DNA of 64,000 nt from an uncultured Acidobacteriota bacterium. GTDB lineage: Bacteria; Acidobacteriota; Thermoanaerobaculia; UBA5066; Gp7-AA6. The notes under the pieces are model-generated. The model did not search any database. It saw only the letters and a list, made by a program, of their open reading frames with translations, and had not been told where the DNA came from. The stretch is taken from NCBI GenBank assembly GCA_963764715.1, contig CAVXTP010000009.1, positions 1-64,000 of the forward strand, read 5' to 3'. Numbering within the stretch: the first letter of the stretch is position 1; every line of letters begins with the position of its first letter. Shown here one piece after another: positions 1-64,000 of this stretch. The position numbers and the translations under genes are program-made.

Positions 1-88
1 TCGGATCGTCGAGAGCGGTCGCCCGACCGCCGACACCGAGGAGAGTGACGAGCGCGAGGAACGCGAAACGAGACACCCGAATCTTCAT
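1..88 (-). CDS. Secreted protein, 5' part only (runs off the window edge)
   Basis: ATG at 88 with GGAGG RBS; MKIRVSRFAFLALVTLLGVGGRATALDDP resembles a signal peptide. Confidence 0.6.
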   Translation of the reverse strand, partial: MKIRVSRFAFLALVTLLGVGGRATALDDP

Positions 89-430
89 GGCCGTCCTCCA
101 TTCACCATTCGCCGTTGTGGGTCCACGGCGAGCAACGTTTCGCGAGCGGCCGCTCATCCCGTTTAACCCGACGCTAAGACGCACTCACACGCGGCGCCGT
201 GGCGCGGACTGTAAGAGTTTCTAGTATCGCGACGCCGCGCCTCGCGATGAGATTGGGCGCGGCCGGGACGCGCGAGCGGCGAATGCAGGGTCCGTCGCGT
301 GGCACTTCTCCGAGGACGCTGCGCGGTCGCCGAAGCAGGAATTGCGGACTCGCGATCGGAAACCGCGACTCCGCGGACGGTACCGCGCCGTGCCGCTGCA
401 GGCGGGTCGCGCGCTCGTGCGCGCTCGACG

Positions 431-1933
431 TCAGCGCGGCGTTTTCGCGGCCGCGACGAGCTCGAGGAGCTTCTCCCAGGGCGTCGGGTCGCTGTGCGTC
501 GCGAAGACGGTCCGGACCCGCAGCTTCTCGCGCCGCGCGACCTCGGCGACCTCCCAGGCGTACTCCGGCGGTCCGCCCCGGCCGGCCTGGAAGAGATCGC
601 TCGCGTAGAGGAGGCCGTGCTCGGGCAGGAAGGCGAGCATCATGCGCTCTCCGGTCTCGACGCGGGCGGGAAAGAGCTCGATCCGGTTCGGGCCGTCGCC
701 GATCACGGTGCGCCGGGACACGGGATGGAGGATCGGCTTGCGGGGCGCGCGGGCGAGCGCGTCGGGGTGGAAGCGATGCGGGCTTTCGAGGGCGCGGCGG
801 ATCTGCGGAACGTTGTGGTCGAGAAGGTAGACGGGGATTCCGCGGGCCGCGTACTCCCGGATGCCGCCGAAATGGGGCCAGGAATCCGACGTTGTCACGA
901 CGGCCTTGACGGCCCGCGTGCCGGGGAACCGGCGCCCCGCCTCTTCGAGCACGCGGGCAGAGTAACCGGCGGAGATCGGAGCCTCGAGCACGACGACACC
1001 GTCCTTCTGACGGACGAGCGCCACGCCCCAGGAGCCCGGCACGTAGACGACGCCGGGCGCGAGCTCCACGGCGGGACGCGACGGGTCCCCGAACGCGGGG
1101 TCCTCCAGCGAGCGACTCGAGCGCGTGGCGAACGCTTGCTTCGCGGCGTCGGGTATGACGAAGGCGTCGGCCGGCGGCATCGCGCCGGGCTCGATCTTCG
1201 TGATCGTGAGCGAGCGCCAGTGCCGCCCCCCGCGCTCGACGTCCCACTGTAAAGGGTAGAAGAGGCCGCCCGGCCGGATGTCCCAGTACGAATACGCGAC
1301 GCGGGTGGTCACGTCGCCCCAGATCTGCCAGTAGAGGCTCTCCGGATACGGCCGCCGGATCTCGACCGCTGTGAGGAAGCCGGTCTCGCTGTTCAGAAAT
1401 ACTCGCTTCCGGCCTTCGCCCGAACCGAACGAGACGGCATGGTGAGGTACGCCCTGCAGGGTCGTGTCGGGTTCCCGCCGCAGGTCGGGGGCCGCGGCGG
1501 CATAGAGGAGGAGCTGCTGCGGCGCCAGCGCCATCCACTCCTGCGCCTCGACGATGTCGGCCTTGCTCGCGGGCCCCCACGATTCCCCGAACCGCCGCGC
1601 AGCCGCTCCGTCGGCGACGATTGTCCGCATCGAGTAGGTCGTGTCGGCGATCGCCGCTTCGGTCGTCTCGTCCCACCGCCCGGCCCGAGCGTCCCAGAGC
1701 TCCGTCGTCCGCTCGATCTGGGGGATCCAGGGGCCCTCCGGCCGCTCGGACTGCTCGAGCAGGTTGCGATAGCCGACCCATTCGAGGCGCATCGTCGCGA
1801 GCGATGAGAGCGCGTCCTGTCCGCCCATGCGCTCGACGGCGATCTCGACCAGCCGGAGCGCGGAGGGGTCGGGCCCGCCCGTGGCGACCGTGGCGTGTGC
1901 CGCGGCTGCGGCGAGAAGCAGGGTATTCAGCAC
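431..1933 (-). CDS. Secreted MBL-fold metallo-hydrolase-like protein
   Basis: Signal peptide; C-terminal VVLEAP..VTTSDSWPHFGG..SDLF..THSDP resembles a divergent MBL fold. Confidence 0.7.
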   Translation of the reverse strand: MLNTLLLAAAAAHATVATGGPDPSALRLVEIAVERMGGQDALSSLATMRLEWVGYRNLLEQSERPEGPWIPQIERTTELWDARAGRWDETTEAAIADTTYSMRTIVADGAAARRFGESWGPASKADIVEAQEWMALAPQQLLLYAAAAPDLRREPDTTLQGVPHHAVSFGSGEGRKRVFLNSETGFLTAVEIRRPYPESLYWQIWGDVTTRVAYSYWDIRPGGLFYPLQWDVERGGRHWRSLTITKIEPGAMPPADAFVIPDAAKQAFATRSSRSLEDPAFGDPSRPAVELAPGVVYVPGSWGVALVRQKDGVVVLEAPISAGYSARVLEEAGRRFPGTRAVKAVVTTSDSWPHFGGIREYAARGIPVYLLDHNVPQIRRALESPHRFHPDALARAPRKPILHPVSRRTVIGDGPNRIELFPARVETGERMMLAFLPEHGLLYASDLFQAGRGGPPEYAWEVAEVARREKLRVRTVFATHSDPTPWEKLLELVAAAKTPR

Positions 1934-2104
1934 GGATGGTTCTCCTTGCGGATGCCTACGAAGCTCCCGCCGCCAAGGTTCTGCCGAGCCCGGATCGCCA
2001 GGAGGAAGGCGTCGAGAGCCAGTGGAGACCCAGGGCCGGCCGCCCCGGACGGTGAGCGACCGGGGCGAGCCGACGCCGAGGTGGGTTTCGGCGGCCGTGA
2101 CGCC

Positions 2105-3278
2105 TCAGGCTCCGACTTTCGGCGCCCGTCGTTCGGCCGGGCTCGTCGGCTGACCGCGAAGCACCCGCTCCACGGTCCTCGGGCCGGCGTCGGCGTGCTC
2201 GAGCGCGGAATGGTCGGTGAGCACCTCGTCGCTCAGATATCGAGGCGAGCCAGATGCGCTCGATGATCGGATATGCCGCGACTATCGGCAGCGCGAGGAT
2301 GGCGCCCGCAACGCCGAAGAGCTCGCCCCCGACGATGAGCGCCGTGAGCACGACCAGGCTCGACAGGCGGAGGCGATTCCCGTAAACGCGGGGGATGATC
2401 ACGTAGTTCTCGAGCACGTGATAGGCCGCATACAGGCCGAGAACGATCAGCGCCGTCCCGGGCGACACGGACAGCGCGATCGCCACGGGCAGCACGGTCG
2501 CGATGATGATGCCGAGCACCGGGATGACGTCACAGAGAGCGGCGACAAGCGCCATCGGCATGGCGGCGGGGACGTGGAGCAGGCTCAACACCGTGAACGC
2601 GAAGAGCCCGAAGAGCGCCGAAGTCAGGAGCTGGCCCTGGACGTAGGCCGTGATGACGCGCGAGACCTCCAGCGTGGTCTCGCCCATGCGGTGCCGGTGC
2701 CGTCGCGGCACGTAGGCGAGCAGCCAGGCATAGGCGCGGCGTCCGTCGACGAGCAGATAGATGACCAGGGCGAGCCCGACGATCGCCGCGGTGACGCCGA
2801 CGACGGCGAGCTGCCCCCAGGCGAGCGGCCGCTTCAGCGACGCGGCCACTTCCGGCGATGACGGCAGCGCGAGCGCCTGGACCACGATCCCGCGGACGAA
2901 GGCGGGCTGGCCGGCCAGCCGCTGCTCGGCGTTCGTCCGGTAGGTCCGATAGTTGTCGACGAGCGTCGAAAGCTGGGCGAAGAGCTCGGGAAGGACGAGC
3001 CAGACCACGGCGGCGCCGCAGGCGACGAACAGACCCGCCACCAGCATCACCGCGACCCCTCGCTTCAGTCCTCGCTTCTCAAGCGCCTCGATGGCCGGGG
3101 CCAGGGCCAGTGCGAGGAGGGTCGCGATGAGGAACAGGAGGATCGCCGAACCGAGCTCCAGCAGAGCCCAGACGAGAGCCGCCGCGATCAAGACCTTGAG
3201 GATCGTCGAGACGGGAACACGCAACTCGACGGACGAGCGCGTCTCGTCCGGGATCACGCTCCGCGGGTTGCCCGCCAC
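2105..3278 (-). CDS. AI-2E family transporter (probable 1-nt frameshift near 2245)
   Basis: Multi-TM protein with YVQGQLL, ENYVIIPRVYG, GGELFGVAGAILALP motifs; alternate frame gives a natural C-terminus ending at 2105. Confidence 0.85.
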
Positions 3279-3386
3279 TCAGTCCATCCCCGTCTTCGCA
3301 TGAGGTTCCCGGACTTCCCTGGACCGGGGGGAACCCACCTGGCGCAACGCGGTCGTCAAGGCGTTCTCGCGAAGGAACCGACGCAT
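3279..3386 (-). pseudogene. DUF6766-like remnant (N- and C-termini fused in frame)
   Basis: MRRFLRENALTT-ALRQVGSPRSREVREPHAKTGMD resembles both ends of DUF6766 membrane proteins with the middle missing. Confidence 0.55.
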
Positions 3387-3506
3387 GACAGGCTCTCGCC
3401 GGGTTTTCATGTGAATGGGTGCCCTTGAATGAAGACCGGCCCCGTCGGGCAGGGGTCCTGATTTCGAACGGCCCTCTCCCGGAGGGAGGGTTCGAAGATC
3501 CCGAAG

Positions 3507-3522
3507 TGCATGCCGTGTGCCA
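3507..3522 (-). promoter_or_regulatory. Sigma54 -24/-12 promoter
   Basis: TGGCACACGGCATGCA on the minus strand, upstream of the DUF6766 remnant and AI-2E gene. Confidence 0.75.
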
Positions 3523-3583
3523 TCCCGGGCGAACGACCCGGGCAGACGCCGACATCGCGGGGACCCGCGCGGACGAGGAGGAC

Positions 3584-5422
3584 TCAGGCCGGCGGGCCGG
3601 GCTGCAGGCCCGACGCCGGAGGCAGGAGAGCCGTTCGGGTCCGGGTCTCACGCTTGTGGGCGCTTTTCGCCGGCAGGCGGACGGTGAAGGTGATCCGCCC
3701 GTCGCCGCACGCGACCCGGATCGAGCCGCCGTGGGCCCGGACGATCTCGCGGCTGATGTAGAGGCCGAGGCCCAGGCCGCGGGACGGCCGGCGCTGCTCG
3801 CCGGTTCCCCGGCGGAAGGGCTCGAAGATGGCGTCCCGCGTGGCCTCCGGGATCTCCGGGCCCCGGTTGGAGACCTCGAGGACGGCGTCGTCGCCGTCGC
3901 GGGACGTCGTGATCTCGACGGGCTCGGCCGCCGAGCCGTGGTCGAGGGCATTGACGACCAGATTCGAGACGACCTGCGCGAGGCGGTCGGCGTCCCACTC
4001 CCCGGACAGATCCTCCCCCTGGCCGAACCGGAATCGGCCGGGGGACTGCGCCTCGATCTCGCCGAGGACGGTCCGGCAGACCGCCCGCAGGTCGCAGGGG
4101 TGGGGGGAGATCTCGATCCCGCCCCCGAGGCGGGTCCGCGTGAAGTCGAGGAGCTGGCCGATCATGCGGGTCATCCGGTCGCCGCTGCCGGCCATCCGCG
4201 TGACGACGTGCTGGAGGGACTCGGGAGCGTGGCGCCGGAGGTAGAAGAGCGAGGCGGTGATCGCGTTCAGCGGGTTCCGCAGGTCGTGACCGAGCGTCGC
4301 CAGGAACATCTCGCGCGTCCGTTCGCGGTCGCGCTCGATCTCGCGCCAGACGCTGAGGTCGCGCGCCGTCTTCGAGACGGCGATGATCTTCCCCGTCTCG
4401 TCGCGGACCGGCGAGGCGGTGACGGAGACCTCGATCAGCGTTCCGTCCTTGCGGCGCCGGATCGTCTCGTAGTGCTCGACGCGCTCCCCGCGCGCGATTC
4501 GCGAGATGATCCCGAGGTAATCCTCGCTGCGCTCGAGCGGCATGAGGATCTGGATCGACCGGCCGATCATCTCGTCGGCGCTGTATCCGAAGAGCCGCTC
4601 GGCCGCCGAGTTCCAGGAGAGAACGCGGCCTTCGAGATCCTTGGAGATGATCGCGTCGTCGCTCGAGCTCACGATGGCCGCGAGCTGGCGCGCGGCCTGC
4701 TCGCCGACGCGGCGATCGGTGACGTTCGCGGCGACGCCGGTCACCTGGAAGACCCGGCCGCCCTTCGAGATCGCGCGTCCCTGGGCATTGATCCACTGGA
4801 CGGAACCGACGGGCGGCTGGATGCGAAAGCTCAGGTCGAAGTCGGCGCCCTCGCGCACCGCGCGATCCAGGGCGTCTTCCACGCGGGGAGCATCATCCGG
4901 GCAAACGAATCGCAGGAATCCGCGGATGCCGTCGCCCAAGGATCCGCGCGCCAGCCCGAGAACGGCCTCGAAGTTCGAGGACCAGGTCGCCTTGCCGGAG
5001 GCGACGTCCACAGTCCAGTAGCCCATGTGCGCCGCGTCGAGAGCCTGGTCGAGGGTCTCCTTTCGGGCATCCGCCAGCTCCCGGGCGCGTCGCGCCTGTT
5101 CGATCGCGACCACAATGGTGGCGCCGACCGGGAGAAAGAGCGCGTACGCGGCCCAGTCGCTCGGCCCCGACATCCACCATCGGATGCGCGGCTCGAAAAC
5201 GAGCCCCCCGAGAATGGAGGAAGCCGCGAGCGCGAAGAACCCGGGCCCGAGCCCGCCGAGCCAGCTCGCGACCATGATCGCGGGAAAGAAGTAGAGGAAC
5301 GGCAGACGCGCGCCTCCGAGGGGAATCGTGACGACGCGGAGAAGCTGGGCGAGCAGGACCGCCGCGAACGCAACCGCGTAACGGCTCGCGGTCGAGGAGA
5401 GGAAGCTGCGACGCGGATTCAT
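3584..5422 (-). CDS. Membrane sensor histidine kinase (DUF4118-PAS-PAS-HisKA-HATPase)
   Basis: TM N-terminus, two PAS domains, GHDLRNPL H-box, GLGLGL G2 box. Confidence 0.92.
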   Translation of the reverse strand: MNPRRSFLSSTASRYAVAFAAVLLAQLLRVVTIPLGGARLPFLYFFPAIMVASWLGGLGPGFFALAASSILGGLVFEPRIRWWMSGPSDWAAYALFLPVGATIVVAIEQARRARELADARKETLDQALDAAHMGYWTVDVASGKATWSSNFEAVLGLARGSLGDGIRGFLRFVCPDDAPRVEDALDRAVREGADFDLSFRIQPPVGSVQWINAQGRAISKGGRVFQVTGVAANVTDRRVGEQAARQLAAIVSSSDDAIISKDLEGRVLSWNSAAERLFGYSADEMIGRSIQILMPLERSEDYLGIISRIARGERVEHYETIRRRKDGTLIEVSVTASPVRDETGKIIAVSKTARDLSVWREIERDRERTREMFLATLGHDLRNPLNAITASLFYLRRHAPESLQHVVTRMAGSGDRMTRMIGQLLDFTRTRLGGGIEISPHPCDLRAVCRTVLGEIEAQSPGRFRFGQGEDLSGEWDADRLAQVVSNLVVNALDHGSAAEPVEITTSRDGDDAVLEVSNRGPEIPEATRDAIFEPFRRGTGEQRRPSRGLGLGLYISREIVRAHGGSIRVACGDGRITFTVRLPAKSAHKRETRTRTALLPPASGLQPGPPA

Positions 5423-5429
5423 CGACCTC

Positions 5430-5909
5430 CTACCTTCGGAGACTCTCCACCAGGGCGAGAAGGCGGGCGTAGTTCACGGGCTTGACGAAGAGGCCGGCGT
5501 CCCGGACGCGCGCCGGAGCGTCCACCGAGGCCGAAGCCGTCACGATGGCCACGGGAATCTGCGCGAACCGGGGGTCGGACGCCAGGCGCCGGCAGAGCTC
5601 CCAGCCGTCCATCACGGGCATCCGCAGGTCGAGGAGGATGAGCGACGGCCGCGCACCGTCCTCGAGCAGGTCGAGGGCCTCGCGCCCGTGCCGCGCGCGG
5701 AGCACCGCCACCTCCTCGCCCTCGAGAAGCTCCGCGACGGCCTCGAGCGTGTCGGGCTCATCCTCCACCACCAGAACGGCAAACCCCTCCTCGGGGTCGA
5801 GGTCGCGGCGGTCCGCGGGGCCGCTGCCCGGCCCTGGCCCGTCGCCGGAATGGCGGCCGTGTTCAGGGGCGGTCATGCGACCAGGGAAGGCTTCCCGGGA
5901 CGCTTCCAT
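5430..5909 (-). CDS. Single-domain response regulator
   Basis: VLVVEDE..ILLDLRMPVMDG..FVKPV; start could be 5909 or 5876. Confidence 0.88.
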   Translation of the reverse strand: MEASREAFPGRMTAPEHGRHSGDGPGPGSGPADRRDLDPEEGFAVLVVEDEPDTLEAVAELLEGEEVAVLRARHGREALDLLEDGARPSLILLDLRMPVMDGWELCRRLASDPRFAQIPVAIVTASASVDAPARVRDAGLFVKPVNYARLLALVESLRR

Positions 5910-6000
5910 TGCGGGGGAGCTTACGCCGAAAGGGGCGCTCCCCCCCTCCGGCGCCGGACGCTGTTTCGTGGACAAAAGAAGGCCTCCCGGCCGGTCTGGT

Positions 6001-6016
6001 TGCAAGGAGCGTACCG
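6001..6016 (-). promoter_or_regulatory. Sigma54 -24/-12 promoter
   Basis: CGGTACGCTCCTTGCA upstream of the RR-HK pair. Confidence 0.65.
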
Positions 6017-6045
6017 ACGCCGGCCTCAAAGGCGGCGCGGGGCGC

Positions 6046-6225
6046 TCAGTCGAGTGACCGGAGGTACGCCGCGATCGCCTCGGCGTCCTCGCGCGACATC
6101 CGAAAGGGCGGCATGGGCCGGTCCGGAGCGGTGCCGTTCTTCGTGATGCCTTCGCGAAGGAGCTGGATCAGGGCGGCCTCAGGATACGCGTCGACGCCGC
6201 GGATGTTCGGGGCCCGCGAGGCCCA
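6046..6225 (-). pseudogene. C-terminal remnant of a cytochrome c
   Basis: WASRAPNIRG..LLREGITKNGTAPDRPMPPFRMSREDAEAIAAYLRSLD*; no start codon or CxxCH seen upstream in frame. Confidence 0.6.
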
Positions 6226-6285
6226 GAAATCGCGCGCGCCCGGGCACTCTCCCGGCTCCCGAGCTGCTCGAGGCCGTGCGCTGGT

Positions 6286-6489
6286 CTATGTCTTCTTCGA
6301 TCCGCCCTTCTTCCGGGGGACCCTGGCGCCCGCCTTGCGGGCCTCCGAAAGCCCGATCGCGATGGCCTGCTTGCGGCTCGTGACCTTCTTGCCGGAGCGC
6401 CCCGATCTCAGCTTGCCGCGCTTCTTCTCGTGCATCGCGCGCTCGACCTTCTCACTCACTTTCTTTCCGTATTTTCGAGTCGCTGCCAT
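6286..6489 (-). CDS. DUF6496 family small basic protein
   Basis: KVERAMHEKKRGKLRSGRSGKKVTSRKQAIAIGLSEARKAG; GGAGG RBS. Confidence 0.9.
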   Translation of the reverse strand: MAATRKYGKKVSEKVERAMHEKKRGKLRSGRSGKKVTSRKQAIAIGLSEARKAGARVPRKKGGSKKT

Positions 6490-6514
6490 GTGGTTCCTCC
6501 CACTCGGAGATTCA

Positions 6515-6530
6515 AGCAAGAGCCGTTCCG
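6515..6530 (-). promoter_or_regulatory. Sigma54 -24/-12 promoter
   Basis: CGGAACGGCTCTTGCT, 25 bp upstream of the DUF6496 ATG. Confidence 0.75.
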
Positions 6531-6571
6531 GCGACGGCCGGGGACGGTGTCCGCTCGGAACCCCTCAGGCC

Positions 6572-7357
6572 TCAGGCCGGGACTTCCGCCGCCAGGCTCC
6601 GGGAGGCGCGGGACGCGCGAACGGTCCTCTTGCCGGCGGAGGCCACGACGACTTCGTCCCTCGGCTCGCGGGCCGCGTCGAGGATGGCCTCGACCACCGG
6701 ACGGGGGTCGCGAGCCGTCGGCGGCTCGAGGATCGGTCCGCGGTCGCCGGCCCCGTGCCGGAGAAACGCCGTGTCGTGGACGTCGGGGAGGATGGTGCAG
6801 ACATGGATGTCGCGCGCCGCGTCCCCCTCCTCCTCGAGCTCGAGGCGAAGGGCCGCGGAAAGGCCGACCACGCCGTGCTTGGCCGCCGCGCAGGACGCGT
6901 AGAAGGGCGCCGGGATCTTTCCGATCACCGAGGCGAGGTTGATGAGCGTCCCGCTCTTCTGCCTGTGGAACTCGCGCAGGGCGACGTAGCTTCCGTAGAC
7001 GGTCCCGAGCAGCGTCGTGTCGATGACCTGAACGTGGTCCTCCAGCGGAACGACCTCGAATCGGCCCACGGTCCCCGCGCCGGCGTTGTTGATCCACACG
7101 TCGATCCGGCCGAACCGGTCGACGGTCTCGCGGCCGAGCTCCGCGACGTCGATCGGGTCGCCGACGTCGATTTCCTTCGACAGGGCCTCGCCGCCCGCCG
7201 AGGCACAGGCCGCTTCGACCTGGAGGATCTCTTCCCGGCCGCCGACGCCGAGGGCGACCGACGCCCCGGCCCGGGCGAAGGCCACGGCGGCTCCGCGGCC
7301 GAAGCCGCTCGAGGCGCCGGTGATGACGACGATCTTGCCGCGCAGGTCGGTCACCAT
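6572..7357 (-). CDS. SDR family oxidoreductase (catalytic Tyr apparently replaced)
   Basis: TGASSGFG and NNAG motifs; the YxxxK position reads CAAAK. Confidence 0.85.
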   Translation of the reverse strand: MVTDLRGKIVVITGASSGFGRGAAVAFARAGASVALGVGGREEILQVEAACASAGGEALSKEIDVGDPIDVAELGRETVDRFGRIDVWINNAGAGTVGRFEVVPLEDHVQVIDTTLLGTVYGSYVALREFHRQKSGTLINLASVIGKIPAPFYASCAAAKHGVVGLSAALRLELEEEGDAARDIHVCTILPDVHDTAFLRHGAGDRGPILEPPTARDPRPVVEAILDAAREPRDEVVVASAGKRTVRASRASRSLAAEVPA

Positions 7358-7968
7358 GTCTCCCTCCGCGCCGCGCGCCCCTGGGGGCGGTCGACGAGCC
7401 TCGCTTTCGCCTGTCGCAGTCGCGCTCCGAGCTCCTCGAGCTTCGCGGGCGGCCAGGCCCGCTCGATCTCGGCGAACAGGTCTCGCTCCTCCTCGGCCCA
7501 CTCGCGCAGCACGATGCGCGACAGCACGGCGACCTTGGCTTCGTACCGGGCGTCGAATGGCGAGAGCGCGCCGATCTCCCGCGCCAGTCCCCGGATGATC
7601 CGGTGGGCCTCCTGGGATTCCGCCAGGAGCGCGTGGATGTGAACGTCGCGGATTGCGCGGCAGGCGGGAACGAAGACGCGGTCGAGGAGGCGGGTGTGGA
7701 TCTCGAGCAGCCGGCGCACCTGGCCGACGATGTCCCGCCGGCTGCGGCCGTCGCGGGCCTCGACGTCGTCGAGCCGCCGGAGCAGCGCTCGCACGACCTG
7801 GTGCTCGTGGGAGAGGAGGCGCGTGGCGCTCAGGTCGCCCTCGGCACGGCGCGTCAGCATGTTGACCACGCGGGCCAGCGGGCGCGCCGGGTCCGCGGTC
7901 GACCCCCGCACGGGTTTCGAGGCCGTCCGCCGCCGGCCGGGAACGCGCGGTTTCGGGAGATCGGGCAT
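7351..7968 (-). CDS. Hemerythrin-like (HHE) domain protein, degenerate ligands
   Basis: LLSHEHQVV..LEIH..ESQEAH..EEERDLF..LEELGARL pattern. Confidence 0.7.
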   Translation of the reverse strand: MPDLPKPRVPGRRRTASKPVRGSTADPARPLARVVNMLTRRAEGDLSATRLLSHEHQVVRALLRRLDDVEARDGRSRRDIVGQVRRLLEIHTRLLDRVFVPACRAIRDVHIHALLAESQEAHRIIRGLAREIGALSPFDARYEAKVAVLSRIVLREWAEEERDLFAEIERAWPPAKLEELGARLRQAKARLVDRPQGRAARRETW

Positions 7969-7995
7969 GAGATTCGTTCCTCCGGCGTTGAAACG

Positions 7996-8011
7996 AGCAA
8001 GAGCCGTGCCT
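7996..8011 (-). promoter_or_regulatory. Sigma54 -24/-12 promoter
   Basis: AGGCACGGCTCTTGCT. Confidence 0.8.
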
Positions 8012-8033
8012 CCACGCCTCTGGAGGGGGAATT

Positions 8034-8049
8034 CGGCTCTAACATTGCA
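8034..8049 (+). promoter_or_regulatory. Sigma54 -24/-12 promoter
   Basis: CGGCTCTAACATTGCA upstream of the LigD-PE gene. Confidence 0.65.
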
Positions 8050-8075
8050 CCCGCTCGCGCGGGGAGGACCGCGGA

Positions 8076-8846
8076 ATGTCACTCGTCAACTACCGCAAGC
8101 GGCGTCGCTTCCAGGTGACGCCGGAGCCGCGCGGCCGCAGCCCCCGCCCGCGCCGCTCGGGCCTGCGCTACGTGATCCAGAAGCACCGCGCGACGGCGCT
8201 CCACTACGACTTCCGGCTGGAGTGGAAGGGCGTGATGCTCTCCTGGGCCGTCCCGAAGGGACCGTCGCTCGATCCGTCCGTCAAGCGCATGGCGATGCCG
8301 ACGGAGGAGCATCCCATCGAATACAACAAGTTCGAGGGCGTCATCCCCGAGGGCGAGTACGGTGGAGGGACCGTGATGATCTGGGACCGCGGAACCTGGA
8401 CTCCCGAGACCGAGGACGTGGACGACGGGCTGAAGAAGGGGGAGCTGAAGTTCCGGCTGGACGGGGAGAAGCTCCACGGCTCCTGGGTGCTCGTCCGCAC
8501 GCGGCGGCCCGGGGAAAAGCGCCCCGCCTGGCTCCTGATCAAGCACCGCGACGACGGCGCGAGCAAGCGCGACATCGCCGACGAGGAGCCGCGCTCCGTC
8601 GTTTCGCATCGCCTGCTCGTCGAGATCGCGCGGGACGAGGGCGGCAACATGGAGAAGGCGGCCGACGGCGATCCGCCCGCGCTCCTGCGCCGCATGCTGG
8701 AATCGCCGGAGCGCGTCATGCCGGCGTCACGCCGCCGGAAGAAGTCGGTCTGGCACTCGGACCGCGAGCCCGCGCGCGCGAAGAAGAAGAAATCGACGCC
8801 GCTCCGCGCCCGAAAGAAGGCGCCCCGGGCTTCCCGGAGCGCCTGA
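8076..8846 (+). CDS. Stand-alone LigD 3'-phosphoesterase (DNA ligase D N-terminal domain)
   Basis: YVIQKHRATALHYDFRLE..SWAVPKGPSLDP..TEEHP..GEYGGGTVMIWDRG. Confidence 0.95.
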   Translation: MSLVNYRKRRRFQVTPEPRGRSPRPRRSGLRYVIQKHRATALHYDFRLEWKGVMLSWAVPKGPSLDPSVKRMAMPTEEHPIEYNKFEGVIPEGEYGGGTVMIWDRGTWTPETEDVDDGLKKGELKFRLDGEKLHGSWVLVRTRRPGEKRPAWLLIKHRDDGASKRDIADEEPRSVVSHRLLVEIARDEGGNMEKAADGDPPALLRRMLESPERVMPASRRRKKSVWHSDREPARAKKKKSTPLRARKKAPRASRSA

Positions 8847-8931
8847 CTGGCGACGCGACGACCTGTCGCGCCGCACGATTCGCTCTGCGAAGGTCGCTGT
8901 CCGTCGGAGTCGCGTGCGACCGGCGGCCGCC

Positions 8932-9231
8932 TCAGCCCCGATCGTGCCCGGCGACCTTGACGATCTTGTTGTAGAGGCCGAGGACGAGAAGGGTCGGCGC
9001 CCACTGGCCGATGAAATTGCTCAGGTGCCTGGTCTTCTTGTTGCCCGAGATCTGCAGGGCGAGCGAGAGGGCCATCGAGCCGACGGAGGCCCACAGGAAG
9101 ACGTCCGAGGGAAGTTGCGCTGTCTTCGATTCGATGGCCCGGGCCACCGGGCCTTCCTTCTGCTCCATGGCTTCGATCGCCTCTTCGGGATCGTGCGATT
9201 CGAACTGTCCGCTCTTGACACGTGGTTCCAT
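8932..9231 (-). CDS. Conserved small membrane protein (stress-associated)
   Basis: EGPVARAIESKTAQLPSDVFLW..FIGQWAPTLLVLGLYNKIVK; GGAGG RBS. Confidence 0.85.
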   Translation of the reverse strand: MEPRVKSGQFESHDPEEAIEAMEQKEGPVARAIESKTAQLPSDVFLWASVGSMALSLALQISGNKKTRHLSNFIGQWAPTLLVLGLYNKIVKVAGHDRG

Positions 9232-9272
9232 CGTTACCTCCAGGAAATAAAGATCGACTCGAGTGTTTGCGA

Positions 9273-9288
9273 TGCAGTCCGTGTGCCA
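9273..9288 (-). promoter_or_regulatory. Sigma54 -24/-12 promoter
   Basis: TGGCACACGGACTGCA. Confidence 0.75.
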
Positions 9289-9333
9289 CGCCCGCTGAAA
9301 TCCGCCGGAAGCCCGCCGCCGGCGGTCCGCAAC

Positions 9334-9349
9334 TGGCAAGCGGCTTGCT
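9334..9349 (+). promoter_or_regulatory. Sigma54 -24/-12 promoter
   Basis: TGGCAAGCGGCTTGCT. Confidence 0.8.
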
Positions 9350-9374
9350 CGATGAGGAGCCTGAGGGACGAACG

Positions 9375-9887
9375 ATGAAGCCCATGAAAGCCGCCGAGGC
9401 ATCGCTTCTCACCAGCTCCCGCGGGGTGCGCCCGGAGCCGGAAGACATCTTCGTTTTCGGAATCACACCCGAAGGCGAGGTCCCGCTGATCGTTTCCGAC
9501 GAAGGCATCCGGCTGCCCGGGTGTTCTGCGGGGCCTGCGGCTCTGCGCGACGTGCAGGAGCGGCTTCGGGAGGAAACGGGTTGCGAGGCGGCCGAGTTTG
9601 TCCTGATGACGATCCCGCGTCCCGCCACGCGGGGGGCGTCGGGGCCGACCATCCTGCTCGCGCCGCGACTGTCGCGGGTCGGGCCCGGGACGAGAGGTCT
9701 GGAGCTCGTCCCTCTTCCCGATCTCCTGTCCTGGCTGAATTCACGTCGCGGGGCGGTGGTCGACCCGGCGGTCTCGCTCGGCGTGATGATGGCCCAACGG
9801 CACTTTCCGCGCTGGGCCCTCGCGAGACTGCAGGAGGCGCTGCGGCATCTGCGCGCCGCTCGGCCCCACGCGGCGGCCGCCGGATGA
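9375..9887 (+). CDS. Divergent NUDIX-like protein
   Basis: RLPG..VQERLREETGCEA is a partial Nudix box. Confidence 0.55.
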   Translation: MKPMKAAEASLLTSSRGVRPEPEDIFVFGITPEGEVPLIVSDEGIRLPGCSAGPAALRDVQERLREETGCEAAEFVLMTIPRPATRGASGPTILLAPRLSRVGPGTRGLELVPLPDLLSWLNSRRGAVVDPAVSLGVMMAQRHFPRWALARLQEALRHLRAARPHAAAAG

Positions 9888-10546
9888 GCGAGGCTACGGT
9901 TTCCCCGTCCACGCTGATCGATCAGTGCGAGGTTCTGATCCGGACGCTGGATCCCGACGGTCGGTGCGATTACGTCAACGCCGCCTGGAGCCGCTTCTCC
10001 GGGCGGAGCGACTCCCGGGAGCTCGGGGACCGCTGGACGGCCGGGATTCATCCGGACGACCGGCCGGCCGCGCTGACGGCGATCGCGCGGAGCGTCAGGC
10101 GCCGCTTGCCCTACGAAGTCGAATACCGGCTGCTCCGCTGGGACCGGGCCTATCGCTGGGTTCTCGACCGCGGCGTTCCGTTGCGGATCGACGGGGCCTC
10201 CCGCGGCTTCGCCGCCGCCGCCGTTGACATTCACGACCGGCGCGAGGCGATGCGCGCGCAGGAAGCGTCGCTCCGGATGATCGCGGCCGAGCTGCGCACG
10301 CCGCTGCAGGCGGCCCGCGTCCTGGCGGCGCTCGCCCGGCGGCACTGCGAGGCGGGCGAAGTCCCGGACGAGACGATCTTCGAGAAGCTCGACGAGCAAT
10401 TCGAACGATTCCACGACCTCCTCTCGCCGCTCTCGTTCGGTGAGCTCGGGCGGGGCGAGACCCGCGAGCCCGCGCGACACGTCGCGAGCGGCCCCCGCGA
10501 GTCTCCACGCGAGGTCTCGAGGTCCGACGGAAGGAGGGCCGGATGA
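9884..10546 (+). CDS. PAS domain plus His-less HisKA-like helix (pseudokinase, no HATPase)
   Basis: PAS with IHPDD..EYRLLR..YRWV; H-box reads IAAELRTPL; ATGA overlap with the upstream gene. Confidence 0.75.
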   Translation: MSEATVSPSTLIDQCEVLIRTLDPDGRCDYVNAAWSRFSGRSDSRELGDRWTAGIHPDDRPAALTAIARSVRRRLPYEVEYRLLRWDRAYRWVLDRGVPLRIDGASRGFAAAAVDIHDRREAMRAQEASLRMIAAELRTPLQAARVLAALARRHCEAGEVPDETIFEKLDEQFERFHDLLSPLSFGELGRGETREPARHVASGPRESPREVSRSDGRRAG

Positions 10547-10649
10547 AAACCGACGCCGAATCGAACGGATCCGGGAGCCGGCTCTCTGGCGGCGAGGTAG
10601 GGGAACGGCTTTGAAACTCCTGCTCAAGCCCAAGCGGAGAATTGATCCG

Positions 10650-10856
10650 ATGGCTTCCTTCGGGCTCGGGATCCTCTTCGTCGGCCTCGCCGTCGCGCTC
10701 GTGGGTTCGTCGCCGCGGGCGGCCCCGCCCGCAGACGGCCCGTCGACGACCGCCCCTTCCGGCCGCTCGGGCACGATCCGCACGCCGGCGCCCGGACATC
10801 CGGCCACGCCGCACGCGGCTCCCTCGCCCACGACGACTCCTCTTCGTCTTCGCTGA
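10650..10856 (+). CDS. Small Pro/Thr-rich exported protein
   Basis: Hydrophobic N-terminus MASFGLGILFVGLAVALVG, GGAG RBS. Confidence 0.5.
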   Translation: MASFGLGILFVGLAVALVGSSPRAAPPADGPSTTAPSGRSGTIRTPAPGHPATPHAAPSPTTTPLRLR

Positions 10857-10924
10857 GCCGCGGATCCCGGCGGACGCCGACTCGAGGACCGCGACGGGCG
10901 CCGGCCGCGGAAGGCGCGTTCGGC

Positions 10925-10940
10925 TGGCGCGAAAATCGCA
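10925..10940 (+). promoter_or_regulatory. Sigma54 -24/-12 promoter
   Basis: TGGCGCGAAAATCGCA. Confidence 0.6.
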
Positions 10941-10953
10941 ATGACGTCGCGGC

Positions 10954-11856
10954 GTGGGAAGCGAAGTTACGAGACTCCCGTGGGCCTGGAAGCGGCGGAC
11001 GGATCGCGTCGCGATCGCGAGGGCGATCCTCGGCTCGATCTCGCGACTCTCCTGCGCGGCCGGGGGGGCATGCGCCGCGGTGGCGTTTCAGAGCCCGCCC
11101 CGGTTCCGGCCGACGCACGCGGAGCGCCGGGCGCTCGAGTCGGCCGCGGCCTCGACTCTGCGGAGCGCCCGGGGAGACATCGCGGTCTGGCAGTGGGGCG
11201 AGGGGCCCCGTGTCCTTCTGGCGCACGGCTGGGGCTCGCACGCGGGACGCCTGGCCCGCTTTCTGCCCGAGCTCCTCGCGGCCGGCTTCGGCGTGACGGC
11301 GTTCGACGCTCCCGGCCACGGCCGGTCGACGGGCCGTCTCTCCTCCCTTCGCGACTTCGTCGAGGCCTTCCGCGAAGTCGCCCGCCTCGTCTCCCCGGTC
11401 GCGACCATCGGCCATTCGCTGGGCGCCGCGGCGTCCGTTCTGGGGACGGCTGCCGGCGGAACCGTGCGGGCCGCCGTGCTGCTTTCGCCCCCGGCGGAGA
11501 CCTCGAGCTACCCGAGACGCTTCGCGCGCTACGTGCGTCTGGCTCCGGGGGCGACCGACCGAATGGAGGCGCACCTCGAGCGGCGCCTGGGGCGGCTCCC
11601 CGAGCTGCATCGACCCGAATGCTGGCCGGGTGTTCCCGTGCTTGTCTTCCACGACCAGGGCGATACGCGCGTTCCCGTCCGCGAAGGTCTGGCGCTCGCG
11701 CGTGCGTGGCCGGAGACGCGGATCGTCGTGACCCGGGGCCTCGGGCACCATCGCATCGTCGGCGACGAGGCCGTAATCCGGCGTTCGGTCCGCTTCCTGG
11801 CCCGGGCGGCCCTCGGAGCACCGGCGGCGTTCGTCGCCCGGAGCCAGGCCTGCTGA
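10954..11856 (+). CDS. Alpha/beta hydrolase
   Basis: HGWGS, FDAPGHG, GHSLG nucleophile elbow, HDQGD, GHHRI. Confidence 0.9.
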   Translation: MGSEVTRLPWAWKRRTDRVAIARAILGSISRLSCAAGGACAAVAFQSPPRFRPTHAERRALESAAASTLRSARGDIAVWQWGEGPRVLLAHGWGSHAGRLARFLPELLAAGFGVTAFDAPGHGRSTGRLSSLRDFVEAFREVARLVSPVATIGHSLGAAASVLGTAAGGTVRAAVLLSPPAETSSYPRRFARYVRLAPGATDRMEAHLERRLGRLPELHRPECWPGVPVLVFHDQGDTRVPVREGLALARAWPETRIVVTRGLGHHRIVGDEAVIRRSVRFLARAALGAPAAFVARSQAC

Positions 11857-11860
11857 CGAA

Positions 11861-11876
11861 CGGCACGGTTCTTGAA
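11861..11876 (+). promoter_or_regulatory. Sigma54-like promoter, -12 variant
   Basis: CGGCACGGTTCTTGAA (GG-N10-GA). Confidence 0.55.
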
Positions 11877-11919
11877 GAGTTCGCTTCCAGGCCCATTTTC
11901 GGGCCAGTGGAGGTTCAGG

Positions 11920-12564
11920 ATGAAAACGACGGTTTGGAGAGCGGCGGTGACCGCGCTGGGAGTTCTGGTGGGTGTCACGGCGGTTCCGGCCCAGGAGAAG
12001 ACGCACACCGAAACGATCACGAAGCAGACGGGCGCGGGTCCGAATGCGAAGACGAAGACCGAGTGGGTCACCGGCACGGTCAAGGACTACGACGCCGGAA
12101 AGAAGATCAAGATCGAGGGACCCGGCGGCAAGGACTACAGTTTCGACCTCGATGAGAACGCGCGCGTGCAGGGCACGATCGTGGTCGGCCAGCCGGCGAA
12201 GGTCGGCTACTGGAAGGGAACGGACGGCACCGAGAAGGTGTCGGTGATCTCGTCGGCCTCGGCCAACGCCCAGAGCGCGATGGCGGCTCCGCGCATGCAC
12301 ACGGAGTCGACGACGAAGCAGTCGGGCCCGGGGCCGGACGTCAAGACCAAGAAGGAAGTCGTCATCGGAACGGTCAAGGACTTCGAGCCCGGCAAGAAGA
12401 TCAAGGTCGTGGGCCCGGGCGACAAGGATTTCTCCTTCGACCTCGACGAGCACGCCTCGGTCGAGGGCTCGGTTTCCGTGGGCGAGCGAGTCCGGGTGAC
12501 GTACACGAAGACTCCGGGCGGCGACAAGGTCACGACGGTCGAGCCGTATCGGGGACGCGGATAA
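11920..12564 (+). CDS. Secreted protein with two tandem beta-rich (OB/DUF5666-like) repeats
   Basis: Signal peptide; HTE..KQ.G.GP..KTK.E.V.GTVKD...GKKIK..GPG.KD.SFDLDE occurs twice. Confidence 0.85.
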   Translation: MKTTVWRAAVTALGVLVGVTAVPAQEKTHTETITKQTGAGPNAKTKTEWVTGTVKDYDAGKKIKIEGPGGKDYSFDLDENARVQGTIVVGQPAKVGYWKGTDGTEKVSVISSASANAQSAMAAPRMHTESTTKQSGPGPDVKTKKEVVIGTVKDFEPGKKIKVVGPGDKDFSFDLDEHASVEGSVSVGERVRVTYTKTPGGDKVTTVEPYRGRG

Positions 12565-12568
12565 CGAC

Positions 12569-12588
12569 GCCGACGGACGGCGGTTTTT
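12569..12588 (+). terminator. Probable intrinsic terminator
   Basis: CGCCG-ACGGA-CGGCG followed by GTTTTT. Confidence 0.5.
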
Positions 12589-12650
12589 CGCGGGGGCCGG
12601 CGCCCAATCCCGGGCGCCGGGCCTCTCGCACATTGAAATCGAGGATCGAG

Positions 12651-12812
12651 ATGGCTCTGTTGCGTCTGGCGCTGACGTGCCTGGTGCTCGCGCTGATCGG
12701 CCTTCTCTTCGTTCCGTTCGCCCTCGGCAAGGTGCTGGGGGTGGGCTTCGCGTTTCTGTTCGTCGTCTTCCTGGTCCTCGGGCTCGCGACGGTCGACAAC
12801 CTGGCGGCCTGA
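12651..12812 (+). CDS. Small two-helix membrane protein (DUF1328-like)
   Basis: MALLRLALTCLVLALIGLLFVPFALGKVLGVGFAFLFVVFLVLGLATVDNLAA; GAGG RBS; missed by the ORF track. Confidence 0.7.
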   Translation: MALLRLALTCLVLALIGLLFVPFALGKVLGVGFAFLFVVFLVLGLATVDNLAA

Positions 12813-12843
12813 GGGGCACGCGCCCGGGTGGGGCCGCGCGGGA

Positions 12844-14853
12844 TCAACGCGTCGGGCGGCGCGCGCGGCCCGCGGCTCTGGCTTCGAGCATCTCCTTGAG
12901 GACGAGCAGGAGCTGCGTCACGTTGACCGGTTTCGTCAGGATCTTCTGCACGCCCGACTCCCGGATGCGGCGCGTGTCCTCGTCGGCCGTCACGCCGGTG
13001 AGCGCCACGACGGCCGGCGTGGGGTCTTTGCGGCTCGTCCGCCTCTGCATCCACACGGCGCCGTCGCCGTCCGGCAGCGTCACGTCGAGGAGGACCACGT
13101 CGGGAGCGCTTTCGGCGAGCGCCTCCTCGGCCTCCTTGAGGCTCTCGGCGGTGCGCACGACGTAGCCTTCGGACTCGAGCAGGGCACGCATCCCGTAGCG
13201 CGAGGCCTCGTCGTCCTCGACGACGAGCACGCGGGGCCGGCGGCCGTCGACCAGGGGAAGGGCCGATGACGACACGGGCTGCTCGTCGGCGGCTCCGGGC
13301 GCCGCTCCGGCCACCGGAAGCTCCGGCAGCGTGAACTTCACCGTCGTGCCGTTTGCCTCGCGGCTCTCGAGAATCAAATCGCCTCCCATGAGCTCGACGA
13401 GCTGCTTGGAGATCGACAGGCCGAGGCCGGTCCCGCGCGGCGTTTCGCCGGAGCGCGTCCGGATCTGCTGAAAGGGCTCGAACGCCTTCGCGATGAGGTC
13501 CTGCGGAATGCCGACGCCCGTGTCGCGCACCTCGAACGTCAGGGAGCCCTGGAACGGGCGAGCCGCGAGAACGACTCTCCCGCTCGACGTGTACTTCACG
13601 GCGTTCGAGAGGAGGTTGACCAGGACCCGCGACACCTTCTCGCGATCGAGGCTGGCCGACGCCGGCAGCGCGGAGTCCATCTCCAGCTCGAGCGCGAGCC
13701 CCTTCTCCCGAGCGTGCGGCTCGAGCAGTGCCATGCACTCCTGGAGAAGCTCGGCGATCACGACGCTCTGCGGATGCAGGTCCTGCTGTCCGGCCTCGAG
13801 CTTGGCGAGGTCGAGGATGTTGTCGATCATCTGGCGCAGCGATTCCGCGGCGCCGCGGAGAATCCGGACGTTGCGCGCGCGGCGCTCCGGGCCGCCGTTC
13901 GCGGCCTCCGGGTCCTTCTCGAGCTGGTGCGCCAGGAGGATGATCGTGTTGAGCGGCGTGCGCAGCTCGTGGGAGACGGTCGAGAGGAAGTCCGACTTGA
14001 GGCGGTCGAGCTCCTCGAGCTTGCGGTACGCCTCGGACCGCTCCCGGCCCACGCGGCGCTGGTCGCGGATCGCCCGCCCCACCCGGATGAGCGACCGGGC
14101 GCGGGCCCGCAGCTCGTGGGTCTCGATCGGCTTGCCGATGAAGTCGTCCGCTCCGGCCGCAAACCCCCGCTCCCGGTCGATCGTCCCGGCCGTGACGAGC
14201 AGGATCGGGACGTACTCCGGGGACGAGGCCGAGATCCATTCCGCGAGGTCGTAGCCCGAATCGGCTCCGAGCATGACGTCGATGACGGCCAGGTCGTAGG
14301 GTTCGTCGTTCGCGATCCGCGCCGCGGCCGCCGCGAGCGTCGTGGAGACCGCGACGTCGTGCCCGTCGGCGGCGAGGTCCGTCCGGAGAAGCTCGGCGAC
14401 CTCGGGCTGGTCGTCCACGACGAGCGCCCTTCCGGGCGCGCTGCGGGCGCGGGCGGCGCCGCCGGGGGCCGCGCCCACGCGATCGCGGCGGACGTCCAGG
14501 AACGAGAGCACGCGCGCCGCGAAGGTCGCCTCGTTGATCGGCTTGGGGATGAACCCGTCGCAGCCCGCCGCGAGCGCCCGCTCCCGATCGCCCTGCATGG
14601 CGTGCGCGGTCACGGCCAGGATCGGGATCGCGTTGCAGTCGGGGTCCGCGCGGATCTCGCGCGTGGCCTCCCAGCCCGAGAGGAGCGGGAGCGAGAGGTC
14701 CATGAGGACGAGGTCCGGTTTCGCGCTCCGGACCGTCTCCACCGCGGCCCGTCCGTCGGTCACCGAGCGGACCTCGTGGCCGTCGGCCTCGAGAAGCATC
14801 TGGATGAGGGCCCGGATGTCCGGGGAGTCTTCGGCGATGAGTATGCGCGCCAT
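12844..14853 (-). CDS. Cytoplasmic hybrid kinase REC-REC-HisKA-HATPase-REC
   Basis: Three receiver domains, SHELRTPL, NLLSNAVKYT, GTGLGL. Confidence 0.93.
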   Translation of the reverse strand: MARILIAEDSPDIRALIQMLLEADGHEVRSVTDGRAAVETVRSAKPDLVLMDLSLPLLSGWEATREIRADPDCNAIPILAVTAHAMQGDRERALAAGCDGFIPKPINEATFAARVLSFLDVRRDRVGAAPGGAARARSAPGRALVVDDQPEVAELLRTDLAADGHDVAVSTTLAAAAARIANDEPYDLAVIDVMLGADSGYDLAEWISASSPEYVPILLVTAGTIDRERGFAAGADDFIGKPIETHELRARARSLIRVGRAIRDQRRVGRERSEAYRKLEELDRLKSDFLSTVSHELRTPLNTIILLAHQLEKDPEAANGGPERRARNVRILRGAAESLRQMIDNILDLAKLEAGQQDLHPQSVVIAELLQECMALLEPHAREKGLALELEMDSALPASASLDREKVSRVLVNLLSNAVKYTSSGRVVLAARPFQGSLTFEVRDTGVGIPQDLIAKAFEPFQQIRTRSGETPRGTGLGLSISKQLVELMGGDLILESREANGTTVKFTLPELPVAGAAPGAADEQPVSSSALPLVDGRRPRVLVVEDDEASRYGMRALLESEGYVVRTAESLKEAEEALAESAPDVVLLDVTLPDGDGAVWMQRRTSRKDPTPAVVALTGVTADEDTRRIRESGVQKILTKPVNVTQLLLVLKEMLEARAAGRARRPTR

Positions 14854-14880
14854 GGTCGGTGTCCTGCTCCGTCGCTGCCG

Positions 14881-17745
14881 TCAATCCCGCGCCCGCGCTC
14901 CCACCGAGTGGAGAACGTCGCGCACCAGGCGCGCCATGTCGGCGCCTTTTCGAAGAATACGCTGGGCGGATCCGGCGACGCGGGTCTCCTCCTCGTCGGA
15001 AAGGTCCTTCCCCGTCAGGACGATCACGGGCACCGAGCGCAGCCCCGCGTCCTCCCGCATGCGGTAAAGAACCTCGAAGCCGTCGGGCTCCGGCATCAGG
15101 AGGTCGAGGACGACCGCGGAGGGCCGCTGCCGCTCGAGGGCGGCGAGGGCCTCGGCCCCGTCGCGCGCGGTCTCGACGCGATACCCGGCGGCCGAGAGCT
15201 CGTCCCGGAGAAGGTTCCGGACGTCGGCGTCGTCGTCGACCACGAGGACCCGCGCCTCGGCCGTCAACCCCACGCGGGCCAGGGCCTCGCGCAGGACCGC
15301 GCCGGACACGGGCTTGACGAGGTGATCGACGGCGCCGAGGCCGAACCCGAAGGCCCGGTTCTCGACGACCGAATGCACGATCACCGGAATCGACCGCGTG
15401 TCCGGCGAGCTCTTGAGGGCCCGCAGCGTGGCCCACCCGTCGAGCCGCGGCATCACGACGTCGAGGAGGATCGCGTCGGGCGCCCCGCCGCGCGCCACCG
15501 CGAGGGCCTCCCGTCCGTCCGAGGCCTCGAGGACCGTCAGGCCGTAGGGCTCGAGCTCGAAGCGCAGGAGGCGGCGCGTGCCTTCGTCGTCGTCGACGAC
15601 GAGAACGCGCCGTTCGGCGGCGCCCCGGGGCGCCGCGCGTTCGATCGCGGTCTCGGCCGGGAGCTCGCGGGGGAGCGTGACCGTGAAGGTCGAGCCTTCG
15701 CCCGGCGTGCTCTGCAGCGAGATGGTGCCTCCCAGGAGCTGGGCGATCTTGCGCACGATTGCCAGGCCGAGCCCCGTCCCCCCGTAGCCGTGGTGCGAGC
15801 GGGACTCGCCCTGGCGGAACTCCTCGAAGATCGACTCGTGCTCCTCGGCGGGGATCCCGATCCCGGAATCGGTCACGACGAGGGCCCAGCGCTTTTCGCC
15901 CCGCGGCTCCGCGCGGATCTCGACGAACCCGGTCTCGGTGAACTTCAGCGAGTTTCCGACGAGGTTGCCGAGGATCTGGGTGAGCTTGGGGCCGTCGCCG
16001 ATGATCGTGTCAAGCTCGGGGGACACGGCGGTCTTCAGCGCGAGCCCCTTGCGGCGCGCGGTCTCCGCGAAATCGGCCGCGACCTGGCGGACGAGCTGCT
16101 CCACGGACACCACCTCGCGGCGAATCTCGGCCTTGCCCGACTCGATCCGCGAGATGTCGAGGACGTCGTTGATGAGGCCGAGGAGCAGGCGGGCGTTGCG
16201 CTGGACGCGCTCGAGGCTCTCGCGCTGGGCGTCGTTGAGGGGCCCCTGGCTGCCCCGCAGGAGCGTTCCCGTGAATCCCATGATGACCGTCATCGGCGTG
16301 CGCAGCTCGTGGGAGACGGCGGCGAGGAACCGGTCCTTCAGCGCCGAGGCGCGCTGGAGCTCGCGGGCCGTCCCGGCGATCCGGCTGCGCTGCTCCTCGA
16401 GCAGCTCGTTCTGCTCGGCGAGCCGGCGGGACTGTTCGGCCAGGCGCTCGTTGGCCGACGCGTTGGCGAGGGCCACCGCGAGGCTCGGGGCGATCGAGTG
16501 GAGCGTGTTGCGGGCGCGGTCGGAGAAGGGGCGCACGGCGCCCAGGCCCAGCACGCCGAAGGCCTCGCCGAAATACATCAGGGGCACGTGGAGGCTCTCG
16601 CGCGGAAGGATGCGGCCGTCGAAGAGGTCGACGGTCGGCGTCCCGGGGTCGACCGCCACGTGGATCGTCCGCTGCTCGCGCATGGCGCGGCGCGCCTCCT
16701 CGCGGGCCGCGGGCCCGGATCCTTCGGTGCCCCCGATCGAGACCGCCGGCGCGAGGTCGCCCTTGCCGTCGGCGACGTAGAGGACCGCGCTCGAGGCCCC
16801 CGCGACCTCGACGACCTTGTCGAGCACCCGGGTCCCGAAACCGGCGAGGTCGTTGACGGTCGCCGCCGCGGCCAGCACGGCGTTGACCGCCGTCTCGATG
16901 TCGCGGGCCTCGAGGGCCCGCCCGCGCTCGAGGTACAGCCTCGCGGCCGTGTTGTAGTTGAAGCCGAGCTCCCCGATCTCGTCGTTCGAGGCGTCCGACA
17001 GCGTCGGCGCCGGCCGGCCCAGGGCGAGGTCCTCGAGCGCCCGGGACGCGGCGACGCAGGGCGCGAGGATCCTCCGGTTGAGGTCCGAGAGGAGAAGAAG
17101 CAGGCCGGCGAGGATCAGCGCCGCGAGGACGACGAGGGCCGTCGTCGCGGCGTCCCGGCTACCGCGGAGCTGGAGCTCACCGAAGGCCTGGCCGCGGGCA
17201 AAATCGCGCTCGAGCTCGCCGAGGACGCCCCGCAGGACGTCCCCCGCCGGCACCGCCCGGTTGTCGCGGACCGCGAGGCTTTCCCCGGGCGGCCGGGCGG
17301 CCCGGGCGCCGATCGCCCGCTCGGCGGCCGAGGCGTAGACGTTCTCCGCCGCCTCCGCCCGGCGCAGCTTGCCCGAAGTCCCCTCGGTCAGGGACTGGCG
17401 GCGGATGGCGCCGAGCGAGGTCTTCAGCTCGGTCCGGCTGGCATAGTGCTGCGAGAGGTCGTAGCCCTGCCCCTCCCGCGAATACCGGTCCAGGCTGTCG
17501 GACGCCTCCCGCAGCGAGCCGATCGCGTCCGTGACGCGTTCCCGCAGATCCGTGTAGCGGGCAATCTGGACCGTGGCGTCGTAGAGACCCGTGACGGCGT
17601 TGATCGTGTAGTAGAGCCAGGCGCCGACGACCACGACGCCCAGGGCGGCGTAGATGCGGATCCGGGCCTTGAGAGAATTTCGGGCCGGCCGGCGAGACCC
17701 GGCGGGCCCGCTCGCCGGGGCAGACGGAGCGAAGGGATCTGTCAT
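14881..17745 (-). CDS. Membrane hybrid sensor kinase (TM-HAMP-GAF-HisKA-HATPase-REC-REC)
   Basis: Two TM helices, DEIGELG HAMP, GAF, SHELRTPM, two receivers. Confidence 0.93.
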   Translation of the reverse strand: MTDPFAPSAPASGPAGSRRPARNSLKARIRIYAALGVVVVGAWLYYTINAVTGLYDATVQIARYTDLRERVTDAIGSLREASDSLDRYSREGQGYDLSQHYASRTELKTSLGAIRRQSLTEGTSGKLRRAEAAENVYASAAERAIGARAARPPGESLAVRDNRAVPAGDVLRGVLGELERDFARGQAFGELQLRGSRDAATTALVVLAALILAGLLLLLSDLNRRILAPCVAASRALEDLALGRPAPTLSDASNDEIGELGFNYNTAARLYLERGRALEARDIETAVNAVLAAAATVNDLAGFGTRVLDKVVEVAGASSAVLYVADGKGDLAPAVSIGGTEGSGPAAREEARRAMREQRTIHVAVDPGTPTVDLFDGRILPRESLHVPLMYFGEAFGVLGLGAVRPFSDRARNTLHSIAPSLAVALANASANERLAEQSRRLAEQNELLEEQRSRIAGTARELQRASALKDRFLAAVSHELRTPMTVIMGFTGTLLRGSQGPLNDAQRESLERVQRNARLLLGLINDVLDISRIESGKAEIRREVVSVEQLVRQVAADFAETARRKGLALKTAVSPELDTIIGDGPKLTQILGNLVGNSLKFTETGFVEIRAEPRGEKRWALVVTDSGIGIPAEEHESIFEEFRQGESRSHHGYGGTGLGLAIVRKIAQLLGGTISLQSTPGEGSTFTVTLPRELPAETAIERAAPRGAAERRVLVVDDDEGTRRLLRFELEPYGLTVLEASDGREALAVARGGAPDAILLDVVMPRLDGWATLRALKSSPDTRSIPVIVHSVVENRAFGFGLGAVDHLVKPVSGAVLREALARVGLTAEARVLVVDDDADVRNLLRDELSAAGYRVETARDGAEALAALERQRPSAVVLDLLMPEPDGFEVLYRMREDAGLRSVPVIVLTGKDLSDEEETRVAGSAQRILRKGADMARLVRDVLHSVGARARD

Positions 17746-17765
17746 AGGATCGATTCTCCAGCTCT

Positions 17766-17781
17766 TGCACAAAAGGTGCCT
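17766..17781 (-). promoter_or_regulatory. Sigma54 -24/-12 promoter of the hybrid kinase operon
   Basis: AGGCACCTTTTGTGCA. Confidence 0.75.
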
Positions 17782-17785
17782 GTAA

Positions 17786-18013
17786 ATGACGGAAGTCCCA
17801 GGGAACGGCGGGCCCGACTCGGAGGAGAAGCTGCGCCGGTTTTTTCACGATGTCGCCACGCCGCTGTCCGGGGTGTCGCTGCACCTCGAGCGCGCCGTGC
17901 GGCTGCACGCCCGCGGCGAGGACCCGGCGGACGCGCTGGCGACCGCGCGGCGCGAGCTCGACCGAGCGTTCGATCTCTTCGAACGCGGCCGCGCCGAGAT
18001 GCTCAAGCCATGA
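17786..18013 (+). CDS. Stand-alone HisKA/DHp-like protein (putative phosphotransferase)
   Basis: LRRFFHDVATPLSGVSLHLE H-box; 75 aa; ATGA overlap with the activator gene. Confidence 0.7.
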   Translation: MTEVPGNGGPDSEEKLRRFFHDVATPLSGVSLHLERAVRLHARGEDPADALATARRELDRAFDLFERGRAEMLKP

Positions 18014-19233
18014 AAGTCCTCATCGTCGAAGACGACGTCTCGACCCGGAAGGGCCTCGAGAGCGCGGTGCGTGACATGGGTCACGAGCCCCGGGCCGTCG
18101 GGACGGCCGGCGAGGCCGCGCGCGCCATCGAGGAGTTCTCGCCCGACGTGCTGATGGTCGACGTGCACCTTCCCGACGGCGACGGAATCGAGGTCTTCCG
18201 CGCGGCCCGCGAATCCGCCCCGGAGCGGGACGGCATCGTGATCACCGGTCAGGCCTCCCTCGACAGCGCGGTCGAGGCGCTGCGCGCGGGCGTCTCCGAC
18301 TATCTACTCAAGCCGATCCGTCCAGCGCAGCTCGAGGTCGTGTTCCAGCGCCTCGCCGCGCGGCGCACGCTCGAAAGCGAAGTCGACACCCTCCGCGCCG
18401 AGCTCCAGGAGACGGGCAAGCTCGGAGAGATGATCGGCAAGTCCGCCGCGATGGCCCGCGTGTTCGAAGCCGTCCGGCGCGTGGCGCGCTCCTCGGCGCC
18501 CGTCCTGATCACCGGCCAGAGCGGGAGCGGCAAGGAGGTCGTGGCCCGGACGATCCATCGCCTCTCCCGTCGCGCGTCGGCGCCGTTCGTGGCCTTCAAC
18601 TGCGGGGCGATCTCGCCGACGCTCATCGAGAGCGAGCTCTTCGGGCACGAGCGCGGGTCCTTCACCGGCGCGGACAAGCGCCGGGTGGGTTACTTCGAGG
18701 AGTCCAACGGCGGCACGCTGCTGCTGGACGAAATCACGGAGATGGGCGCGGACCTGCAGGTCAAGCTCCTGCGAGTTCTCGAGGCGAAGACCTTTCGGCG
18801 CGTCGGAGGCGCCCAGGACATCCGCGTCGACCTGCGGATCGTGTCGGCGACCAACCGGGATCCGCTGGAGGCGATCAAGGAGGGCAAGCTCCGCGAGGAC
18901 CTCTACTACCGGTTGAACGTCTTTCCGATCTCGCTTCCGCCCCTGACCGATCGCCGCGAGGACATCGCCCTGCTCGCCGAGCATTTCCGGCGGCACATCG
19001 AGGAGCAGGAGAAGGCGGGCGTGAAGGCCTGGGCGCCGGCGGCGCTGAAGCTGCTCGACGCGTATCCGTGGCCGGGCAACGTGCGCGAGCTCCGCAACGT
19101 GGTGCACCGCGCGTACCTGATGACCGAAGGCGACACGATTCGGCCGGAGACCGTCCAGGAGCTCCTCCCCGCCTCGCCCGCCCGCGCGGAGTCGCCCGAG
19201 CGCCCCGCGCGCCGCGCCGCCCGCCGCCGCTGA
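18010..19233 (+). CDS. Sigma54-dependent response regulator (REC-AAA+) lacking the C-terminal HTH
   Basis: Receiver, [46 protein letters not shown], then a short tail and stop. Confidence 0.93.
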   Translation: MKVLIVEDDVSTRKGLESAVRDMGHEPRAVGTAGEAARAIEEFSPDVLMVDVHLPDGDGIEVFRAARESAPERDGIVITGQASLDSAVEALRAGVSDYLLKPIRPAQLEVVFQRLAARRTLESEVDTLRAELQETGKLGEMIGKSAAMARVFEAVRRVARSSAPVLITGQSGSGKEVVARTIHRLSRRASAPFVAFNCGAISPTLIESELFGHERGSFTGADKRRVGYFEESNGGTLLLDEITEMGADLQVKLLRVLEAKTFRRVGGAQDIRVDLRIVSATNRDPLEAIKEGKLREDLYYRLNVFPISLPPLTDRREDIALLAEHFRRHIEEQEKAGVKAWAPAALKLLDAYPWPGNVRELRNVVHRAYLMTEGDTIRPETVQELLPASPARAESPERPARRAARRR

Positions 19234-19237
19234 CGGC

Positions 19238-19253
19238 TGGCACGGGATTCGCT
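19238..19253 (+). promoter_or_regulatory. Sigma54 -24/-12 promoter
   Basis: TGGCACGGGATTCGCT. Confidence 0.75.
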
Positions 19254-19301
19254 TTGAAGGAGCGCGGGGCCGCGCATGCCCCGGAAAGGAAGTCAAACAC
19301 C

Positions 19302-19451
19302 ATGCTCTGGACCATCTTCGTCATCCTTCTCGTGCTGTGGCTGCTCGGCCTGGTTTCCGGCTACACCCTCGGGGGCTTCGTTCACATCCTGCTCGTCATC
19401 GCGGTTATCGTTCTGATCATCAACCTCATCCAGGGTCGTAAGGTCGTTTGA
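19302..19451 (+). CDS. lmo0937/DUF5670 family small membrane protein
   Basis: MLWTIFVILLVLWLLGLVSGYTLGGFVHILLVIAVIVLIINLIQGRKVV. Confidence 0.92.
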   Translation: MLWTIFVILLVLWLLGLVSGYTLGGFVHILLVIAVIVLIINLIQGRKVV

Positions 19452-19495
19452 ACCGGTCACCGGGGGCGAGGGCGCCGCACGGACCGCCGTCCGGC

Positions 19496-19621
19496 GCCCT
19501 CCTCCTGGATCTCCACGGTTGCCTGATCGACTCCAACGGCGCGCACGCCCGCGCCTGGAGCCGCGCGCTCGCGCGGTTCGGATTCCCGGTCTCGTCCCGG
19601 AGGGTCCGCCCGCACATCGGA
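19496..19621 (+). pseudogene. N-terminal remnant of a HAD-family hydrolase
   Basis: ALLLDLHGCLIDSNGAHARAWSRALARFGF..VRPHIG; DxD motif broken and truncated against the convergent ku gene. Confidence 0.6.
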
Positions 19622-19639
19622 AACGCTGAGGCGGAGGCG

Positions 19640-20464
19640 TCAGGCGGCGCCGGCGCGGCGCCGTCCGCCGCGTGCGTTCCGGACGCGGGGCTGCTCGAGG
19701 CTGCGCTTCAGGGCGTCCATCAGGTCGACGACGTTGCCACCCGCGGCCTTCTTCTTCTCCTCCGCAGGCGCGGCGAGCGTGAAGCGTTTCCGTGAGGCGA
19801 GGAGCTTCTTGAGCGACCGCCGGTACTCGTTGGGGTGCTCGGCCGGGTCCCATCCCTCGCCGCTCATCTGGTCGATCAGCAGGCGGGCCATCCTGACCTC
19901 GCCCGACTTCTTCGGGTTCGTCGGGACGGCGACCTTCTGGGGGTCCCGGATCTCCTCGTACGGGCGAAGGGTCTCGAGGCCGATCACGCGGGGCCCCGGG
20001 AGAAGCGCGGCGAGCGTGGCCTTCCTGCGGAGGCCGAGGCGCACGACCCCGATGCGCCGGGCGTCGAGGAGCGCGTCGCGGAGAACCCCGTAGGCCTTCT
20101 CGCCGCCCTTGCGCGGCGCGAGGTAGTAGGGATGGTCGAAGCTCAGCGGATTCAGGGCGCCGAGCTCGACGAACTGGAGGACCTCGATCTCGTCGGTCGC
20201 TCCGGACTCGCGGCCCGCCTTCTCGATGTCTTCCTTCTCGACGACGGAGTACTCGTCGTCATCCACCTCGAACCCCCGCACGACGTCGTCGCCCGAGACC
20301 TCGACGTCCTCCTTGCTGCAGAACTTCTTGTAGACGATCGGCGCGTGGTCCTTCCGGTGGAGGAGCCGGAACGAGACGCGCTCGGAGGACTCGACCGCCG
20401 AGTGGAGCGAGACGGGAATCGAGATCAGGCCGAACGTGACGTGGCCGTTCCAGATCGGTCGCAT
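19640..20464 (-). CDS. ku: Non-homologous end joining protein Ku
   Basis: MRPIWNGHVTFGLISIPV..FDHPYYLAP..NVVDLMDALKRSL. Confidence 0.95.
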   Translation of the reverse strand: MRPIWNGHVTFGLISIPVSLHSAVESSERVSFRLLHRKDHAPIVYKKFCSKEDVEVSGDDVVRGFEVDDDEYSVVEKEDIEKAGRESGATDEIEVLQFVELGALNPLSFDHPYYLAPRKGGEKAYGVLRDALLDARRIGVVRLGLRRKATLAALLPGPRVIGLETLRPYEEIRDPQKVAVPTNPKKSGEVRMARLLIDQMSGEGWDPAEHPNEYRRSLKKLLASRKRFTLAAPAEEKKKAAGGNVVDLMDALKRSLEQPRVRNARGGRRRAGAA

Positions 20465-20477
20465 GGCGGGGCCGGGC

Positions 20478-20636
20478 TCAGACCGCGGCGCAATCGGGGT
20501 GGCCGCAGGGGCACTTGCGCTGCGAGGAGCCCGCGTTGGGCAGCGCCGCCTCGGCGCAGCGCTCGCTGCAGTAGTTCTTGCCCTGGCGCTCGACCGGGGC
20601 GTCGCCGCAGCGGCACGAGGAATGGGAACAGCTCAT
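20478..20636 (-). CDS. Bacterial metallothionein
   Basis: CSHSSCRC..YCSERC..CPCGHPDC, 52 aa, GGAGG RBS. Confidence 0.85.
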   Translation of the reverse strand: MSCSHSSCRCGDAPVERQGKNYCSERCAEAALPNAGSSQRKCPCGHPDCAAV

Positions 20637-20662
20637 CGAAGCACCTCCACTTCCCGATTCGG

Positions 20663-20678
20663 AGCAAATCCGCTGCCA
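20663..20678 (-). promoter_or_regulatory. Sigma54 -24/-12 promoter of the metallothionein-ku unit
   Basis: TGGCAGCGGATTTGCT. Confidence 0.8.
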
Positions 20679-20760
20679 GCGCGACGGCCGGTACGCCACC
20701 TGCCGCGTCGGGGGCGGGGACGATTGTGCCCCGCATCCACGAACGATCGCATCCGCGAAC

Positions 20761-20850
20761 GAAGGAGATGCGGCCCTCGGAAATCTTCCGCAATCTTTCA
20801 CGCACCTGGGCCTGATTTCGGCCGCGGTCCACCTCAACCGCGCGCTCGAG
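20761..20850 (+). pseudogene. C-terminal remnant of a GH15 glycoside hydrolase (trehalase/glucoamylase-like)
   Basis: ALGNLPQSFTHLGLISAAVHLNRALE resembles the GH15 GNFPQAFTH motif. Confidence 0.65.
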
Positions 20851-20904
20851 GCCCATCCGACCGGACGGTCCATCGGAGCTTCGGGTGGCCGTTGGGGGCG
20901 TTGC

Positions 20905-20920
20905 GGGCACGGGGGTTGCA
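20905..20920 (+). promoter_or_regulatory. Sigma54 -24/-12 promoter
   Basis: GGGCACGGGGGTTGCA. Confidence 0.75.
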
Positions 20921-20966
20921 CAAGCAAGCGCGGGCCCGGCGACGGGCACCATAGGAGGAGAAACCG

Positions 20967-21173
20967 ATGAAGAGAACGATCACCCTGGGCAGCTTCCTGG
21001 TCGCGGCCGTCGCCTCGCTGGCGATGGGGTGCCAGCGCAAGGAAACGACCACCACGACCACCGAGACGTCGAAGACGAGCGAGGTGCCGTCGGCGTCCGG
21101 AACTCCCGAACCCTCGACGTCGACCACGACGACCACCTCGACGGTGGACGTCACGCCGGCCGTCACTCCGTAG
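20967..21173 (+). CDS. Small Thr/Ser-rich lipoprotein
   Basis: AGGAGG RBS; lipobox-like LAMGC. Confidence 0.85.
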   Translation: MKRTITLGSFLVAAVASLAMGCQRKETTTTTTETSKTSEVPSASGTPEPSTSTTTTTSTVDVTPAVTP

Positions 21174-21187
21174 TCTTCGGCCCCAAA

Positions 21188-21256
21188 CGTCCTCCGAGAG
21201 GAGGACGGTCTCTTTCTCCGGGCGGTCCCCCGCGCCAGGGCGGACCGCCCCTTTTT
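21188..21256 (+). terminator. Tandem hairpins / intrinsic terminator
   Basis: CGTCCTCC-GAGA-GGAGGACG, then GGGCGGTCC..GGACCGCCC-CTTTTT. Confidence 0.75.
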
Positions 21257-21311
21257 CTCGCGCGGGCGCGCCGGTCAGATCGGGCGGCGGCGTCGCCGCT
21301 CGAGCGGACGG

Positions 21312-21327
21312 CGGAACGGGATTTGCA
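21312..21327 (+). promoter_or_regulatory. Sigma54 -24/-12 promoter
   Basis: CGGAACGGGATTTGCA. Confidence 0.7.
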
Positions 21328-21364
21328 CGGCCTGCAGCCGTCGAAGCATCGAGGCCTTCGACGA

Positions 21365-21380
21365 CGGCACGGTTTGTGAA
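21365..21380 (+). promoter_or_regulatory. Sigma54-like promoter, -12 variant
   Basis: CGGCACGGTTTGTGAA (GG-N10-GA). Confidence 0.5.
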
Positions 21381-21425
21381 TCAACGCGAGGTCGAGTCGC
21401 AGTTTTCCTACCAAGGAGGTTTCTC

Positions 21426-21677
21426 ATGGCGGATCGCGATCGAGAGAACAAGCCCGAGCAGGGGCCGGCCGGTCAGGGCCGGAGCTCGCAGCATGGACAG
21501 CCGCAGGGACAGCAGGGCGGCCAGAGTGGCCAGGGCGGCCGTTCCGGCAACCCGGGCGGTCAGACCACGCAGGGCCAGCGTGACGAGAAGGGCCAGATGA
21601 CCGAGGGCGGGAACGCCGGAACCGGCAAGTCCCCCCGCGGCGGCTCGAGCTCGGGATCGGACCAGGAAGAGGAGTAA
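21426..21677 (+). CDS. Gly/Gln-rich hydrophilin-like disordered protein
   Basis: AAGGAGGT RBS; almost no hydrophobic residues. Confidence 0.85.
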   Translation: MADRDRENKPEQGPAGQGRSSQHGQPQGQQGGQSGQGGRSGNPGGQTTQGQRDEKGQMTEGGNAGTGKSPRGGSSSGSDQEEE

Positions 21678-21724
21678 GACTCTTCGATCGGTACCGGCGG
21701 GGCTGATCGCTCGACCCGGAGCGG

Positions 21725-24340
21725 TCAGCCCCGTTTTTCGTTTTGTTCCACGGTGGCCGCGGTCGAGCCCAGCCGGTCGAGAACCGAGACGAGCCGGTCG
21801 AGGTTGAGGGGCTTGACCAGGTGCTCGGCGAATCCGAGCTTTCGGCTGCGCTCGAGATCGGACTCCATTCCGTAGCCGCTGAGGACGACGCCGCGAAGGT
21901 TCGGGTGCGCGGCCTTGAGCCCGGCGAAGAGCTCGAGCCCGCTGCCATCCGGCAGCCCGACGTCCGTGACCAGGATCTCCGCCGGCTGCTCCCGGAAGGC
22001 GCGGCGGGCGGCCTCGACGCCGTCGGCGAGCCTCACGTCGAACCCGGCCTCTTCGAGCAGCTCGCGGACGGCGAGACCCGAGTCGACGTCGTCTTCGACC
22101 AGCAGGACCGGGAGGCGCCCCCGCGTCTCGAGCCGGTGCCGGCCTGGTCCCTCGGGCGCCACGCCCGCCGGGCGCTCGACGGTCGTTGCGAGCTCGATCG
22201 AGAACGTTGCCCCGCGGCTCTCGCCCTCGCTTTCGGCGGAAATCGATCCGCCGTGCAGCTCGACCAGATTGCGGGCGATCGCGAGGCCGAGGCCGAGGCC
22301 GCCGGCGCGGCGCCTGGCCGTGGCGTCTCCCTGCTCGAAGGCGTCGAAGATCCGGGCCAGCAGGTCCTTCCGGATTCCCTGGCCCGTGTCGCGGACGAGG
22401 ACGCGGATGCGACCGGGGGACGCATTCTCGGAGCGGAGCGTGACGCGTCCGCCCGGCGGCGTGAACTTCGCAGAGTTCTGCAGGAGGTTCCAGAACACCT
22501 GCTGGAGCCGGGCCCCGTCACACATGCAGAAGTGATCGGACGCCTCGAGCTCGGACACGAGGTCGACCCCGCGGCGGAAGAACTCGCTCCGCGCGCTCTG
22601 GACGACGCTTCGGAGGACGTCGTGGAGGTCGAGCGGCTCGCGGTCGAGCTCGATCTTGCCGGCCGAGATGCGGGTCAGGTCGAGCAGGTCGTCGATCAGC
22701 CGGGCCTCGAGCTCCACGTTGCGCCGGATCATCGCGAGCGACTCGGCCATGCCGGGGCCGAGGTCGGGCCGCCGCTCGAGGCGATGGACCGAGGCCATGA
22801 CCGGCGTCAGGGGAGTCCGGAGCTCGTGGGACAGGGTCGCGAGGAAGCGGTCCTTCGCGGCGCTCGCCTCCTCGGCGCGGTGGCGGGCTTCCTCGAGCTC
22901 CCGGCTCTGGCGGCGTCGCTCGGTGACGTCGCGGATCAGGCGCGAGAGACCGATGATCCGTCCCGCCGAGTCCCGGATCGCCGAGAGGTTGACGACGACG
23001 TCGATCCAGCGTCCGTCCCGGGTGCGGCGGCGCGCGTCGAACTCGTCGATCCGCCGGCCGGCCAGGAGCTCCGCGGTGAGGCGGGGAGTCGGGTCCGGCG
23101 TGTCGGGCGGCGCGAGCTCGACCATCTTGCGGCCGATCATCTCGGCGGCCGTGAATCCGAAGAGCGCCTCCGCGCCCGGGTTCCAGTCGGTGATGACGTT
23201 GTCGACCGTCTCGGCCACGATGGCGTATTCGACCGACGCCGCGATCGCGGCGAGCCGCTGCGCCTCCCGTTCCGCCCTGCGCTGGGCCGCTATGTCGCGG
23301 AACACCAGGACCACGCCGTCGAGCCGGCCGCGCGCGTCCCGGATCGGCGCCGCGCTGTCGGCGACGGGCGTCTCGGTCCCGTCGCGCGCGAGCAGGAGAG
23401 TGTGGCTGGCGAGGCCCACGATCTCGCCCTGTCCGATGACCCGCCGCACGGGGCTCTCCATCGGCGAACGGCTCGTCTCCTCGACGATGCGGAAGATCTC
23501 TTCCACCGGGCGGCCCGAGGCCTCGGCGAGGCTCCAGCCGGTCAGCCGCTCCGCGACCGCGTTGAGGAAGGTGACCCGGCCGTCGGCGTCGGTCGCGAGG
23601 ACCGCGTCCCCGATGCTCCTCAGCGTCGTTCGCAGCCGCTGCTCGCTCTGCCGAAGCGCGGCCTGCGCCCGGGCCCGGGCGAGTTGGTCTTTCCGTACCA
23701 CGAAGACGAACGCGGCGAAGAGCGCGAGCGACGCGAGGCTCCCGGCGACCGCGGCGGCGAGGACGCGACGGGAGGCGGCGACGGCCTGCCGGGAGCGCTC
23801 CTCCAGAAGCGCCGTCTCCTCGCTCCGCATCGCCGCGAGCGACACCCGGATCCGGTCCATCGTGTTCCGGCCGAGCCCGGTCTGGACTCTCTGGAGGGCC
23901 GCGGCCCGGTCGCCGGAGGAGAAGAGCCGGATCGTCTCGGCGAGCTCCGCGAGCTTGGCCTCGACGAGGACCTCGACGTCGCCGAGGCGCTTTTGCCACG
24001 CGGGACGGCCCGCCGACAGCGCGTGAAGCCGGGGAAGGTGGGTGCGGACGGCTGCGACTCCCTGTTCGTAGGTCCCCAGATAGCCCGCATCCCCGGTCAG
24101 CAGGTAACCGCGCTGGCCGGTCTCGGCGTCCTTCAACGCGGAAAGGGCCTCCTCGAGCTCTCCGAGGCCGCTCCACGCCGACTCCACCCGGTTCGTCTGC
24201 TCCGCGAGATTCCGGGTGTTGAGGATCACGACCCAGCCGAAAGCGCTGACGGCCGCGACGACCAGGGTCGCGCCGACCGCGATCCGGCGGGATCCCGGGG
24301 GAATCGAGCCGACAGCCAAGGTCCCTCGATTCTGCATCAA
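21725..24340 (-). CDS. CHASE3-PAS-PAS hybrid histidine kinase
   Basis: DAETGQRGYLLTG CHASE3 motif, two PAS domains, SHELRTPL, C-terminal receiver. Confidence 0.95.
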   Translation of the reverse strand: MMQNRGTLAVGSIPPGSRRIAVGATLVVAAVSAFGWVVILNTRNLAEQTNRVESAWSGLGELEEALSALKDAETGQRGYLLTGDAGYLGTYEQGVAAVRTHLPRLHALSAGRPAWQKRLGDVEVLVEAKLAELAETIRLFSSGDRAAALQRVQTGLGRNTMDRIRVSLAAMRSEETALLEERSRQAVAASRRVLAAAVAGSLASLALFAAFVFVVRKDQLARARAQAALRQSEQRLRTTLRSIGDAVLATDADGRVTFLNAVAERLTGWSLAEASGRPVEEIFRIVEETSRSPMESPVRRVIGQGEIVGLASHTLLLARDGTETPVADSAAPIRDARGRLDGVVLVFRDIAAQRRAEREAQRLAAIAASVEYAIVAETVDNVITDWNPGAEALFGFTAAEMIGRKMVELAPPDTPDPTPRLTAELLAGRRIDEFDARRRTRDGRWIDVVVNLSAIRDSAGRIIGLSRLIRDVTERRRQSRELEEARHRAEEASAAKDRFLATLSHELRTPLTPVMASVHRLERRPDLGPGMAESLAMIRRNVELEARLIDDLLDLTRISAGKIELDREPLDLHDVLRSVVQSARSEFFRRGVDLVSELEASDHFCMCDGARLQQVFWNLLQNSAKFTPPGGRVTLRSENASPGRIRVLVRDTGQGIRKDLLARIFDAFEQGDATARRRAGGLGLGLAIARNLVELHGGSISAESEGESRGATFSIELATTVERPAGVAPEGPGRHRLETRGRLPVLLVEDDVDSGLAVRELLEEAGFDVRLADGVEAARRAFREQPAEILVTDVGLPDGSGLELFAGLKAAHPNLRGVVLSGYGMESDLERSRKLGFAEHLVKPLNLDRLVSVLDRLGSTAATVEQNEKRG

Positions 24341-24400
24341 GGCGGCGGGACCGGCAAACCCCGCCGGAGGGAGCGCCGCCGCGCCGTTCGCGGCGCGGGC

Positions 24401-25036
24401 TCAGGCGACCGTGGCGGCGTCGCGGATCGCCACGTCGAGCGAGCGGACCGCGGCGAATCGCGCGGCCACGTCTTCCCAGTTCCAGACGTTCCAGATCGCG
24501 GCGAAGTAGTCCGCCTTCTGGTTCTTGTACTGGAGGTAGTAGGCGTGCTCCCACGCGTCGAGGACGAGGATGGGAACGCCGCCCTGGCTCAGGTTCGACT
24601 GGTGGTCGTAGATCTGGGTCGTCAGGAGCTTGCCGGCGAGCGGCTCCCAGATCAGGGCGGCCCAGCCGGAGCCCATGATCGTCGACGCGACCTCGTTCAT
24701 CTGCCGCTTGAACTTTTCGAAGCTTCCGAAGTGCTCGTCGAGGGCGGCGCGCAGCTCGCCGTCCGGCTGGCCTCCGCCGCGCGGCGTGAGGTTCTGCCAG
24801 AAGAGCGAGTGCAGGACGTGGCCGGACAGGTTGAACGCCAGGGCTTTCTCGAGCGCTCCGACGCGCGTGAAGTCCTCCTTGTCGCGCGCCTCGCCGAGCC
24901 TTTCGAGGGCCTGGTTGGCGCCCTTGACGTACGCCGCGTGGTGCTTGTCGTGGTGGAGCTCCATGATGTTTCCGGAGATGTGCGGCTCGAGCGCGCCGAA
25001 GTCGTACTGAAGATCGGGAAGGGAGTAAGTTGGCAT
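24401..25036 (-). CDS. sod: Fe/Mn superoxide dismutase
   Basis: [29 protein letters not shown]. Confidence 0.97.
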
Positions 25037-25059
25037 ACGGGCCTCCATCCGTCGATCCT

Positions 25060-25075
25060 AGCGAAAATCGTGCCG
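25060..25075 (-). promoter_or_regulatory. Sigma54 -24/-12 promoter of sod
   Basis: CGGCACGATTTTCGCT. Confidence 0.75.
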
Positions 25076-25086
25076 TGCGCGCTCCG

Positions 25087-25102
25087 CGGCACCCGTCTTG
25101 CA
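25087..25102 (+). promoter_or_regulatory. Sigma54 -24/-12 promoter
   Basis: CGGCACCCGTCTTGCA. Confidence 0.8.
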
Positions 25103-25128
25103 GTCGGCGGACGGCGGAGGTGATTCGC

Positions 25129-25314
25129 ATGCTCAAGATGGCCTTGATCTTCTTCCTGGTCGGTCTCGCCGCGGCGCTCCTCGGATTCACGGGGATCGCG
25201 GGCGCCTCGTTCGCGGTGGCCAAGGTCCTGGCGGCCGTGTTCGCGGTGCTCTTCCTCGTGTTCCTGGTCCTGGGGCTCGCGGGCGTCCGCAAGCTGACGA
25301 GTCCGGCGCGCTGA
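25129..25314 (+). CDS. DUF1328 (YtjA-like) small membrane protein
   Basis: MLKMALIFFLVGLAAALLGFTGIAGASFAVAKVL. Confidence 0.92.
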   Translation: MLKMALIFFLVGLAAALLGFTGIAGASFAVAKVLAAVFAVLFLVFLVLGLAGVRKLTSPAR

Positions 25315-25334
25315 CGCGGGGCCGGCGCAAAAGG

Positions 25335-25360
25335 AAAGGGGGCCGCGAGGCCCCCTTTTT
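25335..25360. terminator. Bidirectional intrinsic terminator
   Basis: AAAGGGGGCC-GCGA-GGCCCCCTTTTT between convergent genes. Confidence 0.85.
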
Positions 25361-25382
25361 CTTGCCGCCATGGACCGCGGAC

Positions 25383-25706
25383 CTACGCCGTCGGCGGCGT
25401 CTTGATCTGCAGGTTGTTGATCACCTTGACGACCCCCTGGACCGAGCGGGCCTCGGCCTCCGCCTCGGCCTTGACCTTGGCGTTCGGGACCTCGCCGGCG
25501 AGGGTCACGACGCCGTTGGTCACGTTGATGTCGACGTTGACGATGTTGGAGAAGCGGTCGGCCGTGAGCTTGGCCTTCACCGAGGTATGGATCGCGCTGT
25601 CGTCGACCTGCTGACCCGGGCTCTGGGTGGTGCTGCAGGCGGCGATGCTCAGGGCGAGCACGGACGCAAGACCGGCGGCGAGAACTCCCGAAAGGCGTTT
25701 CATCAT
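25383..25706 (-). CDS. BON domain lipoprotein (OsmY-like)
   Basis: IAAC lipobox; DDSAIHTSVKAKL..GVVTLAG..GVVKVINNL. Confidence 0.93.
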   Translation of the reverse strand: MMKRLSGVLAAGLASVLALSIAACSTTQSPGQQVDDSAIHTSVKAKLTADRFSNIVNVDINVTNGVVTLAGEVPNAKVKAEAEAEARSVQGVVKVINNLQIKTPPTA

Positions 25707-25780
25707 TCCTCCTCGAAATCTTTTTGTTCGGACGGCGGCGACGGGGGAATCCGCGACGCGCGCGCCCGCGTATCCGAGAG

Positions 25781-25796
25781 AGCACGGGTCGTGCCA
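25781..25796 (-). promoter_or_regulatory. Sigma54 -24/-12 promoter of the BON gene
   Basis: TGGCACGACCCGTGCT. Confidence 0.78.
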
Positions 25797-25811
25797 ACGC
25801 GCGTCGACCGG

Positions 25812-25892
25812 AAAAGAAAAAGGCCGCTAACGCCTCCGATCGGATCGGAAACTCGCGGCCGCAGCGAAGGGGATGGGACTCTCGAGACCCGC
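25812..25892 (-). ncRNA. Candidate ~80-nt sigma54-dependent sRNA
   Basis: Lies between its own promoter (25903-25918) and a GGCCGC..GCGGCC-TTTTTCTTTT terminator; no ORF. Confidence 0.55.
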
Positions 25893-25902
25893 CGACGGGA
25901 GA

Positions 25903-25918
25903 AGCAACCCTCCTGCCA
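25903..25918 (-). promoter_or_regulatory. Sigma54 -24/-12 promoter
   Basis: TGGCAGGAGGGTTGCT. Confidence 0.72.
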
Positions 25919-25920
25919 GC

Positions 25921-26421
25921 TCAGGCGCGCGAGGACTTCTTCGGCGCGGGGGCCTTCGCCTTGCTCCGCTCACGCGCTTCCTCGATCGAGTGGGACTCGA
26001 GCACGTCGCCCTGCTTCGACGCGATCCGGGCGAGCTTGGAGAAGTGCCGGTGCAGCACCTCGATCTCCTGCTCGTTGAGGTTCTCGACGTCGATCAGGTG
26101 ATTGCTCGCGCCCTGCATCGCGGCGACGATTTCGTTCAGCTTGAGGTGGATGGCCTTGGACTCCTTGTTCTGCGCCCTCTGGATCAGGAAGACCATCAGG
26201 AAGGTCACGATCGTCGTGCCGGTGTTGATGACGAGCTGCCAGGTGTCCGAGTAGCCGAAGATCGGGCCCGTGAGGGCCCAGGCGAGGATGATCGCCGCGG
26301 CCACTCCGAACGCCGAGGAGCTCCCGGCCCACTGGGTCGCCGCGAGGGACAGCGTCTCGAGCATCTCCCCGGTGCGCGACCGGCGCTCCCCGCCGCCCGT
26401 GGCGGAACGGCGGCCGCTCAT
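25921..26421 (-). CDS. Low-affinity iron permease (Fet4-like) family protein
   Basis: GPIFGYSDTWQLVINTGTTIVTFLMVFLIQ..AIHLKLNE. Confidence 0.93.
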   Translation of the reverse strand: MSGRRSATGGGERRSRTGEMLETLSLAATQWAGSSSAFGVAAAIILAWALTGPIFGYSDTWQLVINTGTTIVTFLMVFLIQRAQNKESKAIHLKLNEIVAAMQGASNHLIDVENLNEQEIEVLHRHFSKLARIASKQGDVLESHSIEEARERSKAKAPAPKKSSRA

Positions 26422-26912
26422 GACGCGGCTCGCACGCGATCCGGGCCCGCGGCCGGAGCCGGAGTGTCCTCGAGGACCCCGACCCGGTGCTCGTAAGCGA
26501 GCTTTCCGCCGATCCAGCCTCCGGTCCCGAGCAGCGCGAAGCCGAGCAGCGCCAGGCCGAACACGGCCGGCCAGCGGGAGGGCGGGAGGGCCGCCGCGTT
26601 GCGGCGCAGGAAGAAGCTCGAGGCGTAGAGGATGCAGGCCGAGAAGTTGACGACCGCGTGGACGGTCGCGAGGCGGAACGCGCGGCTGCTCATCCGGACG
26701 CCGAGATAGTCCACGGCGCCGAAGACCGCCGCGAGAATCGCGAAGATCAGACCGATGCCGATGCACGTGAACGAAAGGTCGTACCAGAACGGGTCCTCCG
26801 GGCTGACGGTGTGGAGCACGTCGCCCGCGAACGCGATCACGAACGCCCCGATCGGGACGGGTACGAGCAGCGGATGGATCGGGTGGTTTCCGATCGCGGC
26901 CTTGCTCTTCAT
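26418..26912 (-). CDS. DUF2231 membrane protein
   Basis: HPIHPLLVPVPIG..GAVDY..HAVVN..GGWIGGKLAY. Confidence 0.92.
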   Translation of the reverse strand: MKSKAAIGNHPIHPLLVPVPIGAFVIAFAGDVLHTVSPEDPFWYDLSFTCIGIGLIFAILAAVFGAVDYLGVRMSSRAFRLATVHAVVNFSACILYASSFFLRRNAAALPPSRWPAVFGLALLGFALLGTGGWIGGKLAYEHRVGVLEDTPAPAAGPDRVRAAS

Positions 26913-26934
26913 GGCAACCTCCCGAGGGGAGGTG

Positions 26935-26950
26935 TGCAACAGGGGTGCCA
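26935..26950 (-). promoter_or_regulatory. Sigma54 -24/-12 promoter
   Basis: TGGCACCCCTGTTGCA. Confidence 0.82.
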
Positions 26951-27034
26951 CGCGGGGAGGACGGCGATCCTGCTCCGGCGGCGGGTCGTTCCCGCCGCTC
27001 CGGACGGGCGCGAGCGTCGACCGTCCATCGCCGG

Positions 27035-27050
27035 TGGCACCGGGATTGCT
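27035..27050 (+). promoter_or_regulatory. Sigma54 -24/-12 promoter
   Basis: TGGCACCGGGATTGCT; predicted +1 at 27061. Confidence 0.82.
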
Positions 27051-27060
27051 ACACCCAGGA

Positions 27061-27190
27061 AGCAAGGTTCCGTGGAAACTCGAACCGAGCCCTCCAAGAC
27101 ATCCCGCCCCACTCGGACCCGCCCCTTCGGGGGCGGCAGTCCCTTCCCCGGATAGGGGACCGGGCGTGCGGGTTCGCGACGGATCCTGCT
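27061..27190 (+). ncRNA. Candidate ~130-nt structured sigma54-dependent RNA
   Basis: 5' AGCAAGGTTCCGT pairs with 3' ACGGATCCTGCT; nested CGAACC/GGTTCG; cUUCGg hairpin; starts exactly at the predicted +1. Confidence 0.6.
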
Positions 27191-27244
27191 CGACGGCGCA
27201 ACCGCCCGTGGAAGAAAAACTTCCTCTCGCGCAGCGCCACCGGC

Positions 27245-27260
27245 TGGCATGGTGGATGCA
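27245..27260 (+). promoter_or_regulatory. Sigma54 -24/-12 promoter
   Basis: TGGCATGGTGGATGCA. Confidence 0.75.
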
Positions 27261-27284
27261 ACGAGCCTCGTCGGGAGGATCGTC

Positions 27285-27878
27285 ATGAAAAGGGAGCAGG
27301 TGAACGAGCTTTTGCTGCAGGCCCTCGAGACCGAGCTCGGCGGCGTCCAGGTCTACACGAACGCCGTCCGGTGCGCGGTCAACGAGGACCTGCGTGAGGA
27401 ATGGGAGAAGTACCTCGAGCAGACCACCAACCACGTCGAGATCCTGAAGGACGTCTTCGGGAAGCTCGGCCTCGACCCGGATGCCCAGACGCCGGGGCGG
27501 CAGATCGTCCGCCACACGGGCGAATCGCTCGTGCAGGCCATGAAGATGGCGAAGCAGGCGGGCGATCCCAACGCCGCCCAGATCGTGGCTGCGGAGTGCG
27601 TCGTCCTCGCGGAGACCAAGGACCACCTCAACTGGGAGCTGATCGGCGCCGTCGCCGAGAAGGGCGCCGGCAAGAACAAGGAAGTCCTCAAGGCGGCCTG
27701 CGACGAGGTCGAGGAGCAGGAGGACGAGCACCTGTACCACACGACGGGATGGTGCCGGGAGCTCTGGATCGAGTCGCTCGGGATGCCCGCGGTCCTTCCT
27801 CCTCCCGAAGAGGAGAAGGAGGTCAAGACCGCGATCGGCGCCGCCCGCGCCAAGCAATCGCGCGAGGAGCTTCTGTGA
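27285..27878 (+). CDS. Ferritin-like / DUF892-type stress protein
   Basis: QALETELGG..QTTNH..AETKDHLNW..EQEDEHL. Confidence 0.88.
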   Translation: MKREQVNELLLQALETELGGVQVYTNAVRCAVNEDLREEWEKYLEQTTNHVEILKDVFGKLGLDPDAQTPGRQIVRHTGESLVQAMKMAKQAGDPNAAQIVAAECVVLAETKDHLNWELIGAVAEKGAGKNKEVLKAACDEVEEQEDEHLYHTTGWCRELWIESLGMPAVLPPPEEEKEVKTAIGAARAKQSREELL

Positions 27879-28414
27879 ACGACGCGCGCGGCCGGACGGA
27901 GGAGAAGCTCGAGCGCCTGTACGAGCTCGTCCAGGACATCAAGATCGCCATGCTGACGACGCGGCGCCGCGACGGCTCGCTCGTCTCCCGGCCCATGGCG
28001 ACGCAGAGGCGCGCCGACGGCGCGCATTTCTGGTTCGTCACGGCCCGGGGGGTTCCGAAGCTCGACGAGATCGCGGTCGATCCGAACGTCAACCTCGCCT
28101 ACCTGCGCCCCAACGGCCGGGAGTGGGTTTCCGTCTCGGGCGTCGCGCGGATCAGCCGCGCTCGCGCGAAGATCCGGGAGCTCTACGAGCCCGACTGGAA
28201 AATCTGGTTCCCGGACGAGGGCGGCGCGCGCAACGGCGGCCCCGAGGATCCCCGCATGCTGCTCCTGGGAGTCGAGGCCCGGACGGCCCACTTCCTGACG
28301 ACCGACAAGCCGGCGCCCGTCGTGCTCTTCGAGTACGTCAAGGGCCTCGTCACGCGCCGGATGCCGGAGATCGGCGAGGTCGAGACGGTCTCGGCGGGCG
28401 AGCTCCATGACTGA
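27875..28414 (+). CDS. Pyridoxamine 5'-phosphate oxidase-like general stress protein
   Basis: IKIAMLTT..LVSRPMAT..WVSVSG..WFP..GPEDP. Confidence 0.9.
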   Translation: MNDARGRTEEKLERLYELVQDIKIAMLTTRRRDGSLVSRPMATQRRADGAHFWFVTARGVPKLDEIAVDPNVNLAYLRPNGREWVSVSGVARISRARAKIRELYEPDWKIWFPDEGGARNGGPEDPRMLLLGVEARTAHFLTTDKPAPVVLFEYVKGLVTRRMPEIGEVETVSAGELHD

Positions 28415-28607
28415 GCGGGAGCCGGCCGGGGGCGGCGCCCGGCCGATCGACGATCCGATCCCGGAGGAGCCGATCATCGACGAGCCCGGGCGGGTCGTTC
28501 CCGTCGTCGATCCCCGTCGGCCCGATGCGCCCGCTCCGGTCCGCGAGCCGGCGCCTTCGACGGGGCCGCCGCAGACGCCGGGCGGCGGGACCGTCTCCCC
28601 GGGCTAA
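28407..28607 (+). CDS. Small Pro-rich hypothetical protein
   Basis: Overlaps the upstream stop and fills the gap to the ABC operon. Confidence 0.5.
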   Translation: MTEREPAGGGARPIDDPIPEEPIIDEPGRVVPVVDPRRPDAPAPVREPAPSTGPPQTPGGGTVSPG

Positions 28608-28620
28608 GATCCGGGGCCGG

Positions 28621-29337
28621 ATGAGCCCCGATCGCGAGACGCCCCCGCCCCTGCCCTTGGTCGAGGCGCGGGGGCTTTCGCGCTCCTATCGCCTCGGCGA
28701 AGCCCTCGTTCCCGCGATCCGCGGGGTCTCGCTCGAGGTGCGGCCCGGCGAATTCGTGGCGCTGCGGGGCCCGAGCGGCTCCGGCAAGACGACCCTGCTG
28801 AACCTTCTCGGCCTGCTCGACCGTCCGGACGCCGGGGAGGTCCGCGTCGAGGGGCGTATGGGCGAGGGCCTGACGGAGAACGAGCGATCGGACCTGCGGC
28901 GCGACCGCTTCGGCTTCATCTTCCAGACTTTCAACCTGATTCCCGTCCTCACGGCCGAGGAAAACGTGAGCTACCCGCTGGCGCTCGCCGGAGCCGACGC
29001 CTCCGCTCGCCGCGAGCGCGCCCGCGAGCTCCTCGCGGCCGTCGGCCTGCCCGAAAAGGCGGGTGTCCGGCCGGACCTGCTCTCCGGAGGCCAGCGTCAG
29101 CGCGTCGCGATCGCGCGGGCCCTCGCCAACCGCCCGGCGCTCGTCTTCGCCGACGAGCCCACCGCCAGCCTCGACAGCCGGACGGCCGAAGGGATCCTCG
29201 AACTGATGCGCGAGTTCAACGCCTCGCGCGGCGTGGCCTTTCTCTTCGCCACGCACGATCCCCGGGTCGTCGAGCGCGCGCGGCGCGTCGTGTCCCTCCA
29301 CGACGGCGAGATCGAGAGCGACGAGACCGCGGCATGA
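28621..29337 (+). CDS. ABC transporter ATP-binding protein (LolD/MacB-like)
   Basis: GPSGSGKT, LSGGQRQRVAIARAL, DEPT. Confidence 0.95.
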   Translation: MSPDRETPPPLPLVEARGLSRSYRLGEALVPAIRGVSLEVRPGEFVALRGPSGSGKTTLLNLLGLLDRPDAGEVRVEGRMGEGLTENERSDLRRDRFGFIFQTFNLIPVLTAEENVSYPLALAGADASARRERARELLAAVGLPEKAGVRPDLLSGGQRQRVAIARALANRPALVFADEPTASLDSRTAEGILELMREFNASRGVAFLFATHDPRVVERARRVVSLHDGEIESDETAA

Positions 29338-30557
29338 GCCCGATCGCGTTCGCCTGGCGCAACCTCGTCCGCCAGAAGCGGCGGAGCCTGCTGATGATCG
29401 CCGTCGTGGCCTTCGGCTTCGCCTCGTTCGCCCTGGCCGGCGGATTCATCGCCCAGTCCTTCGAGGCCCTGCGCGAGGGCACGATCCGGAGCGTCGGCCA
29501 CCTCCAGCTCATGGACCGACGCGCCCTGGGCCGCGCGGAGGAGGCGACACTCGAATTCGGCATCCATGATTCCGCCCGGGCGCGGGCGGCCGCGGCGAAG
29601 GACCCCGACGTCGCGGCCGTGCTTCCGCGGATCGACTTCGTCGGCCTCGCGACCACGGGCACGCGGTCGGTGCCGTTCCTCGGCGCGGGCGTGGATCCCG
29701 GGCCCGAGGCGGCGGCGACGCTCGCCAACGATCTCGTCGTCTCGGGCAAGTACCTCTCGCGGGAGGCCGAGGAGGGGATCATCCTCGGCACCGGCCTGGC
29801 CGCGGCGCTCGACGCGAAGGTCGGCAGCCGCGTGACGCTCATGGCGACGACGCCCGACGGCTCGCTCAACGCCGTCGACGGGATCGTCCAGGGGCTTTCC
29901 GACGTGAAGTTCAAGGAGCTCAACGACCGGTACCTCGCGGCCGGCCTGCCGCTCGTCGCGAGGCTCCTCCAGAGCGGCGAGACGGTCACCAAGCTCGTCG
30001 TGTTCCTCAAGCCCGGCGCCAACGAGGAGAAGGCCGCCTCCCGCCTCGGGACGGCCCTCGCCGCGGCCGGCTTCCCGGTCGCCGTCCAGCGCTGGCAGGA
30101 CCTCGCCGTCTTCTACGGCCAGGTCAAGCTCCTCTACATCGGGATCTTCGGGTTCGTCGGCGCGGTCCTCGTCGTGATCGTGATCCTCTCGGCGGCGATC
30201 GTCATGACGATGGCCGTGACCGAGCGGACCCGCGAGATCGGGACTCTGCGGGCGCTCGGTACGCGGCCGTCCGGGATCCTCCGGATGTTTCTGGCCGAGG
30301 GGGTCGTCATCGCCGCGGCCGGGTGCGTCGCCGGAACGGTCATCGCCCTCGTCGTCCGCGCCGCGCTGAACGCGTCGGGCATCATGCTGCCGCCCCCGCC
30401 GGGCGCGACGACCGGCACGCCCATCCACGTGAATTTCTACGCCCTGGCCTACGTCGCCGGGCTCGCCGCGATGCTCGCGACGATGGCGATCGCGGCGTAC
30501 TTCCCGGCGCGCCGCGCCTCGCGCGTCGCGATCGTCGAGGCGCTGACGCATGTTTAG
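29334..30557 (+). CDS. ABC transporter permease (FtsX/LolE-like)
   Basis: AWRNL.., ERTREIGTLRALG, PARRASR. Confidence 0.93.
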   Translation: MSPIAFAWRNLVRQKRRSLLMIAVVAFGFASFALAGGFIAQSFEALREGTIRSVGHLQLMDRRALGRAEEATLEFGIHDSARARAAAAKDPDVAAVLPRIDFVGLATTGTRSVPFLGAGVDPGPEAAATLANDLVVSGKYLSREAEEGIILGTGLAAALDAKVGSRVTLMATTPDGSLNAVDGIVQGLSDVKFKELNDRYLAAGLPLVARLLQSGETVTKLVVFLKPGANEEKAASRLGTALAAAGFPVAVQRWQDLAVFYGQVKLLYIGIFGFVGAVLVVIVILSAAIVMTMAVTERTREIGTLRALGTRPSGILRMFLAEGVVIAAAGCVAGTVIALVVRAALNASGIMLPPPPGATTGTPIHVNFYALAYVAGLAAMLATMAIAAYFPARRASRVAIVEALTHV

Positions 30558-31287
30558 GGCGGCGGCCGTCGCCGTCTTCGCCGCGGCGCTCGCCTCGGAG
30601 CCCTCCGCGTCCGACGTCCAGGCCTGGCTCGCCGGGGTCGACTCCGCGCGCAACGCCTTCGGCGAGGCGAAGATCCGGGCCCGCGCGACGCAGGTCGAGG
30701 ACGGAAAGACGGCCGGCTCCGCCGACTTCGACATCTACGTGAAGGGCCGCGACAAAGCCCTCATCGTCTTCCGGGGCGGCAAGAACGACGGCCGCAAGGC
30801 CCTGACCGTGGGCCCGAAAATGTGGCTCATCGTGCCGGGCACGGAGAACCCCGTGCCGATCACCGCGAACCAGCGCCTGATGGGCGGGGCCTCCTTCGGC
30901 GACGTCGCCCAGATGCGCTTCGCCGAGGACTTCGACGCGAAGCTCCGGCCGGGCACCGAAAAGGTCGGCGACCGGGAGTGCCGCGTGATCGACCTGACGG
31001 CGAAGGCCGCCGGAGCGCCCTACCCGCGCGTCACCCTCTGGATCGACGCCGAGGGAGAGAGGCTGCCGCGCCGGCTCCTCCTCTTCCTGCCGTCGGGCAA
31101 GGAAGCCCGGGAGGTCGACTTCACCGGCTTCCGGAAGGTGCGCGACAAGACCGTCGTCGCCGAGATGGAGATCCGCGACCGTCTCGGTCCTCAGTCGAAG
31201 GCGATGACCCGGCTGGAGTACCTCGACATCCAGCCCGCGAAGATCGACGACAGGGTCTTCACGGCCGAGGGCGCGAAGGCGATGTAG
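30550..31287 (+). CDS. Outer-membrane lipoprotein-sorting (LolA-like) protein
   Basis: Signal peptide; QRLMGGASFGD; operon context. Confidence 0.8.
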   Translation: MFRAAAVAVFAAALASEPSASDVQAWLAGVDSARNAFGEAKIRARATQVEDGKTAGSADFDIYVKGRDKALIVFRGGKNDGRKALTVGPKMWLIVPGTENPVPITANQRLMGGASFGDVAQMRFAEDFDAKLRPGTEKVGDRECRVIDLTAKAAGAPYPRVTLWIDAEGERLPRRLLLFLPSGKEAREVDFTGFRKVRDKTVVAEMEIRDRLGPQSKAMTRLEYLDIQPAKIDDRVFTAEGAKAM

Positions 31288-32413
31288 CCGCGAGGCGGCC
31301 GACGGCGAAACGCGCCACGCCCGGGCCCGCCAGGCGCGCCGCCCAGCGGCCCGCCGCCGGCGAGAGCATCAGCCGCCGGAACGCGGCGCTCCAGGCGAAG
31401 CGCCCCCGAAACGCCGCGCGCCACGCTCGTGCGTACTCGGCGGGGACCGAGGCGAAGGAAATCTCCCCGGCGAGACCGCGCCGCACGGTTTCCGCCGCGA
31501 GGATCCCGGATGCCAGGGCCGACGCCTGGCCCTCGCCCGAGAAGGGATCGATGACGCCGGCCGTGTCGCCCACCATCAGAATCCCGTTCTCGACGGCGGG
31601 CCGTGCGGCGAACAGGACCGGCCCCGCCCCGCGAAATCCCGCGTCGTCGGGCGAGAGGCCCTGGAGCGCCCGGTCGAGATCGGGATTGGAGCGCCGGGCG
31701 TGGGCGAGGACCGCCGGCCAGCCGCCGCCGAGGGCGGCGCGGCGCTTTTCGGAGACGACGCCGGCGAGGTGGACGCGCCCTCCCTCGACGCGGGAGAGGC
31801 CGCAGTAACCTCCGGGAAAGACGTAGAGCCGGACCTCGCCCGCGAGCGCGGCGTCCGGCGCGAAGTCGAGAGCCCACCCAAGGTACCTCGCCGGCGCGCC
31901 CGGGAGCGCGCGGCCGATCGAACGGTCGAGCGCGTCCCAGCGTCCCCAGGCGCCGATCGCCGCGCGGGCCTCGATCTCCGCCTCCTCGCCGCCGGCGCGG
32001 AAGCGGACGCGGTAGCGGCCGGGGGCGCCTTCGACGCTCGTCACGCGCGCGCCGAAGAGGGCTTCGGCTCCGAGCTCGGCGGCGCGGGCGGCGAGAAGGA
32101 GGTCGATCCTCTCCCGGGACAATCCCGCGCCGGGCCGCGGCAGGACGAACGGGACGGCGGCCCCGCCGTGGGCCGGGTGGATCACGCCCCGCTCGATGCG
32201 CTCGGCCTCGGCGACGACCGCCGAGCGCAGGCCGAGCGGCTCCAGGCGCTCGAGCGCCGAGGGGGACAGGAATTCGCCGCAGACCTTGGGCCGCGGGAAC
32301 CGGTCCTTCTCGAGGAGAAGGACCTCGCGCCCCGCCCGGGCGAGCGTCGCCGCGGCCGCGGAGCCCGCGGGCCCGGCGCCGACCACGACCGCATCGTAGG
32401 GTGCGCGCGGCAT
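31259..32413 (-). CDS. FAD-dependent oxidoreductase (geranylgeranyl reductase-like)
   Basis: VVGAGPAG, FPRPKVCGEFLS, GDTAG..PFSGEG. Confidence 0.9.
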   Translation of the reverse strand: MPRAPYDAVVVGAGPAGSAAAATLARAGREVLLLEKDRFPRPKVCGEFLSPSALERLEPLGLRSAVVAEAERIERGVIHPAHGGAAVPFVLPRPGAGLSRERIDLLLAARAAELGAEALFGARVTSVEGAPGRYRVRFRAGGEEAEIEARAAIGAWGRWDALDRSIGRALPGAPARYLGWALDFAPDAALAGEVRLYVFPGGYCGLSRVEGGRVHLAGVVSEKRRAALGGGWPAVLAHARRSNPDLDRALQGLSPDDAGFRGAGPVLFAARPAVENGILMVGDTAGVIDPFSGEGQASALASGILAAETVRRGLAGEISFASVPAEYARAWRAAFRGRFAWSAAFRRLMLSPAAGRWAARLAGPGVARFAVGRLAATSPSRPRP

Positions 32414-33114
32414 CAGGCGCCTCCCCACACGAGGAGGCGGAACGGAAAGACGCGCCGCGCCCGCGCCCGCGCGTCGACCGAGCGGGCCACCTCGAGCGCC
32501 TCGTCGGGCGTGTAGGCCTGGCGAACGGAGGCGGCCCCGTCCTCGACCGAGATCCGGGCCTGGAACAGGAGCGGCCCGGCGAGCGAGACGAAGAGCTCGG
32601 GAACGCGGTGGCGCCGCAGGTCGAGCACGGCGAATCCTCGCCGGGACACGCGCCGAAACTCGCCGAGCAGCCGCCGGTTTTCCTCGGGGGAGAAATGATG
32701 GAAGAAGAGCGTCGAGACGGCGAAGTCGAAGGCCCCGTCCCGAAAGGGCAGCGCGAAGGCGTCCGCGGCGACCGGCGAGGGCGGCCCCCCGGCGGCGAGC
32801 GCCCGGCCGGCCGCGAGGTGCCGCCACTGGAGGTCGAGCGCGACGACGGTCGTCTGCAGGCCGGCGTCGGAAAGCGACCGGCGCAGACGCCACGCCACGT
32901 CGCCCGAGCCCGCCCCGACGTCGAGCACGGCCACGCGGGCGCCGGTCAGCGAGCGCGCCCGGCTCCGGAGGTGCCGTTCGAGCGCCCGCGACGCGCCCCA
33001 CCGGCGGTTCACCAGCTGGAGATCGGCGAGCGACCGCCGCATCTCTCCGGCGGGAAGGTTCGGATCGTCGAGGCGCTCCCGCGACGGCCGGCGCGGCGGA
33101 ACGAAAAACGACAT
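32413..33114 (-). CDS. SAM-dependent methyltransferase-like protein
   Basis: VLDVGAGSGD, STLFFHHF, DGAASVRQAY. Confidence 0.88.
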   Translation of the reverse strand: MSFFVPPRRPSRERLDDPNLPAGEMRRSLADLQLVNRRWGASRALERHLRSRARSLTGARVAVLDVGAGSGDVAWRLRRSLSDAGLQTTVVALDLQWRHLAAGRALAAGGPPSPVAADAFALPFRDGAFDFAVSTLFFHHFSPEENRRLLGEFRRVSRRGFAVLDLRRHRVPELFVSLAGPLLFQARISVEDGAASVRQAYTPDEALEVARSVDARARARRVFPFRLLVWGGA

Positions 33115-33122
33115 CCCGCCCG

Positions 33123-33296
33123 TCAGGCTCCGCGGGCCACCACGAGGGTGCTGTTCCTGGAGCCGAGACCGGTGCAGTTGCAGAGCCGGTCGATGCCGCT
33201 CTTTCCGCGGGCGAGGGCCCGCGCGTTCGCTTCGCGCCCCGTGCCGTTGGGAGGCAGGCAGCCGATGCCGGTGATGCCGATGCGGCGCCCTCCCAT
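33123..33296 (-). pseudogene. FabF-like ketosynthase remnant (N+C termini fused in frame)
   Basis: MGGRRIGITGIGCLPPNGTGRE..GKSGIDR joined to LCNCTGLGSRNSTLVVAR; GGAGG RBS. Confidence 0.7.
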
Positions 33297-33357
33297 ACCT
33301 CCATCGTATGCGGCGCGCGTGCCATTCGTCCGCCCGCCTGAGAAAGGGCTAACCCCG

Positions 33358-34146
33358 CTACGGCGGCGCGTTCTCCTCGAACCACCGGTCGAGGAGGCGG
33401 AGCAGGCGCAGGGGGACGAATTTCACCAGTCCGTCGGCGTGGAGGGCCCCCGGGAGGTCCAGGTGCACGTGCTCCACGGGCTCGGCCGCGGACCGCGCGA
33501 GGGCCCGCCCGTGCGAGGGGTCCACCAGCCAGTCCCCCTCGGAGGTCACGATCAGCTTGGGGATGGCGAGCATCGCGACGGCGTCCGACGCCCGGGGCTT
33601 CCTCCGGGCGAGTTGCCGGGCCGCGAGCCGAGGCACCTTCATGGCGTGCCGCAGCCGCACCTGCCGGATGGCGCCGGCCTTCCAGGGCTTGGGGCGCAGG
33701 GACCCGAAATCCGCCGGCGAGGAAACCATGGCCAGGGCCCGGCAGGGCAGATCGGGCCGCATGGCCAGGGCCTGGGCGGCGATCGACCCGCCCATGGATA
33801 GCCCCAGGACGGCGAAGCGGTCGTAGAGACGCCCGGCTCCCACGAGCTCGCCGATGACGGCGTGGAAGTCGTGGTGCTCCGAGATTCCGAAAGCGTAGCC
33901 GCCCTCGCTGTCCCCGTGGCCGCGAAAGTCGAGCGCGGCGACGTCGTAGCCCCGCCGGAGGAAATGGTTGGCGAGGAAGAGATTCTCCTTCGCCAGGCGC
34001 ACGCGCCAGAAGCCGGGCGCGAGCACGAGGAGCTCCCGCGACGGCCGGCGCCAGAGCGTGTAGGCGATCGAGACGCCGTCGTGGGCCGGCGCGCGCCGGT
34101 GCGAGATCTCGTGCGACGTCGACTTGGGCGAGGCGCGCCGCGTCAT
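33358..34146 (-). CDS. Alpha/beta hydrolase
   Basis: DFRGHGDS, GLSMG, GDWLVD, LHAD. Confidence 0.88.
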   Translation of the reverse strand: MTRRASPKSTSHEISHRRAPAHDGVSIAYTLWRRPSRELLVLAPGFWRVRLAKENLFLANHFLRRGYDVAALDFRGHGDSEGGYAFGISEHHDFHAVIGELVGAGRLYDRFAVLGLSMGGSIAAQALAMRPDLPCRALAMVSSPADFGSLRPKPWKAGAIRQVRLRHAMKVPRLAARQLARRKPRASDAVAMLAIPKLIVTSEGDWLVDPSHGRALARSAAEPVEHVHLDLPGALHADGLVKFVPLRLLRLLDRWFEENAPP

Positions 34147-35348
34147 CTCTCGAGCCGCAGGCAGTCGACGGTCGAGCCCTCGGCGAGGCGGTCGACGTCC
34201 GCCGGGATCCGGATGAGCGCGTTCGCCCGTCCGTGCGCCGCGAGGTCGTGGCTGCCGAGGCTCTCGACCGGCGCGACCCGCAGCCGTCCGTCGTCGGACG
34301 CGTCGAGGACGGCGTCGCGATAGGTCTCCCGCCGGCCGCGCACGAGGATCTCGCGCTCGAGGCGCGCGCGGGTCGCCGGGGCGCCGGGGCGCGCCGCGCC
34401 CTCGAGGCAGTCGAGCGCGAAGCGCACGAACAGGTGGAAGCAGACGCTGGCCGAGACGGGGTTTCCGGGCAGGCCGAACCAGAACGTACCGCCCCGGCGG
34501 CCGAACGCCACGGGCCTTCCGGGGCGGACGGCCACGCGGTGAAAGAGGATCTCGAAGCCCGCGCGCGCGGCTTCCTCCGGGAGGAGGTCGAGGTCGCCGG
34601 CGGACACGCCGCCGCTCGTGAGGAGGACGTCTTCCGCTCGGCCCGCCTCGCGGAAGAGGCGCGCGACGGCTCCGTCCTCGTCGGGCACGGCCGGCCGGGT
34701 GGAGGCGATCCGGCCCGTCGCCCCGCAGAGGGCCGCGAGCATCGGCCCGTTGGAATCGCGCAGCTGTCCGGGTCCCGGTTTCGTGGCGGCGGGCACGAGC
34801 TCGTTTCCGGTCACGGCGATCGCGATCCGCGGGCGGCGGCCGACGTCGACCGGGTCCGCGCCCGCCAGCGCCGCGAGCGCGATCCCGGCCGCCGAGAGGC
34901 GCTCCCCGCGCGCGAGCAGCCGGACGCCCGCCGCGATGCTTTCGCCGCGGCGCCGGACGTGCTCGCCGGCGCGCGGGACGACGCCCGGACGCACCCGGCC
35001 CGCTTCGCGCCGGACGTCCTCGACGGCGACGACCGCCTCGGTCCCCGCCGGGATGGGCGCTCCCGTCATCACGCGCACGGCCTCGCCCGGAGAGATGGGC
35101 GCCGGGGGGCGGTCGCCCGCCGCGACGAGGCCGGGGCGCTCCGCGAGATCGGCGCCGGCGGCCGCGACGTCCGCGAGCCGCACGGCGTAACCGTCCATCG
35201 CCGACGTGTCGAAGGGAGGCCAGTCGACGTCGGAGGCGAGGTCGCGCGCGAGAAACCGCCCGGATGCCTCCGAGAGCGGGACCCGCTCGGGCGCGCCCGG
35301 CGTGCAGGCGCGGCGAAGGACGTCCAGGGCCTCGGCGACGGTGATCAC
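34143..35348 (-). CDS. moeA: Molybdopterin molybdotransferase
   Basis: PPFDTSAMDGYA, VMTGAPIP, TSGGVSAGD, GLPGNPVS. Confidence 0.96.
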   Translation of the reverse strand: MITVAEALDVLRRACTPGAPERVPLSEASGRFLARDLASDVDWPPFDTSAMDGYAVRLADVAAAGADLAERPGLVAAGDRPPAPISPGEAVRVMTGAPIPAGTEAVVAVEDVRREAGRVRPGVVPRAGEHVRRRGESIAAGVRLLARGERLSAAGIALAALAGADPVDVGRRPRIAIAVTGNELVPAATKPGPGQLRDSNGPMLAALCGATGRIASTRPAVPDEDGAVARLFREAGRAEDVLLTSGGVSAGDLDLLPEEAARAGFEILFHRVAVRPGRPVAFGRRGGTFWFGLPGNPVSASVCFHLFVRFALDCLEGAARPGAPATRARLEREILVRGRRETYRDAVLDASDDGRLRVAPVESLGSHDLAAHGRANALIRIPADVDRLAEGSTVDCLRLER

Positions 35349-35405
35349 GCGGCGATTCTACGGCGTCGGGCCCGGGCGCCGCGGGGCCTGCTACCATTCG
35401 CCGCC

Positions 35406-35774
35406 ATGCCGATCTACGAGTACGTCTGCGGCAAGTGCCACAAGAAGACGGAAGTCATCCAGCGCATGAACGAAGCGCCGCTGAAGGTCTGTCCCCACTG
35501 CGGCGGCAAGCTCAAGAAGGCCTTCTCCGCGCCGGCGATCCAGTTCAAGGGCAGCGGCTGGTACGTGACCGATTACGCGCGCGCGAAGTCGGAGAGCGGC
35601 GGAAAGTCCTCGGGGAAGTCGGACAAGGCCGAGCGCGAGGAATCCGCGTCGGGCTCGGGCGAAAAGGCCGAAAAGGCCGAGAAGGCGGAGAAGGCTGAGA
35701 AGGCTGAGAAGACGGCGAAGTCCGAAAAAAAGGACAGGGGCGAAAAGAAGAAAACCCGCGGCTCGGATTCCTGA
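35406..35774 (+). CDS. FmdB family zinc ribbon protein with (AEK)n tail
   Basis: MPIYEYVCGKC..CPHCGG..FKGSGWYVTDY. Confidence 0.93.
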   Translation: MPIYEYVCGKCHKKTEVIQRMNEAPLKVCPHCGGKLKKAFSAPAIQFKGSGWYVTDYARAKSESGGKSSGKSDKAEREESASGSGEKAEKAEKAEKAEKAEKTAKSEKKDRGEKKKTRGSDS

Positions 35775-35778
35775 AACG

Positions 35779-35794
35779 CGGCCCGGAACTTGCA
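35779..35794 (+). promoter_or_regulatory. Sigma54 -24/-12 promoter
   Basis: CGGCCCGGAACTTGCA. Confidence 0.65.
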
Positions 35795-35842
35795 ATTTCC
35801 TCCCGGTGAGCGCTCGGAAGCGCTCCCGAAAGGAGGATCCCA

Positions 35843-36148
35843 ATGCTGCTGGCGAGCGTCGTTCTGGCGGCGCAGGTTTCGGGAACGCCCCCGGCGCGGG
35901 CCGACGTCGCGAAACCCTGCGCGGACCCGTCCCTGTTGTGTCAGATCAGTCCCTTCTTCTGCCCGGGAACGTATCCGGCGGGGCTCGAGCCCTGCTGGCC
36001 GGAGGGCACGCGCGAAACGCGCACTCTGTCGAGCCGCCCGGCCGCGCCCGCGGGAGGCGCCTTCCGCCGGGAGTCTTCGACGCGGACCGGGTCGACCTCC
36101 GGGTCGACGCGGCGCGCGCCGGCGAAGAACGCAGGCCGGGAACGCTGA
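35843..36148 (+). CDS. Small exported 4-Cys hypothetical protein
   Basis: AGGAGG RBS; MLLASVVLAAQ; CADPSLLCQISPFFCPG..PCWP. Confidence 0.65.
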   Translation: MLLASVVLAAQVSGTPPARADVAKPCADPSLLCQISPFFCPGTYPAGLEPCWPEGTRETRTLSSRPAAPAGGAFRRESSTRTGSTSGSTRRAPAKNAGRER

Positions 36149-36221
36149 CGGGTGAGACGGGATGGGCCCTCGAGATCTCGAGGCCCCACGCCGTCGCATC
36201 CGCCTCGATGAATCCGGAACC

Positions 36222-36695
36222 TCAGGGCGCGAGCACGAAATTGTCCGACGCCACGAGCTCCCCGTTGTTGATCCCGTCGGCGACCATGGAGGCCTGCGCG
36301 GTCAGGTTCTGACTCGGAGCTCCGGGCGCGAGCGTCCCGACGGCGTTGATCGTGACGTGCGAGTTGGTGTTCGAGTCGAGGGTGTTGAGCGTCCAGGTCA
36401 CCGTCGAGTCGCTGAAGGTCGCCGACGTTCCGGGGCTGGCGTCGACGTTGTTGATCTGGAGCGGCGCGGGGAGGGTGGCCGTGACGACGCCGTCGTGCAC
36501 GCCCTCCACCCCGACGGCGGTGGTGGAAACGCTCATGTCGAACGGCACGCCCGACTGCACGGTGTCCGGAACGTCGACGGCGAGCGTCGCGAGGGCGCCG
36601 CCCGTTCCGGTCACGTCGTCGTTGTTGTTGCAGGCCACGAGGCCCGCGAGAGGAAGAGCGAGGAGCGAGAGCCGTACCCACCGGGAAATGCGCAT
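36222..36695 (-). CDS. Lipoprotein with Ig-like (DUF11-like) domain
   Basis: LVAC lipobox, beta-rich body, AAGGAGGT RBS. Confidence 0.8.
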   Translation of the reverse strand: MRISRWVRLSLLALPLAGLVACNNNDDVTGTGGALATLAVDVPDTVQSGVPFDMSVSTTAVGVEGVHDGVVTATLPAPLQINNVDASPGTSATFSDSTVTWTLNTLDSNTNSHVTINAVGTLAPGAPSQNLTAQASMVADGINNGELVASDNFVLAP

Positions 36696-36743
36696 GAAAC
36701 CTCCTTGTCGTCCGGCACCAGCGCCGGAGAGGAGGCTCAGGGG

Positions 36744-36759
36744 AGCAAGGCCGGTGCCA
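36744..36759 (-). promoter_or_regulatory. Sigma54 -24/-12 promoter
   Basis: TGGCACCGGCCTTGCT. Confidence 0.82.
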
Positions 36760-36764
36760 CCGCG

Positions 36765-37631
36765 TTACAGCTTGAGGCCCTGCAGATATTGCTTGAACGG
36801 GCCCCCGAGGTCGTCCCGCTTCAGCGCGAACTCGACGGTCGCCTTGAGGAAGCCGAGCTTGTCGCCCGCGTCGTACCGCCGGCCTTCGAAGAGGAGGCCG
36901 TCGATCGGGCCGCGCGCGAGCAGCGTCTTCAGCGCGCTCGTCAGCTGGATCTCGCCGCCCACGTCCGAGCGCGTGTCCTCGAGGATGTCGAAGATCTCGG
37001 GCGGCAGGAGGTAACGGCCGATGATCGCGAGGTTCGACGGCGCCTTCTCCGGCGAGGGTTTCTCGACCATGTCGGTGATCTCGACGACTCCGCCTTCGAT
37101 GCGCCGGCCGGCCACGATCCCGTACTGGCGCGTCTCGGCGCGGGGGACCTCCTGCAGCGCGATGACGGGGTTCCCGCGCCGCTCGTGGAGCCGGATCATC
37201 TGGCCGATGCACGGCACCTCGGCGTCGACGATGTCGTCGCCGAGCATCACGGCGAAGTGCTGCCGGCCGACGAGGTCCTTGGCCTGGAGGACGGCGTGGC
37301 CCAGGCCGAGCGCCTGCTTCTGGCGGACGTAGGAGACCGGGATCATGTCCGACACCTGGCGGACCTCGGCGAGGAGGCCCTCCTTGCCGCGTTCCTGGAG
37401 CATCGCCTCGAGCTCGGGCGCGGAGTCGAAGTGGTCCTCGATCGCGTTCTTGCCGCGGCCCGTGACGATCACGATCCGCTCGATTCCGGCGTCGCGGGCC
37501 TCTTCGACGACGTACTGGATGAGGGGCCGGTCGACGAGCGGCAGCATCTCCTTGGGCTGGGCCTTGGTGGCGGGCAGGAACCGCGTGCCGAGGCCCGCGG
37601 CGGGGAAGACGGCGACGCGAATGGCGGCCAT
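36765..37631 (-). CDS. galU: UTP-glucose-1-phosphate uridylyltransferase
   Basis: PAAGLGTRFLPATKAQPKEMLP, MVEKP, GEIQLT. Confidence 0.97.
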   Translation of the reverse strand: MAAIRVAVFPAAGLGTRFLPATKAQPKEMLPLVDRPLIQYVVEEARDAGIERIVIVTGRGKNAIEDHFDSAPELEAMLQERGKEGLLAEVRQVSDMIPVSYVRQKQALGLGHAVLQAKDLVGRQHFAVMLGDDIVDAEVPCIGQMIRLHERRGNPVIALQEVPRAETRQYGIVAGRRIEGGVVEITDMVEKPSPEKAPSNLAIIGRYLLPPEIFDILEDTRSDVGGEIQLTSALKTLLARGPIDGLLFEGRRYDAGDKLGFLKATVEFALKRDDLGGPFKQYLQGLKL

Positions 37632-37691
37632 GGGGCGAGTTTAGCCGATCGGCGAGCCGTCCCCGGGGCCGCCAGCCCGTACAATAGCGTC

Positions 37692-39470
37692 GTGCGGATC
37701 GACAAAAGAACGACCCGGCGGGGCCGCGCGCTCGGCCTCCTCGCGGCGGCGCTCCTCGCGTGGCCCGCGCCGTGTGCGCGCGCCGCGGCGTGGTGGCGGC
37801 TGCCGCTGTGGGGCGCCGAGGTCCGCGTCTTCGCGGTCGATCCGTTCCAGAGCGGCGTGCTCTACTGCGGCACCTCGCGCGGCAACTTCTACGGCTCGCA
37901 CGACGCGGGCGCGACGTGGGAGCCGCTCGCCCCGGGCCCCGCGTTCCCCGGCTTCTACGTGACGGGCCTCGTCGCCGATCCCGCGGCGCCGGGACGGCTC
38001 TGGGCGTCGCTCGCCGGGGAGCTTCGCGGCGGCCTCGTCGTGGTCAGCGACGATCGCGGCGCGTCGTGGCGGCCGCTCCTCCAGTCGGCGGGGGCCGTGA
38101 CGACGCGCGCGCTGGCGCTCGCGCCGGGACAGCCGCGCCTGGTGGCGGTCGGCGGCGACGACGGCGTCCGCCTGTCCTCCGACGGCGGGAAGAGCTGGAC
38201 GCGCACCGGCCAGGGCGTCCCGGGGCTGCAGCAGGTCGAGTCGCTCGCCTTCGATCCGGCCGACCGGCGCGTCCTCTACGCGGGGACCTGGCGGCAGGCC
38301 TTCCGGACGCAGGACGGCGGCGCGTCCTGGACGCGCATCGCCGAGGGCATGGTCCTCGACGCGACCGTCTACGCGTGGGACTTCGACGCCGCCGACGCGC
38401 GCGACATCTGGGTGTCGACCTGCGGCTGGGTCTACCGCTCGAAGGACGGCGGCGACCGTTGGACGCGCTACACGACCGGCTTCACCAACCGGCGCTCGCA
38501 CGCCGTGCGCCGCGACCCGCGCCGCCCCGGGGTCGTCTACGCCGCGACCGTCGGCGGCCTGCACCGCTCCGAGGACGGCGGCGCGACGTGGGCGCGCATC
38601 TCGCGCGACACGCTCGTCGTGACCGCGCTCGAGGTCGACCGGCGCACCGGACGCCTGTACGTGGGCACGGAGGGCGAGGGCATCTTCTTCTCCGACGACG
38701 CGGGCGCGACGCTCCAGCCGGGCTCGCAGGGCCTGACCGAGAGCCGCGTCTCAGAGGTCGTCGCGGACCCGAACGACCCGTCGCGCGTCTTCTTCTTCCG
38801 GGCCTTCGCCGGCGAGGAGAGCGGTGTGTGGGAGGCCGCGGGCCGGCAGGTGCGCAAGGTCTCGCTCGATCCGCTGCCGGCGTCGGCGTCGCTCGCGGCC
38901 TTCCGCGGGCGCGACGGCCGGACGGTGCTCCTGATCGCGAGCTCCTCCGGCGTCCGCGTCTCGCGCGACGGCGGCGTCCGCTGGACGGCCGCGGCCGCCG
39001 CGCCGCCCGGCTCGCCGATCGTTCTCTACGGCGAGCCGTTCGAGTCGCCCGTCCTCGTGACGACCGAGGGCGTGTTCCGGACGTCCGACGGCGAACGGTT
39101 CACGGCGGTCCCGGGAGGGCTGCGCCGGGTGGCTTCGGCCGAGCTCCTCGCCGACCGCAACGGGGAGGCGGTCCTCGAGGTCCGTTCGGGCGACGTGCTG
39201 TCGTGGTGGGACGGGCAGAACTGGTCGACGAAGAAGAAGGCGCTCCTCGGGGGCGGCATCTTCCTTCAGGATGCCGCGTCCGCGAAGCCCGTGAGCGGCT
39301 GGTCGAATCTGCAGGAAGTCGGCGGGACGCTCTTCTGGCAGGAGGGCCGCAGCCGCCGGGCGTTCACGAGCCCGCGCTCCTCGCTCATCCTCGCCTCGGC
39401 CGCGCAGGCGCACGGCGGGCGGGTCTACCTCGGAACGATGGGCGACGGCCTCTTCCTGTTCGAGCCCTAG
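37692..39470 (+). CDS. Secreted BNR/Asp-box beta-propeller protein
   Basis: Signal peptide; repeated SxDGGxxW Asp-boxes. Confidence 0.88.
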   Translation: MRIDKRTTRRGRALGLLAAALLAWPAPCARAAAWWRLPLWGAEVRVFAVDPFQSGVLYCGTSRGNFYGSHDAGATWEPLAPGPAFPGFYVTGLVADPAAPGRLWASLAGELRGGLVVVSDDRGASWRPLLQSAGAVTTRALALAPGQPRLVAVGGDDGVRLSSDGGKSWTRTGQGVPGLQQVESLAFDPADRRVLYAGTWRQAFRTQDGGASWTRIAEGMVLDATVYAWDFDAADARDIWVSTCGWVYRSKDGGDRWTRYTTGFTNRRSHAVRRDPRRPGVVYAATVGGLHRSEDGGATWARISRDTLVVTALEVDRRTGRLYVGTEGEGIFFSDDAGATLQPGSQGLTESRVSEVVADPNDPSRVFFFRAFAGEESGVWEAAGRQVRKVSLDPLPASASLAAFRGRDGRTVLLIASSSGVRVSRDGGVRWTAAAAAPPGSPIVLYGEPFESPVLVTTEGVFRTSDGERFTAVPGGLRRVASAELLADRNGEAVLEVRSGDVLSWWDGQNWSTKKKALLGGGIFLQDAASAKPVSGWSNLQEVGGTLFWQEGRSRRAFTSPRSSLILASAAQAHGGRVYLGTMGDGLFLFEP

Positions 39471-39677
39471 GGGTCAGGTCTTCACTTTTTCGAAGGCCCC
39501 GGAAGGTTCGGCTGACGCCTCGGACGGAACCGGGGCCCGAAAAATGAAGACCTGACCCCCTACGGAAGTCGTTCCAGCCTTCACTTTTTCGAAGGCCCCG
39601 GAAGGTTCGGCTGACGCCTCGGACGGAACCGGGGCCCGAAAAATGAAGACCTGACCCCCTACGGAAGTCGTTCCAGC
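39470..39677. repeat. GGGGTCAGGTC-type palindromic REP/MITE with a 99-bp tandem duplication
   Basis: IRs GGGGTCAGGTCTTCA.TTTTTCG / CGAAAAATGAAGACCTGACCCC; 39480-39578 is repeated at 39579-39677. Confidence 0.9.
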
Positions 39678-40134
39678 TTCAAGGTCGTCCCCGCCGCGAC
39701 GCCCTCCTTCGCCGCCATTCCGCCGGCGATCTCGAGCACCAGCCGGACCTTGCCGTCGGGACCGTAGGTCGGGCAGGGGTCGGCCTTGCACGGGGGCGTG
39801 TTCGCCGAGACGTAGACGACCCGGCCCGACGCGTCCATCCAGATCATGTCGAGCGGGATCATCGTGTTCTTCATCCAGAAGTGGTGCGGCGCGTCCTCGG
39901 GGAACACGAAGAGCATCCCGGTGCGGTCCGGCAGGTTCTCGCGGAACATCAGGCCCTGGGCCTGGTCCTCGGGCGTCAGGGCGAGCTCGAGGGAGTAGCG
40001 CGCGCCGGACGGCAGGACGGCGGCCGGGCCGGCGGCGGCCGTGGGTGTCGCGGCCGGCGGGGCCGAGGAGCCCGGCGATGCGCCGCAGGCCGCCGCCAGG
40101 ACCGAGATGGCCAGCATCGCCGGGAGGCGTCGGA

Positions 40135-40138
<4 letters not shown>
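39659..40138 (-). CDS. DUF192 family lipoprotein
   Basis: AAAC lipobox; [27 protein letters not shown]. Confidence 0.93.
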
Positions 40139-41564
<1,426 letters not shown>

Positions 41565-41568
<4 letters not shown>

Positions 41569-43263
41569 TGGACGGCCTCCGGGGAGGCCGCGGCGCGGCC
41601 GGCGGCGGCCTGGGTCGGCAGGTTTCTCGGCAGGAGTATCGTCACGGTCGTCCCTTCACCCGGCTTCGAGTCCACGTCGATCGCGCCCCCGTGGTCCTCG
41701 ACGATGCGCCGGACGATCGCCATGCCGAGCCCGGTCCCGCCGTCGAAGGCCGTCGAGAAGGGCGTGAAGACGCGGGCGATCTCTTCCTCGCTCATGCCCC
41801 GGCCGGTGTCTCGGAACTTGATGCTATACCAGGCGCCGTCCTCGAAGCCCTCGACGGCGAGCGTGCCGCCGTCGGGCATCGCGCGCACCGCGTTCTTCGC
41901 GACGTTGTAGATGATCTGCCGGATCTGGTCGCGGTCTCCCGCCAGCAGCGACGACGGCGGGACGACGTCGAGCCGGATCGCGTGCGCGTCGGAGACCTCG
42001 TCGGACATCCGGAAGAGCTCGAGGACCTCCTGGAGGTTGACGGCCACGTCGAAGACGGCGACGCGGCGCTCCTGCGGCCGGACGAACCGAAGGAACTCCT
42101 CGAGGATGCGCGAGAGGCGGTTCGACTCTGAGACGATGATCTCCATCAGCCGCCGCTCGGCGGAGCCGACCGAGAGCTCGTGCGAGAGGACCTGGACCGA
42201 GCCCGAGATCGAGGCCAGCGGGTTGCGGATCTCGTGGGCGATTCCGGCCGCGAGCTCGCCGACCGCGGCGAGCTGCTCGTTGAAGCGGGCCTGCCGCTCG
42301 AGCTTCTTCACCTCGGTCAGGTCCTGGAACACGATGAGGGCGCCGTCCTCGCCGGACGGGTCCTTGAGCGCGCGCACCGAGTAGCCGAGGACGCGCCGGG
42401 AATCCTCGCGCGCGATCTCGATCTCGGCGCGGTAGCCCTCCCGGCCCCGCGTCCGGCGCCGGATCTCGTCCCACTCGCTCGGGAGGTTGAGCCCGATCTC
42501 CGAGAGCGGGCGCCCGACGGCCCGCGCCGGAGGCGATGCCGAGGATGTCGCCGCCGGCCTGGTTGAGGAACACGACACGTTCGCGCGAGTCCGCCGTCAC
42601 GAGGCCGGAGGACATCGACGCGATGACGTTGGCGTAGAGGGTCTGGATGCGGGAAAGGGCCTTCTGCCGGCTCTCGAGCTCCTCCCGCGCGCCGCGCAGC
42701 TTCTCCGAGAGGTACGAGACCATGAAGGCCACGCCGTAGAACCCGACGATCGTGATCGCCAGGTTGTAGCCGATGCGCTCGGGGCCCCAGTGCCCGGCGG
42801 CCGCCATGCGCGGGCGCGGCAGGACTTCGTACGCGGTCAGCTCGACCATGAGGCCGTGGGCGAGGGCGGCGACGGAGGCGATGACGACGGCGCCGGTGCG
42901 GTAGAGGAGGAAGGCCGCCGCGCCGATGACGACGAGGTAGAGGAAGGTGAAGACCGAGGTCGGCCCTCCCGAGGAGTAGACCAGCATGCAGACGAGGCCG
43001 AGGTCGCCCAGGATCTGCAGGTACGCCTCGGGCCGCGGGGGCAGGAGGCGGCCGAGCGTCCAGTGGAAGAGCGAGAGCACGAAGGCCGCGGCGCACAGGC
43101 CGTAGAGGTAGGAGATGTCGACGTCCTCGGTCCGCGCGTCGGCGAGCAGCGAGGCCGGGGCGCTGCCGGCCTGGACCAGGAACGCGGACAGCAGGATCAG
43201 GAAGAGGACCGCGACCCGGATCGCGGTCAGCCAGAGCAGCGAGCGCCGGAGAGAGTCGTCCAT
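41565..43263 (-). CDS. pilS: PilS-like sensor kinase (frameshift near 42525)
   Basis: Multi-TM N-terminus, [16 protein letters not shown]; follows pilC. Confidence 0.85.
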
Positions 43264-43354
43264 GGGGTCAGGTGGCGTTCATTTTTCGGATTTCAGCCTC
43301 GCGGTGGTCGAGGTGACGACTTTCTGAAATCCGGAAAATCAAAGACCCGACCCC
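43264..43354. repeat. Second GGGGTCAGGT-type palindromic element
   Basis: GGGGTCAGGT..ATTTTTCGGATTTCAG / CTGAAATCCGGAAAAT..ACCCGACCCC. Confidence 0.8.
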
Positions 43355-43363
43355 GCGGCCGGC

Positions 43364-44567
43364 CTATCCGATCTTGTTGATCAGCGTGAACATCGGGAGG
43401 TACATCGCGATGACGATGCCGCCGATGACGACGCCGAGGATGAAGATCATGACGGGCTCGAGCAGCTTGACGAGCCCCGCCACGGCGATGTCGACTTCGT
43501 CCTCGTAGAACTCGGCGATCTTGTTGAGCATCGAGTCCAGGGCGCCCGTCTGCTCGCCGACGCCGATCATCTGGACGACCATGTTCGGGAACACCTCGGA
43601 ATCCTTGAGCGGCTCGACGAGCGTCTTGCCGTTCTCGACGCTCTTGCGCGTCTCGATGATCGCGTCCTCGACGATCGCGTTGCCCGCCGTGCGGGCCGTG
43701 ATGTCGAGGCTCTCCAGGATCGGCACGCCCGAGGAGGTCAGCGTCGCGAGCGTCCGGCAGAACCGGGCGACCGCGATCTTGCGGAGGATCATGCCGATGA
43801 TCGGCGCCTTCAGCATCGCGCCGTCGACGACGCGCCGCCCGCGATAGGTCCTGTAGTAGCGGCGGAAGAAGAAGATGGCCGCGCCGATGCCGATCACGAA
43901 GAAGATGAAGTAACGGGCCAGGAAGTTCGACGCGAGCGATGACGACCCGCGTCGGGAAGGGCAGCTCGGCCCCGAGGCTCGTGAAGAGGGCGGCGAACGT
44001 CGGGATGACCTTCAACAGGATGACCGCGACGACGATGGCCGCGATGCAGATGACCGCGATCGGGTAGATCAGCGCCGCGCGGACCTGGGCGCGCAGCTTG
44101 ACGGCCTTCTCGATGTACGTCGAGAGGCGCTGGAGGATCGTGTCGAGAATACCGCCCGCCTCGCCCGCCGCGACCATGTTGACGTAGAGGTCGTCGAAGG
44201 CCTTCGGGTGGCGCCGCATCGCGTCGGCGAGCGTCGAGCCCGCCTCGACGTCCTGCCGGACCTGGAGGAGGATCTTGGCGAAGCCCTTGTGCTCCTGCTG
44301 GTTGGCGAGGATCTCGAGGCACTGCACGAGCGGCAGGCCGGCGTCGATCATGACGGAGAACTGGCGCGTGAAGACGGCCAGGATCTTGGGCGGCACCTTC
44401 CGGGAGTACTTCGTCAGCGAGACTTCCTTGCCCCGCTCCCGGATGCCGGTGACGACGATGTTCTGGCGCCGGAGCTGCGCCAGCGCGACTTCCTTGGTGT
44501 CGGCCGCGAGGACGCCCTCCTGGACGAGGCCGCTCCGGTTCCTGCCCTTCCAGACGTAGTTCGGCAT
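43364..44567 (-). CDS. pilC: Type IV pilus platform protein (frameshift near 43935)
   Basis: FTRQFSVMIDAGLPL, AGEAGGILD, GEQTGALD, AMYLPMF. Confidence 0.92.
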
Positions 44568-44570
44568 GTC

Positions 44571-45689
44571 CTACCTCTTGCCGGCCGTCGCCGTCACCGT
44601 CGGGACGTTGACGCCCGAGCCCCGGTTGATGAGCTCCTGGAGCTCGTCGGGCATCGACGAACGGGACAGCGCGGACTCGAGCGTGATCAGCTTCTTCAGG
44701 TACAGCGTGGCGAGGGACTGGTTGAACGTCTGCATGCCGAACTTGGACTGTCCGGACTGCATGGTGGAGTAGATCTGGTGGATCTTGTCCTCGCGGATCA
44801 GGTTGCGGATGGCGGCGTTGGGGACGAGGACCTCGAGGGCCATGACCCGGCCCTTGCCGCTGGCGCGCTCGAGCAGGCTCTGACACATGATCCCCTCGAG
44901 GACGAACGAGAGCTGCGTCCGGATCTGGCTCTGCTGGTGGGCCGGGAAGACGTCGATGATGCGGTTGATCGACGTCGTGGCCGAGTTGGTGTGCAGCGTC
45001 GCCAGCGTCAGGTGGCCCGTCTCGGCGATGCGCAGCGCGGCCTCGATCGTCTCGAGGTCGCGCATTTCGCCGATGAGCACGACGTCGGGGTCCTCGCGGA
45101 GGACGGCGCGCAGGGCGTTCGAGAAGGAGTGCGTGTCGGCGTGCAGCTCGCGCTGGTTGACGAGGCACTTCTTGTGGCCGTGGAGGAACTCGATCGGGTC
45201 CTCGATCGTCAGGATGTGGAGCTGCTTCTCGCGGTTGATCTTGTCGATCATCGCGGCCTGGGTCGTCGTCTTGCCCGAGCCGGTCGGCCCGCAGACGAGG
45301 ATGAGGCCGCGCGGCTTTTCGCAGAGGAGCTCGACGACCGGCGGCAGCCCCAGCTCCTTGAAGCCCAGGATCTCGTACGGGATCTGCCGGTAGACGCCGC
45401 CGACGGCGCCGCGCTGCTGGAAGTTGTTGGCGCGGAAGCGCGCCAGGCCCTTGACGCCGAACGAGAAGTCGAGCTCGAGGTTTTCCTCGAACCGGTGCTT
45501 CTGGGCGTCCGTCAGGACCGAGTAGGCGAGCTGCTTCGTCTCGGGGACCGTCAGCGGGGGATACGGCAGCGGGATCAGCTTGCCGTCGAGGCGTACCATG
45601 GGCGGCGACTGCGTGGCCAGATGGAGGTCGGAAGCCCCCATCTCGACCATTTGCTTCAAAAGCCCATGGAGCGTGGCATCAGTCGCCAT
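44571..45689 (-). CDS. pilT: Type IV pilus retraction ATPase
   Basis: GPTGSGKTTT, EDPIE, LREDPD, AIRNLIRE, GMQT. Confidence 0.97.
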   Translation of the reverse strand: MATDATLHGLLKQMVEMGASDLHLATQSPPMVRLDGKLIPLPYPPLTVPETKQLAYSVLTDAQKHRFEENLELDFSFGVKGLARFRANNFQQRGAVGGVYRQIPYEILGFKELGLPPVVELLCEKPRGLILVCGPTGSGKTTTQAAMIDKINREKQLHILTIEDPIEFLHGHKKCLVNQRELHADTHSFSNALRAVLREDPDVVLIGEMRDLETIEAALRIAETGHLTLATLHTNSATTSINRIIDVFPAHQQSQIRTQLSFVLEGIMCQSLLERASGKGRVMALEVLVPNAAIRNLIREDKIHQIYSTMQSGQSKFGMQTFNQSLATLYLKKLITLESALSRSSMPDELQELINRGSGVNVPTVTATAGKR

Positions 45690-45747
45690 ACGGCCGTCCC
45701 CCGATTGTTGTGTCGGAGTAGTTTACGCCGGTTTGGGGGGGACGTAA

Positions 45748-45826
45748 AGCAGTAAGCAGTAAGCAGTAAGCGGTCAACCGGGGTGCAGCGCCCGCTGGCT
45801 TACTGCTTACCGCTTTCGGCTGACTG
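45748..45826. repeat. Inverted heptamer (GCAGTAA)n / (TTACTGC)n short tandem repeats
   Basis: aagcagtaagcagtaagcagtaagcggt followed by gcttactgcttaccgc. Confidence 0.8.
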
Positions 45827-45852
45827 GGCGGGTCACTGGACGACTCGCTGGA

Positions 45853-47688
45853 CTACAGGACAGTCTCCCGGAGGACTTCTTCGAGCGTCGTCGCGCCTTC
45901 CCGGATCTTCTGGAGGCCGGACATCCGGAGGCTGACCATGCCCTCCTCGATGGCCTTGCGCTTGAGCTCGATCGAGGAGGCGCCGGACAGGATCATGTCC
46001 CGGATCTCGTCGCTGAAGAGGAGCACCTCGAAGAGCCCGACCCGGCCCTTGTAGCCGGTGTTGTTGCACCGCTCGCAGCCGCGGCCCCTCTTGATGCGGA
46101 GGCTCTTGACCTCGTCCGGGGCGAAGCCCACCTGGATGAGCGTCTGGGGCGGTGTCTCGAGGTCCTCCGGGCAGTGGGCGCAGATGCGGCGCACGAGGCG
46201 CTGGGCGGCGATGCAGTTGACCGACGTCGCGACGAGGAACGGCTCGATGCCCATGTTCATGAGGCGGTTGATCGTCGAGGGCGCGTCGTTGGTGTGGAGC
46301 GTCGAGAGCACGAGGTGGCCCGTCAGCGCGGCCTTGACCGCGATTTCCGCCGTCTCGAAGTCGCGGATCTCGCCCACGAGGATGATGTCGGGGTCCTGCC
46401 GCAGGAACGAGCGCAGCGAGGAGGCGAACGTCAGCCCGATCTGCTCCTTCATCTGGACCTGGTTGATGCCCGCGAGGTTGAACTCGATCGGGTCCTCGGC
46501 GGTCATGATGTTGACCGTCGGGTCGTTCAGCGCGGCGATGGCGGAGTAGAGCGTGTTCGTCTTGCCCGAGCCCGTCGGCCCCGTGACGAGGACGATGCCG
46601 TAGGGACGATCGATCGCGTCCTTGAAGCGCCGCAGCGGCTCCTGGTCGAAGCCGAGCTGCGTCATGTCGAGCTGCAGCTTCGACTTGTCGAGCAGCCGCA
46701 TGACGACCTTCTCGCCGAAGTGCGTGGGGACCGAGGACACGCGCAGGTCGAGGTCCCGCGAGCGCTCCTCGACGCGCAGCCGGATCTTGATCCGGCCGTC
46801 CTGCGGCAGGCGCTTCTCCGAGATGTCGAGCTTGGCCATGATCTTGAGGCGCGAGATGAGCGGGTCGCGGGTGCGCATCGGTAAGGCCATGATGTTGTGG
46901 AGAATGCCGTCGATGCGGAACCGGACGCGGAACTCCTTCTCGTAGGGCTCGACGTGGATGTCCGAGGCGCCGGCCTTCAGGGCCTCGATCAGGATCAGGT
47001 TGGAGACCTTGATGATCGGCGCGGACTCCGAGGACTTGGCGAGGTCGGACAGATCGATCTCCTGGCCCTCCTCGCCCTTCACGACGTCGACGTCGGCGCC
47101 GGTGTCGAGGCCCGTGATCTCGTCCATGTTGATCTCGCCGAGACCGACGCTCGCCATGTCGTCCATCGTGAGCGCGGAGGACGCCATGACGTCTTCGAGG
47201 CTCGACTCGGCGGTGAAGCCCGGGCCGGTTTGCTTGGTGCGTTCCTTGAGGACGACCGACCGGGGCGTTCCGTAGTGCTTGTCGATCGCCTTGCGCAGCG
47301 CGATCTCGGAGGCCACGACCGGCTCGACGTTGTACCCCGTCATGAACTTGATGTCGTCCATGGCGAAGACGTTGGTCGGGTCGCCCATGGCGATCGTCAG
47401 CGTCGCACCGGTCTTGTTCACCGGCAGCACACCGTACTTGCGGGCGACCTCGCCCGGGACGACCTTGATCACGCCCGGGTCGATCTCGAAGTGGGCGAGG
47501 TCGATCGAGGGCACGCCGAACTGCTGGGACAGGGTCTCGGTGATGTCGCCTTCCGAGACGGCGCCGACGCGGACGAGGGCCTCTCCGATCTTGCCGCCCT
47601 CCTCGCGCTGGAGCTTCAAAGCGGTCTCCAGCTGCTCCTGCGTGATGAGCTTCTGCTTGAGGAGGAGATCTCCGAGTTTTACGGCCAT
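45853..47688 (-). CDS. pilB: Type IV pilus assembly ATPase
   Basis: MshEN-like KLGDLL, PQDGRI, GPTGSGKT, LRQDPD, CxxC pairs. Confidence 0.96.
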   Translation of the reverse strand: MAVKLGDLLLKQKLITQEQLETALKLQREEGGKIGEALVRVGAVSEGDITETLSQQFGVPSIDLAHFEIDPGVIKVVPGEVARKYGVLPVNKTGATLTIAMGDPTNVFAMDDIKFMTGYNVEPVVASEIALRKAIDKHYGTPRSVVLKERTKQTGPGFTAESSLEDVMASSALTMDDMASVGLGEINMDEITGLDTGADVDVVKGEEGQEIDLSDLAKSSESAPIIKVSNLILIEALKAGASDIHVEPYEKEFRVRFRIDGILHNIMALPMRTRDPLISRLKIMAKLDISEKRLPQDGRIKIRLRVEERSRDLDLRVSSVPTHFGEKVVMRLLDKSKLQLDMTQLGFDQEPLRRFKDAIDRPYGIVLVTGPTGSGKTNTLYSAIAALNDPTVNIMTAEDPIEFNLAGINQVQMKEQIGLTFASSLRSFLRQDPDIILVGEIRDFETAEIAVKAALTGHLVLSTLHTNDAPSTINRLMNMGIEPFLVATSVNCIAAQRLVRRICAHCPEDLETPPQTLIQVGFAPDEVKSLRIKRGRGCERCNNTGYKGRVGLFEVLLFSDEIRDMILSGASSIELKRKAIEEGMVSLRMSGLQKIREGATTLEEVLRETVL

Positions 47689-47725
47689 GGGTGCCGGACG
47701 ATGGTAGGGGTTTGGGGGGAAAGTG

Positions 47726-48718
47726 TCAAAGGGCGTCGCGCGTGTGTGACGTGGATCGCGCCGCCGCGAGCTCCAGCGCCCGCGCGAGCACCACGTCGTC
47801 GCCGACGTCGTGCATCCGCGTGACGACGCCCCGCCGGTCGCGGTACGGTCCGTTGCGCGCCGGCTCGGTCGGGCCGAAGAGCGCGAGCGTCGCGGCTCCC
47901 GCCGCGTCGGCGAGATGGAGCGGCCCCGTGTCGCCGGCGCAGAAGAGCGCGCCGGCGCGCGCCAGGGCGGCGAGCCCCGGAAAGTCGAGGAGCGGCGCGA
48001 CGGAGGCCTCCGGCACGAGCGCGCGCATCCGGGCGACGCGGGTCTCGTCGCCCGGTCCCCACGACACCACCGGATGCAGCCCGGCCTGGCGGGCGAGGCC
48101 GCGGGCGAGCCGGGCGAACCGCTCCTCGCCCCAGGCTTTCGCTGGCCGCGCGGCGCCGGGGTGCACGACGGCGAACGGCCGCGGCAGTCCCGCGAGGAAG
48201 TCGCGGGCCTCGGCGTTCACGCGCTCGAGGAGGTAGCGCGCGTCGGGCGCGCGCACGGCGATCGGAATTCCCGCGCCCTCGAGGAGCGACAGGTTCCGGT
48301 CGACGACGTGCTTCGCCTCCGCCGCCGGCGCGACGCGGATCGACGCGAGGATCGCCGACGCGCCTTCGCGCCGGGCCGCCGCGGAGAAGCCGACGACCGG
48401 CGAGCCGGCCGCGCGGGCCGCAAGCGCCGACTTCCAGAGGCCCTGCACGTCGACCGTGACGTCGGGCCGGAACGCGCGGAGGCGCCGGCGCAGCTCGCCG
48501 ATCGCCTCCCACGTCGAGCGCGCGAGGGGCCGCCGGCGCCAGCGCTTTGTGTCCGCCGTGAAGATCTCGTCGCAGTGGGGATTGCCCTCGAGGACGCCCG
48601 CGAAGGCGGGCTCGACGAGCCAGCCGACCTCCGCGCGCGCGGCGTCGGCGTTTTCGGCCAGCGGAAGCGCGTGGATCACGTCTCCCAGGGACGAGAGACG
48701 GACGATCAGGACGCGCAC
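47726..48718 (-). CDS. waaC: LPS heptosyltransferase I (GT9)
   Basis: IVRLSSLGDVIH, DVQGLWKS, DTGPLHLA. Confidence 0.85.
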   Translation of the reverse strand: MRVLIVRLSSLGDVIHALPLAENADAARAEVGWLVEPAFAGVLEGNPHCDEIFTADTKRWRRRPLARSTWEAIGELRRRLRAFRPDVTVDVQGLWKSALAARAAGSPVVGFSAAARREGASAILASIRVAPAAEAKHVVDRNLSLLEGAGIPIAVRAPDARYLLERVNAEARDFLAGLPRPFAVVHPGAARPAKAWGEERFARLARGLARQAGLHPVVSWGPGDETRVARMRALVPEASVAPLLDFPGLAALARAGALFCAGDTGPLHLADAAGAATLALFGPTEPARNGPYRDRRGVVTRMHDVGDDVVLARALELAAARSTSHTRDAL

Positions 48719-48728
48719 GCCCTCACGT

Positions 48729-49745
48729 TCACGCGAGCAGCGTCCGGTCGGCCTCGACCGCGGCCGACAGCTCGTCGGGGGTCACGACGGCCGTTCCCAT
48801 CTTCATGACGACGACGCTGCCCGCGAAGTTCGCCAGCAGCGCCGCTTCGAGCGGCGTCGCGCCGGCGGCGAGCGCGAGGGCGAGCGTGGCGAGGACCGTG
48901 TCGCCGGCGCCCGTGACGTCGGCGACCTGGTCGGTGCCGTGGACCGGGATGAGGACCGGCGCGCCCTCCGCGAAGAGCGCCATGCCCCGCGAGCCGCGGG
49001 TCACGAAGAGGCTGGCGCAGCGCATCTTCGAGCGCAGCGCGGAGCCGGCGGCCTCGAGCGCCGCGTCGGATTCGAGCGGGCCGCCCGCGCACTCCTCGAG
49101 CTCCTCCTCGTTGGGCGTCGCCGCGTCGACTCCCGAGAACTGCGGAAGGCGGTGGCGGGAGTCGACGCTGATGCGCGCGCCCGCGGGGAGCGCCGCGCGG
49201 AGCGGCCCGACGGAGGCGGGCGAGATCGCGCCGTAGCCGTAGTCCGAGAGCACGGCGCCGTCGGCACCGCGGGCGGCGGCCTGGAGCCGCCCGGCCATCG
49301 CCGCCGAGAGCGCGGCATCCGCCGCGAGCGGCTCCTCGATGTCGTAGCGCACGATTTGCTGCTTGATCGCGTGCGGGGCGCCGCCGAGGATCCGCGTCTT
49401 CGTCGGGGTCCGGTAGCCCGGGACCTCGACGAGGCCGTCGGCCGCGATGCCGCGCTCCTCGAAGGCGGCGCGGAGGGAGCGTCCCTCGGCGTCCGCGCCC
49501 GCGACTCCGACGCAGAGCGGGACGCCGCCGAGGGCGCGCACGTTGGCGGCGGTATTCCCCGCGCCCCCCGGGAGCCGCTCTTCCTTCCAGAAGCGCAGGA
49601 TGAGGACCGGCGCCTCGCGGCTGACGCGCTTGGGGTGCCCGTAGACGAAGCGGTCGAGCACGAAGTCGCCGGCCACGACGATCCGGCGGCCGGCGAGGCT
49701 CGGGACGAGCGCCAGCAGGCGGCGCCGCGCGACTTCGAAGGGCAC
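48729..49745 (-). CDS. hldA: D-glycero-beta-D-manno-heptose-7-phosphate kinase (RfaE domain I)
   Basis: RVSREAPV, PGGAGN, LSDYG, DVTGAGD. Confidence 0.9.
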   Translation of the reverse strand: MPFEVARRRLLALVPSLAGRRIVVAGDFVLDRFVYGHPKRVSREAPVLILRFWKEERLPGGAGNTAANVRALGGVPLCVGVAGADAEGRSLRAAFEERGIAADGLVEVPGYRTPTKTRILGGAPHAIKQQIVRYDIEEPLAADAALSAAMAGRLQAAARGADGAVLSDYGYGAISPASVGPLRAALPAGARISVDSRHRLPQFSGVDAATPNEEELEECAGGPLESDAALEAAGSALRSKMRCASLFVTRGSRGMALFAEGAPVLIPVHGTDQVADVTGAGDTVLATLALALAAGATPLEAALLANFAGSVVVMKMGTAVVTPDELSAAVEADRTLLA

Positions 49746-49753
49746 GTGTGCGG

Positions 49754-49761
49754 ATTATAAT
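49754..49761. promoter_or_regulatory. Bidirectional sigma70 -10 element
   Basis: Palindromic ATTATAAT between the divergent hldA and HNH genes. Confidence 0.65.
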
Positions 49762-49781
49762 GAGCCGCCCGAAAGGCGCCG

Positions 49782-50363
49782 ATGCTCGACTCCCAGGTCC
49801 TCGTGCTCAACCGCGTGTTCCAGGCCGTGCAGGTCACGTCCGTGCGCAAGGCCTTTTCGCTCTTCTACAAGGGGCACGTGAAGGCGGTCCTGCCCGATTA
49901 CTCGACCTACGAGTTCGAGAACTGGTGCGACATCCCCGTGCGGCCCCAGGACGAGGTCGTGCTGACGCCCTCGATGGCGATCCGCATCCCGCGGGTCGTG
50001 GCCCTCAAGGATTTCGACCGGCTGCCCCGGCAGGACGTCAAGTTCTCCCGCCACAACATCTATCTGCGGGACGGAAACCGCTGCCAGTACTGCGGCCACC
50101 GGTTCTCCTCTTCCGAGCTGTCGCTCGACCACGTCGTCCCGCTCTCGCGCGGCGGAAGCTCGACCTGGGAGAACGTTGTCTGCGCGTGCCTGTCCTGCAA
50201 CGTCAAGAAGGGCAACCGGACGCCGCACGAGGCGAACATGCGCCTGGTCGCCGCGCCGAAGAAGCCCCGCTGGCACCCGGTCGGGCAGTTCGGCTCGAGC
50301 AAGCTCCATCCCTCGTGGCGCAACTTCGTCGACGTCGCCTACTGGAACACCGAGCTGAAGTAG
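49782..50363 (+). CDS. HNH endonuclease (McrA-like)
   Basis: RDGNRCQYCG..DHVVPLSRGG..NVVCACLSCNVKKG. Confidence 0.93.
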   Translation: MLDSQVLVLNRVFQAVQVTSVRKAFSLFYKGHVKAVLPDYSTYEFENWCDIPVRPQDEVVLTPSMAIRIPRVVALKDFDRLPRQDVKFSRHNIYLRDGNRCQYCGHRFSSSELSLDHVVPLSRGGSSTWENVVCACLSCNVKKGNRTPHEANMRLVAAPKKPRWHPVGQFGSSKLHPSWRNFVDVAYWNTELK

Positions 50364-50368
50364 CCTTC

Positions 50369-50432
50369 GCTTACTCCTTACTCCTTACATCCTTACTCCT
50401 TACTGCTTACCGCTTACTGCTCACTGCTCACC
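50369..50432. repeat. Heptamer (CTTACTG/C)n short tandem repeat
   Basis: About nine imperfect units between convergent genes. Confidence 0.85.
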
Positions 50433-51424
50433 GACCCCAGCTCCCGCCCCAGTAGCTCCTCGACCGCCTTCACCGCCGTCTCGACCGTCAGCTCCTCCAT
50501 GCACTCGTGCCCGTACGGGCAGACTTCGAGGTGGCAGGGGGAGCAGAAGACGTAGCGGTCGACGACCCGGACGGAGCCGCCGACGGCCGCGGTCCGGCCC
50601 GGGTCCGTCGGACCGAAGAAGACGACGACCGGCGTTCCGACCGCCGCCGCGAGGTGGGCCGGCCCCGAGTCGTTGGCGACGAGCAGGCGCGCCCGCGACA
50701 GCAGCGCCGCCAGCCCCGCGGGATCGAGGCTCGGCCCGAGAACGGGCAGCGGAGCGCGCCCCGCCGACGACACGCGCGCGCCGAGGTCCTCTTCGCCGGG
50801 ACCGGCGAGGATCCCCGCGGGCAGGCCGCGCAGGGCGAGCGCGTCGGCCAGCGCGGCGAAGCGCTCCGGCGGCCAGCGCTTGATGCTCGCCGTCGCGCTT
50901 CCCGGCGAGAAGAGCACGGGCCGCGTGCCGGCGGTCCAGCCCGCCGCCGCCAGGGCGCGGTCCGCACCGGAAAGCGACTCGGACGAGACCGGCAGCCGCG
51001 GCGGATCGAGGTCCGGCGCGATCCCGCGCGCCTCGAGCAACGCGTCGTAGTCGCGGAGCTGGTGGCGCGTCCCGTCGGGCGGGGGGAGCGAAAACGTCAG
51101 GAGGGGCCCGCGGTGGTCGGTCGCGTATCCGATGCGGTTCCGGGCGCCGCCGAGCCACGCGACGAGCGCGGCGCGAAACGAGTTGGGGAGGAGCCAGGCC
51201 TCGTCGAACCGGTGGGCGCGCAGCCGCGCCGCGTCCGTGAGCAGGCTCCCCGAGCGGACGATCACGGAGTCGGCGGACCCTGCGGCCCGGTAGATCCCCG
51301 CCGGCCCCTTCGGCGCGATGACCGCGAGCCCGTCGCCCGGGTACGCCGCCCGCAACGCGCGCAGGAACGGCAGCGACATCACCGCGTCGCCCAGCCAGTT
51401 CGTCCCCACCACCAGTCGCTTCAC
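50414..51424 (-). CDS. waaF: LPS heptosyltransferase II (GT9)
   Basis: NWLGDAVMSLP, LPNSFR, NDSGPAHLA, CSPC..CPYGHECM. Confidence 0.88.
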   Translation of the reverse strand: MKRLVVGTNWLGDAVMSLPFLRALRAAYPGDGLAVIAPKGPAGIYRAAGSADSVIVRSGSLLTDAARLRAHRFDEAWLLPNSFRAALVAWLGGARNRIGYATDHRGPLLTFSLPPPDGTRHQLRDYDALLEARGIAPDLDPPRLPVSSESLSGADRALAAAGWTAGTRPVLFSPGSATASIKRWPPERFAALADALALRGLPAGILAGPGEEDLGARVSSAGRAPLPVLGPSLDPAGLAALLSRARLLVANDSGPAHLAAAVGTPVVVFFGPTDPGRTAAVGGSVRVVDRYVFCSPCHLEVCPYGHECMEELTVETAVKAVEELLGRELGSVSSEQ

Positions 51425-52374
51425 GATCCGGCGCCCCCGCCTGCCTCCTGCTTCCTGCTTACTGCCGCCTGCTTCCACCGGCCTCGTCCTCCACCGGTTG
51501 TGCATCCACAGCCACGCCTCCGGCGCCCGCCGGACCGCGGCTTCCGTCACTTCCATGTAGCGCGCCGTCGCCCGCCGGACGGCCTCGGCCCGGGGAGGCC
51601 CTCGAACTCCCGGGCGAGGATCGGCGTCTCGAACTCGAGGCGGTAGCGCCCGCCGCCCTCGGGCCACGTGAAGACGGGCACGACCGCGGCGTCGGACTTC
51701 AGCTGGAGGAGGGCGAGCGCGGGCGTCGTCGCCGCCAGCCGGCCGAAGAACGGCACGAAGACCGCCTCCCGCGCGAGGACGTTCTGGTCCACCAGGATGG
51801 CCACGGTCTCGTTCTTCGCGAGCGCCCTCAGGATGTCCTTCGCCGCGTCGCGCTTGGCGATCAGGCGGTTTCCGAACCGCGTGCGCAGGCGCGCGAGCTC
51901 CCGCTCGAGCCTCGGGTTGTCGAGCGGCCGCACGACCGGCGCGATCGGCTCGCCCAGCAGGCCCGCGCGGATCGCGCCGAGCTCCCAGCTGCCGATGTGC
52001 GCCGAGAGGAGGAACACGCCCTTGCCGCGCGCCCGGGCCGCGCGGAGGTTGTCCTCGCCGGCGATCCGGATCCGCGTGCGGACGTCCTCCTCGGAGAGGC
52101 GCGCGACCTCGAGGAACTCGATGAAGGCCTCGCCGATCCACTCGGCCGACGCGCGCCCGATGCGCTCGATCTCCTCGGGGCTCTTTTCGGGATAGGCGGC
52201 GGCGAGGTTGTCGAAGAGGATGCGGCGGCGCGACGCCGAGCCGCGCAGGAAGAGGCGCGCGAGCCCGCGGCCGAGCCGCTGGGGTGTACGCCCCGGCAGG
52301 ACCGCGAGGAGCCCGGTCCCCGCGCGGAAGAGGACGTGCTCCGCGAGGTCGCGCGCCGAGGACCGCGCCTTCAC
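51425..52374 (-). CDS. lpxL: Lipid A biosynthesis acyltransferase (frameshift near 51590)
   Basis: SAHIGSWE, LVDQ, FVPFFG, WLWMHNRWR. Confidence 0.85.
51440..51476. repeat. Heptamer (CTGCCTC/CTGCTTC)n repeat
   Basis: Five imperfect units at the lpxL-waaF junction. Confidence 0.7.
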
Positions 52375-53406
52375 GACTTCGGCGCCAGGGCGGCCCGGGC
52401 GGCGGCGAGGCGCGCGGCCAGGAACGGGAAGAACCCGGGCTCCGCGATCTCGACCTGGAGCCGGACCGTCAGGAGCGGCAGGGGGACGCGGCCCGCGAGC
52501 TTGACGGCGTCCTTCTCGGTCGTCACGAGCCAGCTCGCGCCGGCGCGCTCGGCGGCCTTGCGGATCCGGACGAGGTGGCGCTCCCGATAGCGCTGGTGGT
52601 CGCGGAAGTCGAGCGTTTCCTCCGGGGCGAGCCCCATCTCGCGAAGCGTCGCCACGAACTGGGATCCGTCCGCGACGCCGCAAACCGCGATCGAGCGGCA
52701 GCCCCGAAACCGCCCCCGGCTCGACGGGCGAGCCCTTCTCGTCGCGCAGGCCCGCCCCGCGGAACCGGGCGTGGAAGATCGGGGCAGCGGGATGGATCCG
52801 CGCGACCGCGGCGAGAACGTCGGGCGGCGGGCCTCCGCGTTCCGAACGCGTGAAGACGATCGCGTCGGCGCGGCGCATCGCGTCGAGCGGCTCGCGCAGG
52901 CGCCCCCGCGGCGGCGTCCGGCCGCCCCCGAACGGATCGCGCGAGTCGAAGAGCAGCAGGTTGACGTCGCGCGCGACCGCGAGGTGCTGGAAGCCGTCGT
53001 CCAGGAGAAAGAGGTCCGCGCCGAGGTCCGCGGCGCGGCGCGCCGCCTCGACCCGCTTCTCGCCGACGACGACGATGACCCCCGCGGTCGCCTGCGCCAG
53101 CGCCACCGGTTCGTCGCCGCCCTCGGCCGCGCCGACGAGCGGGCCCTCGCCGGCCGACACGACGACGACGCCCCGCGACGTGCGGCCGTATCCGCGCGAG
53201 AGGATCGCCGGCCGCCAGCCCTCGAAGCGCAGCCGGCGCGCGAGGAGCTCGACGAGCGGCGTCTTGCCGGTGCCGCCGAACGTCAGGTTGCCCACGGAGA
53301 TCGAGGGCCGCGGCAGCGCGTGCGACACGATCTTCCCGGAGGCGTACCACCCGGCCCGCAGCTCCACGGCCTTGCCGTAGAGGAGGGAGAGCGGAGACAG
53401 GTTCAC
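52371..53406 (-). CDS. lpxK: Tetraacyldisaccharide 4'-kinase (frameshift near 52705)
   Basis: SVGNLTFGGTGKTP, SRGYG, GDEP, DDGFQH, TTEKDAVK. Confidence 0.92.
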
Positions 53407-54677
53407 GGGCGTGATCCTCGCGCGGCGGCCGCGGCCGGCGCAAGGGCGGCGAGCGCGTCCGCGGTCGTGGCGGCCGCCCCGCGGTTCTCGCCGACGAACC
53501 GGGCGGCCTCGGCGCCGCGGCGCGCAGTCTCGTCCCGCCGCGCGAGGGCCGCGCCGATCTCCGGCGCGAGCTCCCCGGCGGCTGCGCGGCGAAGGATGCC
53601 GAGGGCCTCGCCGCGGGCGGCGGCTTCGCGGAAGTTCTCCATGTGGGGCCCGCAGAGGACCGGCACACCCGCGGCCCACGCCTCGATCGGGTTCTGCCCG
53701 CCGGTCGCGACGAGACTGCCGCCGACGAAGGCCACCGTGGCTTCCCGGTACGCCGACGCGAGCTCGCCGATCGAGTCCAGCAGATACACGTCCGGTGGAG
53801 AGCCGACGGCGGACGGCGGAGAGCTTCGCCTCAGAAGCCTCAAACCCCTCGACTCGACGAGCCGCGCGACCTCGTCGAAGCGTTCGGGACGGCGGGGCGC
53901 GAGGACGAGGAGCGGCCGCTCGGGCAGGCGGCTGCACGCATCGAGCAACATCGCTTCCTCGCCCTCGCCCGTCGAGCCCGCCGCGAGGACCGGCCGGCCG
54001 GCGGCGAGCTCCCGCAGGCGGGGGGCGTCGGGAAACGGCGGGGGAGGCGCGAGATCGTACTTGAGGTTCCCGAAGACCCGCACCTTCTCGCGCGGCGCGC
54101 CGAGCGCCTCGATCCGGCGGGCGTCCTCCTCCGACTGCATGGCGCACAGGGAGAGCCGCTCGAGCGTCTTCGAGAAGAAGCCGCGGACCAGCCGGTACCG
54201 CCGGAACGACCTCTCGGAGATCCGCCCGTTGACGAGAGCGACCGGGATCCCGCGCCGCGCGGCGCGATCGACGAAGAGGGGCCAGATCTCGGTCTCGGTC
54301 AGGACGACGAGGCCCGGCCGCGCGGCCGAGAGCGCCTTCTCGACGGGTCCGGCAAGATCGATGGGGAAGGCGAAGATCGAGGCCTCGCGGGAAAGCGTCC
54401 GGTCGGCGAGCGCCCGGCCGGCCTCGGTCGAGACGGACACCCCGAACCGCGCTCCGGGCATCCTCGCCGCGAGCTCGCGGAGGAGATTACGAGCGACGCC
54501 GATCTCCCCGACGGACACGGCGTGGATCCAGACGCCCCCGTCGAGGTCCGGCCAGGCGGAGAGCCCGAGGCGACCGCGCAGATCTCCGAGCCGGCGCCTC
54601 CCGGTCAGGGAGCGCAGGAAGGCCAGGGGGGCATAGGCGGTTAAAGCCAGAGCGGCGAGCGCCCGGTAAAGCAGCAA
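53403..54677 (-). CDS. waaA: Kdo transferase
   Basis: WIHAVSVGE, ETEIWP, GNLKYD, GGQNPIE. Confidence 0.95.
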   Translation of the reverse strand: MLLYRALAALALTAYAPLAFLRSLTGRRRLGDLRGRLGLSAWPDLDGGVWIHAVSVGEIGVARNLLRELAARMPGARFGVSVSTEAGRALADRTLSREASIFAFPIDLAGPVEKALSAARPGLVVLTETEIWPLFVDRAARRGIPVALVNGRISERSFRRYRLVRGFFSKTLERLSLCAMQSEEDARRIEALGAPREKVRVFGNLKYDLAPPPPFPDAPRLRELAAGRPVLAAGSTGEGEEAMLLDACSRLPERPLLVLAPRRPERFDEVARLVESRGLRLLRRSSPPSAVGSPPDVYLLDSIGELASAYREATVAFVGGSLVATGGQNPIEAWAAGVPVLCGPHMENFREAAARGEALGILRRAAAGELAPEIGAALARRDETARRGAEAARFVGENRGAAATTADALAALAPAAAAARGSRP

Positions 54678-54825
54678 GACGGCCGGATTATGGCGCAGGC
54701 CGCTGCGGTTCGGCTTGCCGGATCGTCGGCAAAGATTTAAGATTCAAGAGCTTAGGCAGCGGAAATCCGCCTCAACGGACGTCGGGCGGGCTCCGTATAC
54801 CGCGGCAGGAGGGGACCTTTCGGTC

Positions 54826-55452
54826 ATGGAGCTCGTGTACAGCCAGTCCCGGGATCGTCTGGAGGCCGTCGAGCTTCCGGACCGGGAGCTCGCCATCCGG
54901 GCCCGTGGCGGCGACATGGTTTCCTTCGAGACGCTCGTCACCCGCAAGACACCGGCCGTCGTCTCGCTCGCCCGGCGGATCGTCGGCAACGTCGAGGACG
55001 CCCGCGACGTCGCCCAGATGGTCTTCCTGCGAGTCTGGAACGAGCTGCACCGCTACGACGAGACGTACTCCCTGAACACCTGGCTGTACCGGATCGCGAC
55101 GAATCTCGCGATCGACTTCCTCCGCAGCTCCCGGAGCCGCGAGCGCGCCCACGGCGCGACGCTGCACCTCGTGCGCGCGCGGGAGGAGTCGACCGCTTCG
55201 GACGCGACGCGCAGCGCCGAGGACGCCGAGCTCGTCCGCCTCTTCGAGACGGTCTCGGACCGGCTCTCGGAAAAGCAGAAGGCGGCCTTCGTCCTCAAGG
55301 AAATGCAGGACTGCGAGACGCGCGAGATCGCCGAGATCCTCGGGTGCGGCGAGTCGACCGTCCGCAACCACCTCTTCAACGCCCGCCGGATCCTCCGCAA
55401 GGAGATCGGGCGGCTCTTCCCCGAGTTTCTGCGGGGGAGGCCGCTCGCATGA
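54826..55452 (+). CDS. ECF sigma factor
   Basis: DARDVAQMVF, TWLYRIATNLAID, EIAEILG..TVRNHLFNAR. Confidence 0.93.
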   Translation: MELVYSQSRDRLEAVELPDRELAIRARGGDMVSFETLVTRKTPAVVSLARRIVGNVEDARDVAQMVFLRVWNELHRYDETYSLNTWLYRIATNLAIDFLRSSRSRERAHGATLHLVRAREESTASDATRSAEDAELVRLFETVSDRLSEKQKAAFVLKEMQDCETREIAEILGCGESTVRNHLFNARRILRKEIGRLFPEFLRGRPLA

Positions 55453-55993
55453 GCGCCATCTGCCCGCTCGTCCGCTCGAGCTTCGCCGACTACGCGGCCG
55501 ACACGCTCCCGGCGCCGCAGCGCCGGATCCTCCGCGACCACCTCGCCGCCTGCCCGGAGTGCCGGGCCCTGGCGGCCGCCGGGGACGCGACGTTCCTCTT
55601 CGCCCGTCCGTTCCCGGCGGAGGAGCTGCCGGCCGAGGACGCCGCGCGATCCTCGGCAACGTGCGGACGGCCGTCGCCTTCGCGCAGACCGAGGCGCGGA
55701 TCCGCCGGACCACGCGCCGCCGGGCGACGCTCTCGAGCGCCGCCGCCGCCGCGGCTTTCGCCGCGCTGCTTCTCCTGGCCCCGGGCAGCGGAACGCGCCG
55801 GGCTCCGGCCGTCGCCGCCGTCGCGTCCGCGCGCCCCACGCCCCCGGCCGAATCTCCCGCCCTCGCCCCGGCCGCGCTGCCGGCCGAGGGGGATGGAATC
55901 TCCGCGGACGCCACCGTCTACGACTGGAATCCCGGCGCCGGCCGGGAGGAACCGCGGGTCGTCTGGATCGTGGATCGGGGGCTCGACATCTGA
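55449..55993 (+). CDS. Zinc-finger (zf-HC2) membrane anti-sigma factor (frameshift near 55650)
   Basis: HLAACPEC; one TM; ATGA overlap with the sigma gene. Confidence 0.82.
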
Positions 55994-56040
55994 CCCCGTT
56001 CCCGTGCGGGCCCGCCCGAGGGGCCCAGGTTTTCGTACAC

Positions 56041-56781
56041 GTGAGAAAAACGCTTCTCTTCCTCGCCGCGATCGTGATCTCCGCGAGCGCCCTGCAGGCC
56101 GCGGACGAGGCGACCGTGCGCGTCTACGTCCTCAAGCACAAGCGGGTCGAAGAGGCGGCGCTGCTCATCCGAACGAGCCTCTCCGAGTCGGCCTCGATCA
56201 CCCTGACGCAGAAGCTGAACGCGATGACGGTGACCGACCGCCCCGAGAAGCTCGACCAGATCGGCCGCGTGCTCGCCGCCTTCGACGTGCCGCCGCGCGG
56301 GTTCACCTTCGCGGTCAAGCTCGTGCGCGCGCGGGCCGACGTTCCCGAGGGCTCGATCGCCCGCGAGATCGGCGGCCTCGGGGCGAAGCTGAAGTCGATG
56401 TTCCAGTTCAACGACTACGCCCTGATCGACTCGGTCGTCCTGCGGACGACCGACGGCGGCCGCGTCGAGAGCCAGCTCGGCGACGAGTTCATGCTCTCGT
56501 TCACGGTGCGGACGGCGGGCGCCGGCAACGAGCTCCTGCTCTCGCCCTTCGGCCTCTCCAAGGTGTACAAGTCCACGGCCAAGGGCGGCGCGGTGTTCAT
56601 GCGGCCGCTCTACCGCTCCTCGATGCCGGTGACGCTCTCGCAGACGCTCGTCGTCGGCGCCTCGAAGGAGGAGCGGTCGAAGAGCGCCCTCATCCTCATC
56701 CTCCACGCCCAGGAGCTGCCCCGCGGCGACGTCCCCGAGAAGGGCGTCGCCGGCGGGACGACCGTGGAGAAGAAGCCGTGA
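56041..56781 (+). CDS. Periplasmic protein with secretin-N (NolW)-like domain
   Basis: Signal peptide; VYVLKH..NAMTVTDRPEKLDQI..FDVPP. Confidence 0.7.
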   Translation: MRKTLLFLAAIVISASALQAADEATVRVYVLKHKRVEEAALLIRTSLSESASITLTQKLNAMTVTDRPEKLDQIGRVLAAFDVPPRGFTFAVKLVRARADVPEGSIAREIGGLGAKLKSMFQFNDYALIDSVVLRTTDGGRVESQLGDEFMLSFTVRTAGAGNELLLSPFGLSKVYKSTAKGGAVFMRPLYRSSMPVTLSQTLVVGASKEERSKSALILILHAQELPRGDVPEKGVAGGTTVEKKP

Positions 56782-57993
56782 GCGAGTTCCGGGTCAAGGC
56801 CGGGTGGCCGGACGGCTCGGTGGCGGAGCAGTCGGTCGTCGCCGCGGACCTCGGCGCGGCGCGCCTCGAGGTCGAGCGCCGCGGGCGGGCACGTCTTCGA
56901 GGTCCGGCGCAAGGGCCTTTCGCTCGCAGGACCGCGGACCAGGGGCAAGGGCCGCATCAAGATGGCCGACTTCCTGATCTTCAACCAGGAGCTGATCGCG
57001 CTGCTGAAGGCGGGGCTCCCGGTCGTGCGCTCCTTCGAGATCCTGCTCGAGCGCCAGAAGAGCCCGGTCCTGCGGCGGGTCCTGACCGACGTGCGCGAGC
57101 GTGTCAACTCGGGCGCGTCGATCTCCGAGGCCTTCGCCGAGGAGGGCGACCTCTTCCCGCGCCTCTACTGGACGTCGCTGAAGGCCGGCGAGAAGTCGGG
57201 CGAGATCGAGGCCGTCCTGCGCCGCTACCTCAAGTACCAGAAGACCGTCATCGCGCTGACCCGCAAGGTCGTCTCGACGCTCGTCTATCCCGTCATCCTG
57301 ATCGCGCTCTCGGCGCGTGCTGATCACGATCCTGATGACCTTCGTCATCCCGCGCTTCACCGAGTTCTTCGCCGACTTCGACGCCGAGCTTCCGCTCCTG
57401 ACGGTCGTCGTGCTCGGAATCGCGAACGTTCCTGCGCCACAACTTCCTGGTCATCGGGGCGGCCGTCGGCGGCGGGGGCTTCCTCGCCTGGCGCTGGTTC
57501 CAGACCGACCGCGGGGCGCGTCTGGCTCGACGGGGCGATCCTGAAGCTGCCGGTCGTCGGCGGGATCTTCCGCCGGTTCGCCATCACCCAGTTCACGCGG
57601 AGCCTCGGGACGCTGCTCGGCGGCGGCACGCCGCTGGTGCCCGCCCTCGAGAACGCCTCCGACGCGATCGGCAACCGGTCGGTCTCGATCAAGGTCGCGA
57701 GCGTCGTGCCGCGGGTCCGCGAGGGCCGCGAGCTCTGGAAGGCCCTCGAGGCGACCGGCATCTTCACCGACCTGACGATCGAGATGATCAAGGTCGGCGA
57801 GTCCTCGGGCGCGCTCGAGGAGATGCTCGCCGCGACCTCGGAGTTCTACGACGAGGAGATCGACCTGCTGCTCGCGCGGGTCATCTCGTTCGTCGAGCCG
57901 GCGATCCTCGTGATCATGGGAGGCGTCATCGTGACGATCCTCCTCTCGGTGTACCTGCCGATGTTCCGGCTCATGTCGGCGATCAAGTCGTGA
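56778..57993 (+). CDS. Type II secretion system F family protein (several frameshifts)
   Basis: FNQELIALLKAGLP, AGEKSG, VGESSGALEEML, VYLPMF. Confidence 0.88.
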
Positions 57994-58030
57994 GGATGGG
58001 GAGGCGGCACACGGATGGTCCGTCCCGGTT

Positions 58031-58090
58031 CGTAGGGGCGGGGCTTGTCCCCGCCCCCTCCGCCGGGCGGCGGCAGGGGTCGCCCCTACG
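58031..58090. repeat. GTAG-family REP doublet (REPIN)
   Basis: CGTAGGGGCGGGGCTTGTCCCCGCCC ... GGGCGGCGGCAGGGGTCGCCCCTACG inverted pair. Confidence 0.85.
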
Positions 58091-58129
58091 ACCGGAGCCG
58101 TGCGGATTCCGGCAATTGGAGAAGGTGCC

Positions 58130-59749
58130 ATGGCCAAGCAGCTGAAGGACGAAGTCCGGTTCTCCTCCCGCGCGGAGGAGGAGGCGCAGGCGATCGCGCT
58201 CGCCGAGCGGCTCGGCCTGCCGTACGTCGACCTCGCCTCCTTCCGCGTCGACGCCGACCTCTTCCGGTCGATCCCGGTCGAGTGGATGCTCCGCTACAAC
58301 TTCGTGCCCGAGAGCAAGACCGACCGCGTCATGACGATCATCTGCGCGGACCCGACGGACGTGGTGCGCCTCGACGAGCTCGAGCTCCACATGGGACTGC
58401 CGCTCCGGCTCAAGGTCGGCAGCCGCGCGTTGATCGGGGATCTTCTCCAGAAGAGCGAGTCCTCGCAGCGGGTCCTGGACGAGGCCACCGAGGATTTCCG
58501 GATGCAGCTCGTCTCCGAGGACGAGGAAGGCGAAGAGACCCTGACGATCGGCTCGATCACCCAGGACGCCTCGCCGATCATCAAGCTCGTCGACTCGGTC
58601 GTCTTCAACGCGATCCAGCGGCGCGCCTCGGACATTCACATCGAGACGCAGGAAAACGTCGTCATCATCAAGTACCGCATCGACGGCGTCCTGTACCAGG
58701 CCATGGACCCGATCGACAAGCGGCACCATGGCACGATCATTTCGCGCATCAAGGTCATGTCCGAGCTCGACATCGCCGAGAAGCGCGTTCCCCAGGACGG
58801 CCGCTTCAAGCTGCGGGTGCGCGGGCGCACGATCGACTTCCGCGTGTCGATCATGCCGACCGTGCACGGCGAGGACTCGGTCATCCGCATCCTGGACAAG
58901 GAGTCGGCCAACGCCGAGTTCAAGAGCCTCAACCTCGAGGTCGTGGGCTTCGACGTCGAGACCAAGAAGAAGCTCCGCAAGTTCATCCGCGAGCCCTACG
59001 GCATGGTCCTCGTCACCGGGCCGACCGGCTCGGGCAAGACGACCACCCTCTACGCCTGCCTTTCCGAGATCCAGACCGTCGAGGACAAGATCGTCACGAT
59101 CGAGGACCCCGTCGAGTACCAGCTCCGCGGGATCACCCAGATTCCGGTCAACGAGAAGAAGGGCCTGACCTTCGCCCGCGGGTTGCGGTCGATCCTCCGC
59201 CACGACCCCGACAAGATCATGGTCGGAGAGATCCGCGACGAGGAGACCGCGCAGATCGCGGTGCAGTCGGCCCTCACGGGCCACCTCGTCTTCACGACCG
59301 TTCACGCCAACAACGTCGTCGACGTGCTCGGCCGGTTCCTCAACATGAAGGTCGAGCTCTACAACTTCGTCTCGGCCCTGAACTGCGTGCTCGCCCAGCG
59401 GCTCGTCCGCAAGATCTGCCCGCACTGCAAGGAATCGGTGACGATCCCGGCCGAGGCGCTCCGCGAGGCCGGCCTCGACCCCGAGGCCATGAAGTCGAAG
59501 ACCTTCTACGAGGGCAAGGGCTGCCTCGAGTGCGACGGCACCGGCTTCCACGGCCGGATGGCGATCGCCGAGATCCTCGACCTCTCGGACCGGATCCGGG
59601 GCCTCATCCTCGAGCGCCGCCCGGCCGCCGAGATCAAGCGCGCCGCGAAGGAGGAAGGCATGATCTTCCTGCGCGACGCGGCGCTCGCCAAGGTCTTCGA
59701 GGGGACGACGACGCTCAAGGAAATCAACAAGGTGACCTTTGTCGATTAG
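58130..59749 (+). CDS. GspE/PulE family secretion ATPase
   Basis: ASDIHIE, PQDGRF, GPTGSGKTTT, LRHDPD. Confidence 0.95.
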   Translation: MAKQLKDEVRFSSRAEEEAQAIALAERLGLPYVDLASFRVDADLFRSIPVEWMLRYNFVPESKTDRVMTIICADPTDVVRLDELELHMGLPLRLKVGSRALIGDLLQKSESSQRVLDEATEDFRMQLVSEDEEGEETLTIGSITQDASPIIKLVDSVVFNAIQRRASDIHIETQENVVIIKYRIDGVLYQAMDPIDKRHHGTIISRIKVMSELDIAEKRVPQDGRFKLRVRGRTIDFRVSIMPTVHGEDSVIRILDKESANAEFKSLNLEVVGFDVETKKKLRKFIREPYGMVLVTGPTGSGKTTTLYACLSEIQTVEDKIVTIEDPVEYQLRGITQIPVNEKKGLTFARGLRSILRHDPDKIMVGEIRDEETAQIAVQSALTGHLVFTTVHANNVVDVLGRFLNMKVELYNFVSALNCVLAQRLVRKICPHCKESVTIPAEALREAGLDPEAMKSKTFYEGKGCLECDGTGFHGRMAIAEILDLSDRIRGLILERRPAAEIKRAAKEEGMIFLRDAALAKVFEGTTTLKEINKVTFVD

Positions 59750-60671
59750 GGTCCCCTTCCTGAGGCCGGTCGTCGCGCCGCACGTCTTCTGTCTCCTTCC
59801 CGAAGGCGTGACGTACGCCCGCGTGGGCTCCGGAACGCCGCCGGGCTTCGAGGAGGTCCGGCACTTCCGATACCCGGCGGGCTCGGCCGTCGCGGGACCC
59901 TCCGGGGCTTCGCTGCCGACGCGCGAGGCGATCGCGGAAGCCGTCAAGGCGGCGCGGGCGCTTTCGGGCGGCCGCCTCGCGCGCGCTTCCGTCGTCTTTC
60001 CGGACGCCTGGGCGCGCATCCTGCCCGTCGAGCTCGAGACCATGCCCGATCAGTCCGACGCGGGCCGCGACGTGGTCCTCTGGAAGCTCAAGAAGCTGCT
60101 GCCGGGGCACCCGACGGACCTCGCGATCGTCTACGAGCCGATGCCGGAGCTGGCGGCCGACGAGAAGCGGGTCCTCGTCGCCGCGGTGCCGAAGGAGACC
60201 GTGGACGCGATCGAGCACGCCTTCGAGGAGTCCGGCGTGCGGGTCGGGTACCTCGCGCCGGCGAGCCTCGCGCTCTTCGAGGGCCTGTCGCGGACGCTCT
60301 CGGGCGCGGCGGCCGGCGACTTCGCCCTGCTGCATCGGACCTCCGGCGCCATGTCCTTCTTCATCGCCCGCGGAACGACGCCGATCTTCTATCGGCAGCG
60401 GCCCTCGCAGACCGACGACCCGCAGGACCACGATCGCGAGGCGCGGCTGTCGCTCTCCTACTACGCCGAGAAGCTGAAGGGCCCGGGCCTCGCGGCCGTC
60501 TACGTCCACGACGAGCTGCCGGACGGCGGCCTCGCGTCGATCGGCGCCTTTCCGGTGCCGGCGGTGCCGCTCTCCGGGCGACTCTTCGAAGCCGACGCGG
60601 CCTTCGACGAGCGCCTTGCGGCGCGGCCGGAGCTGCTCGCGGGATTCGCCGCGGTCTGGGGGGCGCGGTGA
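59739..60671 (+). CDS. PilM/GspL-like protein
   Basis: Follows the ATPase; cytoplasmic actin-like pattern (assigned from context). Confidence 0.65.
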   Translation: MSIRVPFLRPVVAPHVFCLLPEGVTYARVGSGTPPGFEEVRHFRYPAGSAVAGPSGASLPTREAIAEAVKAARALSGGRLARASVVFPDAWARILPVELETMPDQSDAGRDVVLWKLKKLLPGHPTDLAIVYEPMPELAADEKRVLVAAVPKETVDAIEHAFEESGVRVGYLAPASLALFEGLSRTLSGAAAGDFALLHRTSGAMSFFIARGTTPIFYRQRPSQTDDPQDHDREARLSLSYYAEKLKGPGLAAVYVHDELPDGGLASIGAFPVPAVPLSGRLFEADAAFDERLAARPELLAGFAAVWGAR

Positions 60672-61285
60672 GCCGGAGCTGGAACTTCGCGCGGCGGCCC
60701 TTCCAGGACGACCGCCCGATCTACGTCGGAAGCGGCCTGCTCTTTCTGCTGGGCGCCGTGCTCCTCGTGGCGAACCTCCGGGTCTTCACCGAGTACCGGC
60801 GCTCGGTCGCCGACACGCGCGCCGAGATCGCGGCCCTCGAGGACCGGCAGCGGCGCGCCGACCAGAAGGCCGAGGCGGCGAAGGCCGGCGCTCTCGGCGT
60901 ACAAGCTGTCGGCGCTCGCCGACGAGAGCCGGGGCCTCGCGCGCCTCGTCGCGGAGCGGCGCTTCTCGTGGACGGCGCTGCTCGCGCGGCTCGAGCGCGC
61001 GCTGCCCTCCGACGTGGGCCTCGCGCACCTGCAGCCGCGCTTCGAGAAGGACGACGAGGTCGCGCTCGAGATGCAGCTCTACGCCCGCAAGCGCGAGGCC
61101 GTCGTGGCGACGATCGCGGCGCTCTCGAAGGACCCCGCGTTCGGCGAGGTGGACCTGAGGAGCGAGACCGCCGCCGAGCCCGGCGCCCCGAACCCGTTCC
61201 AGTTCATCCTCTCGACGCCGTACGAGCCCGATGCGGGCCACGGCGAGCACGCGGCGCGCCGGCGCCGAAGAGGACCCGGCCGTGA
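60668..61285 (+). CDS. PilN-like protein (frameshifted)
   Basis: NFARRPF, TM, coiled coil, FSWTALLARLERALP. Confidence 0.7.
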   Translation: MSRSWNFARRPFQDDRPIYVGSGLLFLLGAVLLVANLRVFTEYRRSVADTRAEIAALEDRQRRADQKAEAAKAGALGVQAVGARRREPGPRAPRRGAALLVDGAARAARARAALRRGPRAPAAALREGRRGRARDAALRPQARGRRGDDRGALEGPRVRRGGPEERDRRRARRPEPVPVHPLDAVRARCGPRRARGAPAPKRTRP

Positions 61286-61929
61286 GCCGCATCCCGGCCG
61301 CCTGGCGGCGGAGGCTGCCGCTCGCGGCGGCGGCCGTCCTGTTCGCCGCGGCGAACCTCGTGTTCTTCGGCGAGCTTTCGGGCCAACACGCACGAGCGCC
61401 GGCAGGCGCTCGAGGCCCGCCGGGACGAGCTGAAGCGGGCCGTCGAGGCGCGCGAGGCCGAGGCCGCCCGCCTGTCGGGCCAGCACGAGCGCCTCTCCGG
61501 CGTCTCCGAGGCCATGAAGGAGTTCTACGGCCGCCGGATCGGCACGCAGGAAGCGACGCTCGCCGGCGTCGTCGCCGGCCTCCACGAGGCGCTCAAGGAG
61601 AGCGGAATCGAGGCCAACCAGATCTCCTACGCGACCACGGCCGTCACCGGGCTCCCGCTGACGCAGATGCGCGTCGCGTTCCCGGTCAAGTGCGACTACT
61701 CCCGCTTCAAGAAGCTGCTGCGGACCTTCGAGACCGGCAAGCGCTGGATCGCCGTCCGGAGCGTCTCGATCGGCCGCGACTCCGAGCAGCCGGGCGTCGT
61801 CTCCGTCCAGATGGAGCTCGTGACCTACTTCAGCGACCGCGACGAGGCCCCGGGAACGACCGGCGCCCGCCGCGCCCGGAGTCGCCCGCCCGCGCCCGCG
61901 GCGCCGTGCCCGCGCGGAGGACCGGCTAG
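61282..61929 (+). CDS. PilO/GspM-like protein (frameshifted)
   Basis: TM, coiled coil, PVKCDYSRFKKLL. Confidence 0.68.
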   Translation: MSRIPAAWRRRLPLAAAAVLFAAANLVFFGELSGQHARAPAGARGPPGRAEAGRRGARGRGRPPVGPARAPLRRLRGHEGVLRPPDRHAGSDARRRRRRPPRGAQGERNRGQPDLLRDHGRHRAPADADARRVPGQVRLLPLQEAAADLRDRQALDRRPERLDRPRLRAAGRRLRPDGARDLLQRPRRGPGNDRRPPRPESPARARGAVPARRTG

Positions 61930-62568
61930 ATGGCGAAGGTCGCCCTCGGCACGCGGCGCCAGGCCCTGACGTTCCTCGCCCTCGGCGTCGTGCTCGTGCT
62001 CGCCGTCGTGCGCTGGAATTCGGGCGGGGGCAAGCAGGGGCCGCCTCCCGGGCGACCCGGCGAAGAAGAGCGCGGTCCCGGGGCCGGCCGCGATCGAGGA
62101 GGAGGCGCCGGCCGCGCGCGGCGGGCGGCGCTCGGCCTCGACGAAGATCGTCTCGCCCGACGAAGTGCCGGTCATCGATCCCAAAGACTTCGACGTGCCT
62201 CCGGGAAGGGAGCGTCGGACCGGGCCGCGACCTCTTCGACCTCCGCGAGCCGACGCACGCCGCCGCCTCCGACGCCGACCCCGCGCCCGCCCATGCCGGG
62301 CGAGCCGAGCTACATCGGGCCGCTGCCACCGCCGCCTCCGACGCCGACGCCGAGGCCGCCGGAGGTCACGTTCAAGTTCGTCGGCAGCTTCGGCCCGAAG
62401 GACCGTCCGATCGCGGTGATCCAGCAGGGCGACGAGGTCTTCAACGCCCGGGCGGGCGACACCCTGTTCGGCAAGTTCGTACTCCGTAAGGTGGGATACG
62501 AATCGATCGACGTCGGATTCGTGGGCTTCGACCCGAACGAGACGCGGCGGCTCCCGATCACGCCATGA
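61930..62568 (+). CDS. Pro-rich PilP/GspC-like membrane protein (frameshifted)
   Basis: TM, PPPPTPTP linker, FKFVGSFG..AVI..GDTL. Confidence 0.62.
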   Translation: MAKVALGTRRQALTFLALGVVLVLAVVRWNSGGGKQGPPPGRPGEEERGPGAGRDRGGGAGRARRAALGLDEDRLARRSAGHRSQRLRRASGKGASDRAATSSTSASRRTPPPPTPTPRPPMPGEPSYIGPLPPPPPTPTPRPPEVTFKFVGSFGPKDRPIAVIQQGDEVFNARAGDTLFGKFVLRKVGYESIDVGFVGFDPNETRRLPITP

Positions 62569-62574
62569 AGAAGA

Positions 62575-62650
62575 GCAGACGGCAGACGGCGGACGGCGGA
62601 CGGCAGGGAGATTCGATCTCCTGCCTCCTGCTTCCTGCCTCCTGCCTCCT
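62575..62650. repeat. Heptamer repeats (GCAGACG/GCGGACG)n and (CTGCCTC)n in opposing orientation
   Basis: Four plus four units flanking a short spacer. Confidence 0.8.
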
Positions 62651-62674
62651 CGGACCGAAGAGAGGACACTCAGG

Positions 62675-64000
62675 ATGAAGCTTCTGGAAGCGGAGCGTCG
62701 CGGCGCTGATGTGCGTCGTCCTGACCGCCTGCGCGGGCTCGACGGCCTATCAGCAGGCGAAGGACGAGGAGGCGGTCGGGCACTGGGACCTCGCGGTCAT
62801 GCAGTACGTCGAAGGCCGTCGAGAACGACCCGAGGCAACGCCTCCTACAAGGTCGCGCTCGAGCGGGCGAAGCGCAAGGCCTCGCAGGTCCACTTCGAGA
62901 AGGGCAAGATGTACCGGGCCTCGGGCCGGCCCGATCTCGCCGTCGTCGAGTTCGCGCAGACCGTCCTCCTCGACCCGACCAACGACTACGCCGTGGCCGA
63001 GCTCCGCAAGTCGGAGGCCGAGGCCGCCAAGCAGGAAGCCGAGCGCTCCGCCGACTCCAAGATGCAGACGCTGAAGAAGAAGACCAAGGGGGCGCGCGCG
63101 GTCACGCCCATGCTCGAGCCCTCGAGCGACCGGCCCATCAACCTCAACTTCCCGCAGCCCAAGCCCATCAAGCAGATCTACCGGGCCCTGGCGGACGCCG
63201 CCGGGATCAACGTCGTCTTCGATCCGCAGCTCAAGGACGACAACGTCTCGATCGTCCTGTCCTCGATCGACTTCCAGAAGGCGCTCGAGACGCTGCATCC
63301 GGCAGGAGAACCACTTCTACAAGATCATCGACGAGCACACGATCCTGATCGCCGCCGACACCCCGCAGAACCGGAAGACCTACGAGGACCTCGTCATCCG
63401 GACGTTCTTCCTGTCGAACGCCGACGTCACCGAGGTCGCCAACGCCCTGCGCGCGCTCCTCCAGACGACGCGCATCTCGGTCAACAAGGCCGAGAACTCG
63501 ATCACCCTGCGCGACACCGCCGACAAGGTCGCCGTGGCCGAGCGCATCGTCGAGCAGAACGACAAGCAGGTCGCCGAGGTCGTGGTCGACGTCGAACTCC
63601 TGCAGATCAACGCGACCAAGGCGCAGAACCTCGGGCTTCAGCTGGTTCCCCGGGCGGTCGGGGCCCACGATCCCGTCGCCCGGCACGGGCGTGACGAATC
63701 TCGGGGCGACGGTCGCCAACGGCTTCACGTGGGACCAGCTCCAGCAGATCGGGATCAAGTCGTTCGGCTTCACGATCCCGTCGGTCGTCCTGACGTTCAT
63801 CAAGGACAACAGCGACGCGGAGCTGCTCGCCAAGCCGCAGCTCCGGATCGCCGAGGGACAGAAGGCGCAGCTCTTGATCGGCGACCGCGTCCCGATCCCG
63901 GTGTCGAGCTTCAACACCTCCAACGTCAGCGGCTCGAACGTCGTGCCGGTCACGTCCTACCAGTACCAGGACATCGGCATCAAGATCGAGGTCGAGCCCC
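62675..64000 (+). CDS. TPR-containing secretin (GspD/PilQ-like), frameshifted, 3' truncated by the window
   Basis: Lipobox LTAC, TPR region, GINVVFD, RTFFLSNAD, LLAKPQLRI..IGDRVPI..YQDIGI. Confidence 0.85.

Follow-up and report, generated by a model that had tools for sequence, protein, structure and literature searches.

The window analysed here is a 64-kb stretch of a Thermoanaerobaculia (Acidobacteriota) MAG of 4.36 Mb, from a soil acidobacterium with 70% G+C and roughly 20% non-coding DNA. Positions 3279-28607 (~25 kb, 0.58% of the genome) form an island for which the first-pass annotation had claimed about 22 sigma-54 (RpoN) promoters and a stress response run by RpoN. The features of the island are as follows, with PWM scores in bits.

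3507..3522, minus strand: predicted -24/-12 promoter, 18.3 bits; 43-aa ORF (3279-3410) and AI-2E family transporter (1956-3278)
3584..5975, minus strand: REC-only protein (5430-5975) and DUF4118-PAS-PAS histidine kinase (3584-5422), Pfam
6001..6016, minus strand: predicted -24/-12 promoter, 15.1 bits, -24 element GGTAC; REC and PAS-kinase operon
6515..6530, minus strand: predicted -24/-12 promoter, 19.7 bits, found in 1/1 orthologue; DUF6496 gene 6286-6489
7996..8011, minus strand: predicted -24/-12 promoter, 19.9 bits; hemerythrin-like protein (7351-7968) and SDR (6572 to ~7340)
8076..8846, plus strand: LigD 3'-phosphoesterase domain protein, Pfam
9273..9349, divergent pair of predicted promoters: 9273- (14.1 bits, kept in 1/1 locus), 99-aa protein 8932-9231; 9334+ (18.9 bits, kept in 2/2 loci), 170-aa ORF and PAS protein 9375-10546
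10925..10940, plus strand: variant site TGGCGCGAAAATCGCA, 7.0 bits; alpha/beta hydrolase gene 10954-11856
11861..11876, plus strand: variant site GGCACGGTTCTTGAA with GA at -12, 10.5 bits; secreted 230-aa protein (p230; likely start ATG 11920, read from the translation), then a 59-aa membrane ORF
12844..14853, minus strand: hybrid kinase REC-HisKA-HATPase-REC-REC, Pfam; syntenic in 13 loci
14881..17745, minus strand: hybrid kinase GAF-HisKA-HATPase-REC-REC, Pfam; heads an operon with the 12844..14853 kinase
17766..17781, minus strand: predicted -24/-12 promoter of the GAF kinase operon, 15.7 bits
17786..18013, plus strand: DHp-only protein (P0003, 75 aa), H-box FHDVATPLS, weak HisKA match
18010..19233, plus strand: bEBP (P0002, 407 aa) with REC, sigma-54 AAA+ (GSFTGA loop), lid and a ~30-aa Arg-rich tail, Pfam
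19238..19253, plus strand: predicted -24/-12 promoter, 20.0 bits, 6 nt past the bEBP stop; DUF5670/lmo0937 gene 19302-19451
20663..20678, minus strand: predicted -24/-12 promoter, 19.7 bits; Cys-rich 52-aa gene (Cys52, 20478-20636) and Ku (19640-20464)
20905..20920, plus strand: predicted -24/-12 promoter, 18.3 bits, kept in 3/3 loci; 68-aa Thr-rich lipoprotein gene 20967-21173
21312..21380, plus strand: two predicted sites, 21312+ (19.2 bits) and 21365+ (13.1 bits, GA at -12), both upstream of the gene for an 83-aa Gly/Gln-rich hydrophilic protein (21426-21677)
21725..24340, minus strand: hybrid kinase CHASE3-PAS-PAS-HisKA-HATPase-REC, Pfam; 60 nt downstream of SOD on the same strand
25060..25102, back-to-back divergent predicted promoters: 25060-, Fe/Mn SOD (24401-25036); 25087+, DUF1328 (25129-25314)
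25781..25796, minus strand: predicted -24/-12 promoter, 15.2 bits, kept in 2/2 loci; BON lipoprotein gene 25383-25706
25903..25918, minus strand: predicted -24/-12 promoter, 19.0 bits, no ORF behind
26935..26950, minus strand: predicted -24/-12 promoter, 17.1 bits; DUF2231 (26418-26912) and low-affinity iron permease (25921 to ~26355)
27035..27150, plus strand: top-scoring site, 22.1 bits, no ORF; conserved ~90-nt non-coding stretch with a CCGCCCC-TTCG-GGGGCGG hairpin
27245..28607, plus strand: predicted promoter 27245+ (17.1 bits); DUF892 ferritin-like (27285-27878), PNPOx-like (~27902-28414) and a 66-aa ORF

The stretch behind 27035+ is a candidate small RNA that matched no Rfam family. A second candidate lies downstream of 25903-, where ~85 nt end in a GGCCGC...GCGGCC stem and a T-run; blastn found no relatives of it.

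Among the 22 listed sites, 18 score 14-22 bits with a PWM that was trained on 18 island sites and is thus circular for the island itself. At a threshold of at least 14 bits, 55 matches are found in the genome, 18 of them in the island, and at 13 bits or above every other 25-kb window holds at most three. The 240 genomic matches of at least 10 bits correspond, by our arithmetic, to a chance of ~0.009 per 310-nt upstream stretch. Searching for TGGCAC-N5-TTGCW with fixed GG and GC and at most one mismatch revealed 42 sites in the genome, 12 of them in the island, compared to 37, 10, 11 and 12 in the genome and none in the island for spacers N3, N4, N6 and N7, respectively. The motif TGGCACNNNNNNTGC has 26 window matches at up to one mismatch, against 8.27 ± 3.16 in 100 shuffles (largest 17), and 22 of the 26 fall within 3279-28607 by manual count. 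The density of motifs claimed for the island is therefore far above the spacing and shuffle controls.

Except for 25903- and 27035+, which have no ORF, each scored island site is oriented towards a start codon with a Shine-Dalgarno motif, and the distance from the first G of GG to the start codon is 26-113 nt, mostly 35-63 nt. It is very improbable that the motif is instead recognised by some other sigma factor or DNA-binding protein, or that it arises by chance from the base composition of a genome with 70% G+C. In favor of such a reading, the strict motif GGCAC-N5-TTGC, with 18 matches in the genome and five in the island, is genome-wide no commoner than GGCAC/TTGC at twelve other spacings (0-12; 5-23 matches each). 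In the island, however, spacing 5 alone is enriched, the other spacings giving nothing except one match at spacing 0, and none of the 100 shuffles reached the observed count of TGGCACNNNNNNTGC. The motif also fits the sigma-54 consensus at each position, its GG and GC being invariant and separated by 10 nt, and its strand and start-codon distance are as expected of promoters. Moreover, 18 of 30 near-consensus sites outside the island lie in the ~20% of the genome that is non-coding, and the motif is also found upstream of two pseudopilin genes outside the island, pseudopilin genes being a classical sigma-54 target.

Comparison with relatives revealed that the sites also stand upstream of orthologues, at constant distances from them, in up to 19 related loci and in three families of the order. 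A site lies 26-67 nt upstream of the GAF kinase gene in 12 of 13 orthologous loci, and sites precede DUF5670 in 12/17, Cys52 in 6/7 and DUF892 in 4/7 (at 39-41 nt). Ku is preceded by a site in 14 of 18 orthologous loci compared to none of nine paralogues, and SOD in eight of 13 primary orthologues, one of six second copies and none of eight distant homologues. The motif at 10925+, TGGCGYGAAAMTCGCA, precedes the orthologue in all three informative relatives (L021, L022 and L129), where the flanks diverge. Both GA variants held up, 11861+ being kept in 6/7 orthologous loci of p230 and the proximal 21365+ in two relatives, L021 and L131, as judged by eye. Some predicted promoters are poorly conserved, including those of DUF2231 (1/4 loci), DUF1328 (1/2) and SOD (8/13). 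Altogether, 21 of the 22 sites first proposed are supported by score, position or conservation. The remaining one, 8034+ before the LigD phosphoesterase gene, is not supported as a promoter (PWM -5.7 bits, no informative orthologue). The LigD-PE gene and the DHp-bEBP operon have no supported sigma-54 site in the island, and no site was found before the DHp or bEBP genes in any of 19 related loci.

The genome encodes a single copy of rpoN. No RpoS or SigB/F/G-type sigma factor was found in it; an EcfG-like stress sigma factor may be among its roughly two dozen unclassified sigma-70 region-2 matches. Under sigma-54, ~20 short -24/-12 promoters would drive small units encoding Ku with a Cys-rich protein, the Fe/Mn SOD, a BON lipoprotein, DUF1328 and DUF5670 membrane peptides, a hydrophilic Gly/Gln-rich protein, DUF892 ferritin-like with PNPOx-like proteins, hemerythrin with SDR, the iron permease, both candidate small RNAs and also the sensor kinases. 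The cargo named in the first-pass annotation was largely recovered (Ku, LigD phosphoesterase, BON, DUF1328, DUF892 ferritin-like, Fe/Mn SOD and PNPOx-like) apart from GH15, whose sole genomic gene lies on another contig (C18), outside the island. Motif density, rpoN and conservation thus support a response run by RpoN, and the cargo suggests calling it a general stress response.

A narrower programme under the island bEBP, for instance one for dormant or persisting cells, for oxidative and metal stress, or for repairing DNA breaks when cells are not growing, would fit the redox, metal and DNA-repair cargo (SOD, hemerythrin, DUF892, iron permease, metallothionein-like Cys protein, Ku and LigD-PE). 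The hemerythrin-like protein also shows a weak similarity to the PA2171 persister family (63.9 bits, where the cut-off is 190), and paralogues of BON, p230 and DUF5670 on contig C13 have no sigma-54 site of at least 10 bits within 20 kb. We nevertheless regard this narrower scope as improbable: the diverse sensor domains (GAF, CHASE3 and PAS) suggest many inputs, no RpoS or SigB-type sigma factor was found to carry a general response, and broad SigB and EcfG regulons typically include BON, DUF1328, DUF5670 and hydrophilic Gly/Gln-rich proteins.

The bEBP within the island and its kinases were absent from the first-pass annotation. Pfam found no HTH_8 DNA-binding domain in this bEBP; the NCBIfam AtoC/NtrC models match it only to about position 392 of 461-463, and PF02954 is listed for none of its 120 best homologues. 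Its orthologues end in a basic C-terminal tail in all eight complete cases. By comparison, HTH_8 is present in the second bEBP of the window and in eight of 11 among the ~12 other bEBPs of the genome. The stop codon of the DHp-only protein overlaps the bEBP start (ATGA), and its His21 is invariant in 20/20 sequences. Its orthologues are ~200-aa DHp+CA kinases in 11 of 19 related loci; judged from this likeness, it is the remnant of a small histidine kinase. The two genes are adjacent in 19/19 related loci, 13 of which also hold both hybrid kinases (12844..17745), and the kinase/small-kinase/bEBP/DUF5670 core is syntenic among related loci. Hpt domains were looked for across the genome, and none was found.

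In the window and in L021, L023 and L025, pairs of back-to-back promoters are separated by 7-15 bp; for 25060- and 25087+ the GG dinucleotides are 14 bp apart, an arrangement that recurs in L021 at 7 bp. Some promoters start 4-6 nt past the preceding stop codon. With such spacing, no space for enhancers is left between the genes. The search for a shared upstream motif gave nothing convincing. The sigma-54 promoters might still depend on several conventional bEBPs whose genes lie elsewhere and which bind enhancers located upstream, within neighbouring genes, in which case there would be no single regulon and the island bEBP would act on the adjacent kinase operon and DUF5670 alone. The ~12 other bEBPs, mostly with HTH_8, could serve this purpose. 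In the more distant genera, sites within 20 kb are seen only beside the bEBP module, with 0-2 matches of at least 13 bits in L024, L026-L029, L120-L124 and L130. In addition, the 7-mer GGACGGT occurs in seven of 19 upstream regions compared to 0.66 expected; however, it shows no enrichment in the window (18 versus 16.25 expected), and its position and orientation vary. The lack of enhancer space also speaks against such an arrangement, and the clustering of twenty promoters round one bEBP gene is hard to reconcile with distant activators, which makes it unlikely on balance. Sigma-54 sites precede Ku in a further family as well, where the best bEBP match retains the HTH (G080), and loss of the DNA-binding domain is therefore not required for sigma-54 control of Ku. 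The excess of consensus sites is highest in the HTH-bearing genus, with 91-110 (N5) versus 5-13 (N7) in three near-complete published genomes; the means in the island's family are 58 and 16, respectively.

We propose, with a probability of about 0.6, that the stretch is the core of a phosphorelay-controlled, enhancer-independent sigma-54 regulon of stress-protection genes. Several island sensor kinases (GAF, CHASE3/PAS and PAS; three of them hybrid) would pass phosphoryl groups to the bEBP, probably via the DHp-only remnant of its cognate kinase. Lacking a DNA-binding domain, the bEBP would, once phosphorylated, act from solution on any sigma-54 closed complex, which would explain why promoters can directly adjoin the preceding gene, or face away from each other at close range, without an enhancer. 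The sigma-54 promoters of the kinase operons, which the DHp-bEBP operon does not share, would provide positive feedback. As a counterpoint, an activator in solution should also cross-activate the promoters of the ~12 other bEBPs. In one study, a bEBP cut down to its AAA+ domain was able to activate, in the absence of any enhancer, promoters that belong to 11 different bEBPs (PMC3844500). Compared to known systems, the island together with an activator devoid of a DNA-binding part suggests a way of running the general stress response that has not been described before.

Matches to the sigma-54 promoter motif are concentrated in the island of stress-cargo genes at 3279-28607. The window represents the first 64 kb of contig C9, in a genome of 4.36 Mb that consists of 26 contigs with a G+C content of ~70%. 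Allowing at most one mismatch, TGGCACNNNNNNTGC has 26 matches in the window, compared to 8.27 ± 3.16 in 100 dinucleotide-preserving shuffles (largest 17), and 22 of the 26, as counted from the listing, lie inside the island. The spacing control is stronger than the shuffle control. GGCAC-N5-TTGC occurs 18 times in the genome, five of them in the island; at twelve other spacings (0-12) the same halves are found 5-23 times each in the genome, and never in the island except once at spacing 0. The sigma-54 -24/-12 consensus TGGCAC-N5-TTGCW, when GG and GC were kept invariant and a single mismatch was allowed over the other seven positions, yielded 42 genome sites, 12 of which are in the island, a region corresponding to 0.58% of the genome. 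By comparison, spacers N3, N4, N6 and N7 gave 37, 10, 11 and 12 genome sites, respectively, and no island site. The island sites, 12 at ≤1 mismatch and 22 at ≤2, occur solely at spacing 5, and alignment places their GG and GC dinucleotides 10 nt apart. A PWM built from 18 island sites, and thus circular for the island itself, gives 18 island matches at ≥13 bits and at most three in any other 25-kb window of the genome. The high motif density read by the first-pass annotation is therefore borne out against both shuffles and alternative spacings.

That annotation had proposed 22 sigma-54 sites, of which 21 hold by score, position or conservation and 18 score 14-22 bits with the PWM. Every scored site with an ORF behind it lies on the correct strand and faces a start codon with a Shine-Dalgarno motif. 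Across the scored island sites, the first G of the GG sits 26-113 nt, mostly 35-63 nt, before the start codon. Two scored sites, 25903- and 27035+, have no ORF behind. The remaining proposed sites are less regular, and one of them fell away.

Proposed sites of lower score
21365 (+), 13.1 bits, GA at -12 (GGCACGGTTTGTGAA), kept in related loci L021 and L131
11861 (+), 10.5 bits, GA at -12 (GGCACGGTTCTTGAA), kept before 6 of 7 orthologues
10925 (+), 7.0 bits, TGGCGYGAAAMTCGCA present before the orthologue in L021, L022 and L129, with differing flanks
8034 (+), -5.7 bits, before the LigD phosphoesterase gene, unsupported, no informative orthologue

The GA that replaces the near-invariant -12 GC at 11861-11876 (+) and 21365-21380 (+) is odd for sigma-54. 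No supported site precedes the LigD phosphoesterase gene, the operon encoding the DHp protein and the bEBP, or the second genes of operons.

Genes and transcript candidates of the window
17786-18013 (+), DHp protein P0003 (DHp75), 75 aa
18010-19233 (+), bEBP P0002, 407 aa
7351-7968 (-), hemerythrin-domain protein, behind 7996-
9375-9887 (+), 170-aa ORF
9521-10546 (+), PAS-domain ORF
25815-25918 (-), stretch behind 25903-
27035-27150 (+), stretch behind 27035+
40135-41283 (-), second bEBP of the window

The promoters are closely packed. In the divergent pair 25060-/25087+ the GG dinucleotides are 14 bp apart, and back-to-back promoters in L021, L023 and L025 have theirs 7-15 bp apart. The promoters 19238+, 11861+ and 25903- start 4-6 nt past the stop codon of the preceding gene. 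Analysis of k-mer enrichment in 19 upstream regions revealed no convincing shared motif. GGACGGT was rejected as an enhancer: it is present in 7 of these 19 regions compared to 0.66 expected, but it occurs window-wide without enrichment and at no fixed position. Beyond the island, a perfect-consensus sigma-54 site at 36758 (-) (36745-36759) precedes a gene for a 157-aa lipoprotein whose family is not known.

Pfam scans of the listed ORFs, together with NCBIfam models, identified the cargo of the island.

Island cargo
Ku; LigD 3'-phosphoesterase protein; Fe/Mn SOD; BON lipoprotein
DUF1328 and DUF5670/lmo0937 membrane peptides
DUF892 ferritin-like protein with PNPOx-like protein; hemerythrin-like protein with SDR
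DUF6496; DUF2231 with low-affinity iron permease; alpha/beta hydrolase
52-aa Cys-rich protein (Cys52; metallothionein likeness weak); Thr-rich lipoprotein; 83-aa Gly/Gln-rich hydrophilic protein

Ku/LigD, BON, DUF1328, ferritin-like, SOD and PNPOx-like members named earlier were recovered by these models; GH15 was not, and the only GH15 gene of the genome sits on another contig (C18). The hemerythrin-domain protein matches the PA2171 ribosome-binding persister family weakly (63.9 bits, NCBIfam cut-off 190). At 9375-10546 (+), the 170-aa ORF and the PAS-domain ORF share 366 nt in different frames, and both find counterparts in relatives by tblastn; the overlap reflects either a miscalled PAS start or a frameshift. 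A mobile origin of the island was considered and rejected, as its G+C of 0.68-0.73 is like the rest of the window and synteny is kept within the family. The Pfam scan found no integrase among the ORFs scanned.

The closest public relatives of the window proteins are metagenome-assembled Acidobacteriota labelled Thermoanaerobaculia. We compared 19 distinct related loci of ~20 kb each, whose bEBP is 67-94% identical to P0002, and counted a site when it scored ≥11 bits within 300 nt upstream on the right strand. The promoter counts use neither of the unpublished genomes G004 and G104, both of which enter some presence tallies.

Loci with a site before the orthologue (≥11 bits, 19-locus comparison)
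GAF kinase, 12 of 13
DUF5670, 12 of 17
Cys52, first gene of the Ku operon, 6 of 7
p230 (secreted 230-aa protein behind 11861+), 6 of 7
Lipoprotein, 3 of 3
BON, 2 of 2
SOD, 3 of 4
DUF1328, 1 of 2
DUF2231, 1 of 4
DHp gene, 0 of 19
bEBP gene, 0 of 19

The pattern is sharpest for Ku. Orthologues (48-86% identical) have a ≥10-bit site in 14 of 18 loci from three families of the order, either 29-41 nt upstream of Ku or, if the Cys gene lies between, at 203-213 nt, compared to none of nine Ku paralogues (32-36% identical); these counts leave out two unpublished loci and L174. Similarly, a SOD site at 38-44 nt is present in 8 of 13 primary orthologues, one of six second copies and none of eight distant homologues, and a DUF892 site at 39-41 nt in four of seven. 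The chance rate of a ≥10-bit match per such upstream stretch is ~0.9%, by arithmetic from the genome-wide PWM matches. Thus, the motifs are conserved upstream of orthologues, as exemplified by the GAF kinase and Ku. A second cluster at C13:10900-18000 contains paralogues of BON (85% DNA identity), p230 (71%) and DUF5670 (83%), with no sigma-54 site of ≥10 bits found within 20 kb. The gene families do not, therefore, carry the motif along with them, and the C13 paralogues may be differently regulated copies.

The genome encodes an RpoN, with one Sigma54_DBD match of 225.5 bits, and has 19 matches to PF00158, 13 of them strong and one inside the island. In the whole genome, the RpoS and SigB/F/G models each match only an RpoD-like gene below cut-off; an EcfG-like sigma factor may be among the about two dozen unclassified sigma-70 region-2 matches. 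Outside the island, 18 of 30 near-consensus sites fall in the ~20% of the genome called non-coding by a crude map. Genes behind these outside sites include two pseudopilin genes, a classical sigma-54 target, as well as those encoding a CBS protein, a ferritin, a PGPGW protein, a PilZ protein, PEPCK, a cysteine-desulfurase-like enzyme and a MacB-type permease. On these figures, roughly two-fifths of all candidate sigma-54 promoters in the genome belong to the island.

The excess of near-consensus sites extends to relatives. For N5 compared to N7 spacers, the family of the island averages 58 versus 16 sites (16 genomes), and the sister family f2, whose bEBP bears an HTH, averages 36 versus 17 (17 genomes). 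In g10, a genus of the sister family f3, the near-complete published genomes G060, G080 and G151 have 91-110 sites versus 5-13 at the control spacing, the unpublished G004 and G104 being left out. The g10 excess is about twice that of the window's family, so that sigma-54 use seems unusually heavy across the order. We also considered that loss of the DNA-binding domain from the activator enlarged the regulon, but the counts do not bear this out as a simple rule: the excess is largest in g10, though its one examined bEBP orthologue (G080) has an HTH. At the left edge, positions 1-5474 are 99.6% identical to the end of contig C20 (C20:40336-45812), and the two contigs probably abut or are strain variants. 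Further along C20, 4.1 kb past the overlap, a ferritin gene (C20:35577-36152) is preceded at 44 nt by a sigma-54 site of 14.2 bits; therefore the regulon reaches left of the window.

The two sites without an ORF behind them may drive small RNAs. The stretch at 27035 opens with a 22.1-bit sigma-54 site, the highest-scoring one in the genome, followed by ~90 nt without ORF that contain two C-rich runs, CCCTCC and TCCCTTCCC, as well as a CCGCCCC-TTCG-GGGGCGG hairpin. Promoter and stretch are kept in two genomes of the same genus (89% over 89 nt and 78% over 105 nt), which makes this a candidate sigma-54-dependent small RNA; the three sequences show no covariation. On the opposite strand, a 19.0-bit site 4 nt past the iron-permease stop is followed by ~85 nt without ORF, ending in a GGCCGC...GCGGCC stem and a T-run. 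This second candidate has no homologue in the relatives compared. Rfam reported no family at gathering score in the window, and its match near the candidates is at chance level (E 0.34).

The bEBP gene, hidden within a long open frame (13714-19233), had been overlooked by the first-pass annotation. P0002 matches PF00158 (233 bits) and AAA_lid_14, and consists of a REC domain, a sigma-54 AAA+ domain and a lid, followed by ~30 Arg-rich residues. The GAFTGA-type loop reads GSFTGA in P0002, and either GSFTGA or GAFTGA in nine of nine orthologues. REC residues D8, D9, D51, T79 and K101 are unchanged across all 20 sequences compared, and a Lys/Arg-rich tail ends all eight complete orthologues. The Fis-type HTH PF02954 (HTH_8) was not found in P0002 at E ≤ 0.01, nor is it listed for any of the 120 nearest homologues in the database (74-91% identical). 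The alignment of full-length AtoC/NtrC models to P0002 stops at about position 392 of 461-463. Judged by its domain content, P0002 is an NtrC-family activator, but apparently not an enhancer-binding one.

Among the other bEBPs of the genome, 8 of 11 have HTH_8; of the other three, one is truncated where its contig stops. The second bEBP of the window has HTH_8 as well; the first 46 AAA+ positions are missing from its main frame and match another frame at 40985-41137, suggesting a frameshift or an error in the sequence. In the sister families, four f2 genomes and G080 (f3) encode an orthologue of 458-488 aa that shares 50-58% identity and has a clear HTH of the Fis type, whereas G153 (f3) has a 423-aa form with a basic tail. 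The HTH-bearing orthologues represent the older state. The P0002 clade is common in metagenomes, with at least 120 clusters at 74-91% identity labelled 'AtoC' or 'DNA-binding NtrC family response regulator' by their sources; the latter label is wrong for these proteins.

The 75-aa ORF that overlaps the bEBP start has a kinase H-box, the His of which is invariant in 20 of 20 sequences. A DHp protein or small kinase adjoins the bEBP in all 19 loci: in 11 of them the gene in this place encodes a ~200-aa DHp+CA kinase, whereas the DHp-only stub of 60-80 aa, lacking the CA domain, is found in the window's genus and one other. With the 75-aa query, the DHp gene was detected in each of the 17 family genomes sampled (16 of 16 when the unpublished G004 is set aside), in none of 16 in f2 and in no other family of the class among 151 genomes, the lone exception outside the family being one weak match in the unpublished G104. 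DHp-type phosphotransferases such as Spo0B and ChpT have a helical hairpin with a conserved His and no ATPase domain, and act in His-Asp phosphorelays, where they link hybrid kinases to the final receiver. No Hpt domain (PF01627) was found in this 96.8%-complete genome, which has many hybrid histidine kinases, three of them in the island alone by Pfam.

Complex prediction with two DHp75 copies and the bEBP receiver scored 0.59 compared to 0.19 for the best of three controls, a weak support, with a partner pLDDT of ≥86 and runs agreeing in ≥93% of contacts. In calibration, 116 of 157 solved complexes attained the prediction mark, as did 2 of 215 mismatched pairs; at scores of ≤0.60, however, only 18 of the 157 attained it, together with both mismatches. 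The prediction shows likeness at most, because kinase-receiver pairs are textbook complexes, and it is given no weight as evidence.

Altogether, we tentatively propose, at a probability of about 0.4, that in this family of Thermoanaerobaculia sigma-54 and one response regulator without DNA-binding domain act like a stress sigma factor, genes joining by a 16-bp -24/-12 promoter alone and the inputs of several hybrid kinases passing through a kinase that decayed to a DHp-only phosphotransferase. In the mechanism judged most likely, the GAF, CHASE3/PAS and PAS kinases would sense different stresses. Phosphoryl groups would reach Asp51 of the bEBP, probably via this stub, and the active AAA+ ring would remodel sigma-54 closed complexes from solution, without an enhancer. 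Both the closely spaced divergent promoters and those 4-6 nt past stops fit activation from solution. Enhancer-free joining would make room for such back-to-back and stop-touching promoters, for small RNAs driven by sigma-54, and for a 25-kb island built from units of one or two genes. Sigma-54 promoters stand before the kinase operons but not before the DHp-bEBP operon, from which we infer positive feedback on the sensors and a constitutive activator. Against the mechanism, an activator in solution should fire the promoters of other bEBPs too, and the genome has ~12 of them. Moreover, sigma-54 sites precede Ku also where the best bEBP match keeps its HTH (G080), so domain loss did not create the sigma-54 control; nor does it simply track regulon size, because the HTH-bearing f3 genus has the largest site excess.

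Sigma-70-family factors (RpoS, SigB, EcfG) are the textbook regulators of general stress responses, and sigma-54 normally serves single, tightly gated operons. If the proposal is true, sigma-54 was recruited as a global stress switch by removing the DNA-binding domain of its activator, which would give bacteria a third design for general stress control besides RpoS/SigB and EcfG. Among the relatives, activators grade naturally from HTH-bearing to HTH-less, and partners from full kinase to DHp stub; therefore the evolution of regulon breadth is directly testable. With ~20 promoters and one activator, the set is compact and could be reconstituted in E. coli.

Taken singly, the parts are already known, both -24/-12 promoters and type Ic bEBPs of the CtcC or FlgR kind. 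Full-text literature searches did not find their combination in print, namely general-stress-type cargo, a single island with ~20 promoters that apparently lack enhancers, a DBD-less activator that coexists with a dozen ordinary bEBPs, and a DHp-stub kinase. Neither did we find a description of a general stress response of soil Acidobacteriota, which are abundant and mostly uncultured, in published full text, and the main text of a 2025 cross-phylum survey of sigma-54 regulons mentions neither Acidobacteria nor general stress, superoxide or desiccation (PMC12316311).

P0002 resembles CtcC in being a REC and AAA+ response regulator that lacks the DNA-binding domain and adjoins a kinase-derived partner. 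CtcC belongs to a reduced genome with no other bEBP and governs a developmental regulon of membrane and type III secretion proteins. The CtcB-CtcC/sigma-54 system of Chlamydia trachomatis pairs this DBD-less bEBP with an adjoining kinase and controls a whole regulon without enhancers (PMC7482065), and CtcC is classed as EBP type Ic (PMC3162934). In contrast, P0002 coexists with ~12 other bEBPs, the kinase beside it has been reduced to a DHp stub in the genus, hybrid kinases surround it, and its cargo is stress protection packed in one island. FlgR is an NtrC-type response regulator that activates the sigma-54 promoters of a flagellar regulon from solution. The FlgR of the Helicobacter/Campylobacter FlgS-FlgR system is also DBD-less (PMC3162934). 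Its NCBIfam model scores 302.8 bits on P0002 against a cut-off of 750, which indicates that they are not orthologues; the putative placing of P0002 in type Ic of Francke et al. 2011 with CtcC and FlgR is a likeness of architecture only, with no orthology implied. The engineered AAA+-only DctD250 fires promoters of 11 different bEBPs without enhancer, but is artificial, constitutive and ~10-fold weaker than enhancer-bound NtrC (PMC3844500). P0002, which is natural and keeps a phosphorylation-controlled receiver, would be the natural, phosphorylation-gated counterpart of this 'promiscuous bEBP'.

In cargo, the island is like the SigB/EcfG-type regulons, sharing Ku/LigD, SOD, BON/OsmY-like, DUF1328, ferritin-like, PNPOx-like and small hydrophilic proteins. 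PhyR-NepR-EcfG is the general stress system of Alphaproteobacteria, and Sinorhizobium meliloti reportedly has a stress-inducible, sigma-dependent NHEJ. The SigB general stress regulon of Bacillus cereus has the RsbK-RsbY hybrid kinase system (PMC9912610). As in such systems, multi-domain kinases feed a two-component step; however, their sigma-70-family factors are freed by partner switching, whereas the island has -24/-12 promoters with an ATPase activator as the proposed switch. The known sigma-54 stress systems, PspF/psp, RtcR/rtcBA, NorR and ZraR, control one or two operons each via enhancers, and their NCBIfam models all match P0002 below cut-off. None of them is known to form a 20-promoter regulon with cargo of the general-stress type, as the island would.

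Follow-up and report, generated by a model that had tools for sequence, protein, structure and literature searches.

An HTH-less sigma-54 activator amid a cluster of predicted sigma-54 promoters in an uncultured acidobacterium

Results

The activator and its domains

The DNA considered here (the window) is a stretch of 64,000 nucleotides from an uncultured acidobacterium. On its forward strand, an open reading frame at 18010..19233 runs from an ATG at 18010 to a TGA at 19231-19233 and encodes a sigma-54 activator of 407 amino acids. Pfam recognizes a receiver at residues 3-109 (Response_reg, PF00072, 8.6e-21), the central AAA+ domain at residues 141-307 (Sigma54_activat, PF00158, 2e-69) and its lid at residues 314-393 (AAA_lid_14). 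HTH_8 is not matched, even with the threshold relaxed to E<=1, and the protein ends 14 residues after the lid match; the whole low-complexity tail (388-407) comes to 20. The top NCBIfam matches are the NtrC and AtoC profiles (all scores below the curated cut-offs), and profiles of this type, about 460 positions long, match only to about position 392. The best matches are to group 1 activators of the NtrC1/NtrC4/AtoC/LuxO type (PDB 1NY5, 4L4U, 3DZD, 5EP0; E 8e-95 to 5e-87), covering residues 1 to about 380, but the HTH part of every profile goes unmatched.

What remains of the protein is complete. The receiver carries the acidic residues EDD (7-9), D51, T79 and K101, the last three invariant across 26 aligned relatives. 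The AAA+ domain has a Walker A motif (GQSGSGKE, 169-176), a Walker B motif (LLLDEI, 237-242), the sigma-54 contact loop GSFTGA (216-221), the segment FRRVGG (262-267) and a sensor II (NVRELRN, 357-363). A sequence-only reading of this DNA had described just such a protein, with receiver, Walker motifs, GSFTGA loop and sensor II intact and no HTH, and had predicted that a domain search would find no HTH_8; the Pfam search and the location of the motifs bear it out. It had put about 35 residues after sensor II. The end is indeed short, but the count is 44 (363 to 407), a difference that is immaterial.

Nor is there an HTH hidden by a frameshift, as that reading had also maintained. A six-frame search of the whole genome for HTH_8 gave no match near 19 kb on this contig, and a sigma-54-type promoter, TGGCACGGGATTCGCT (19238..19253, forward strand), begins 4 nt past the stop, much as had been claimed. 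The same search located HTH_8 where it had been anticipated, in the PilR-like protein of the window (40204-40326). The PilR-like gene is split over two frames.

The genome holds 13 sigma-54 activators and a single rpoN. In 11 of the 13 an HTH_8 match adjoins, one more is cut by a contig end, and only the gene at 18010-19233 is without any. Its closest paralogue in the genome is 46% identical, and two of the HTH-bearing activators share with it the GSFTGA variant of the loop.

Neighbouring genes and flanking promoters

The activator start overlaps the stop (ATGA) of a small gene on the same strand (17786..18013), whose 75-amino-acid product is a kinase stub consisting of a His-box and little else. 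Its match to HisKA falls below the cut-off (19.8 bits), but the histidine of the His-box FFHDVATPL, H21, is invariant in 7 sequences, the frame ends 57 residues past the box in all four genomes of the genus, and dN/dS is 0.07-0.29. Other genera have a full mini-kinase (DHp+CA) at this position, and the mini-kinase upstream of the activator is also kept in the loci of a sister family, f2, as a profile comparison shows (95.7%). The stub, weak as its HisKA match is, thus has the DHp hairpin and conserved histidine of Spo0B and ChpT, with no working ATP-binding domain. I take Spo0B and ChpT to be its nearest likeness: presumably kinase-derived hairpins with a phosphorylatable histidine, incapable of autophosphorylation, that work beside receiver-bearing hybrid kinases. 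Unlike them, the stub retains no remnant at all of a catalytic domain.

Hybrid kinases lie close at hand. On the reverse strand, diverging from the stub, are a hybrid histidine kinase of the form GAF-HisKA-HATPase-REC-REC (14881..17745), its ATG start (MTDPF) inferred from conservation, and a second hybrid kinase with three receiver domains (12844..14853). A sigma-54-like promoter, AGGCACCTTTTGTGCA (17767..17782, reverse strand), picked out by its consensus score, lies about 22 nt before the start codon of the first kinase. On the other side, TGGCACGGGATTCGCT stands 49 nt before a gene for a 49-amino-acid DUF5670 membrane protein (19302..19451, forward strand; PF18919, 6.5e-16), the likely direct target. 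Stub and activator are thereby flanked by a pair of promoters, one before the divergent kinase operon and one before the DUF5670 gene. Within f1, the activator's own taxonomic family (8 genomes, including the unpublished G004), the former occupies the same position in 7 of 8 genomes, and the latter is kept in all 8, although the DNA upstream differs between genera.

Loss of the HTH within one family

The orthologues in f1, 406-424 amino acids long, have the same HTH-less end in all 8 genomes (7 of 7 without G004). Three were tested by Pfam, and none contains HTH_8 at E<=0.01. The best 120 database matches (74-91% identity) are likewise all without it (PF02954, 0 of 120). The expectation that orthologues would end at the same place was therefore correct. 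Outside the family matters are different: an f3 orthologue (G060), 59% identical and in the same operon, carries HTH_8 at residues 412-453, those in f2, 460-468 amino acids long, have it as well, and those in f5 have an HTH. The tree makes sisters of the f1 clade (100/99) and f3 plus f2 (98/90), placing f5 and f13 outside; f3, f2, f5 and f13 all bear an HTH. Since the HTH-less clade sits inside HTH-bearing ones, the absence of the HTH is, on the evidence of the tree, a single derived loss, which occurred in an ancestor within f1 and left a short tail rich in lysine and arginine.

The possibility that the gene is decaying or truncated, or is an artefact of assembly, gains some colour from other genes in this assembly that look frameshifted: the PilR-like gene, a PilS-like gene and one activator on another contig, C6. 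Against this stand the common end in all 8 family genomes and all 120 of the best database relatives, the intact catalytic motifs, and a dN/dS for the whole gene of 0.07-0.19 within the genus. So far as sequences can tell, the conservation of the HTH-less end rules out a truncated pseudogene, and decay or artefact is scarcely credible. The activator is, to judge by this conservation, a genuine HTH-less protein maintained by selection.

A cluster of predicted sigma-54 promoters

A simple consensus score, applied to my own crude gene calls, predicts 66 intergenic sigma-54-like sites in the genome, of which 18 lie in the 34 kb around the activator (3507..36759), where 0.51 would be expected. This is the densest such stretch in the genome, with no other close to it, and no second activator gene was found within it. 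The 18 promoters stand before genes of a general-stress type, among them those for LigD phosphoesterase, Ku, Fe/Mn superoxide dismutase, DUF1328, BON, iron permease/DUF2231, DUF892, PNPOx-like, hemerythrin and DUF6496 proteins.

Several of these promoters are back-to-back or within 25 nt of the neighbouring gene. Of the DNA before three presumed target operons, only the -24/-12 elements have been kept, and three-genome alignments ahead of the DUF2231 and Ku operons show only these and the ribosome-binding site conserved. A k-mer search (k = 7-9) covering 225 nt ahead of each of the 18 promoters, set against 3000 background regions, found no shared motif. This negative is a weak one, because control clusters in f2, whose activators do bear an HTH, gave none either. 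The best word, ACCGTCC (8 of the 18), was rejected as an upstream activating sequence: it is not enriched (0.28 per kb in the window, 0.21 genome-wide), keeps no fixed distance from the promoter and is partly counted twice in divergent pairs. Among the f2 clusters, TTTCAAG/CTTGAAA occurs three times in each of two genomes (G052, G044), is absent from G019 and is unconvincing.

The HTH-bearing orthologues of f2 sit in similar clusters, with 6-8 sites per 13-40 kb before genes for CsbD, Transgly_assoc, DUF2383, DUF5670 and DUF748. Activator and stress cluster evidently travel together, and their link predates the loss of the HTH and is independent of it. The sequence-only reading had suggested checking that orthologues co-occur with the island of promoters. 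That holds in this genus, where the sites are dense, but not beyond it: in four other genera of f1 only 1-3 sites fall within 20 kb of the gene. The dense island thus goes with this genus and with f2, and not with HTH loss. As for a phylogenetic profile of the regulon, DUF892 is of little use, a homologue having been found with this query in only one of five genomes searched. In three metatranscriptome runs and one labelled as cDNA, the only matches were short ones to motifs common to activators, which are uninformative as to expression.

The basic tail

In place of the HTH the protein has a basic low-complexity tail (residues 388-407; 19171..19230, forward strand) that ends in RRAARRR. A tail is present and net positive in every relative examined, usually ending in ARKR, RKK or RKRG. 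In 116 of them its median length is 28 residues and its net charge has a median of +7 and a minimum of +4.

Discussion

Place among known activators

The activator has a receiver with its phospho-acceptor aspartate, an AAA+ domain with Walker A and B motifs, a GAFTGA-type loop, an arginine finger and sensor II, and no C-terminal DNA-binding domain. These are the marks of group 5 (type Ic) bacterial enhancer-binding proteins. Members of group 1 bind an upstream activating sequence through a Fis-type HTH (PF02954), a domain that this protein lacks, and FleT-like proteins have AAA+ only, with neither receiver nor DNA-binding domain, whereas the receiver here is complete. It is a new example, in an uncultured acidobacterium, of a known but rare type of regulator.

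The precedents to which the sequence-only reading had appealed are documented. Helicobacter pylori FlgR and Chlamydia CtcC are described as a receiver joined to a sigma-54 AAA+ domain, with no DNA-binding domain at the C-terminus and under the control of a cognate kinase (PMC7175178, PMC3162934, PMC7482065). The likeness to the present activator is one of described architecture, and there are differences. This genome has 13 activators, 11 with an HTH match; the clade is acidobacterial and conserves a basic tail; the syntenic orthologues in sister families still bear the HTH; and the regulon looks like one of general stress rather than flagella or development.

Two other systems bear on the matter. 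DctD250, an AAA+ domain without a DNA-binding domain, is reported to activate, without an enhancer, sigma-54 promoters belonging to different activators; at glnKamtB, the only promoter where the two were set side by side, it fell about 10-fold short of the cognate NtrC (PMC3844500). It is an artificial fragment of Sinorhizobium DctD, lacking the receiver and constitutive, whereas the present protein is natural and has kept phosphorylation control. FleT of Cereibacter (Rhodobacter) sphaeroides occurs naturally, has no DNA-binding domain and shares its genome with several other activators; the source that describes it names GSFTGA beside GAFTGA as a variant of the loop (PMC11999139). FleT, however, also lacks a receiver, is inactive alone and works in mixed FleQ/FleT rings, while the activator here has kept its receiver whole and has a phosphodonor gene of its own.

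A proposed mechanism

I propose that the protein is an activator of the FlgR/CtcC type (group 5), standing at the end of a phosphorelay and switching on a stress regulon without a specific enhancer, a reading to which I would give a probability of about 55%. It builds on what the sequences show: a conserved architecture, an HTH lost by derivation, the synteny, and the clustering of the promoters. Phosphate would pass from the two divergent hybrid kinases to the small His-box protein of the gene just upstream, and from there to D51 of the activator; the order of the genes and the overlap of stop and start suggest this transfer. Once phosphorylated, the activator would form the usual AAA+ ring and remodel the sigma-54 holoenzyme at promoters, needing no specific enhancer to bind upstream. 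The surest targets would be the promoters that flank it: that of the kinase operon, giving positive feedback, and that of the DUF5670 gene. A wider regulon would likely take in the surrounding cluster of promoters before general-stress and dormancy-type genes. The sequence-only reading went further, to a global switch that could act from solution on many promoters.

The scope of the regulator may of course be narrower. Only the kinase-operon and DUF5670 promoters are kept beside the gene across the whole HTH-less family, the other f1 genera have merely those 1-3 sites per 20 kb, and the 12 other activators of the genome could serve the island from enhancers inside coding DNA. Yet the 34-kb cluster holds no other activator gene, the same group of orthologues is found in the stress clusters of f2, and it is hard to see how an activator that lacks a DNA-binding domain could restrict itself to two promoters. 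The AAA+ domain of DctD is promiscuous (PMC3844500). A regulator confined to these two promoters is accordingly unlikely. The precedent of FleT can also be counted against the enhancer-independent reading: a protein inactive alone might form mixed rings with an HTH-bearing activator, as FleT does with FleQ, and alter its partner's choice of promoter or output (PMC11999139). There are 12 possible partners in the genome, two of them sharing the GSFTGA variant. But FleT has nothing like the receiver of this protein (D51/T79/K101) or the His-box partner encoded upstream, the closest paralogue is no nearer than 46%, and no locus examined contains a linked partner gene, all of which make a co-activator of this kind rather improbable.

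The tail raises a different question, whether the protein acts from solution at all. The basic tails of bacterial histone-like proteins, rich in lysine, alanine and proline, bind DNA non-specifically. A tail that is kept in all relatives examined and never falls below +4 in 116 proteins may be an element of this sort, or resemble an AT-hook, in which case the activator would still work from DNA. This is possible but doubtful, for the tail varies freely in sequence and length (15-37 residues), Pfam recognized neither fold nor motif in it, and in a MAFFT alignment, unreliable for such low-complexity sequence, part of it lines up with the beginning of the lost HTH, which suggests that the tail may be no more than a vestige. 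A more speculative version, which I consider a long shot, has genomic proximity replace the enhancer: the tail, clinging to DNA non-specifically, would hold freshly made protein on the nucleoid near its own gene, and selection would have packed the target promoters around it. If so, specificity among the 13 activators would come from where a promoter lies and not from a recognition sequence, and the orthologues of sister families, with and without HTH, would be a natural before-and-after pair.

Implications

Most of the characterized activators without a DNA-binding domain come from bacteria that have just one activator, and in which specificity does not arise as a problem. The one described here stands beside twelve others in a genome with a single sigma-54, and one may ask how the cell prevents it from activating other regulons, or copes if it does. 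In sister families the orthologue still has its HTH, while its operon and the type of stress cluster around it are the same. The present lineage thus forms a natural pair with them, in which control of one regulon with an enhancer could be compared with control without one. The locus also adds to the signs that Acidobacteriota have a general-stress or dormancy-type response run by sigma-54, one that would include superoxide dismutase, end-joining by Ku and LigD, BON and DUF892 proteins, and small membrane proteins.

An activator that stops short of its HTH

The activator gene (18010-19233, +), in a window of 70.8% G+C, encodes 407 residues from an ATG start to a TGA stop at 19231-19233. Pfam finds in it a receiver (3-109), a sigma-54 interaction AAA+ domain (141-307, E 2e-69), and a lid (314-393), and no match even at E<=1 to HTH_8 (PF02954), the Fis-type DNA-binding HTH. 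The receiver pocket is complete (EDD at 7-9, D51, T79, K101), and the AAA+ motifs are present: Walker A (169-176), the GSFTGA loop (216-221), Walker B (237-242), the FRRVGG arginine finger region, and sensor II (357-363). The sequence-only reading, which saw the receiver, Walker A/B, GSFTGA, and sensor II without an HTH and expected no HTH_8 from a domain search, was right. Against the curated profiles for NtrC, AtoC, NtrX, LuxO, and ZraR (about 440-470 positions), the match spans only the start to about position 380-392, all scores lying under the profile cut-offs.

There is no space for an HTH hidden by a frameshift, as had been argued earlier, because HTH_8, sought genome-wide in all six frames, matches in 14 places, none near 19 kb of this contig, and because other features follow closely: the sigma-54-type promoter sequence TGGCACGGGATTCGCT (19238-19253, +) begins 4 nt past the stop, and a 49-aa DUF5670 gene (19302-19451, +) begins another 49 nt on. 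The genome has 13 such activators and one copy of rpoN. Eleven of the activators have an adjacent HTH_8 match and another runs off the end of its contig, leaving this one as the sole member shown to lack an HTH.

Loss of the HTH in one family

Perhaps the gene is merely truncated, as would be judged if its close orthologues all carried an HTH. They do not. The best 120 of 8000 scored database relatives (74-91% identity) are 402-451 aa long, apart from one of 551 aa. Their precomputed Pfam lists all contain the receiver, AAA+, and lid families, and none of the 120 contains PF02954; the few named entries among them are labeled Thermoanaerobaculia bacterium. All 61 genomes sampled from the class contain strong matches to the activator, and full-length identity of 72-100% is confined to the eight genomes of the window's own family, f1 (seven of seven without the unpublished G004). 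The f1 orthologues share the end point, with ORFs of 406-424 aa, and none of the three run through Pfam has HTH_8 at E<=0.01. Whole-gene dN/dS within the genus is 0.07-0.19. A form so conserved, under so low a dN/dS, is no truncation.

The next relative, in G060 of family f3 (59% identity, 456 aa), does have HTH_8, at 412-453 (30.2 bits, cut-off 22), as do relatives in families f2 (460-468 aa) and f5 (about 458 aa). A maximum-likelihood tree was made of the best match from each of 24 genomes and 9 of the genome's 12 other activators; the three omitted were the one interrupted by a contig end and two whose reading frames are problematic. The 24 best matches form one clade (100/100) separate from the paralogues. 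With midpoint rooting only, f3 plus f2 (98/90) make up the sister group of the HTH-less f1 clade (100/99), with f5 and f13 outside. Synteny agrees with the tree, in that a small gene with a His-box precedes and overlaps the start of the activator gene in f1, f3, and f2, and so the simplest history suggested by these sequences is that the HTH was lost once, at the base of f1.

What follows the lid in all relatives looked at is a low-complexity stretch of Ala, Pro, Ser, Arg, and Lys. In 116 of the 121 proteins, those holding the WPGNVREL landmark, this tail has a median of 28 residues and a median net charge of +7 (minimum +4). By a strict count, 64 of the 121 have at least four Lys or Arg in the last six residues, and nearly all of the other 57 end in ...ARKR, ...RKK, ...RKRG, or the like; the clearest exceptions are the 551-aa protein, whose Arg-rich extension is unusual, and one that finishes in ...YRHRS. 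The extra length of the 440-451-aa relatives is N-terminal, not C-terminal. MAFFT aligns the end of the tail, ...[DE]KK..A..RKR, under the start of the outgroups' HTH, GD[KR][KR]K.AA, so the tail may be a vestige of the lost domain, though alignment of low-complexity sequence is unreliable. The tail may have some non-specific affinity for DNA. A 500-aa relative in family f13 (L011, genome G022) combines an HTH region with a long Lys-rich tail (...KKAAKRKSGRKKAASKRSTGRKTKKKKA); members of the orthologue group can thus have basic tails without having lost the HTH.

The upstream stub and a possible phosphorelay

The small gene in the window (17786-18013, +) encodes 75 residues with the His-box FFHDVATPL and overlaps the activator start by ATGA. 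Its match to HisKA is weak (19.8 bits, under the cut-off), and in all four genomes of the genus the ORF ends 56-60 residues past the His-box. In the other four f1 genera and in G060 the ORF extends 196-211 residues past it, into an ATP-binding domain (HATPase_c at 30.3 bits in G036 and 23.4 bits in G060), and the f2 gene in the same position is homologous (hhalign 95.7%, E 9e-9); the position is held in other genera and sister families by a DHp+CA protein of 190-236 aa. Since these relatives retain the full-length gene, the stub is, judged by sequence comparison, a His-box-only remnant of a mini histidine kinase, its catalytic half deleted in the window's genus. It is under purifying selection, with dN/dS of 0.07-0.29 in the four of six pairs that were computable, rough values given that dS exceeds 1, and it is probably a phosphotransfer protein.

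Divergent from it are two hybrid kinases, conserved in f1, one of the form GAF-HisKA-HATPase-REC-REC and the other with three receivers. It is natural to read the locus as a relay in which phosphate would pass from a hybrid-kinase receiver to the His-box protein and on to D51 of the activator. A sigma-54-like site, AGGCACCTTTTGTGCA (17767-17782, -), lies about 22 nt ahead of the conserved ATG of the kinase operon and occupies the same position in seven of the eight f1 genomes; it is absent from G056, where the locus is rearranged, and from G060. It suggests positive feedback, in which the activator, provided that the site is genuine, would raise expression of its own kinases. The site is also nearly palindromic (plus strand TGCAC-N5-GTGCC) and resembles an NtrC-type binding site.

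The sigma-54 island and its probable activator

Sites of the form GG-N10-GC were scored against TGGCACG-N4-TTGCW, at least six of eight further positions being required. The 4.36 Mb genome has 146, of which 66 lie between genes and no more than 300 nt ahead of one, according to simple codon-usage gene calls made here. The island, 3507-36759 of the contig, holds 18 of these 66 where 0.51 are expected (Poisson P ~6e-22), and the highest-scoring 34-kb windows genome-wide all fall within this stretch. A looser pattern gives 47 matches in the window, compared with 31 +/- 5 in shuffled sequences. Small genes of general-stress type stand behind the island sites: LigD phosphoesterase, a metallothionein-like ORF with Ku after it, Fe/Mn superoxide dismutase, DUF1328, BON, iron permease with DUF2231, DUF892 with a PNPOx-like protein, hemerythrin, DUF6496, a lipoprotein, and a Gly/Gln-rich hydrophilic protein. 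Many of the promoters are back-to-back or lie immediately past a neighbor's stop codon. The promoter and ribosome-binding site of the Ku operon are kept in G032 and G024.

Two of these genes, each with an upstream sigma-54-like site, serve end-joining repair: the LigD 3'-phosphoesterase (8034-8846, +) and Ku (19640-20678, -), behind its 52-aa metallothionein-like ORF. On contig C20 of the same genome, 42437-43853 has in common with window positions 1956-3522 an AI-2E transporter gene and, 229 nt upstream, an identical sigma-54-like site (TGGCACACGGCATGCA), owing either to a repeat or to an overlap of contig ends. The island may extend onto C20, which also has sites ahead of genes for a ferritin and a DUF748 protein. 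Sites elsewhere in the genome precede pilins, TonB-type receptors, a ferritin, a redoxin, and others, and some adjoin HTH-bearing activators.

The only other activator on the contig is PilR-like (39659-41515, -), beside PilS-like and type II secretion-type genes. It has a receiver, AAA+, and, as previously claimed, an HTH, though the gene is split between two frames near 40985-40998 and the long ORF continues into a DUF192 gene. The PilS-like gene likewise lies in two overlapping frames (41565-42578 and 41824-43263). These breaks are either frameshift mutations or assembly errors. An activator on contig C6 (509906-510812, -) has its AAA+ domain and HTH_8 match in different open frames, possibly another frameshift in the assembly.

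Do orthologues of the activator travel with such an island, as was expected of them? Within the genus they do, the 20 kb surrounding the gene containing 9-10 sites in each of the three other genomes; in the four other f1 genera the clustering is slight, with 1-3 sites per 20 kb against a genome average of 0.67 (all unfiltered counts). Clusters reappear around the HTH-bearing f2 orthologue (8 sites in 40 kb in G052, 8 in 20 kb in G044, 6 in 13 kb in G019), ahead of CsbD-like, Transgly_assoc, ferritin-like DUF2383, DUF5670, and DUF748 genes and a hybrid kinase. At eight loci of BON/DUF892 homologues in other genera, a site scoring at least 6 lies within 150 nt upstream in five, a weak and distant one in another, and none in two. 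Across at least two families, then, this group of orthologues is paired with a sigma-54 stress regulon, a pairing that predates loss of the HTH and that supports the activator as the regulon's own. I propose that it drives the island, with a probability of about 0.6-0.7.

Probably it does so without a specific enhancer, to judge from its architecture and from precedent; it might also be the genome-wide switch proposed earlier. No shared upstream word was found in the island, and in the DNA ahead of the DUF2231 and Ku operons, alignment of G000 (the source genome), G024, and G056 shows conservation only of the -24/-12 elements, the ribosome-binding site, and coding starts. The same kind of search found no clear upstream motif in the HTH-bearing f2 clusters either, so the method may miss enhancers, and the negative result in the island carries little weight by itself. 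In one of those clusters (L094 of G044, 11346-11390), a perfect 14-nt inverted repeat (CTTGAAAACCGTAC ... GTACGGTTTTCAAG) directly follows the orthologue's stop, about 50 nt ahead of a sigma-54-like site. The repeat could serve as a terminator or as a place where the orthologue binds.

All eight f1 genomes retain a promoter of the TGGCA(C/T)G-N4-TTCGCT type ahead of the DUF5670 gene. Within the genus, what lies upstream of this promoter is the variable, tail-coding end of the activator gene; in the other f1 genera the DUF5670 gene is 1.4 kb away and its promoter 20-60 nt from a divergent gene. Between promoter and start codon (19254-19301, +), the four genomes of the genus keep a G+C-rich hairpin (GGGGC...GCCCC) followed by CCGGAAAGGA, perhaps a structured leader or perhaps a block to read-through out of the activator gene.

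Relation to known activators

Enhancer independence of Helicobacter pylori FlgR is reportedly, by its title, the topic of a 2004 paper. Reviews (PMC3162934, PMC7175178) define type Ic, or group 5, as receiver plus AAA+ without a DNA-binding domain, with FlgR and Chlamydia CtcC as examples, and class FleT as lacking both end domains; PMC7482065 likewise describes CtcC without a DNA-binding domain. The activator resembles FlgR and CtcC in architecture; FleT, unlike it, also lacks a receiver. DctD250, an AAA+ fragment, can in Salmonella activate promoters belonging to different cognate activators without enhancers (PMC3844500), about 10-fold more weakly than the cognate NtrC at glnKamtB, the one promoter compared. 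FleT, according to PMC11999139, has no activity alone and acts in mixed rings with FleQ.

No record in print of this HTH-less clade was found in the main text of openly available papers on sigma-54 and stress in Acidobacteria. The activator is a real and conserved member of a known HTH-less class, new for Acidobacteriota, that arose by a datable loss of the HTH and is embedded in a presumed phosphorelay and a sigma-54 stress regulon. With one HTH-less protein among 13 activators and a single rpoN to share, the point of interest is specificity: how such a protein acts beside HTH-bearing ones on the same sigma factor.

Follow-up and report, generated by a model that had tools for sequence, protein, structure and literature searches.

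The genome of an uncultured Acidobacteriota bacterium of the class Thermoanaerobaculia carries, between a DUF2231 gene and a DUF892 (ferritin-like) gene, a short segment that is headed by a sigma-54 promoter, and the question raised by this locus is what that promoter serves to express. A regulatory RNA, the leader of a longer message, a small protein, a DNA element and a functionless remnant all have to be weighed. An earlier sequence-only reading of the window, by which is meant the whole 64,000-nt stretch of DNA that was analysed, had proposed a structured non-coding RNA of 130 nt. The reading favoured here, to which a probability of about one half is assigned, is that positions 27061 to approximately 27148 specify a non-coding, sigma-54-dependent regulatory RNA that probably acts by base pairing through its 5' or its C-rich parts. 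The features on which the argument turns are as follows.

26935 to 26950, minus strand: divergent sigma-54 promoter of the DUF2231 and iron-permease genes, an exact match to the consensus

27035 to 27050, plus strand: sigma-54 promoter TGGCAC-CGGGA-TTGCT (-24/-12 elements), an exact match to the consensus

27061 to 27148, plus strand: predicted small RNA of about 88 nt, delimited by conservation and by a covariance-model match of 98.2 bits (such matches rest on sequence and hairpin, with the SL1 pairs misregistered, and were checked independently via the promoter)

27063 to 27087, plus strand: near-invariant 5' domain, CAAGGUUCCGUGGAAACUCGAACCG, with an identity of 0.91 over 37 orthologues

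27066 to 27070 with 27082 to 27086, plus strand: stem-loop SL1, 5 bp, GGUUC with GAACC

27072 to 27155, plus strand: 27-codon open reading frame (ORF), GUG to UAG, 4 nt after AAGG, judged to be unconserved in the window genus

27088 to 27114, plus strand: variable C-rich linker, a candidate pairing region, with an identity of 0.65 and indels of 1-2 nt

27115 to 27142, plus strand: GC-rich hairpin GGAC-CCGCCCC-UUCG-GGGGCGG-ca-GUCC, with an identity of 0.89 and 97-99.6% of cells paired in 38 sequences

27245 to 27260, plus strand: sigma-54-like promoter TGGCAT-GGTGG-ATGCA of the DUF892 (ferritin-like) gene at 27285 to 27878, read from the sequence

The predicted start of transcription, 12 nt on from the C of the -12 GC, is 27061, and the onset of sequence conservation falls at +3 of the transcript so predicted. 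A TGGC-N8-TGC promoter lies 12-14 nt 5' of a conserved CAAGG in each of the first 18 orthologues and was found again in 11 of 11 further matches of a model that had been built without it; promoter and spacing of 12-14 nt to the conserved block are together present in all 46 full-length unique homologues. The exact consensus match and this uniformity bear out the earlier claim that the locus has a sigma-54 promoter of its own, and the predicted +1 at 27061 agrees with that proposed earlier. The sigma factor itself, RpoN, is encoded in the genome (rpoN).

The extent of the conserved unit follows from a comparison of the window with 37 orthologues, in which identity is 0.30 upstream of the promoter, 0.77 in the promoter, 0.32 in the spacer and 0.91 in the 5' domain, and is then 0.65 in the linker, 0.89 in the hairpin, 0.39 at 27149-27191 and 0.22 beyond. 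The conserved block therefore ends just 3' of the hairpin and comprises about 88 nt, rather than the 130 nt first proposed. Its 5' end is taken from the geometry of the promoter, whilst its 3' end is approximate, at 27143-27152. The 5' domain is common to types A and B of the RNA family and is partly shared also by a homologue from g9. This pattern bears on the idea that the locus is nothing but a decaying, functionless remnant of a small-protein gene still present in sister genera. The reading frame is indeed lost in the window genus and kept in those genera, and the genome contains no copy of the coding relatives (type C, discussed below). However, the 5' domain and hairpin stand out at 0.91 and 0.89 from flanks of 0.22-0.39, in a genus in which identity between DUF2231 proteins is only 55-92%, and the promoter is retained in every copy. 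Conservation patterned in this way is unlike decay, and a mere remnant is regarded as highly improbable.

The secondary structure is simpler than was first drawn. All of the helices proposed earlier can be drawn, and they are present in the minimum free energy (MFE) structure of 27061-27192, yet the fold of these 132 nt has a z-score of only -1.64, and 13 of 200 shuffled sequences fold equally well; the 88-nt unit has a z-score of -1.09 relative to shuffles, and the MFE structure of the whole 88 nt lacks SL1. Because identity drops beyond the hairpin, the partner strands for three helices (the closing stem, CGAACC/GGUUCG and GCCC/GGGC) lie in unconserved sequence, as does the helix GUCCCUU/AGGGGAC. 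Pairing between the 5' 15 nt and the 75 nt past the hairpin is no better in the window than in shuffles (fraction 0.135), and among the orthologues the closing-stem test reaches 0.05 in only 5 of 36, at differing places; a second hairpin 3' of the conserved one occurs in 1 of 37. The closing stem and the second hairpin were rejected on these grounds, and the multi-helix architecture is not supported. What stands of the original helices is CCGCCCC-UUCG-GGGGCGG (27119-27136), which is extended by a GGAC/GUCC helix and is conserved; the others are not.

Covariation, which had been suggested as a check on the fold, turned out to be weak. Of 605 cells counted within the genus, 97.9% are paired, the stems being nearly invariant, and two-sided changes are confined to a single pair (4 cells, in one lineage of four sequences). 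For the remaining pairs to fit in this lineage, the 3' arm has to be moved by one base. As these four divergent rows were aligned in a sequence-based register, the pair counts understate their pairing, and an alternative stem is seen when divergent rows are folded as single sequences. At the site of SL1, a GGGCU/AGCCC stem is found in four sequences and a GGUUCGG/CCGAGCC stem in one.

The conserved hairpin folds alone at -21.5 kcal/mol and is presumed to be a terminator or a 3' stabiliser of the RNA. It is followed by no U-tract, as the next 8 nt contain two T in the window and 1-6, mostly 2-3, in the 37 orthologues; the terminator scan left it unflagged, and it does not class as an intrinsic (Rho-independent) terminator. 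A canonical terminator is present in the window at 21696-21735.

The absence of a U-tract is in keeping with the main rival to the favoured reading, according to which the locus functions as a 5' leader or attenuator under sigma-54 control. A long transcript would then run through the hairpin into the downstream gene, the conserved 88 nt would govern either read-through or how stable the long mRNA is, and the short RNA would be a by-product. The orientation of the neighbours also agrees with this, since in 31 of the 36 loci the first downstream gene shares the strand of the RNA (it is on the opposite strand in two and uncalled in three), by gene calls that come from a rough GC3-based ORF filter and not from a gene finder. 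Ten loci have a Cls/PLD-like gene shortly after the RNA, and the interval between the two contains no sigma-54 site. Given these loci and the co-oriented downstream genes, read-through may therefore matter. A fusion of the GUG of the RNA in frame with the downstream Cls-like ORF was considered for these ten loci and dismissed, the three cases found being the chance level.

Several observations nevertheless argue against a leader. At least nine unrelated gene families stand directly 3' of the RNA, and the spacers are unconserved, whereas synteny is kept with the divergent genes upstream. The element is present as a single copy in the genome, where it has no paralogues, and does not recur as a cassette before several genes. 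Furthermore, the DUF892 gene has its own sigma-54-like promoter, which lies approximately 14 nt 5' of the DUF892 Shine-Dalgarno (SD) sequence in the window and likewise in all eight loci in which DUF892 follows; the earlier assignment of a separate promoter at 27245 to the next gene is thereby supported. A leader is, on balance, considered unlikely to be what the promoter chiefly expresses.

The same transcript could alternatively be translated, from the GUG at 27072, into a small protein or leader peptide, in which case the 5' domain would represent a ribosome-binding site (RBS) and first codons. The layout speaks for this, as a start codon (GUG, AUG or UUG) is found at this position, 4 nt after AAGG, in 41 of 46 homologues, and a leader of 12 nt is likewise found in the sigma-54-driven DUF2231 and DUF892 genes. 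In the window genus, however, the frame is not kept. Five of the 46 homologues have no start codon, UCA replacing it in four and GAG in one. The distance from start to hairpin, 41-48 nt, is spread over the three mod-3 classes (17:16:4), the ORFs vary in length between 9 and more than 52 codons with no common stop, and the hairpin falls in any of the three frames. The invariance of the 5' domain spans all three codon positions, and a 1-nt indel within the invariant CUCGAACC context shifts the frame and leaves the bases unchanged. In the window itself the stop codon (27153-27155) lies 3' of the hairpin, so that a transcript ending at the hairpin would be without a stop. The 27-residue translation matches no Pfam or NCBIfam family. 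Conservation of this ORF at the codon level only, which the sequence-only reading had named as an observation that would speak against an RNA, is thus not what the genus displays, and a translated product as the explanation for the window locus is judged to be improbable.

The evidence for coding comes instead from the type C homologues, 20 sequences from six sister genera. All of these contain an ORF of 28-33 codons that begins at a conserved AUG and, in 19 of 20, stops at a conserved UAG. The lengths of the segments within it vary by threes only (15/18/21/24, 21/24 and 22/25), whereas the control segment past the stop has lengths of 24-29 nt that fall into all classes (9:6:5). Even here, differences show no excess at the third codon position (66/54/53 by position), and synonymous to non-synonymous counts of 29/108 compare with 34/99 and 30/106 in the other frames; the structured 3' UTR is conserved even better than the ORF. 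Judged from these sequences, type C relatives look like mRNAs for a tiny protein, and as the sister-genus homologues keep a small reading frame, the RNA family is not purely non-coding.

A tentative view of the family as a whole, possible but less likely than not, is that of a switch from mRNA to riboregulator, in which a non-coding or bifunctional RNA was born from a small-protein gene and constitutes the RNA arm of an Acidobacteria sigma-54 general-stress regulon. The ancestral side would be a sigma-54-driven gene for a peptide of 28-33 residues with a structured 3' UTR, which is in frame in six genera. The frame would have been lost in the window genus, and apparently also in two type B genera, whilst the RBS-like 5' end, the C-rich motifs and the hairpin would have been retained under strong constraint. 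Frame-conserved and frame-free homologues together provide a natural test case for the interconversion of small-protein genes and sRNAs.

Among uncultured soil Acidobacteria, conservation of the predicted short RNA gene was observed in one family. Of the 44 genomes of the genus, 37 gave one match each, as did 18 of the 20 that are of good quality. Sampling of the order gave 35 of 80 for family f1, as against 0 of 63 for f2 and 0 of 7 for f3. A model of promoter and SL1 found matches in 70 of the 105 family genomes and in 9 of the 12 genera, figures that include weak matches at E 0.018 (G060) and E 0.031 (G284), two genomes that enter the tally only. When the motif was scanned for in all species representatives, 108 matches were obtained, 40 of them with the promoter in place, and among the promoter-bearing matches listed, 31 of 31 belong to Acidobacteriota or Thermoanaerobaculia MAGs.

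In 29 of 48 loci the 500 nt upstream of the RNA contain a divergent sigma-54 promoter; the background frequency of such promoters is approximately 0.0045 per 600 nt per strand. This association can also be read at the level of DNA, the locus then being an enhancer (UAS) or operator for the DUF2231 (26935-26950) and DUF892 (27245) promoters and its inverted repeats being protein sites. Both GGTTC-N11-GAACC and CCGCCCC-TTCG-GGGGCGG are palindromic; relative to the DUF2231 start point the repeats are approximately 110-210 bp upstream, and relative to the 27245 promoter approximately 110-180 bp upstream, distances that are in the usual range for enhancer-binding proteins. Against such an element, the RNA and the divergent promoter are separated by anything from 41 to 446 nt, with no such promoter within 500 nt in 19 of the 48 loci, whereas the spacing to the RNA's own promoter is fixed at 12-14 nt. 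The non-palindromic loop is conserved as well as the arms, a 1-nt loop indel (11/12 nt) alters the spacing of the half-sites, and one lineage alters both arms together. In addition, k-mers shared upstream of the 13 sigma-54 promoters of the surrounding island do not exceed those of random segments. A purely DNA-level function is accordingly held to be very improbable indeed.

With regard to the identity of the RNA, searches against known families were negative. Rfam 15 gave no match in the whole window at the gathering threshold and, at E up to 10, only weak matches of 10-20 bits against thresholds of 45-218; no Rfam match was obtained for types B and C, and ARAGORN found no tRNA or tmRNA gene in 26000-28000. 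The previous conclusion that the RNA cannot be assigned to a known class is therefore upheld over the RNA body. A CsrA/RsmA-titrating RNA was considered and rejected, as the genome, which is 96.8% complete, has no CsrA match and the RNA has only one loop GGA, in SL1. A full-text literature search, covering titles and the beginnings of abstracts, found no regulatory RNA in Thermoanaerobaculia and no sigma-54-dependent sRNA in Acidobacteria.

Some described RNAs are nevertheless comparable. The Pxr sRNA of Myxococcus xanthus and its relatives, as presented in excerpts of two reports, involves a 108-nt pxr in a GC-rich soil bacterium (PMC5568312, PMC5684412). So far as these excerpts describe Pxr, the Acidobacteria RNA is like it in being roughly 100 nt long and restricted to one lineage. 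By the same excerpts, Pxr adjoins nla19 and an NADH dehydrogenase gene and has three stem-loops, whereas the Acidobacteria RNA belongs to a different phylum, lies in a stress island, has two stem-loops and also has coding relatives. No Rfam 15 match with E <= 0.1 falls over the body of the Acidobacteria RNA, a comparison to be read in the light that Pxr may not be among the 4227 models. The Qrr sRNAs are encoded several times per genome and end in canonical U-tailed terminators, whereas the Acidobacteria RNA is single-copy, has no U-tract and lacks an Rfam match. Transcription of the Qrr sRNAs of Vibrio is reported to need sigma-54 and an enhancer-binding protein of the response-regulator type (LuxO), and the RNAs repress translation of their targets (bioRxiv 10.1101/2021.07.01.450815). 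Several C-rich motifs, predicted to be unpaired, are a feature shared with RsaE/RoxS of Firmicutes, with NfeR1 and with AbcR, the anti-SD sRNAs of alpha-proteobacteria, as these are portrayed in excerpted accounts, in one of which RsaE is reported to act by direct interactions with G-rich target sites. This likeness is one of analogy and not of homology, and the Acidobacteria motifs are of the form CCCNCC with a variable fourth base. SgrS/SgrT and RNAIII/hld are dual-function or coding-derived sRNAs. Members of the Acidobacteria family appear to resemble them in that conserved RNA parts accompany a small ORF (type C), but in the window genus the ORF is not maintained.

Taking the favoured reading of a regulatory RNA further, we infer the following mechanism. 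An enhancer-binding protein would activate the promoter, the sigma-54 polymerase would initiate at approximately 27061, and the transcript would end, at least in part, past the UUCG-capped GC hairpin at 27115-27142. The RNA would act in trans through parts that are constrained and probably exposed, namely the invariant 5' end together with the loop of SL1 (27063-27087) and, in the linker, the CCCNCC motifs, by pairing with G-rich or SD regions of target mRNAs. It could thereby supply a repressing arm to a sigma-54 regulon that is otherwise activator-only, possibly with Hfq, which is present in the genome. Two motifs of the CCCNCC type occur in the linker (CCCUCC at 27090-27095 and UCCCGCCCC at 27102-27110), C-rich motifs of this kind recur in types B and C, and the linker is predicted to be single-stranded. 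As the fourth base of the motifs varies among homologues, a strict anti-SD reading fits only some of the sequences.

Searches for targets gave values at the level of chance. Long perfect complements in the genome consist only of palindrome-type matches to the hairpin and of matches of 12-16 nt that are expected by chance. Against 9141 candidate start regions, RNAduplex energies for the first 58 nt have a mean of -32.9, as compared with -33.4 to -33.9 for three shuffled RNAs, and for the linker alone the value is -20.7, as compared with -19.4 to -22.5 for shuffled RNAs. As there is no duplex-energy signal above that of shuffled RNAs, no target is named. Comparison by eye of the linker motif and the DUF2231 leader revealed no co-variation between the two.

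The surroundings of the RNA point to the regulon in which it may operate. Sigma-54 sites with at most one mismatch number 13 in the window, against 0.45 expected, and none of 100 shuffles reaches this number; genome-wide there are 46 near-consensus sites, of which 13 are in the 64-kb window. The RNA locus marks this compact sigma-54 island and lies inside it, in the company of DUF2231 and iron-permease genes (Pfam assigned both of these neighbours) and of BON, SOD and DUF892 genes. Its setting in a cluster of sigma-54 promoters before stress-type genes agrees with the stress regulon that had been envisaged from the sequence. The island gene set includes BON, DUF1328, DUF892, SOD, Ku and hemerythrin, and is one that we take to resemble the general stress regulons of RpoS or SigB type known from other phyla. 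This analogy suggests that sigma-54 may fill a general-stress role here, as RpoS and SigB do elsewhere.

The genome contains approximately 13 strong matches to enhancer-binding proteins, two of them in the window. The NtrC-type response regulator at 17902-19233 is a candidate activator of the RNA, in conjunction with the CHASE3-PAS hybrid kinase at 21725-24340. As the RNA is a well-bounded candidate with a clear promoter, its induction signal could be sought and found via this two-component system of the island.

The small RNA proposed by the sequence-only reading, a structured transcript of 130 nt with its own sigma-54 promoter, is a real finding, yet it is smaller and simpler than described. 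Its setting is as follows.

26418-26912, minus strand: DUF2231 gene (Pfam E = 6e-31)
26913-27284: intergenic region holding the RNA, between the DUF2231 and DUF892/ferritin-like genes
27035-27050, plus strand: sigma-54 promoter of the RNA, TGGCACCGGGATTGCT, exact consensus
27285-27878, plus strand: DUF892/ferritin-like gene, a weak match

The +1 site put forward at 27061 is the position reached by counting 12 nt on from the C in the GC of the -12 element. Sites with one mismatch or fewer to the sigma-54 consensus number 13 in the window against 0.45 expected, a total that 0 of 100 shuffles reached. A search at the DNA level of 40 relatives located a block in 17 genomes besides the window's, all of the same genus and at 77-91% identity, limited to query positions of about 109-245 with a core at window 27062-27143. 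All 18 aligned sequences share a common layout, consisting of the promoter, a variable spacer of 12-14 nt, an almost invariant 5' domain (CAAGGUUCYGUGGAA(N)ACUCGAACC), some 30 nt of variable, C-rich sequence in which indels of 1-2 nt occur, and a hairpin (GGAC-CCGCCCC-UUCG-GGGGCGG-nn-GUCC), 3' of which alignability ends. Across 37 orthologues, identity to the window is highest in the 5' domain (0.91) and the hairpin (0.89), intermediate in the promoter (0.77) and the linker (0.65), and low upstream (0.30), in the spacer (0.32), at 27149-27191 (0.39) and beyond (0.22). This profile, coupled with the loss of alignment past the hairpin, places the constrained unit at 27035-27148, so that constraint covers the promoter and about 88 transcribed bases rather than 130.

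The helices described earlier can all be drawn and are present in the MFE fold of 27061-27192, but four of them, namely the closing stem, CGAACC/GGUUCG, GCCC/GGGC and GUCCCUU/AGGGGAC, need partners that fall in unconserved sequence. The fold is itself unremarkable for DNA of 70% GC (z = -1.64, with 13 of 200 shuffles folding equally well; z = -0.52 for the opposite strand). In the window, base-pairing between the first 15 nt and the 75 nt past the hairpin is not above shuffles (fraction 0.135), and the 0.05 level is reached in only 5/36 orthologues, at varying positions, whilst a second hairpin is present in one of 37. Two stems lie in the conserved unit: SL1, a 5' stem-loop joining GGUUC (27066-27070) to GAACC (27082-27086), and the UUCG-capped GC hairpin at 27115-27142. 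Both are nearly invariant within the genus (97.9% of 605 cells pair) and covariation is therefore not measurable at that level. Two-sided change was confined to one pair in 4 sequences of a single lineage, and an alignment based on R2, a covariance model of promoter plus SL1, was similar. These 4 sequences carry GGGCU...AGCCC in place of GGUUC...GAACC, which gives five pairs once the 3' arm shifts by one base, and each sequence alone folds so; in one more genome the stem is lengthened to GGUUCGG/CCGAGCC (z = -4.2). The alternative SL1 stems, few as these events are, are suggestive. The MFE structure of the full 88 nt excludes SL1.

The neighbouring genes bear on whether the RNA is a unit of its own. 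Those downstream belong to at least nine unrelated families (Cls/PLD-like, 10; DUF892, 8; permease-like, 5; two pairs; four singletons), and the separate promoter claimed for the next gene is borne out by a sigma-54-like site between RNA and gene in 8/8 DUF892 loci. Both observations favour an independent unit over a leader from which transcription continues past the hairpin into the downstream gene, an arrangement that we consider improbable. Nevertheless, the nearest downstream gene is co-oriented at 31/36 loci, the hairpin (-21.5 kcal/mol) has no U-tract, and no sigma-54 site intervenes before the Cls-like genes, which together make some read-through plausible. The hairpin was not flagged in a terminator scan of the window, which detected a canonical terminator elsewhere. 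A role at the level of DNA is unlikely, as the conserved loop is non-palindromic and the spacing to neighbouring promoters ranges from 41 to 446 nt, whereas that to the RNA's own promoter is fixed. In the 10 genomes with a Cls/PLD-like gene after the RNA, ATG, GTG and TTG are absent near the first membrane helix; by eye, CTG occupies the homologous spot in three sequences (L010, L012, L018), and the gene shares its frame with the GUG of the RNA at 3/10 loci, the chance level. The ORF that follows DUF892 (27899-28414, plus strand), which by eye we take to resemble a general-stress-protein-26 / pyridoxamine-oxidase-like protein, has a homologue directly downstream of the RNA at two loci (L011, L030).

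The claimed lack of a known RNA family is upheld: across the whole window Rfam returned no match at gathering thresholds and only chance-level matches of 10-20 bits at E up to 10, and ARAGORN found nothing at the locus. R1, a covariance model built on the 88 nt, whose matches depend on sequence and the hairpin and not on SL1 pairing, is found in 37/44 genomes of the genus, nearly always in one copy. Among genomes sampled across the order, R1 matched 35/80 of the family and none in the two other families (0/63 and 0/7). All 11 weaker or additional matches have TGGCAC-N5-TTGCT at the right distance, an independent check because R1 starts 3' of the promoter. Scanning all species representatives for the exact pattern yielded 108 matches, with the promoter in place in 40; among the promoter-bearing matches with titles listed, 31/31 are Acidobacteriota or Thermoanaerobaculia MAGs, and the 68 without it are scattered across other taxa in mostly coding-looking contexts. 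R2 extends to 9/12 genera of the family and 70/105 genomes, a tally that counts two unpublished genomes with weak matches. In the literature open to full-text search, and as far as its texts were available, no paper was found on a small RNA of Thermoanaerobaculia or a sigma-54 sRNA of Acidobacteria.

The homologues fall into three architectures, none of which has a match in Rfam.

Type A: the window's genus; the 88-nt form
Type B: two genera, 9 sequences (L059-L064, L074, L087, L165); the type A 5' domain with a longer 3' part
Type C: six sister genera, 20 sequences (L219-L224, L226-L236, L189, L190, L194; alignment A4); sigma-54 promoter

Type B adjoins the same island genes, with iron permease and BON genes divergent and SOD and DUF2231 genes within a few kb. 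By eye, its hairpin stems differ on both sides between sequences (e.g. GAGGUC/GACCUC, GAGGC/GCCUC, GAAGGC/GCCUU), and it runs more than 170 nt beyond the 5' domain through several hairpins. Type C, of which the window's genome has no copy, comprises a leader of 8-10 nt that contains AAGG or ACGG, then AUG, C-rich motifs, a hairpin that corresponds in position to that of type A and differs from it in stem sequence, and a very conserved tail, UAGG ... CCCACC ... GGCC-N4-GGCC-GAUCCGUCCGGCGAAAGCCGGGCGGACGCCC. A member from one genus, g9 (CAAGGUAAUGGAACUCGA...), links type A and type C at their 5' ends.

The reading frame sets these types apart. Where the window has its GUG (27072), 41/46 homologues carry GUG, AUG or UUG four bases past AAGG. 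In type A, the 41-48 nt from start codon to hairpin occupy all three frames (17:16:4), ORF length varies between 9 and more than 52 codons with no common stop, the hairpin translates as RTRPFGGG, PDPPLRGR or SGPAPSGA by species, and a 1-nt indel within GGAA(N)ACUCGAACC, otherwise invariant, shifts the frame and leaves the bases intact. The window's ORF stops at 27153-27155, 3' of the hairpin. Given this drift, the lack of a shared stop and a stop past the hairpin, the 27-aa ORF is not the conserved entity in the window's genus, and codon-level conservation, which the sequence-only reading had named as a counter-indication, is not seen. In type C, a 28-33-codon ORF starts at a conserved AUG in 20/20 sequences and ends at a conserved UAG in 19/20; segments between anchors vary by threes only (15/18/21/24; 21/24; 22/25), whilst a control stretch just past the stop spans 24-29 nt in all classes (9:6:5). 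Type C shows no third-position excess (differences 66/54/53), its 29 synonymous and 108 non-synonymous codon changes resemble the other two frames, and its peptides match no Pfam or NCBIfam family. From these alignments we read type C as encoding a translated, fast-evolving peptide, with the 3' UTR as its best-conserved part. The family has a twist, in that a probably non-coding form in the window's genus is set against what appear, unexpectedly, to be small-protein mRNAs in sister genera. The type C 3' UTR holds a C-rich motif, the GGCC-N4-GGCC hairpin and a GAAA-capped hairpin.

The RNA is best regarded as a new family within a known kind of RNA. We give roughly even odds (about 0.5) to its being a trans-acting, sigma-54-dependent small RNA whose exposed, constrained parts, the 5' end, the SL1 loop and the CCCNCC motifs, would pair with target mRNAs. 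Duplex energies pointed to no targets above the level of shuffled controls, and the genome contains no long complements of the RNA. Among known RNAs, the myxobacterial Pxr and the Qrr RNAs come closest, sharing a sigma-54 promoter, lineage restriction and stem-loops, as do RsaE/RoxS and the rhizobial anti-SD-motif RNAs for the C-rich motifs; membership of any of these families is unsupported. RpoN and Hfq are encoded in the genome; CsrA was not found there.

The genome (4.36 Mb, 70% GC) has 46 near-consensus sigma-54 sites, of which the window holds 13, and three of the four exact ones, spanning 3507-36759. By position, these sites precede genes for an AI-2E-type transporter, a hemerythrin-domain protein, a PAS protein, Ku, a DUF1328 protein, a BON protein, DUF2231 with a low-affinity iron permease, and the RNA; the DUF892 gene, whose site has two mismatches, and an Fe/Mn SOD gene also lie in this island, which has the appearance of a general stress regulon run by sigma-54. 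Two regulatory genes lie inside it.

17902-19233: NtrC-type response regulator with sigma-54 activation domain
21725-24340: CHASE3-PAS hybrid kinase

At 29/48 loci the 500 nt upstream of the RNA contain a divergent sigma-54 promoter, and at 16/48 the 600 nt downstream contain a same-strand one, against a background of about 0.0045 sites per 600 nt. At DUF2231 (26912-26950, minus strand) and DUF892 (27245-27287, plus strand), the leaders that follow the sigma-54 promoters are only about 12-15 nt long and hold nothing but GGGAGG before the start codon, a layout that AAGG-N4-GUG of the RNA matches. An inverted repeat, CCGGCGGCGGG-TCGTT-CCCGCCGCTCCGG (26975-27003), sits halfway between the divergent pair of sigma-54 promoters and could be a shared enhancer site; its match to Ms_IGR-4 of Rfam is weak and at chance level (minus strand, E = 0.62). 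A similar word, CCGGCGGCG, also precedes the promoters at 9273-9288 and 9334-9349. A second sigma-54 activator domain (40636-41137, minus strand) is split into two pieces in different frames (profile positions 47-167 and 1-51), which may reflect a frameshift or an assembly error.
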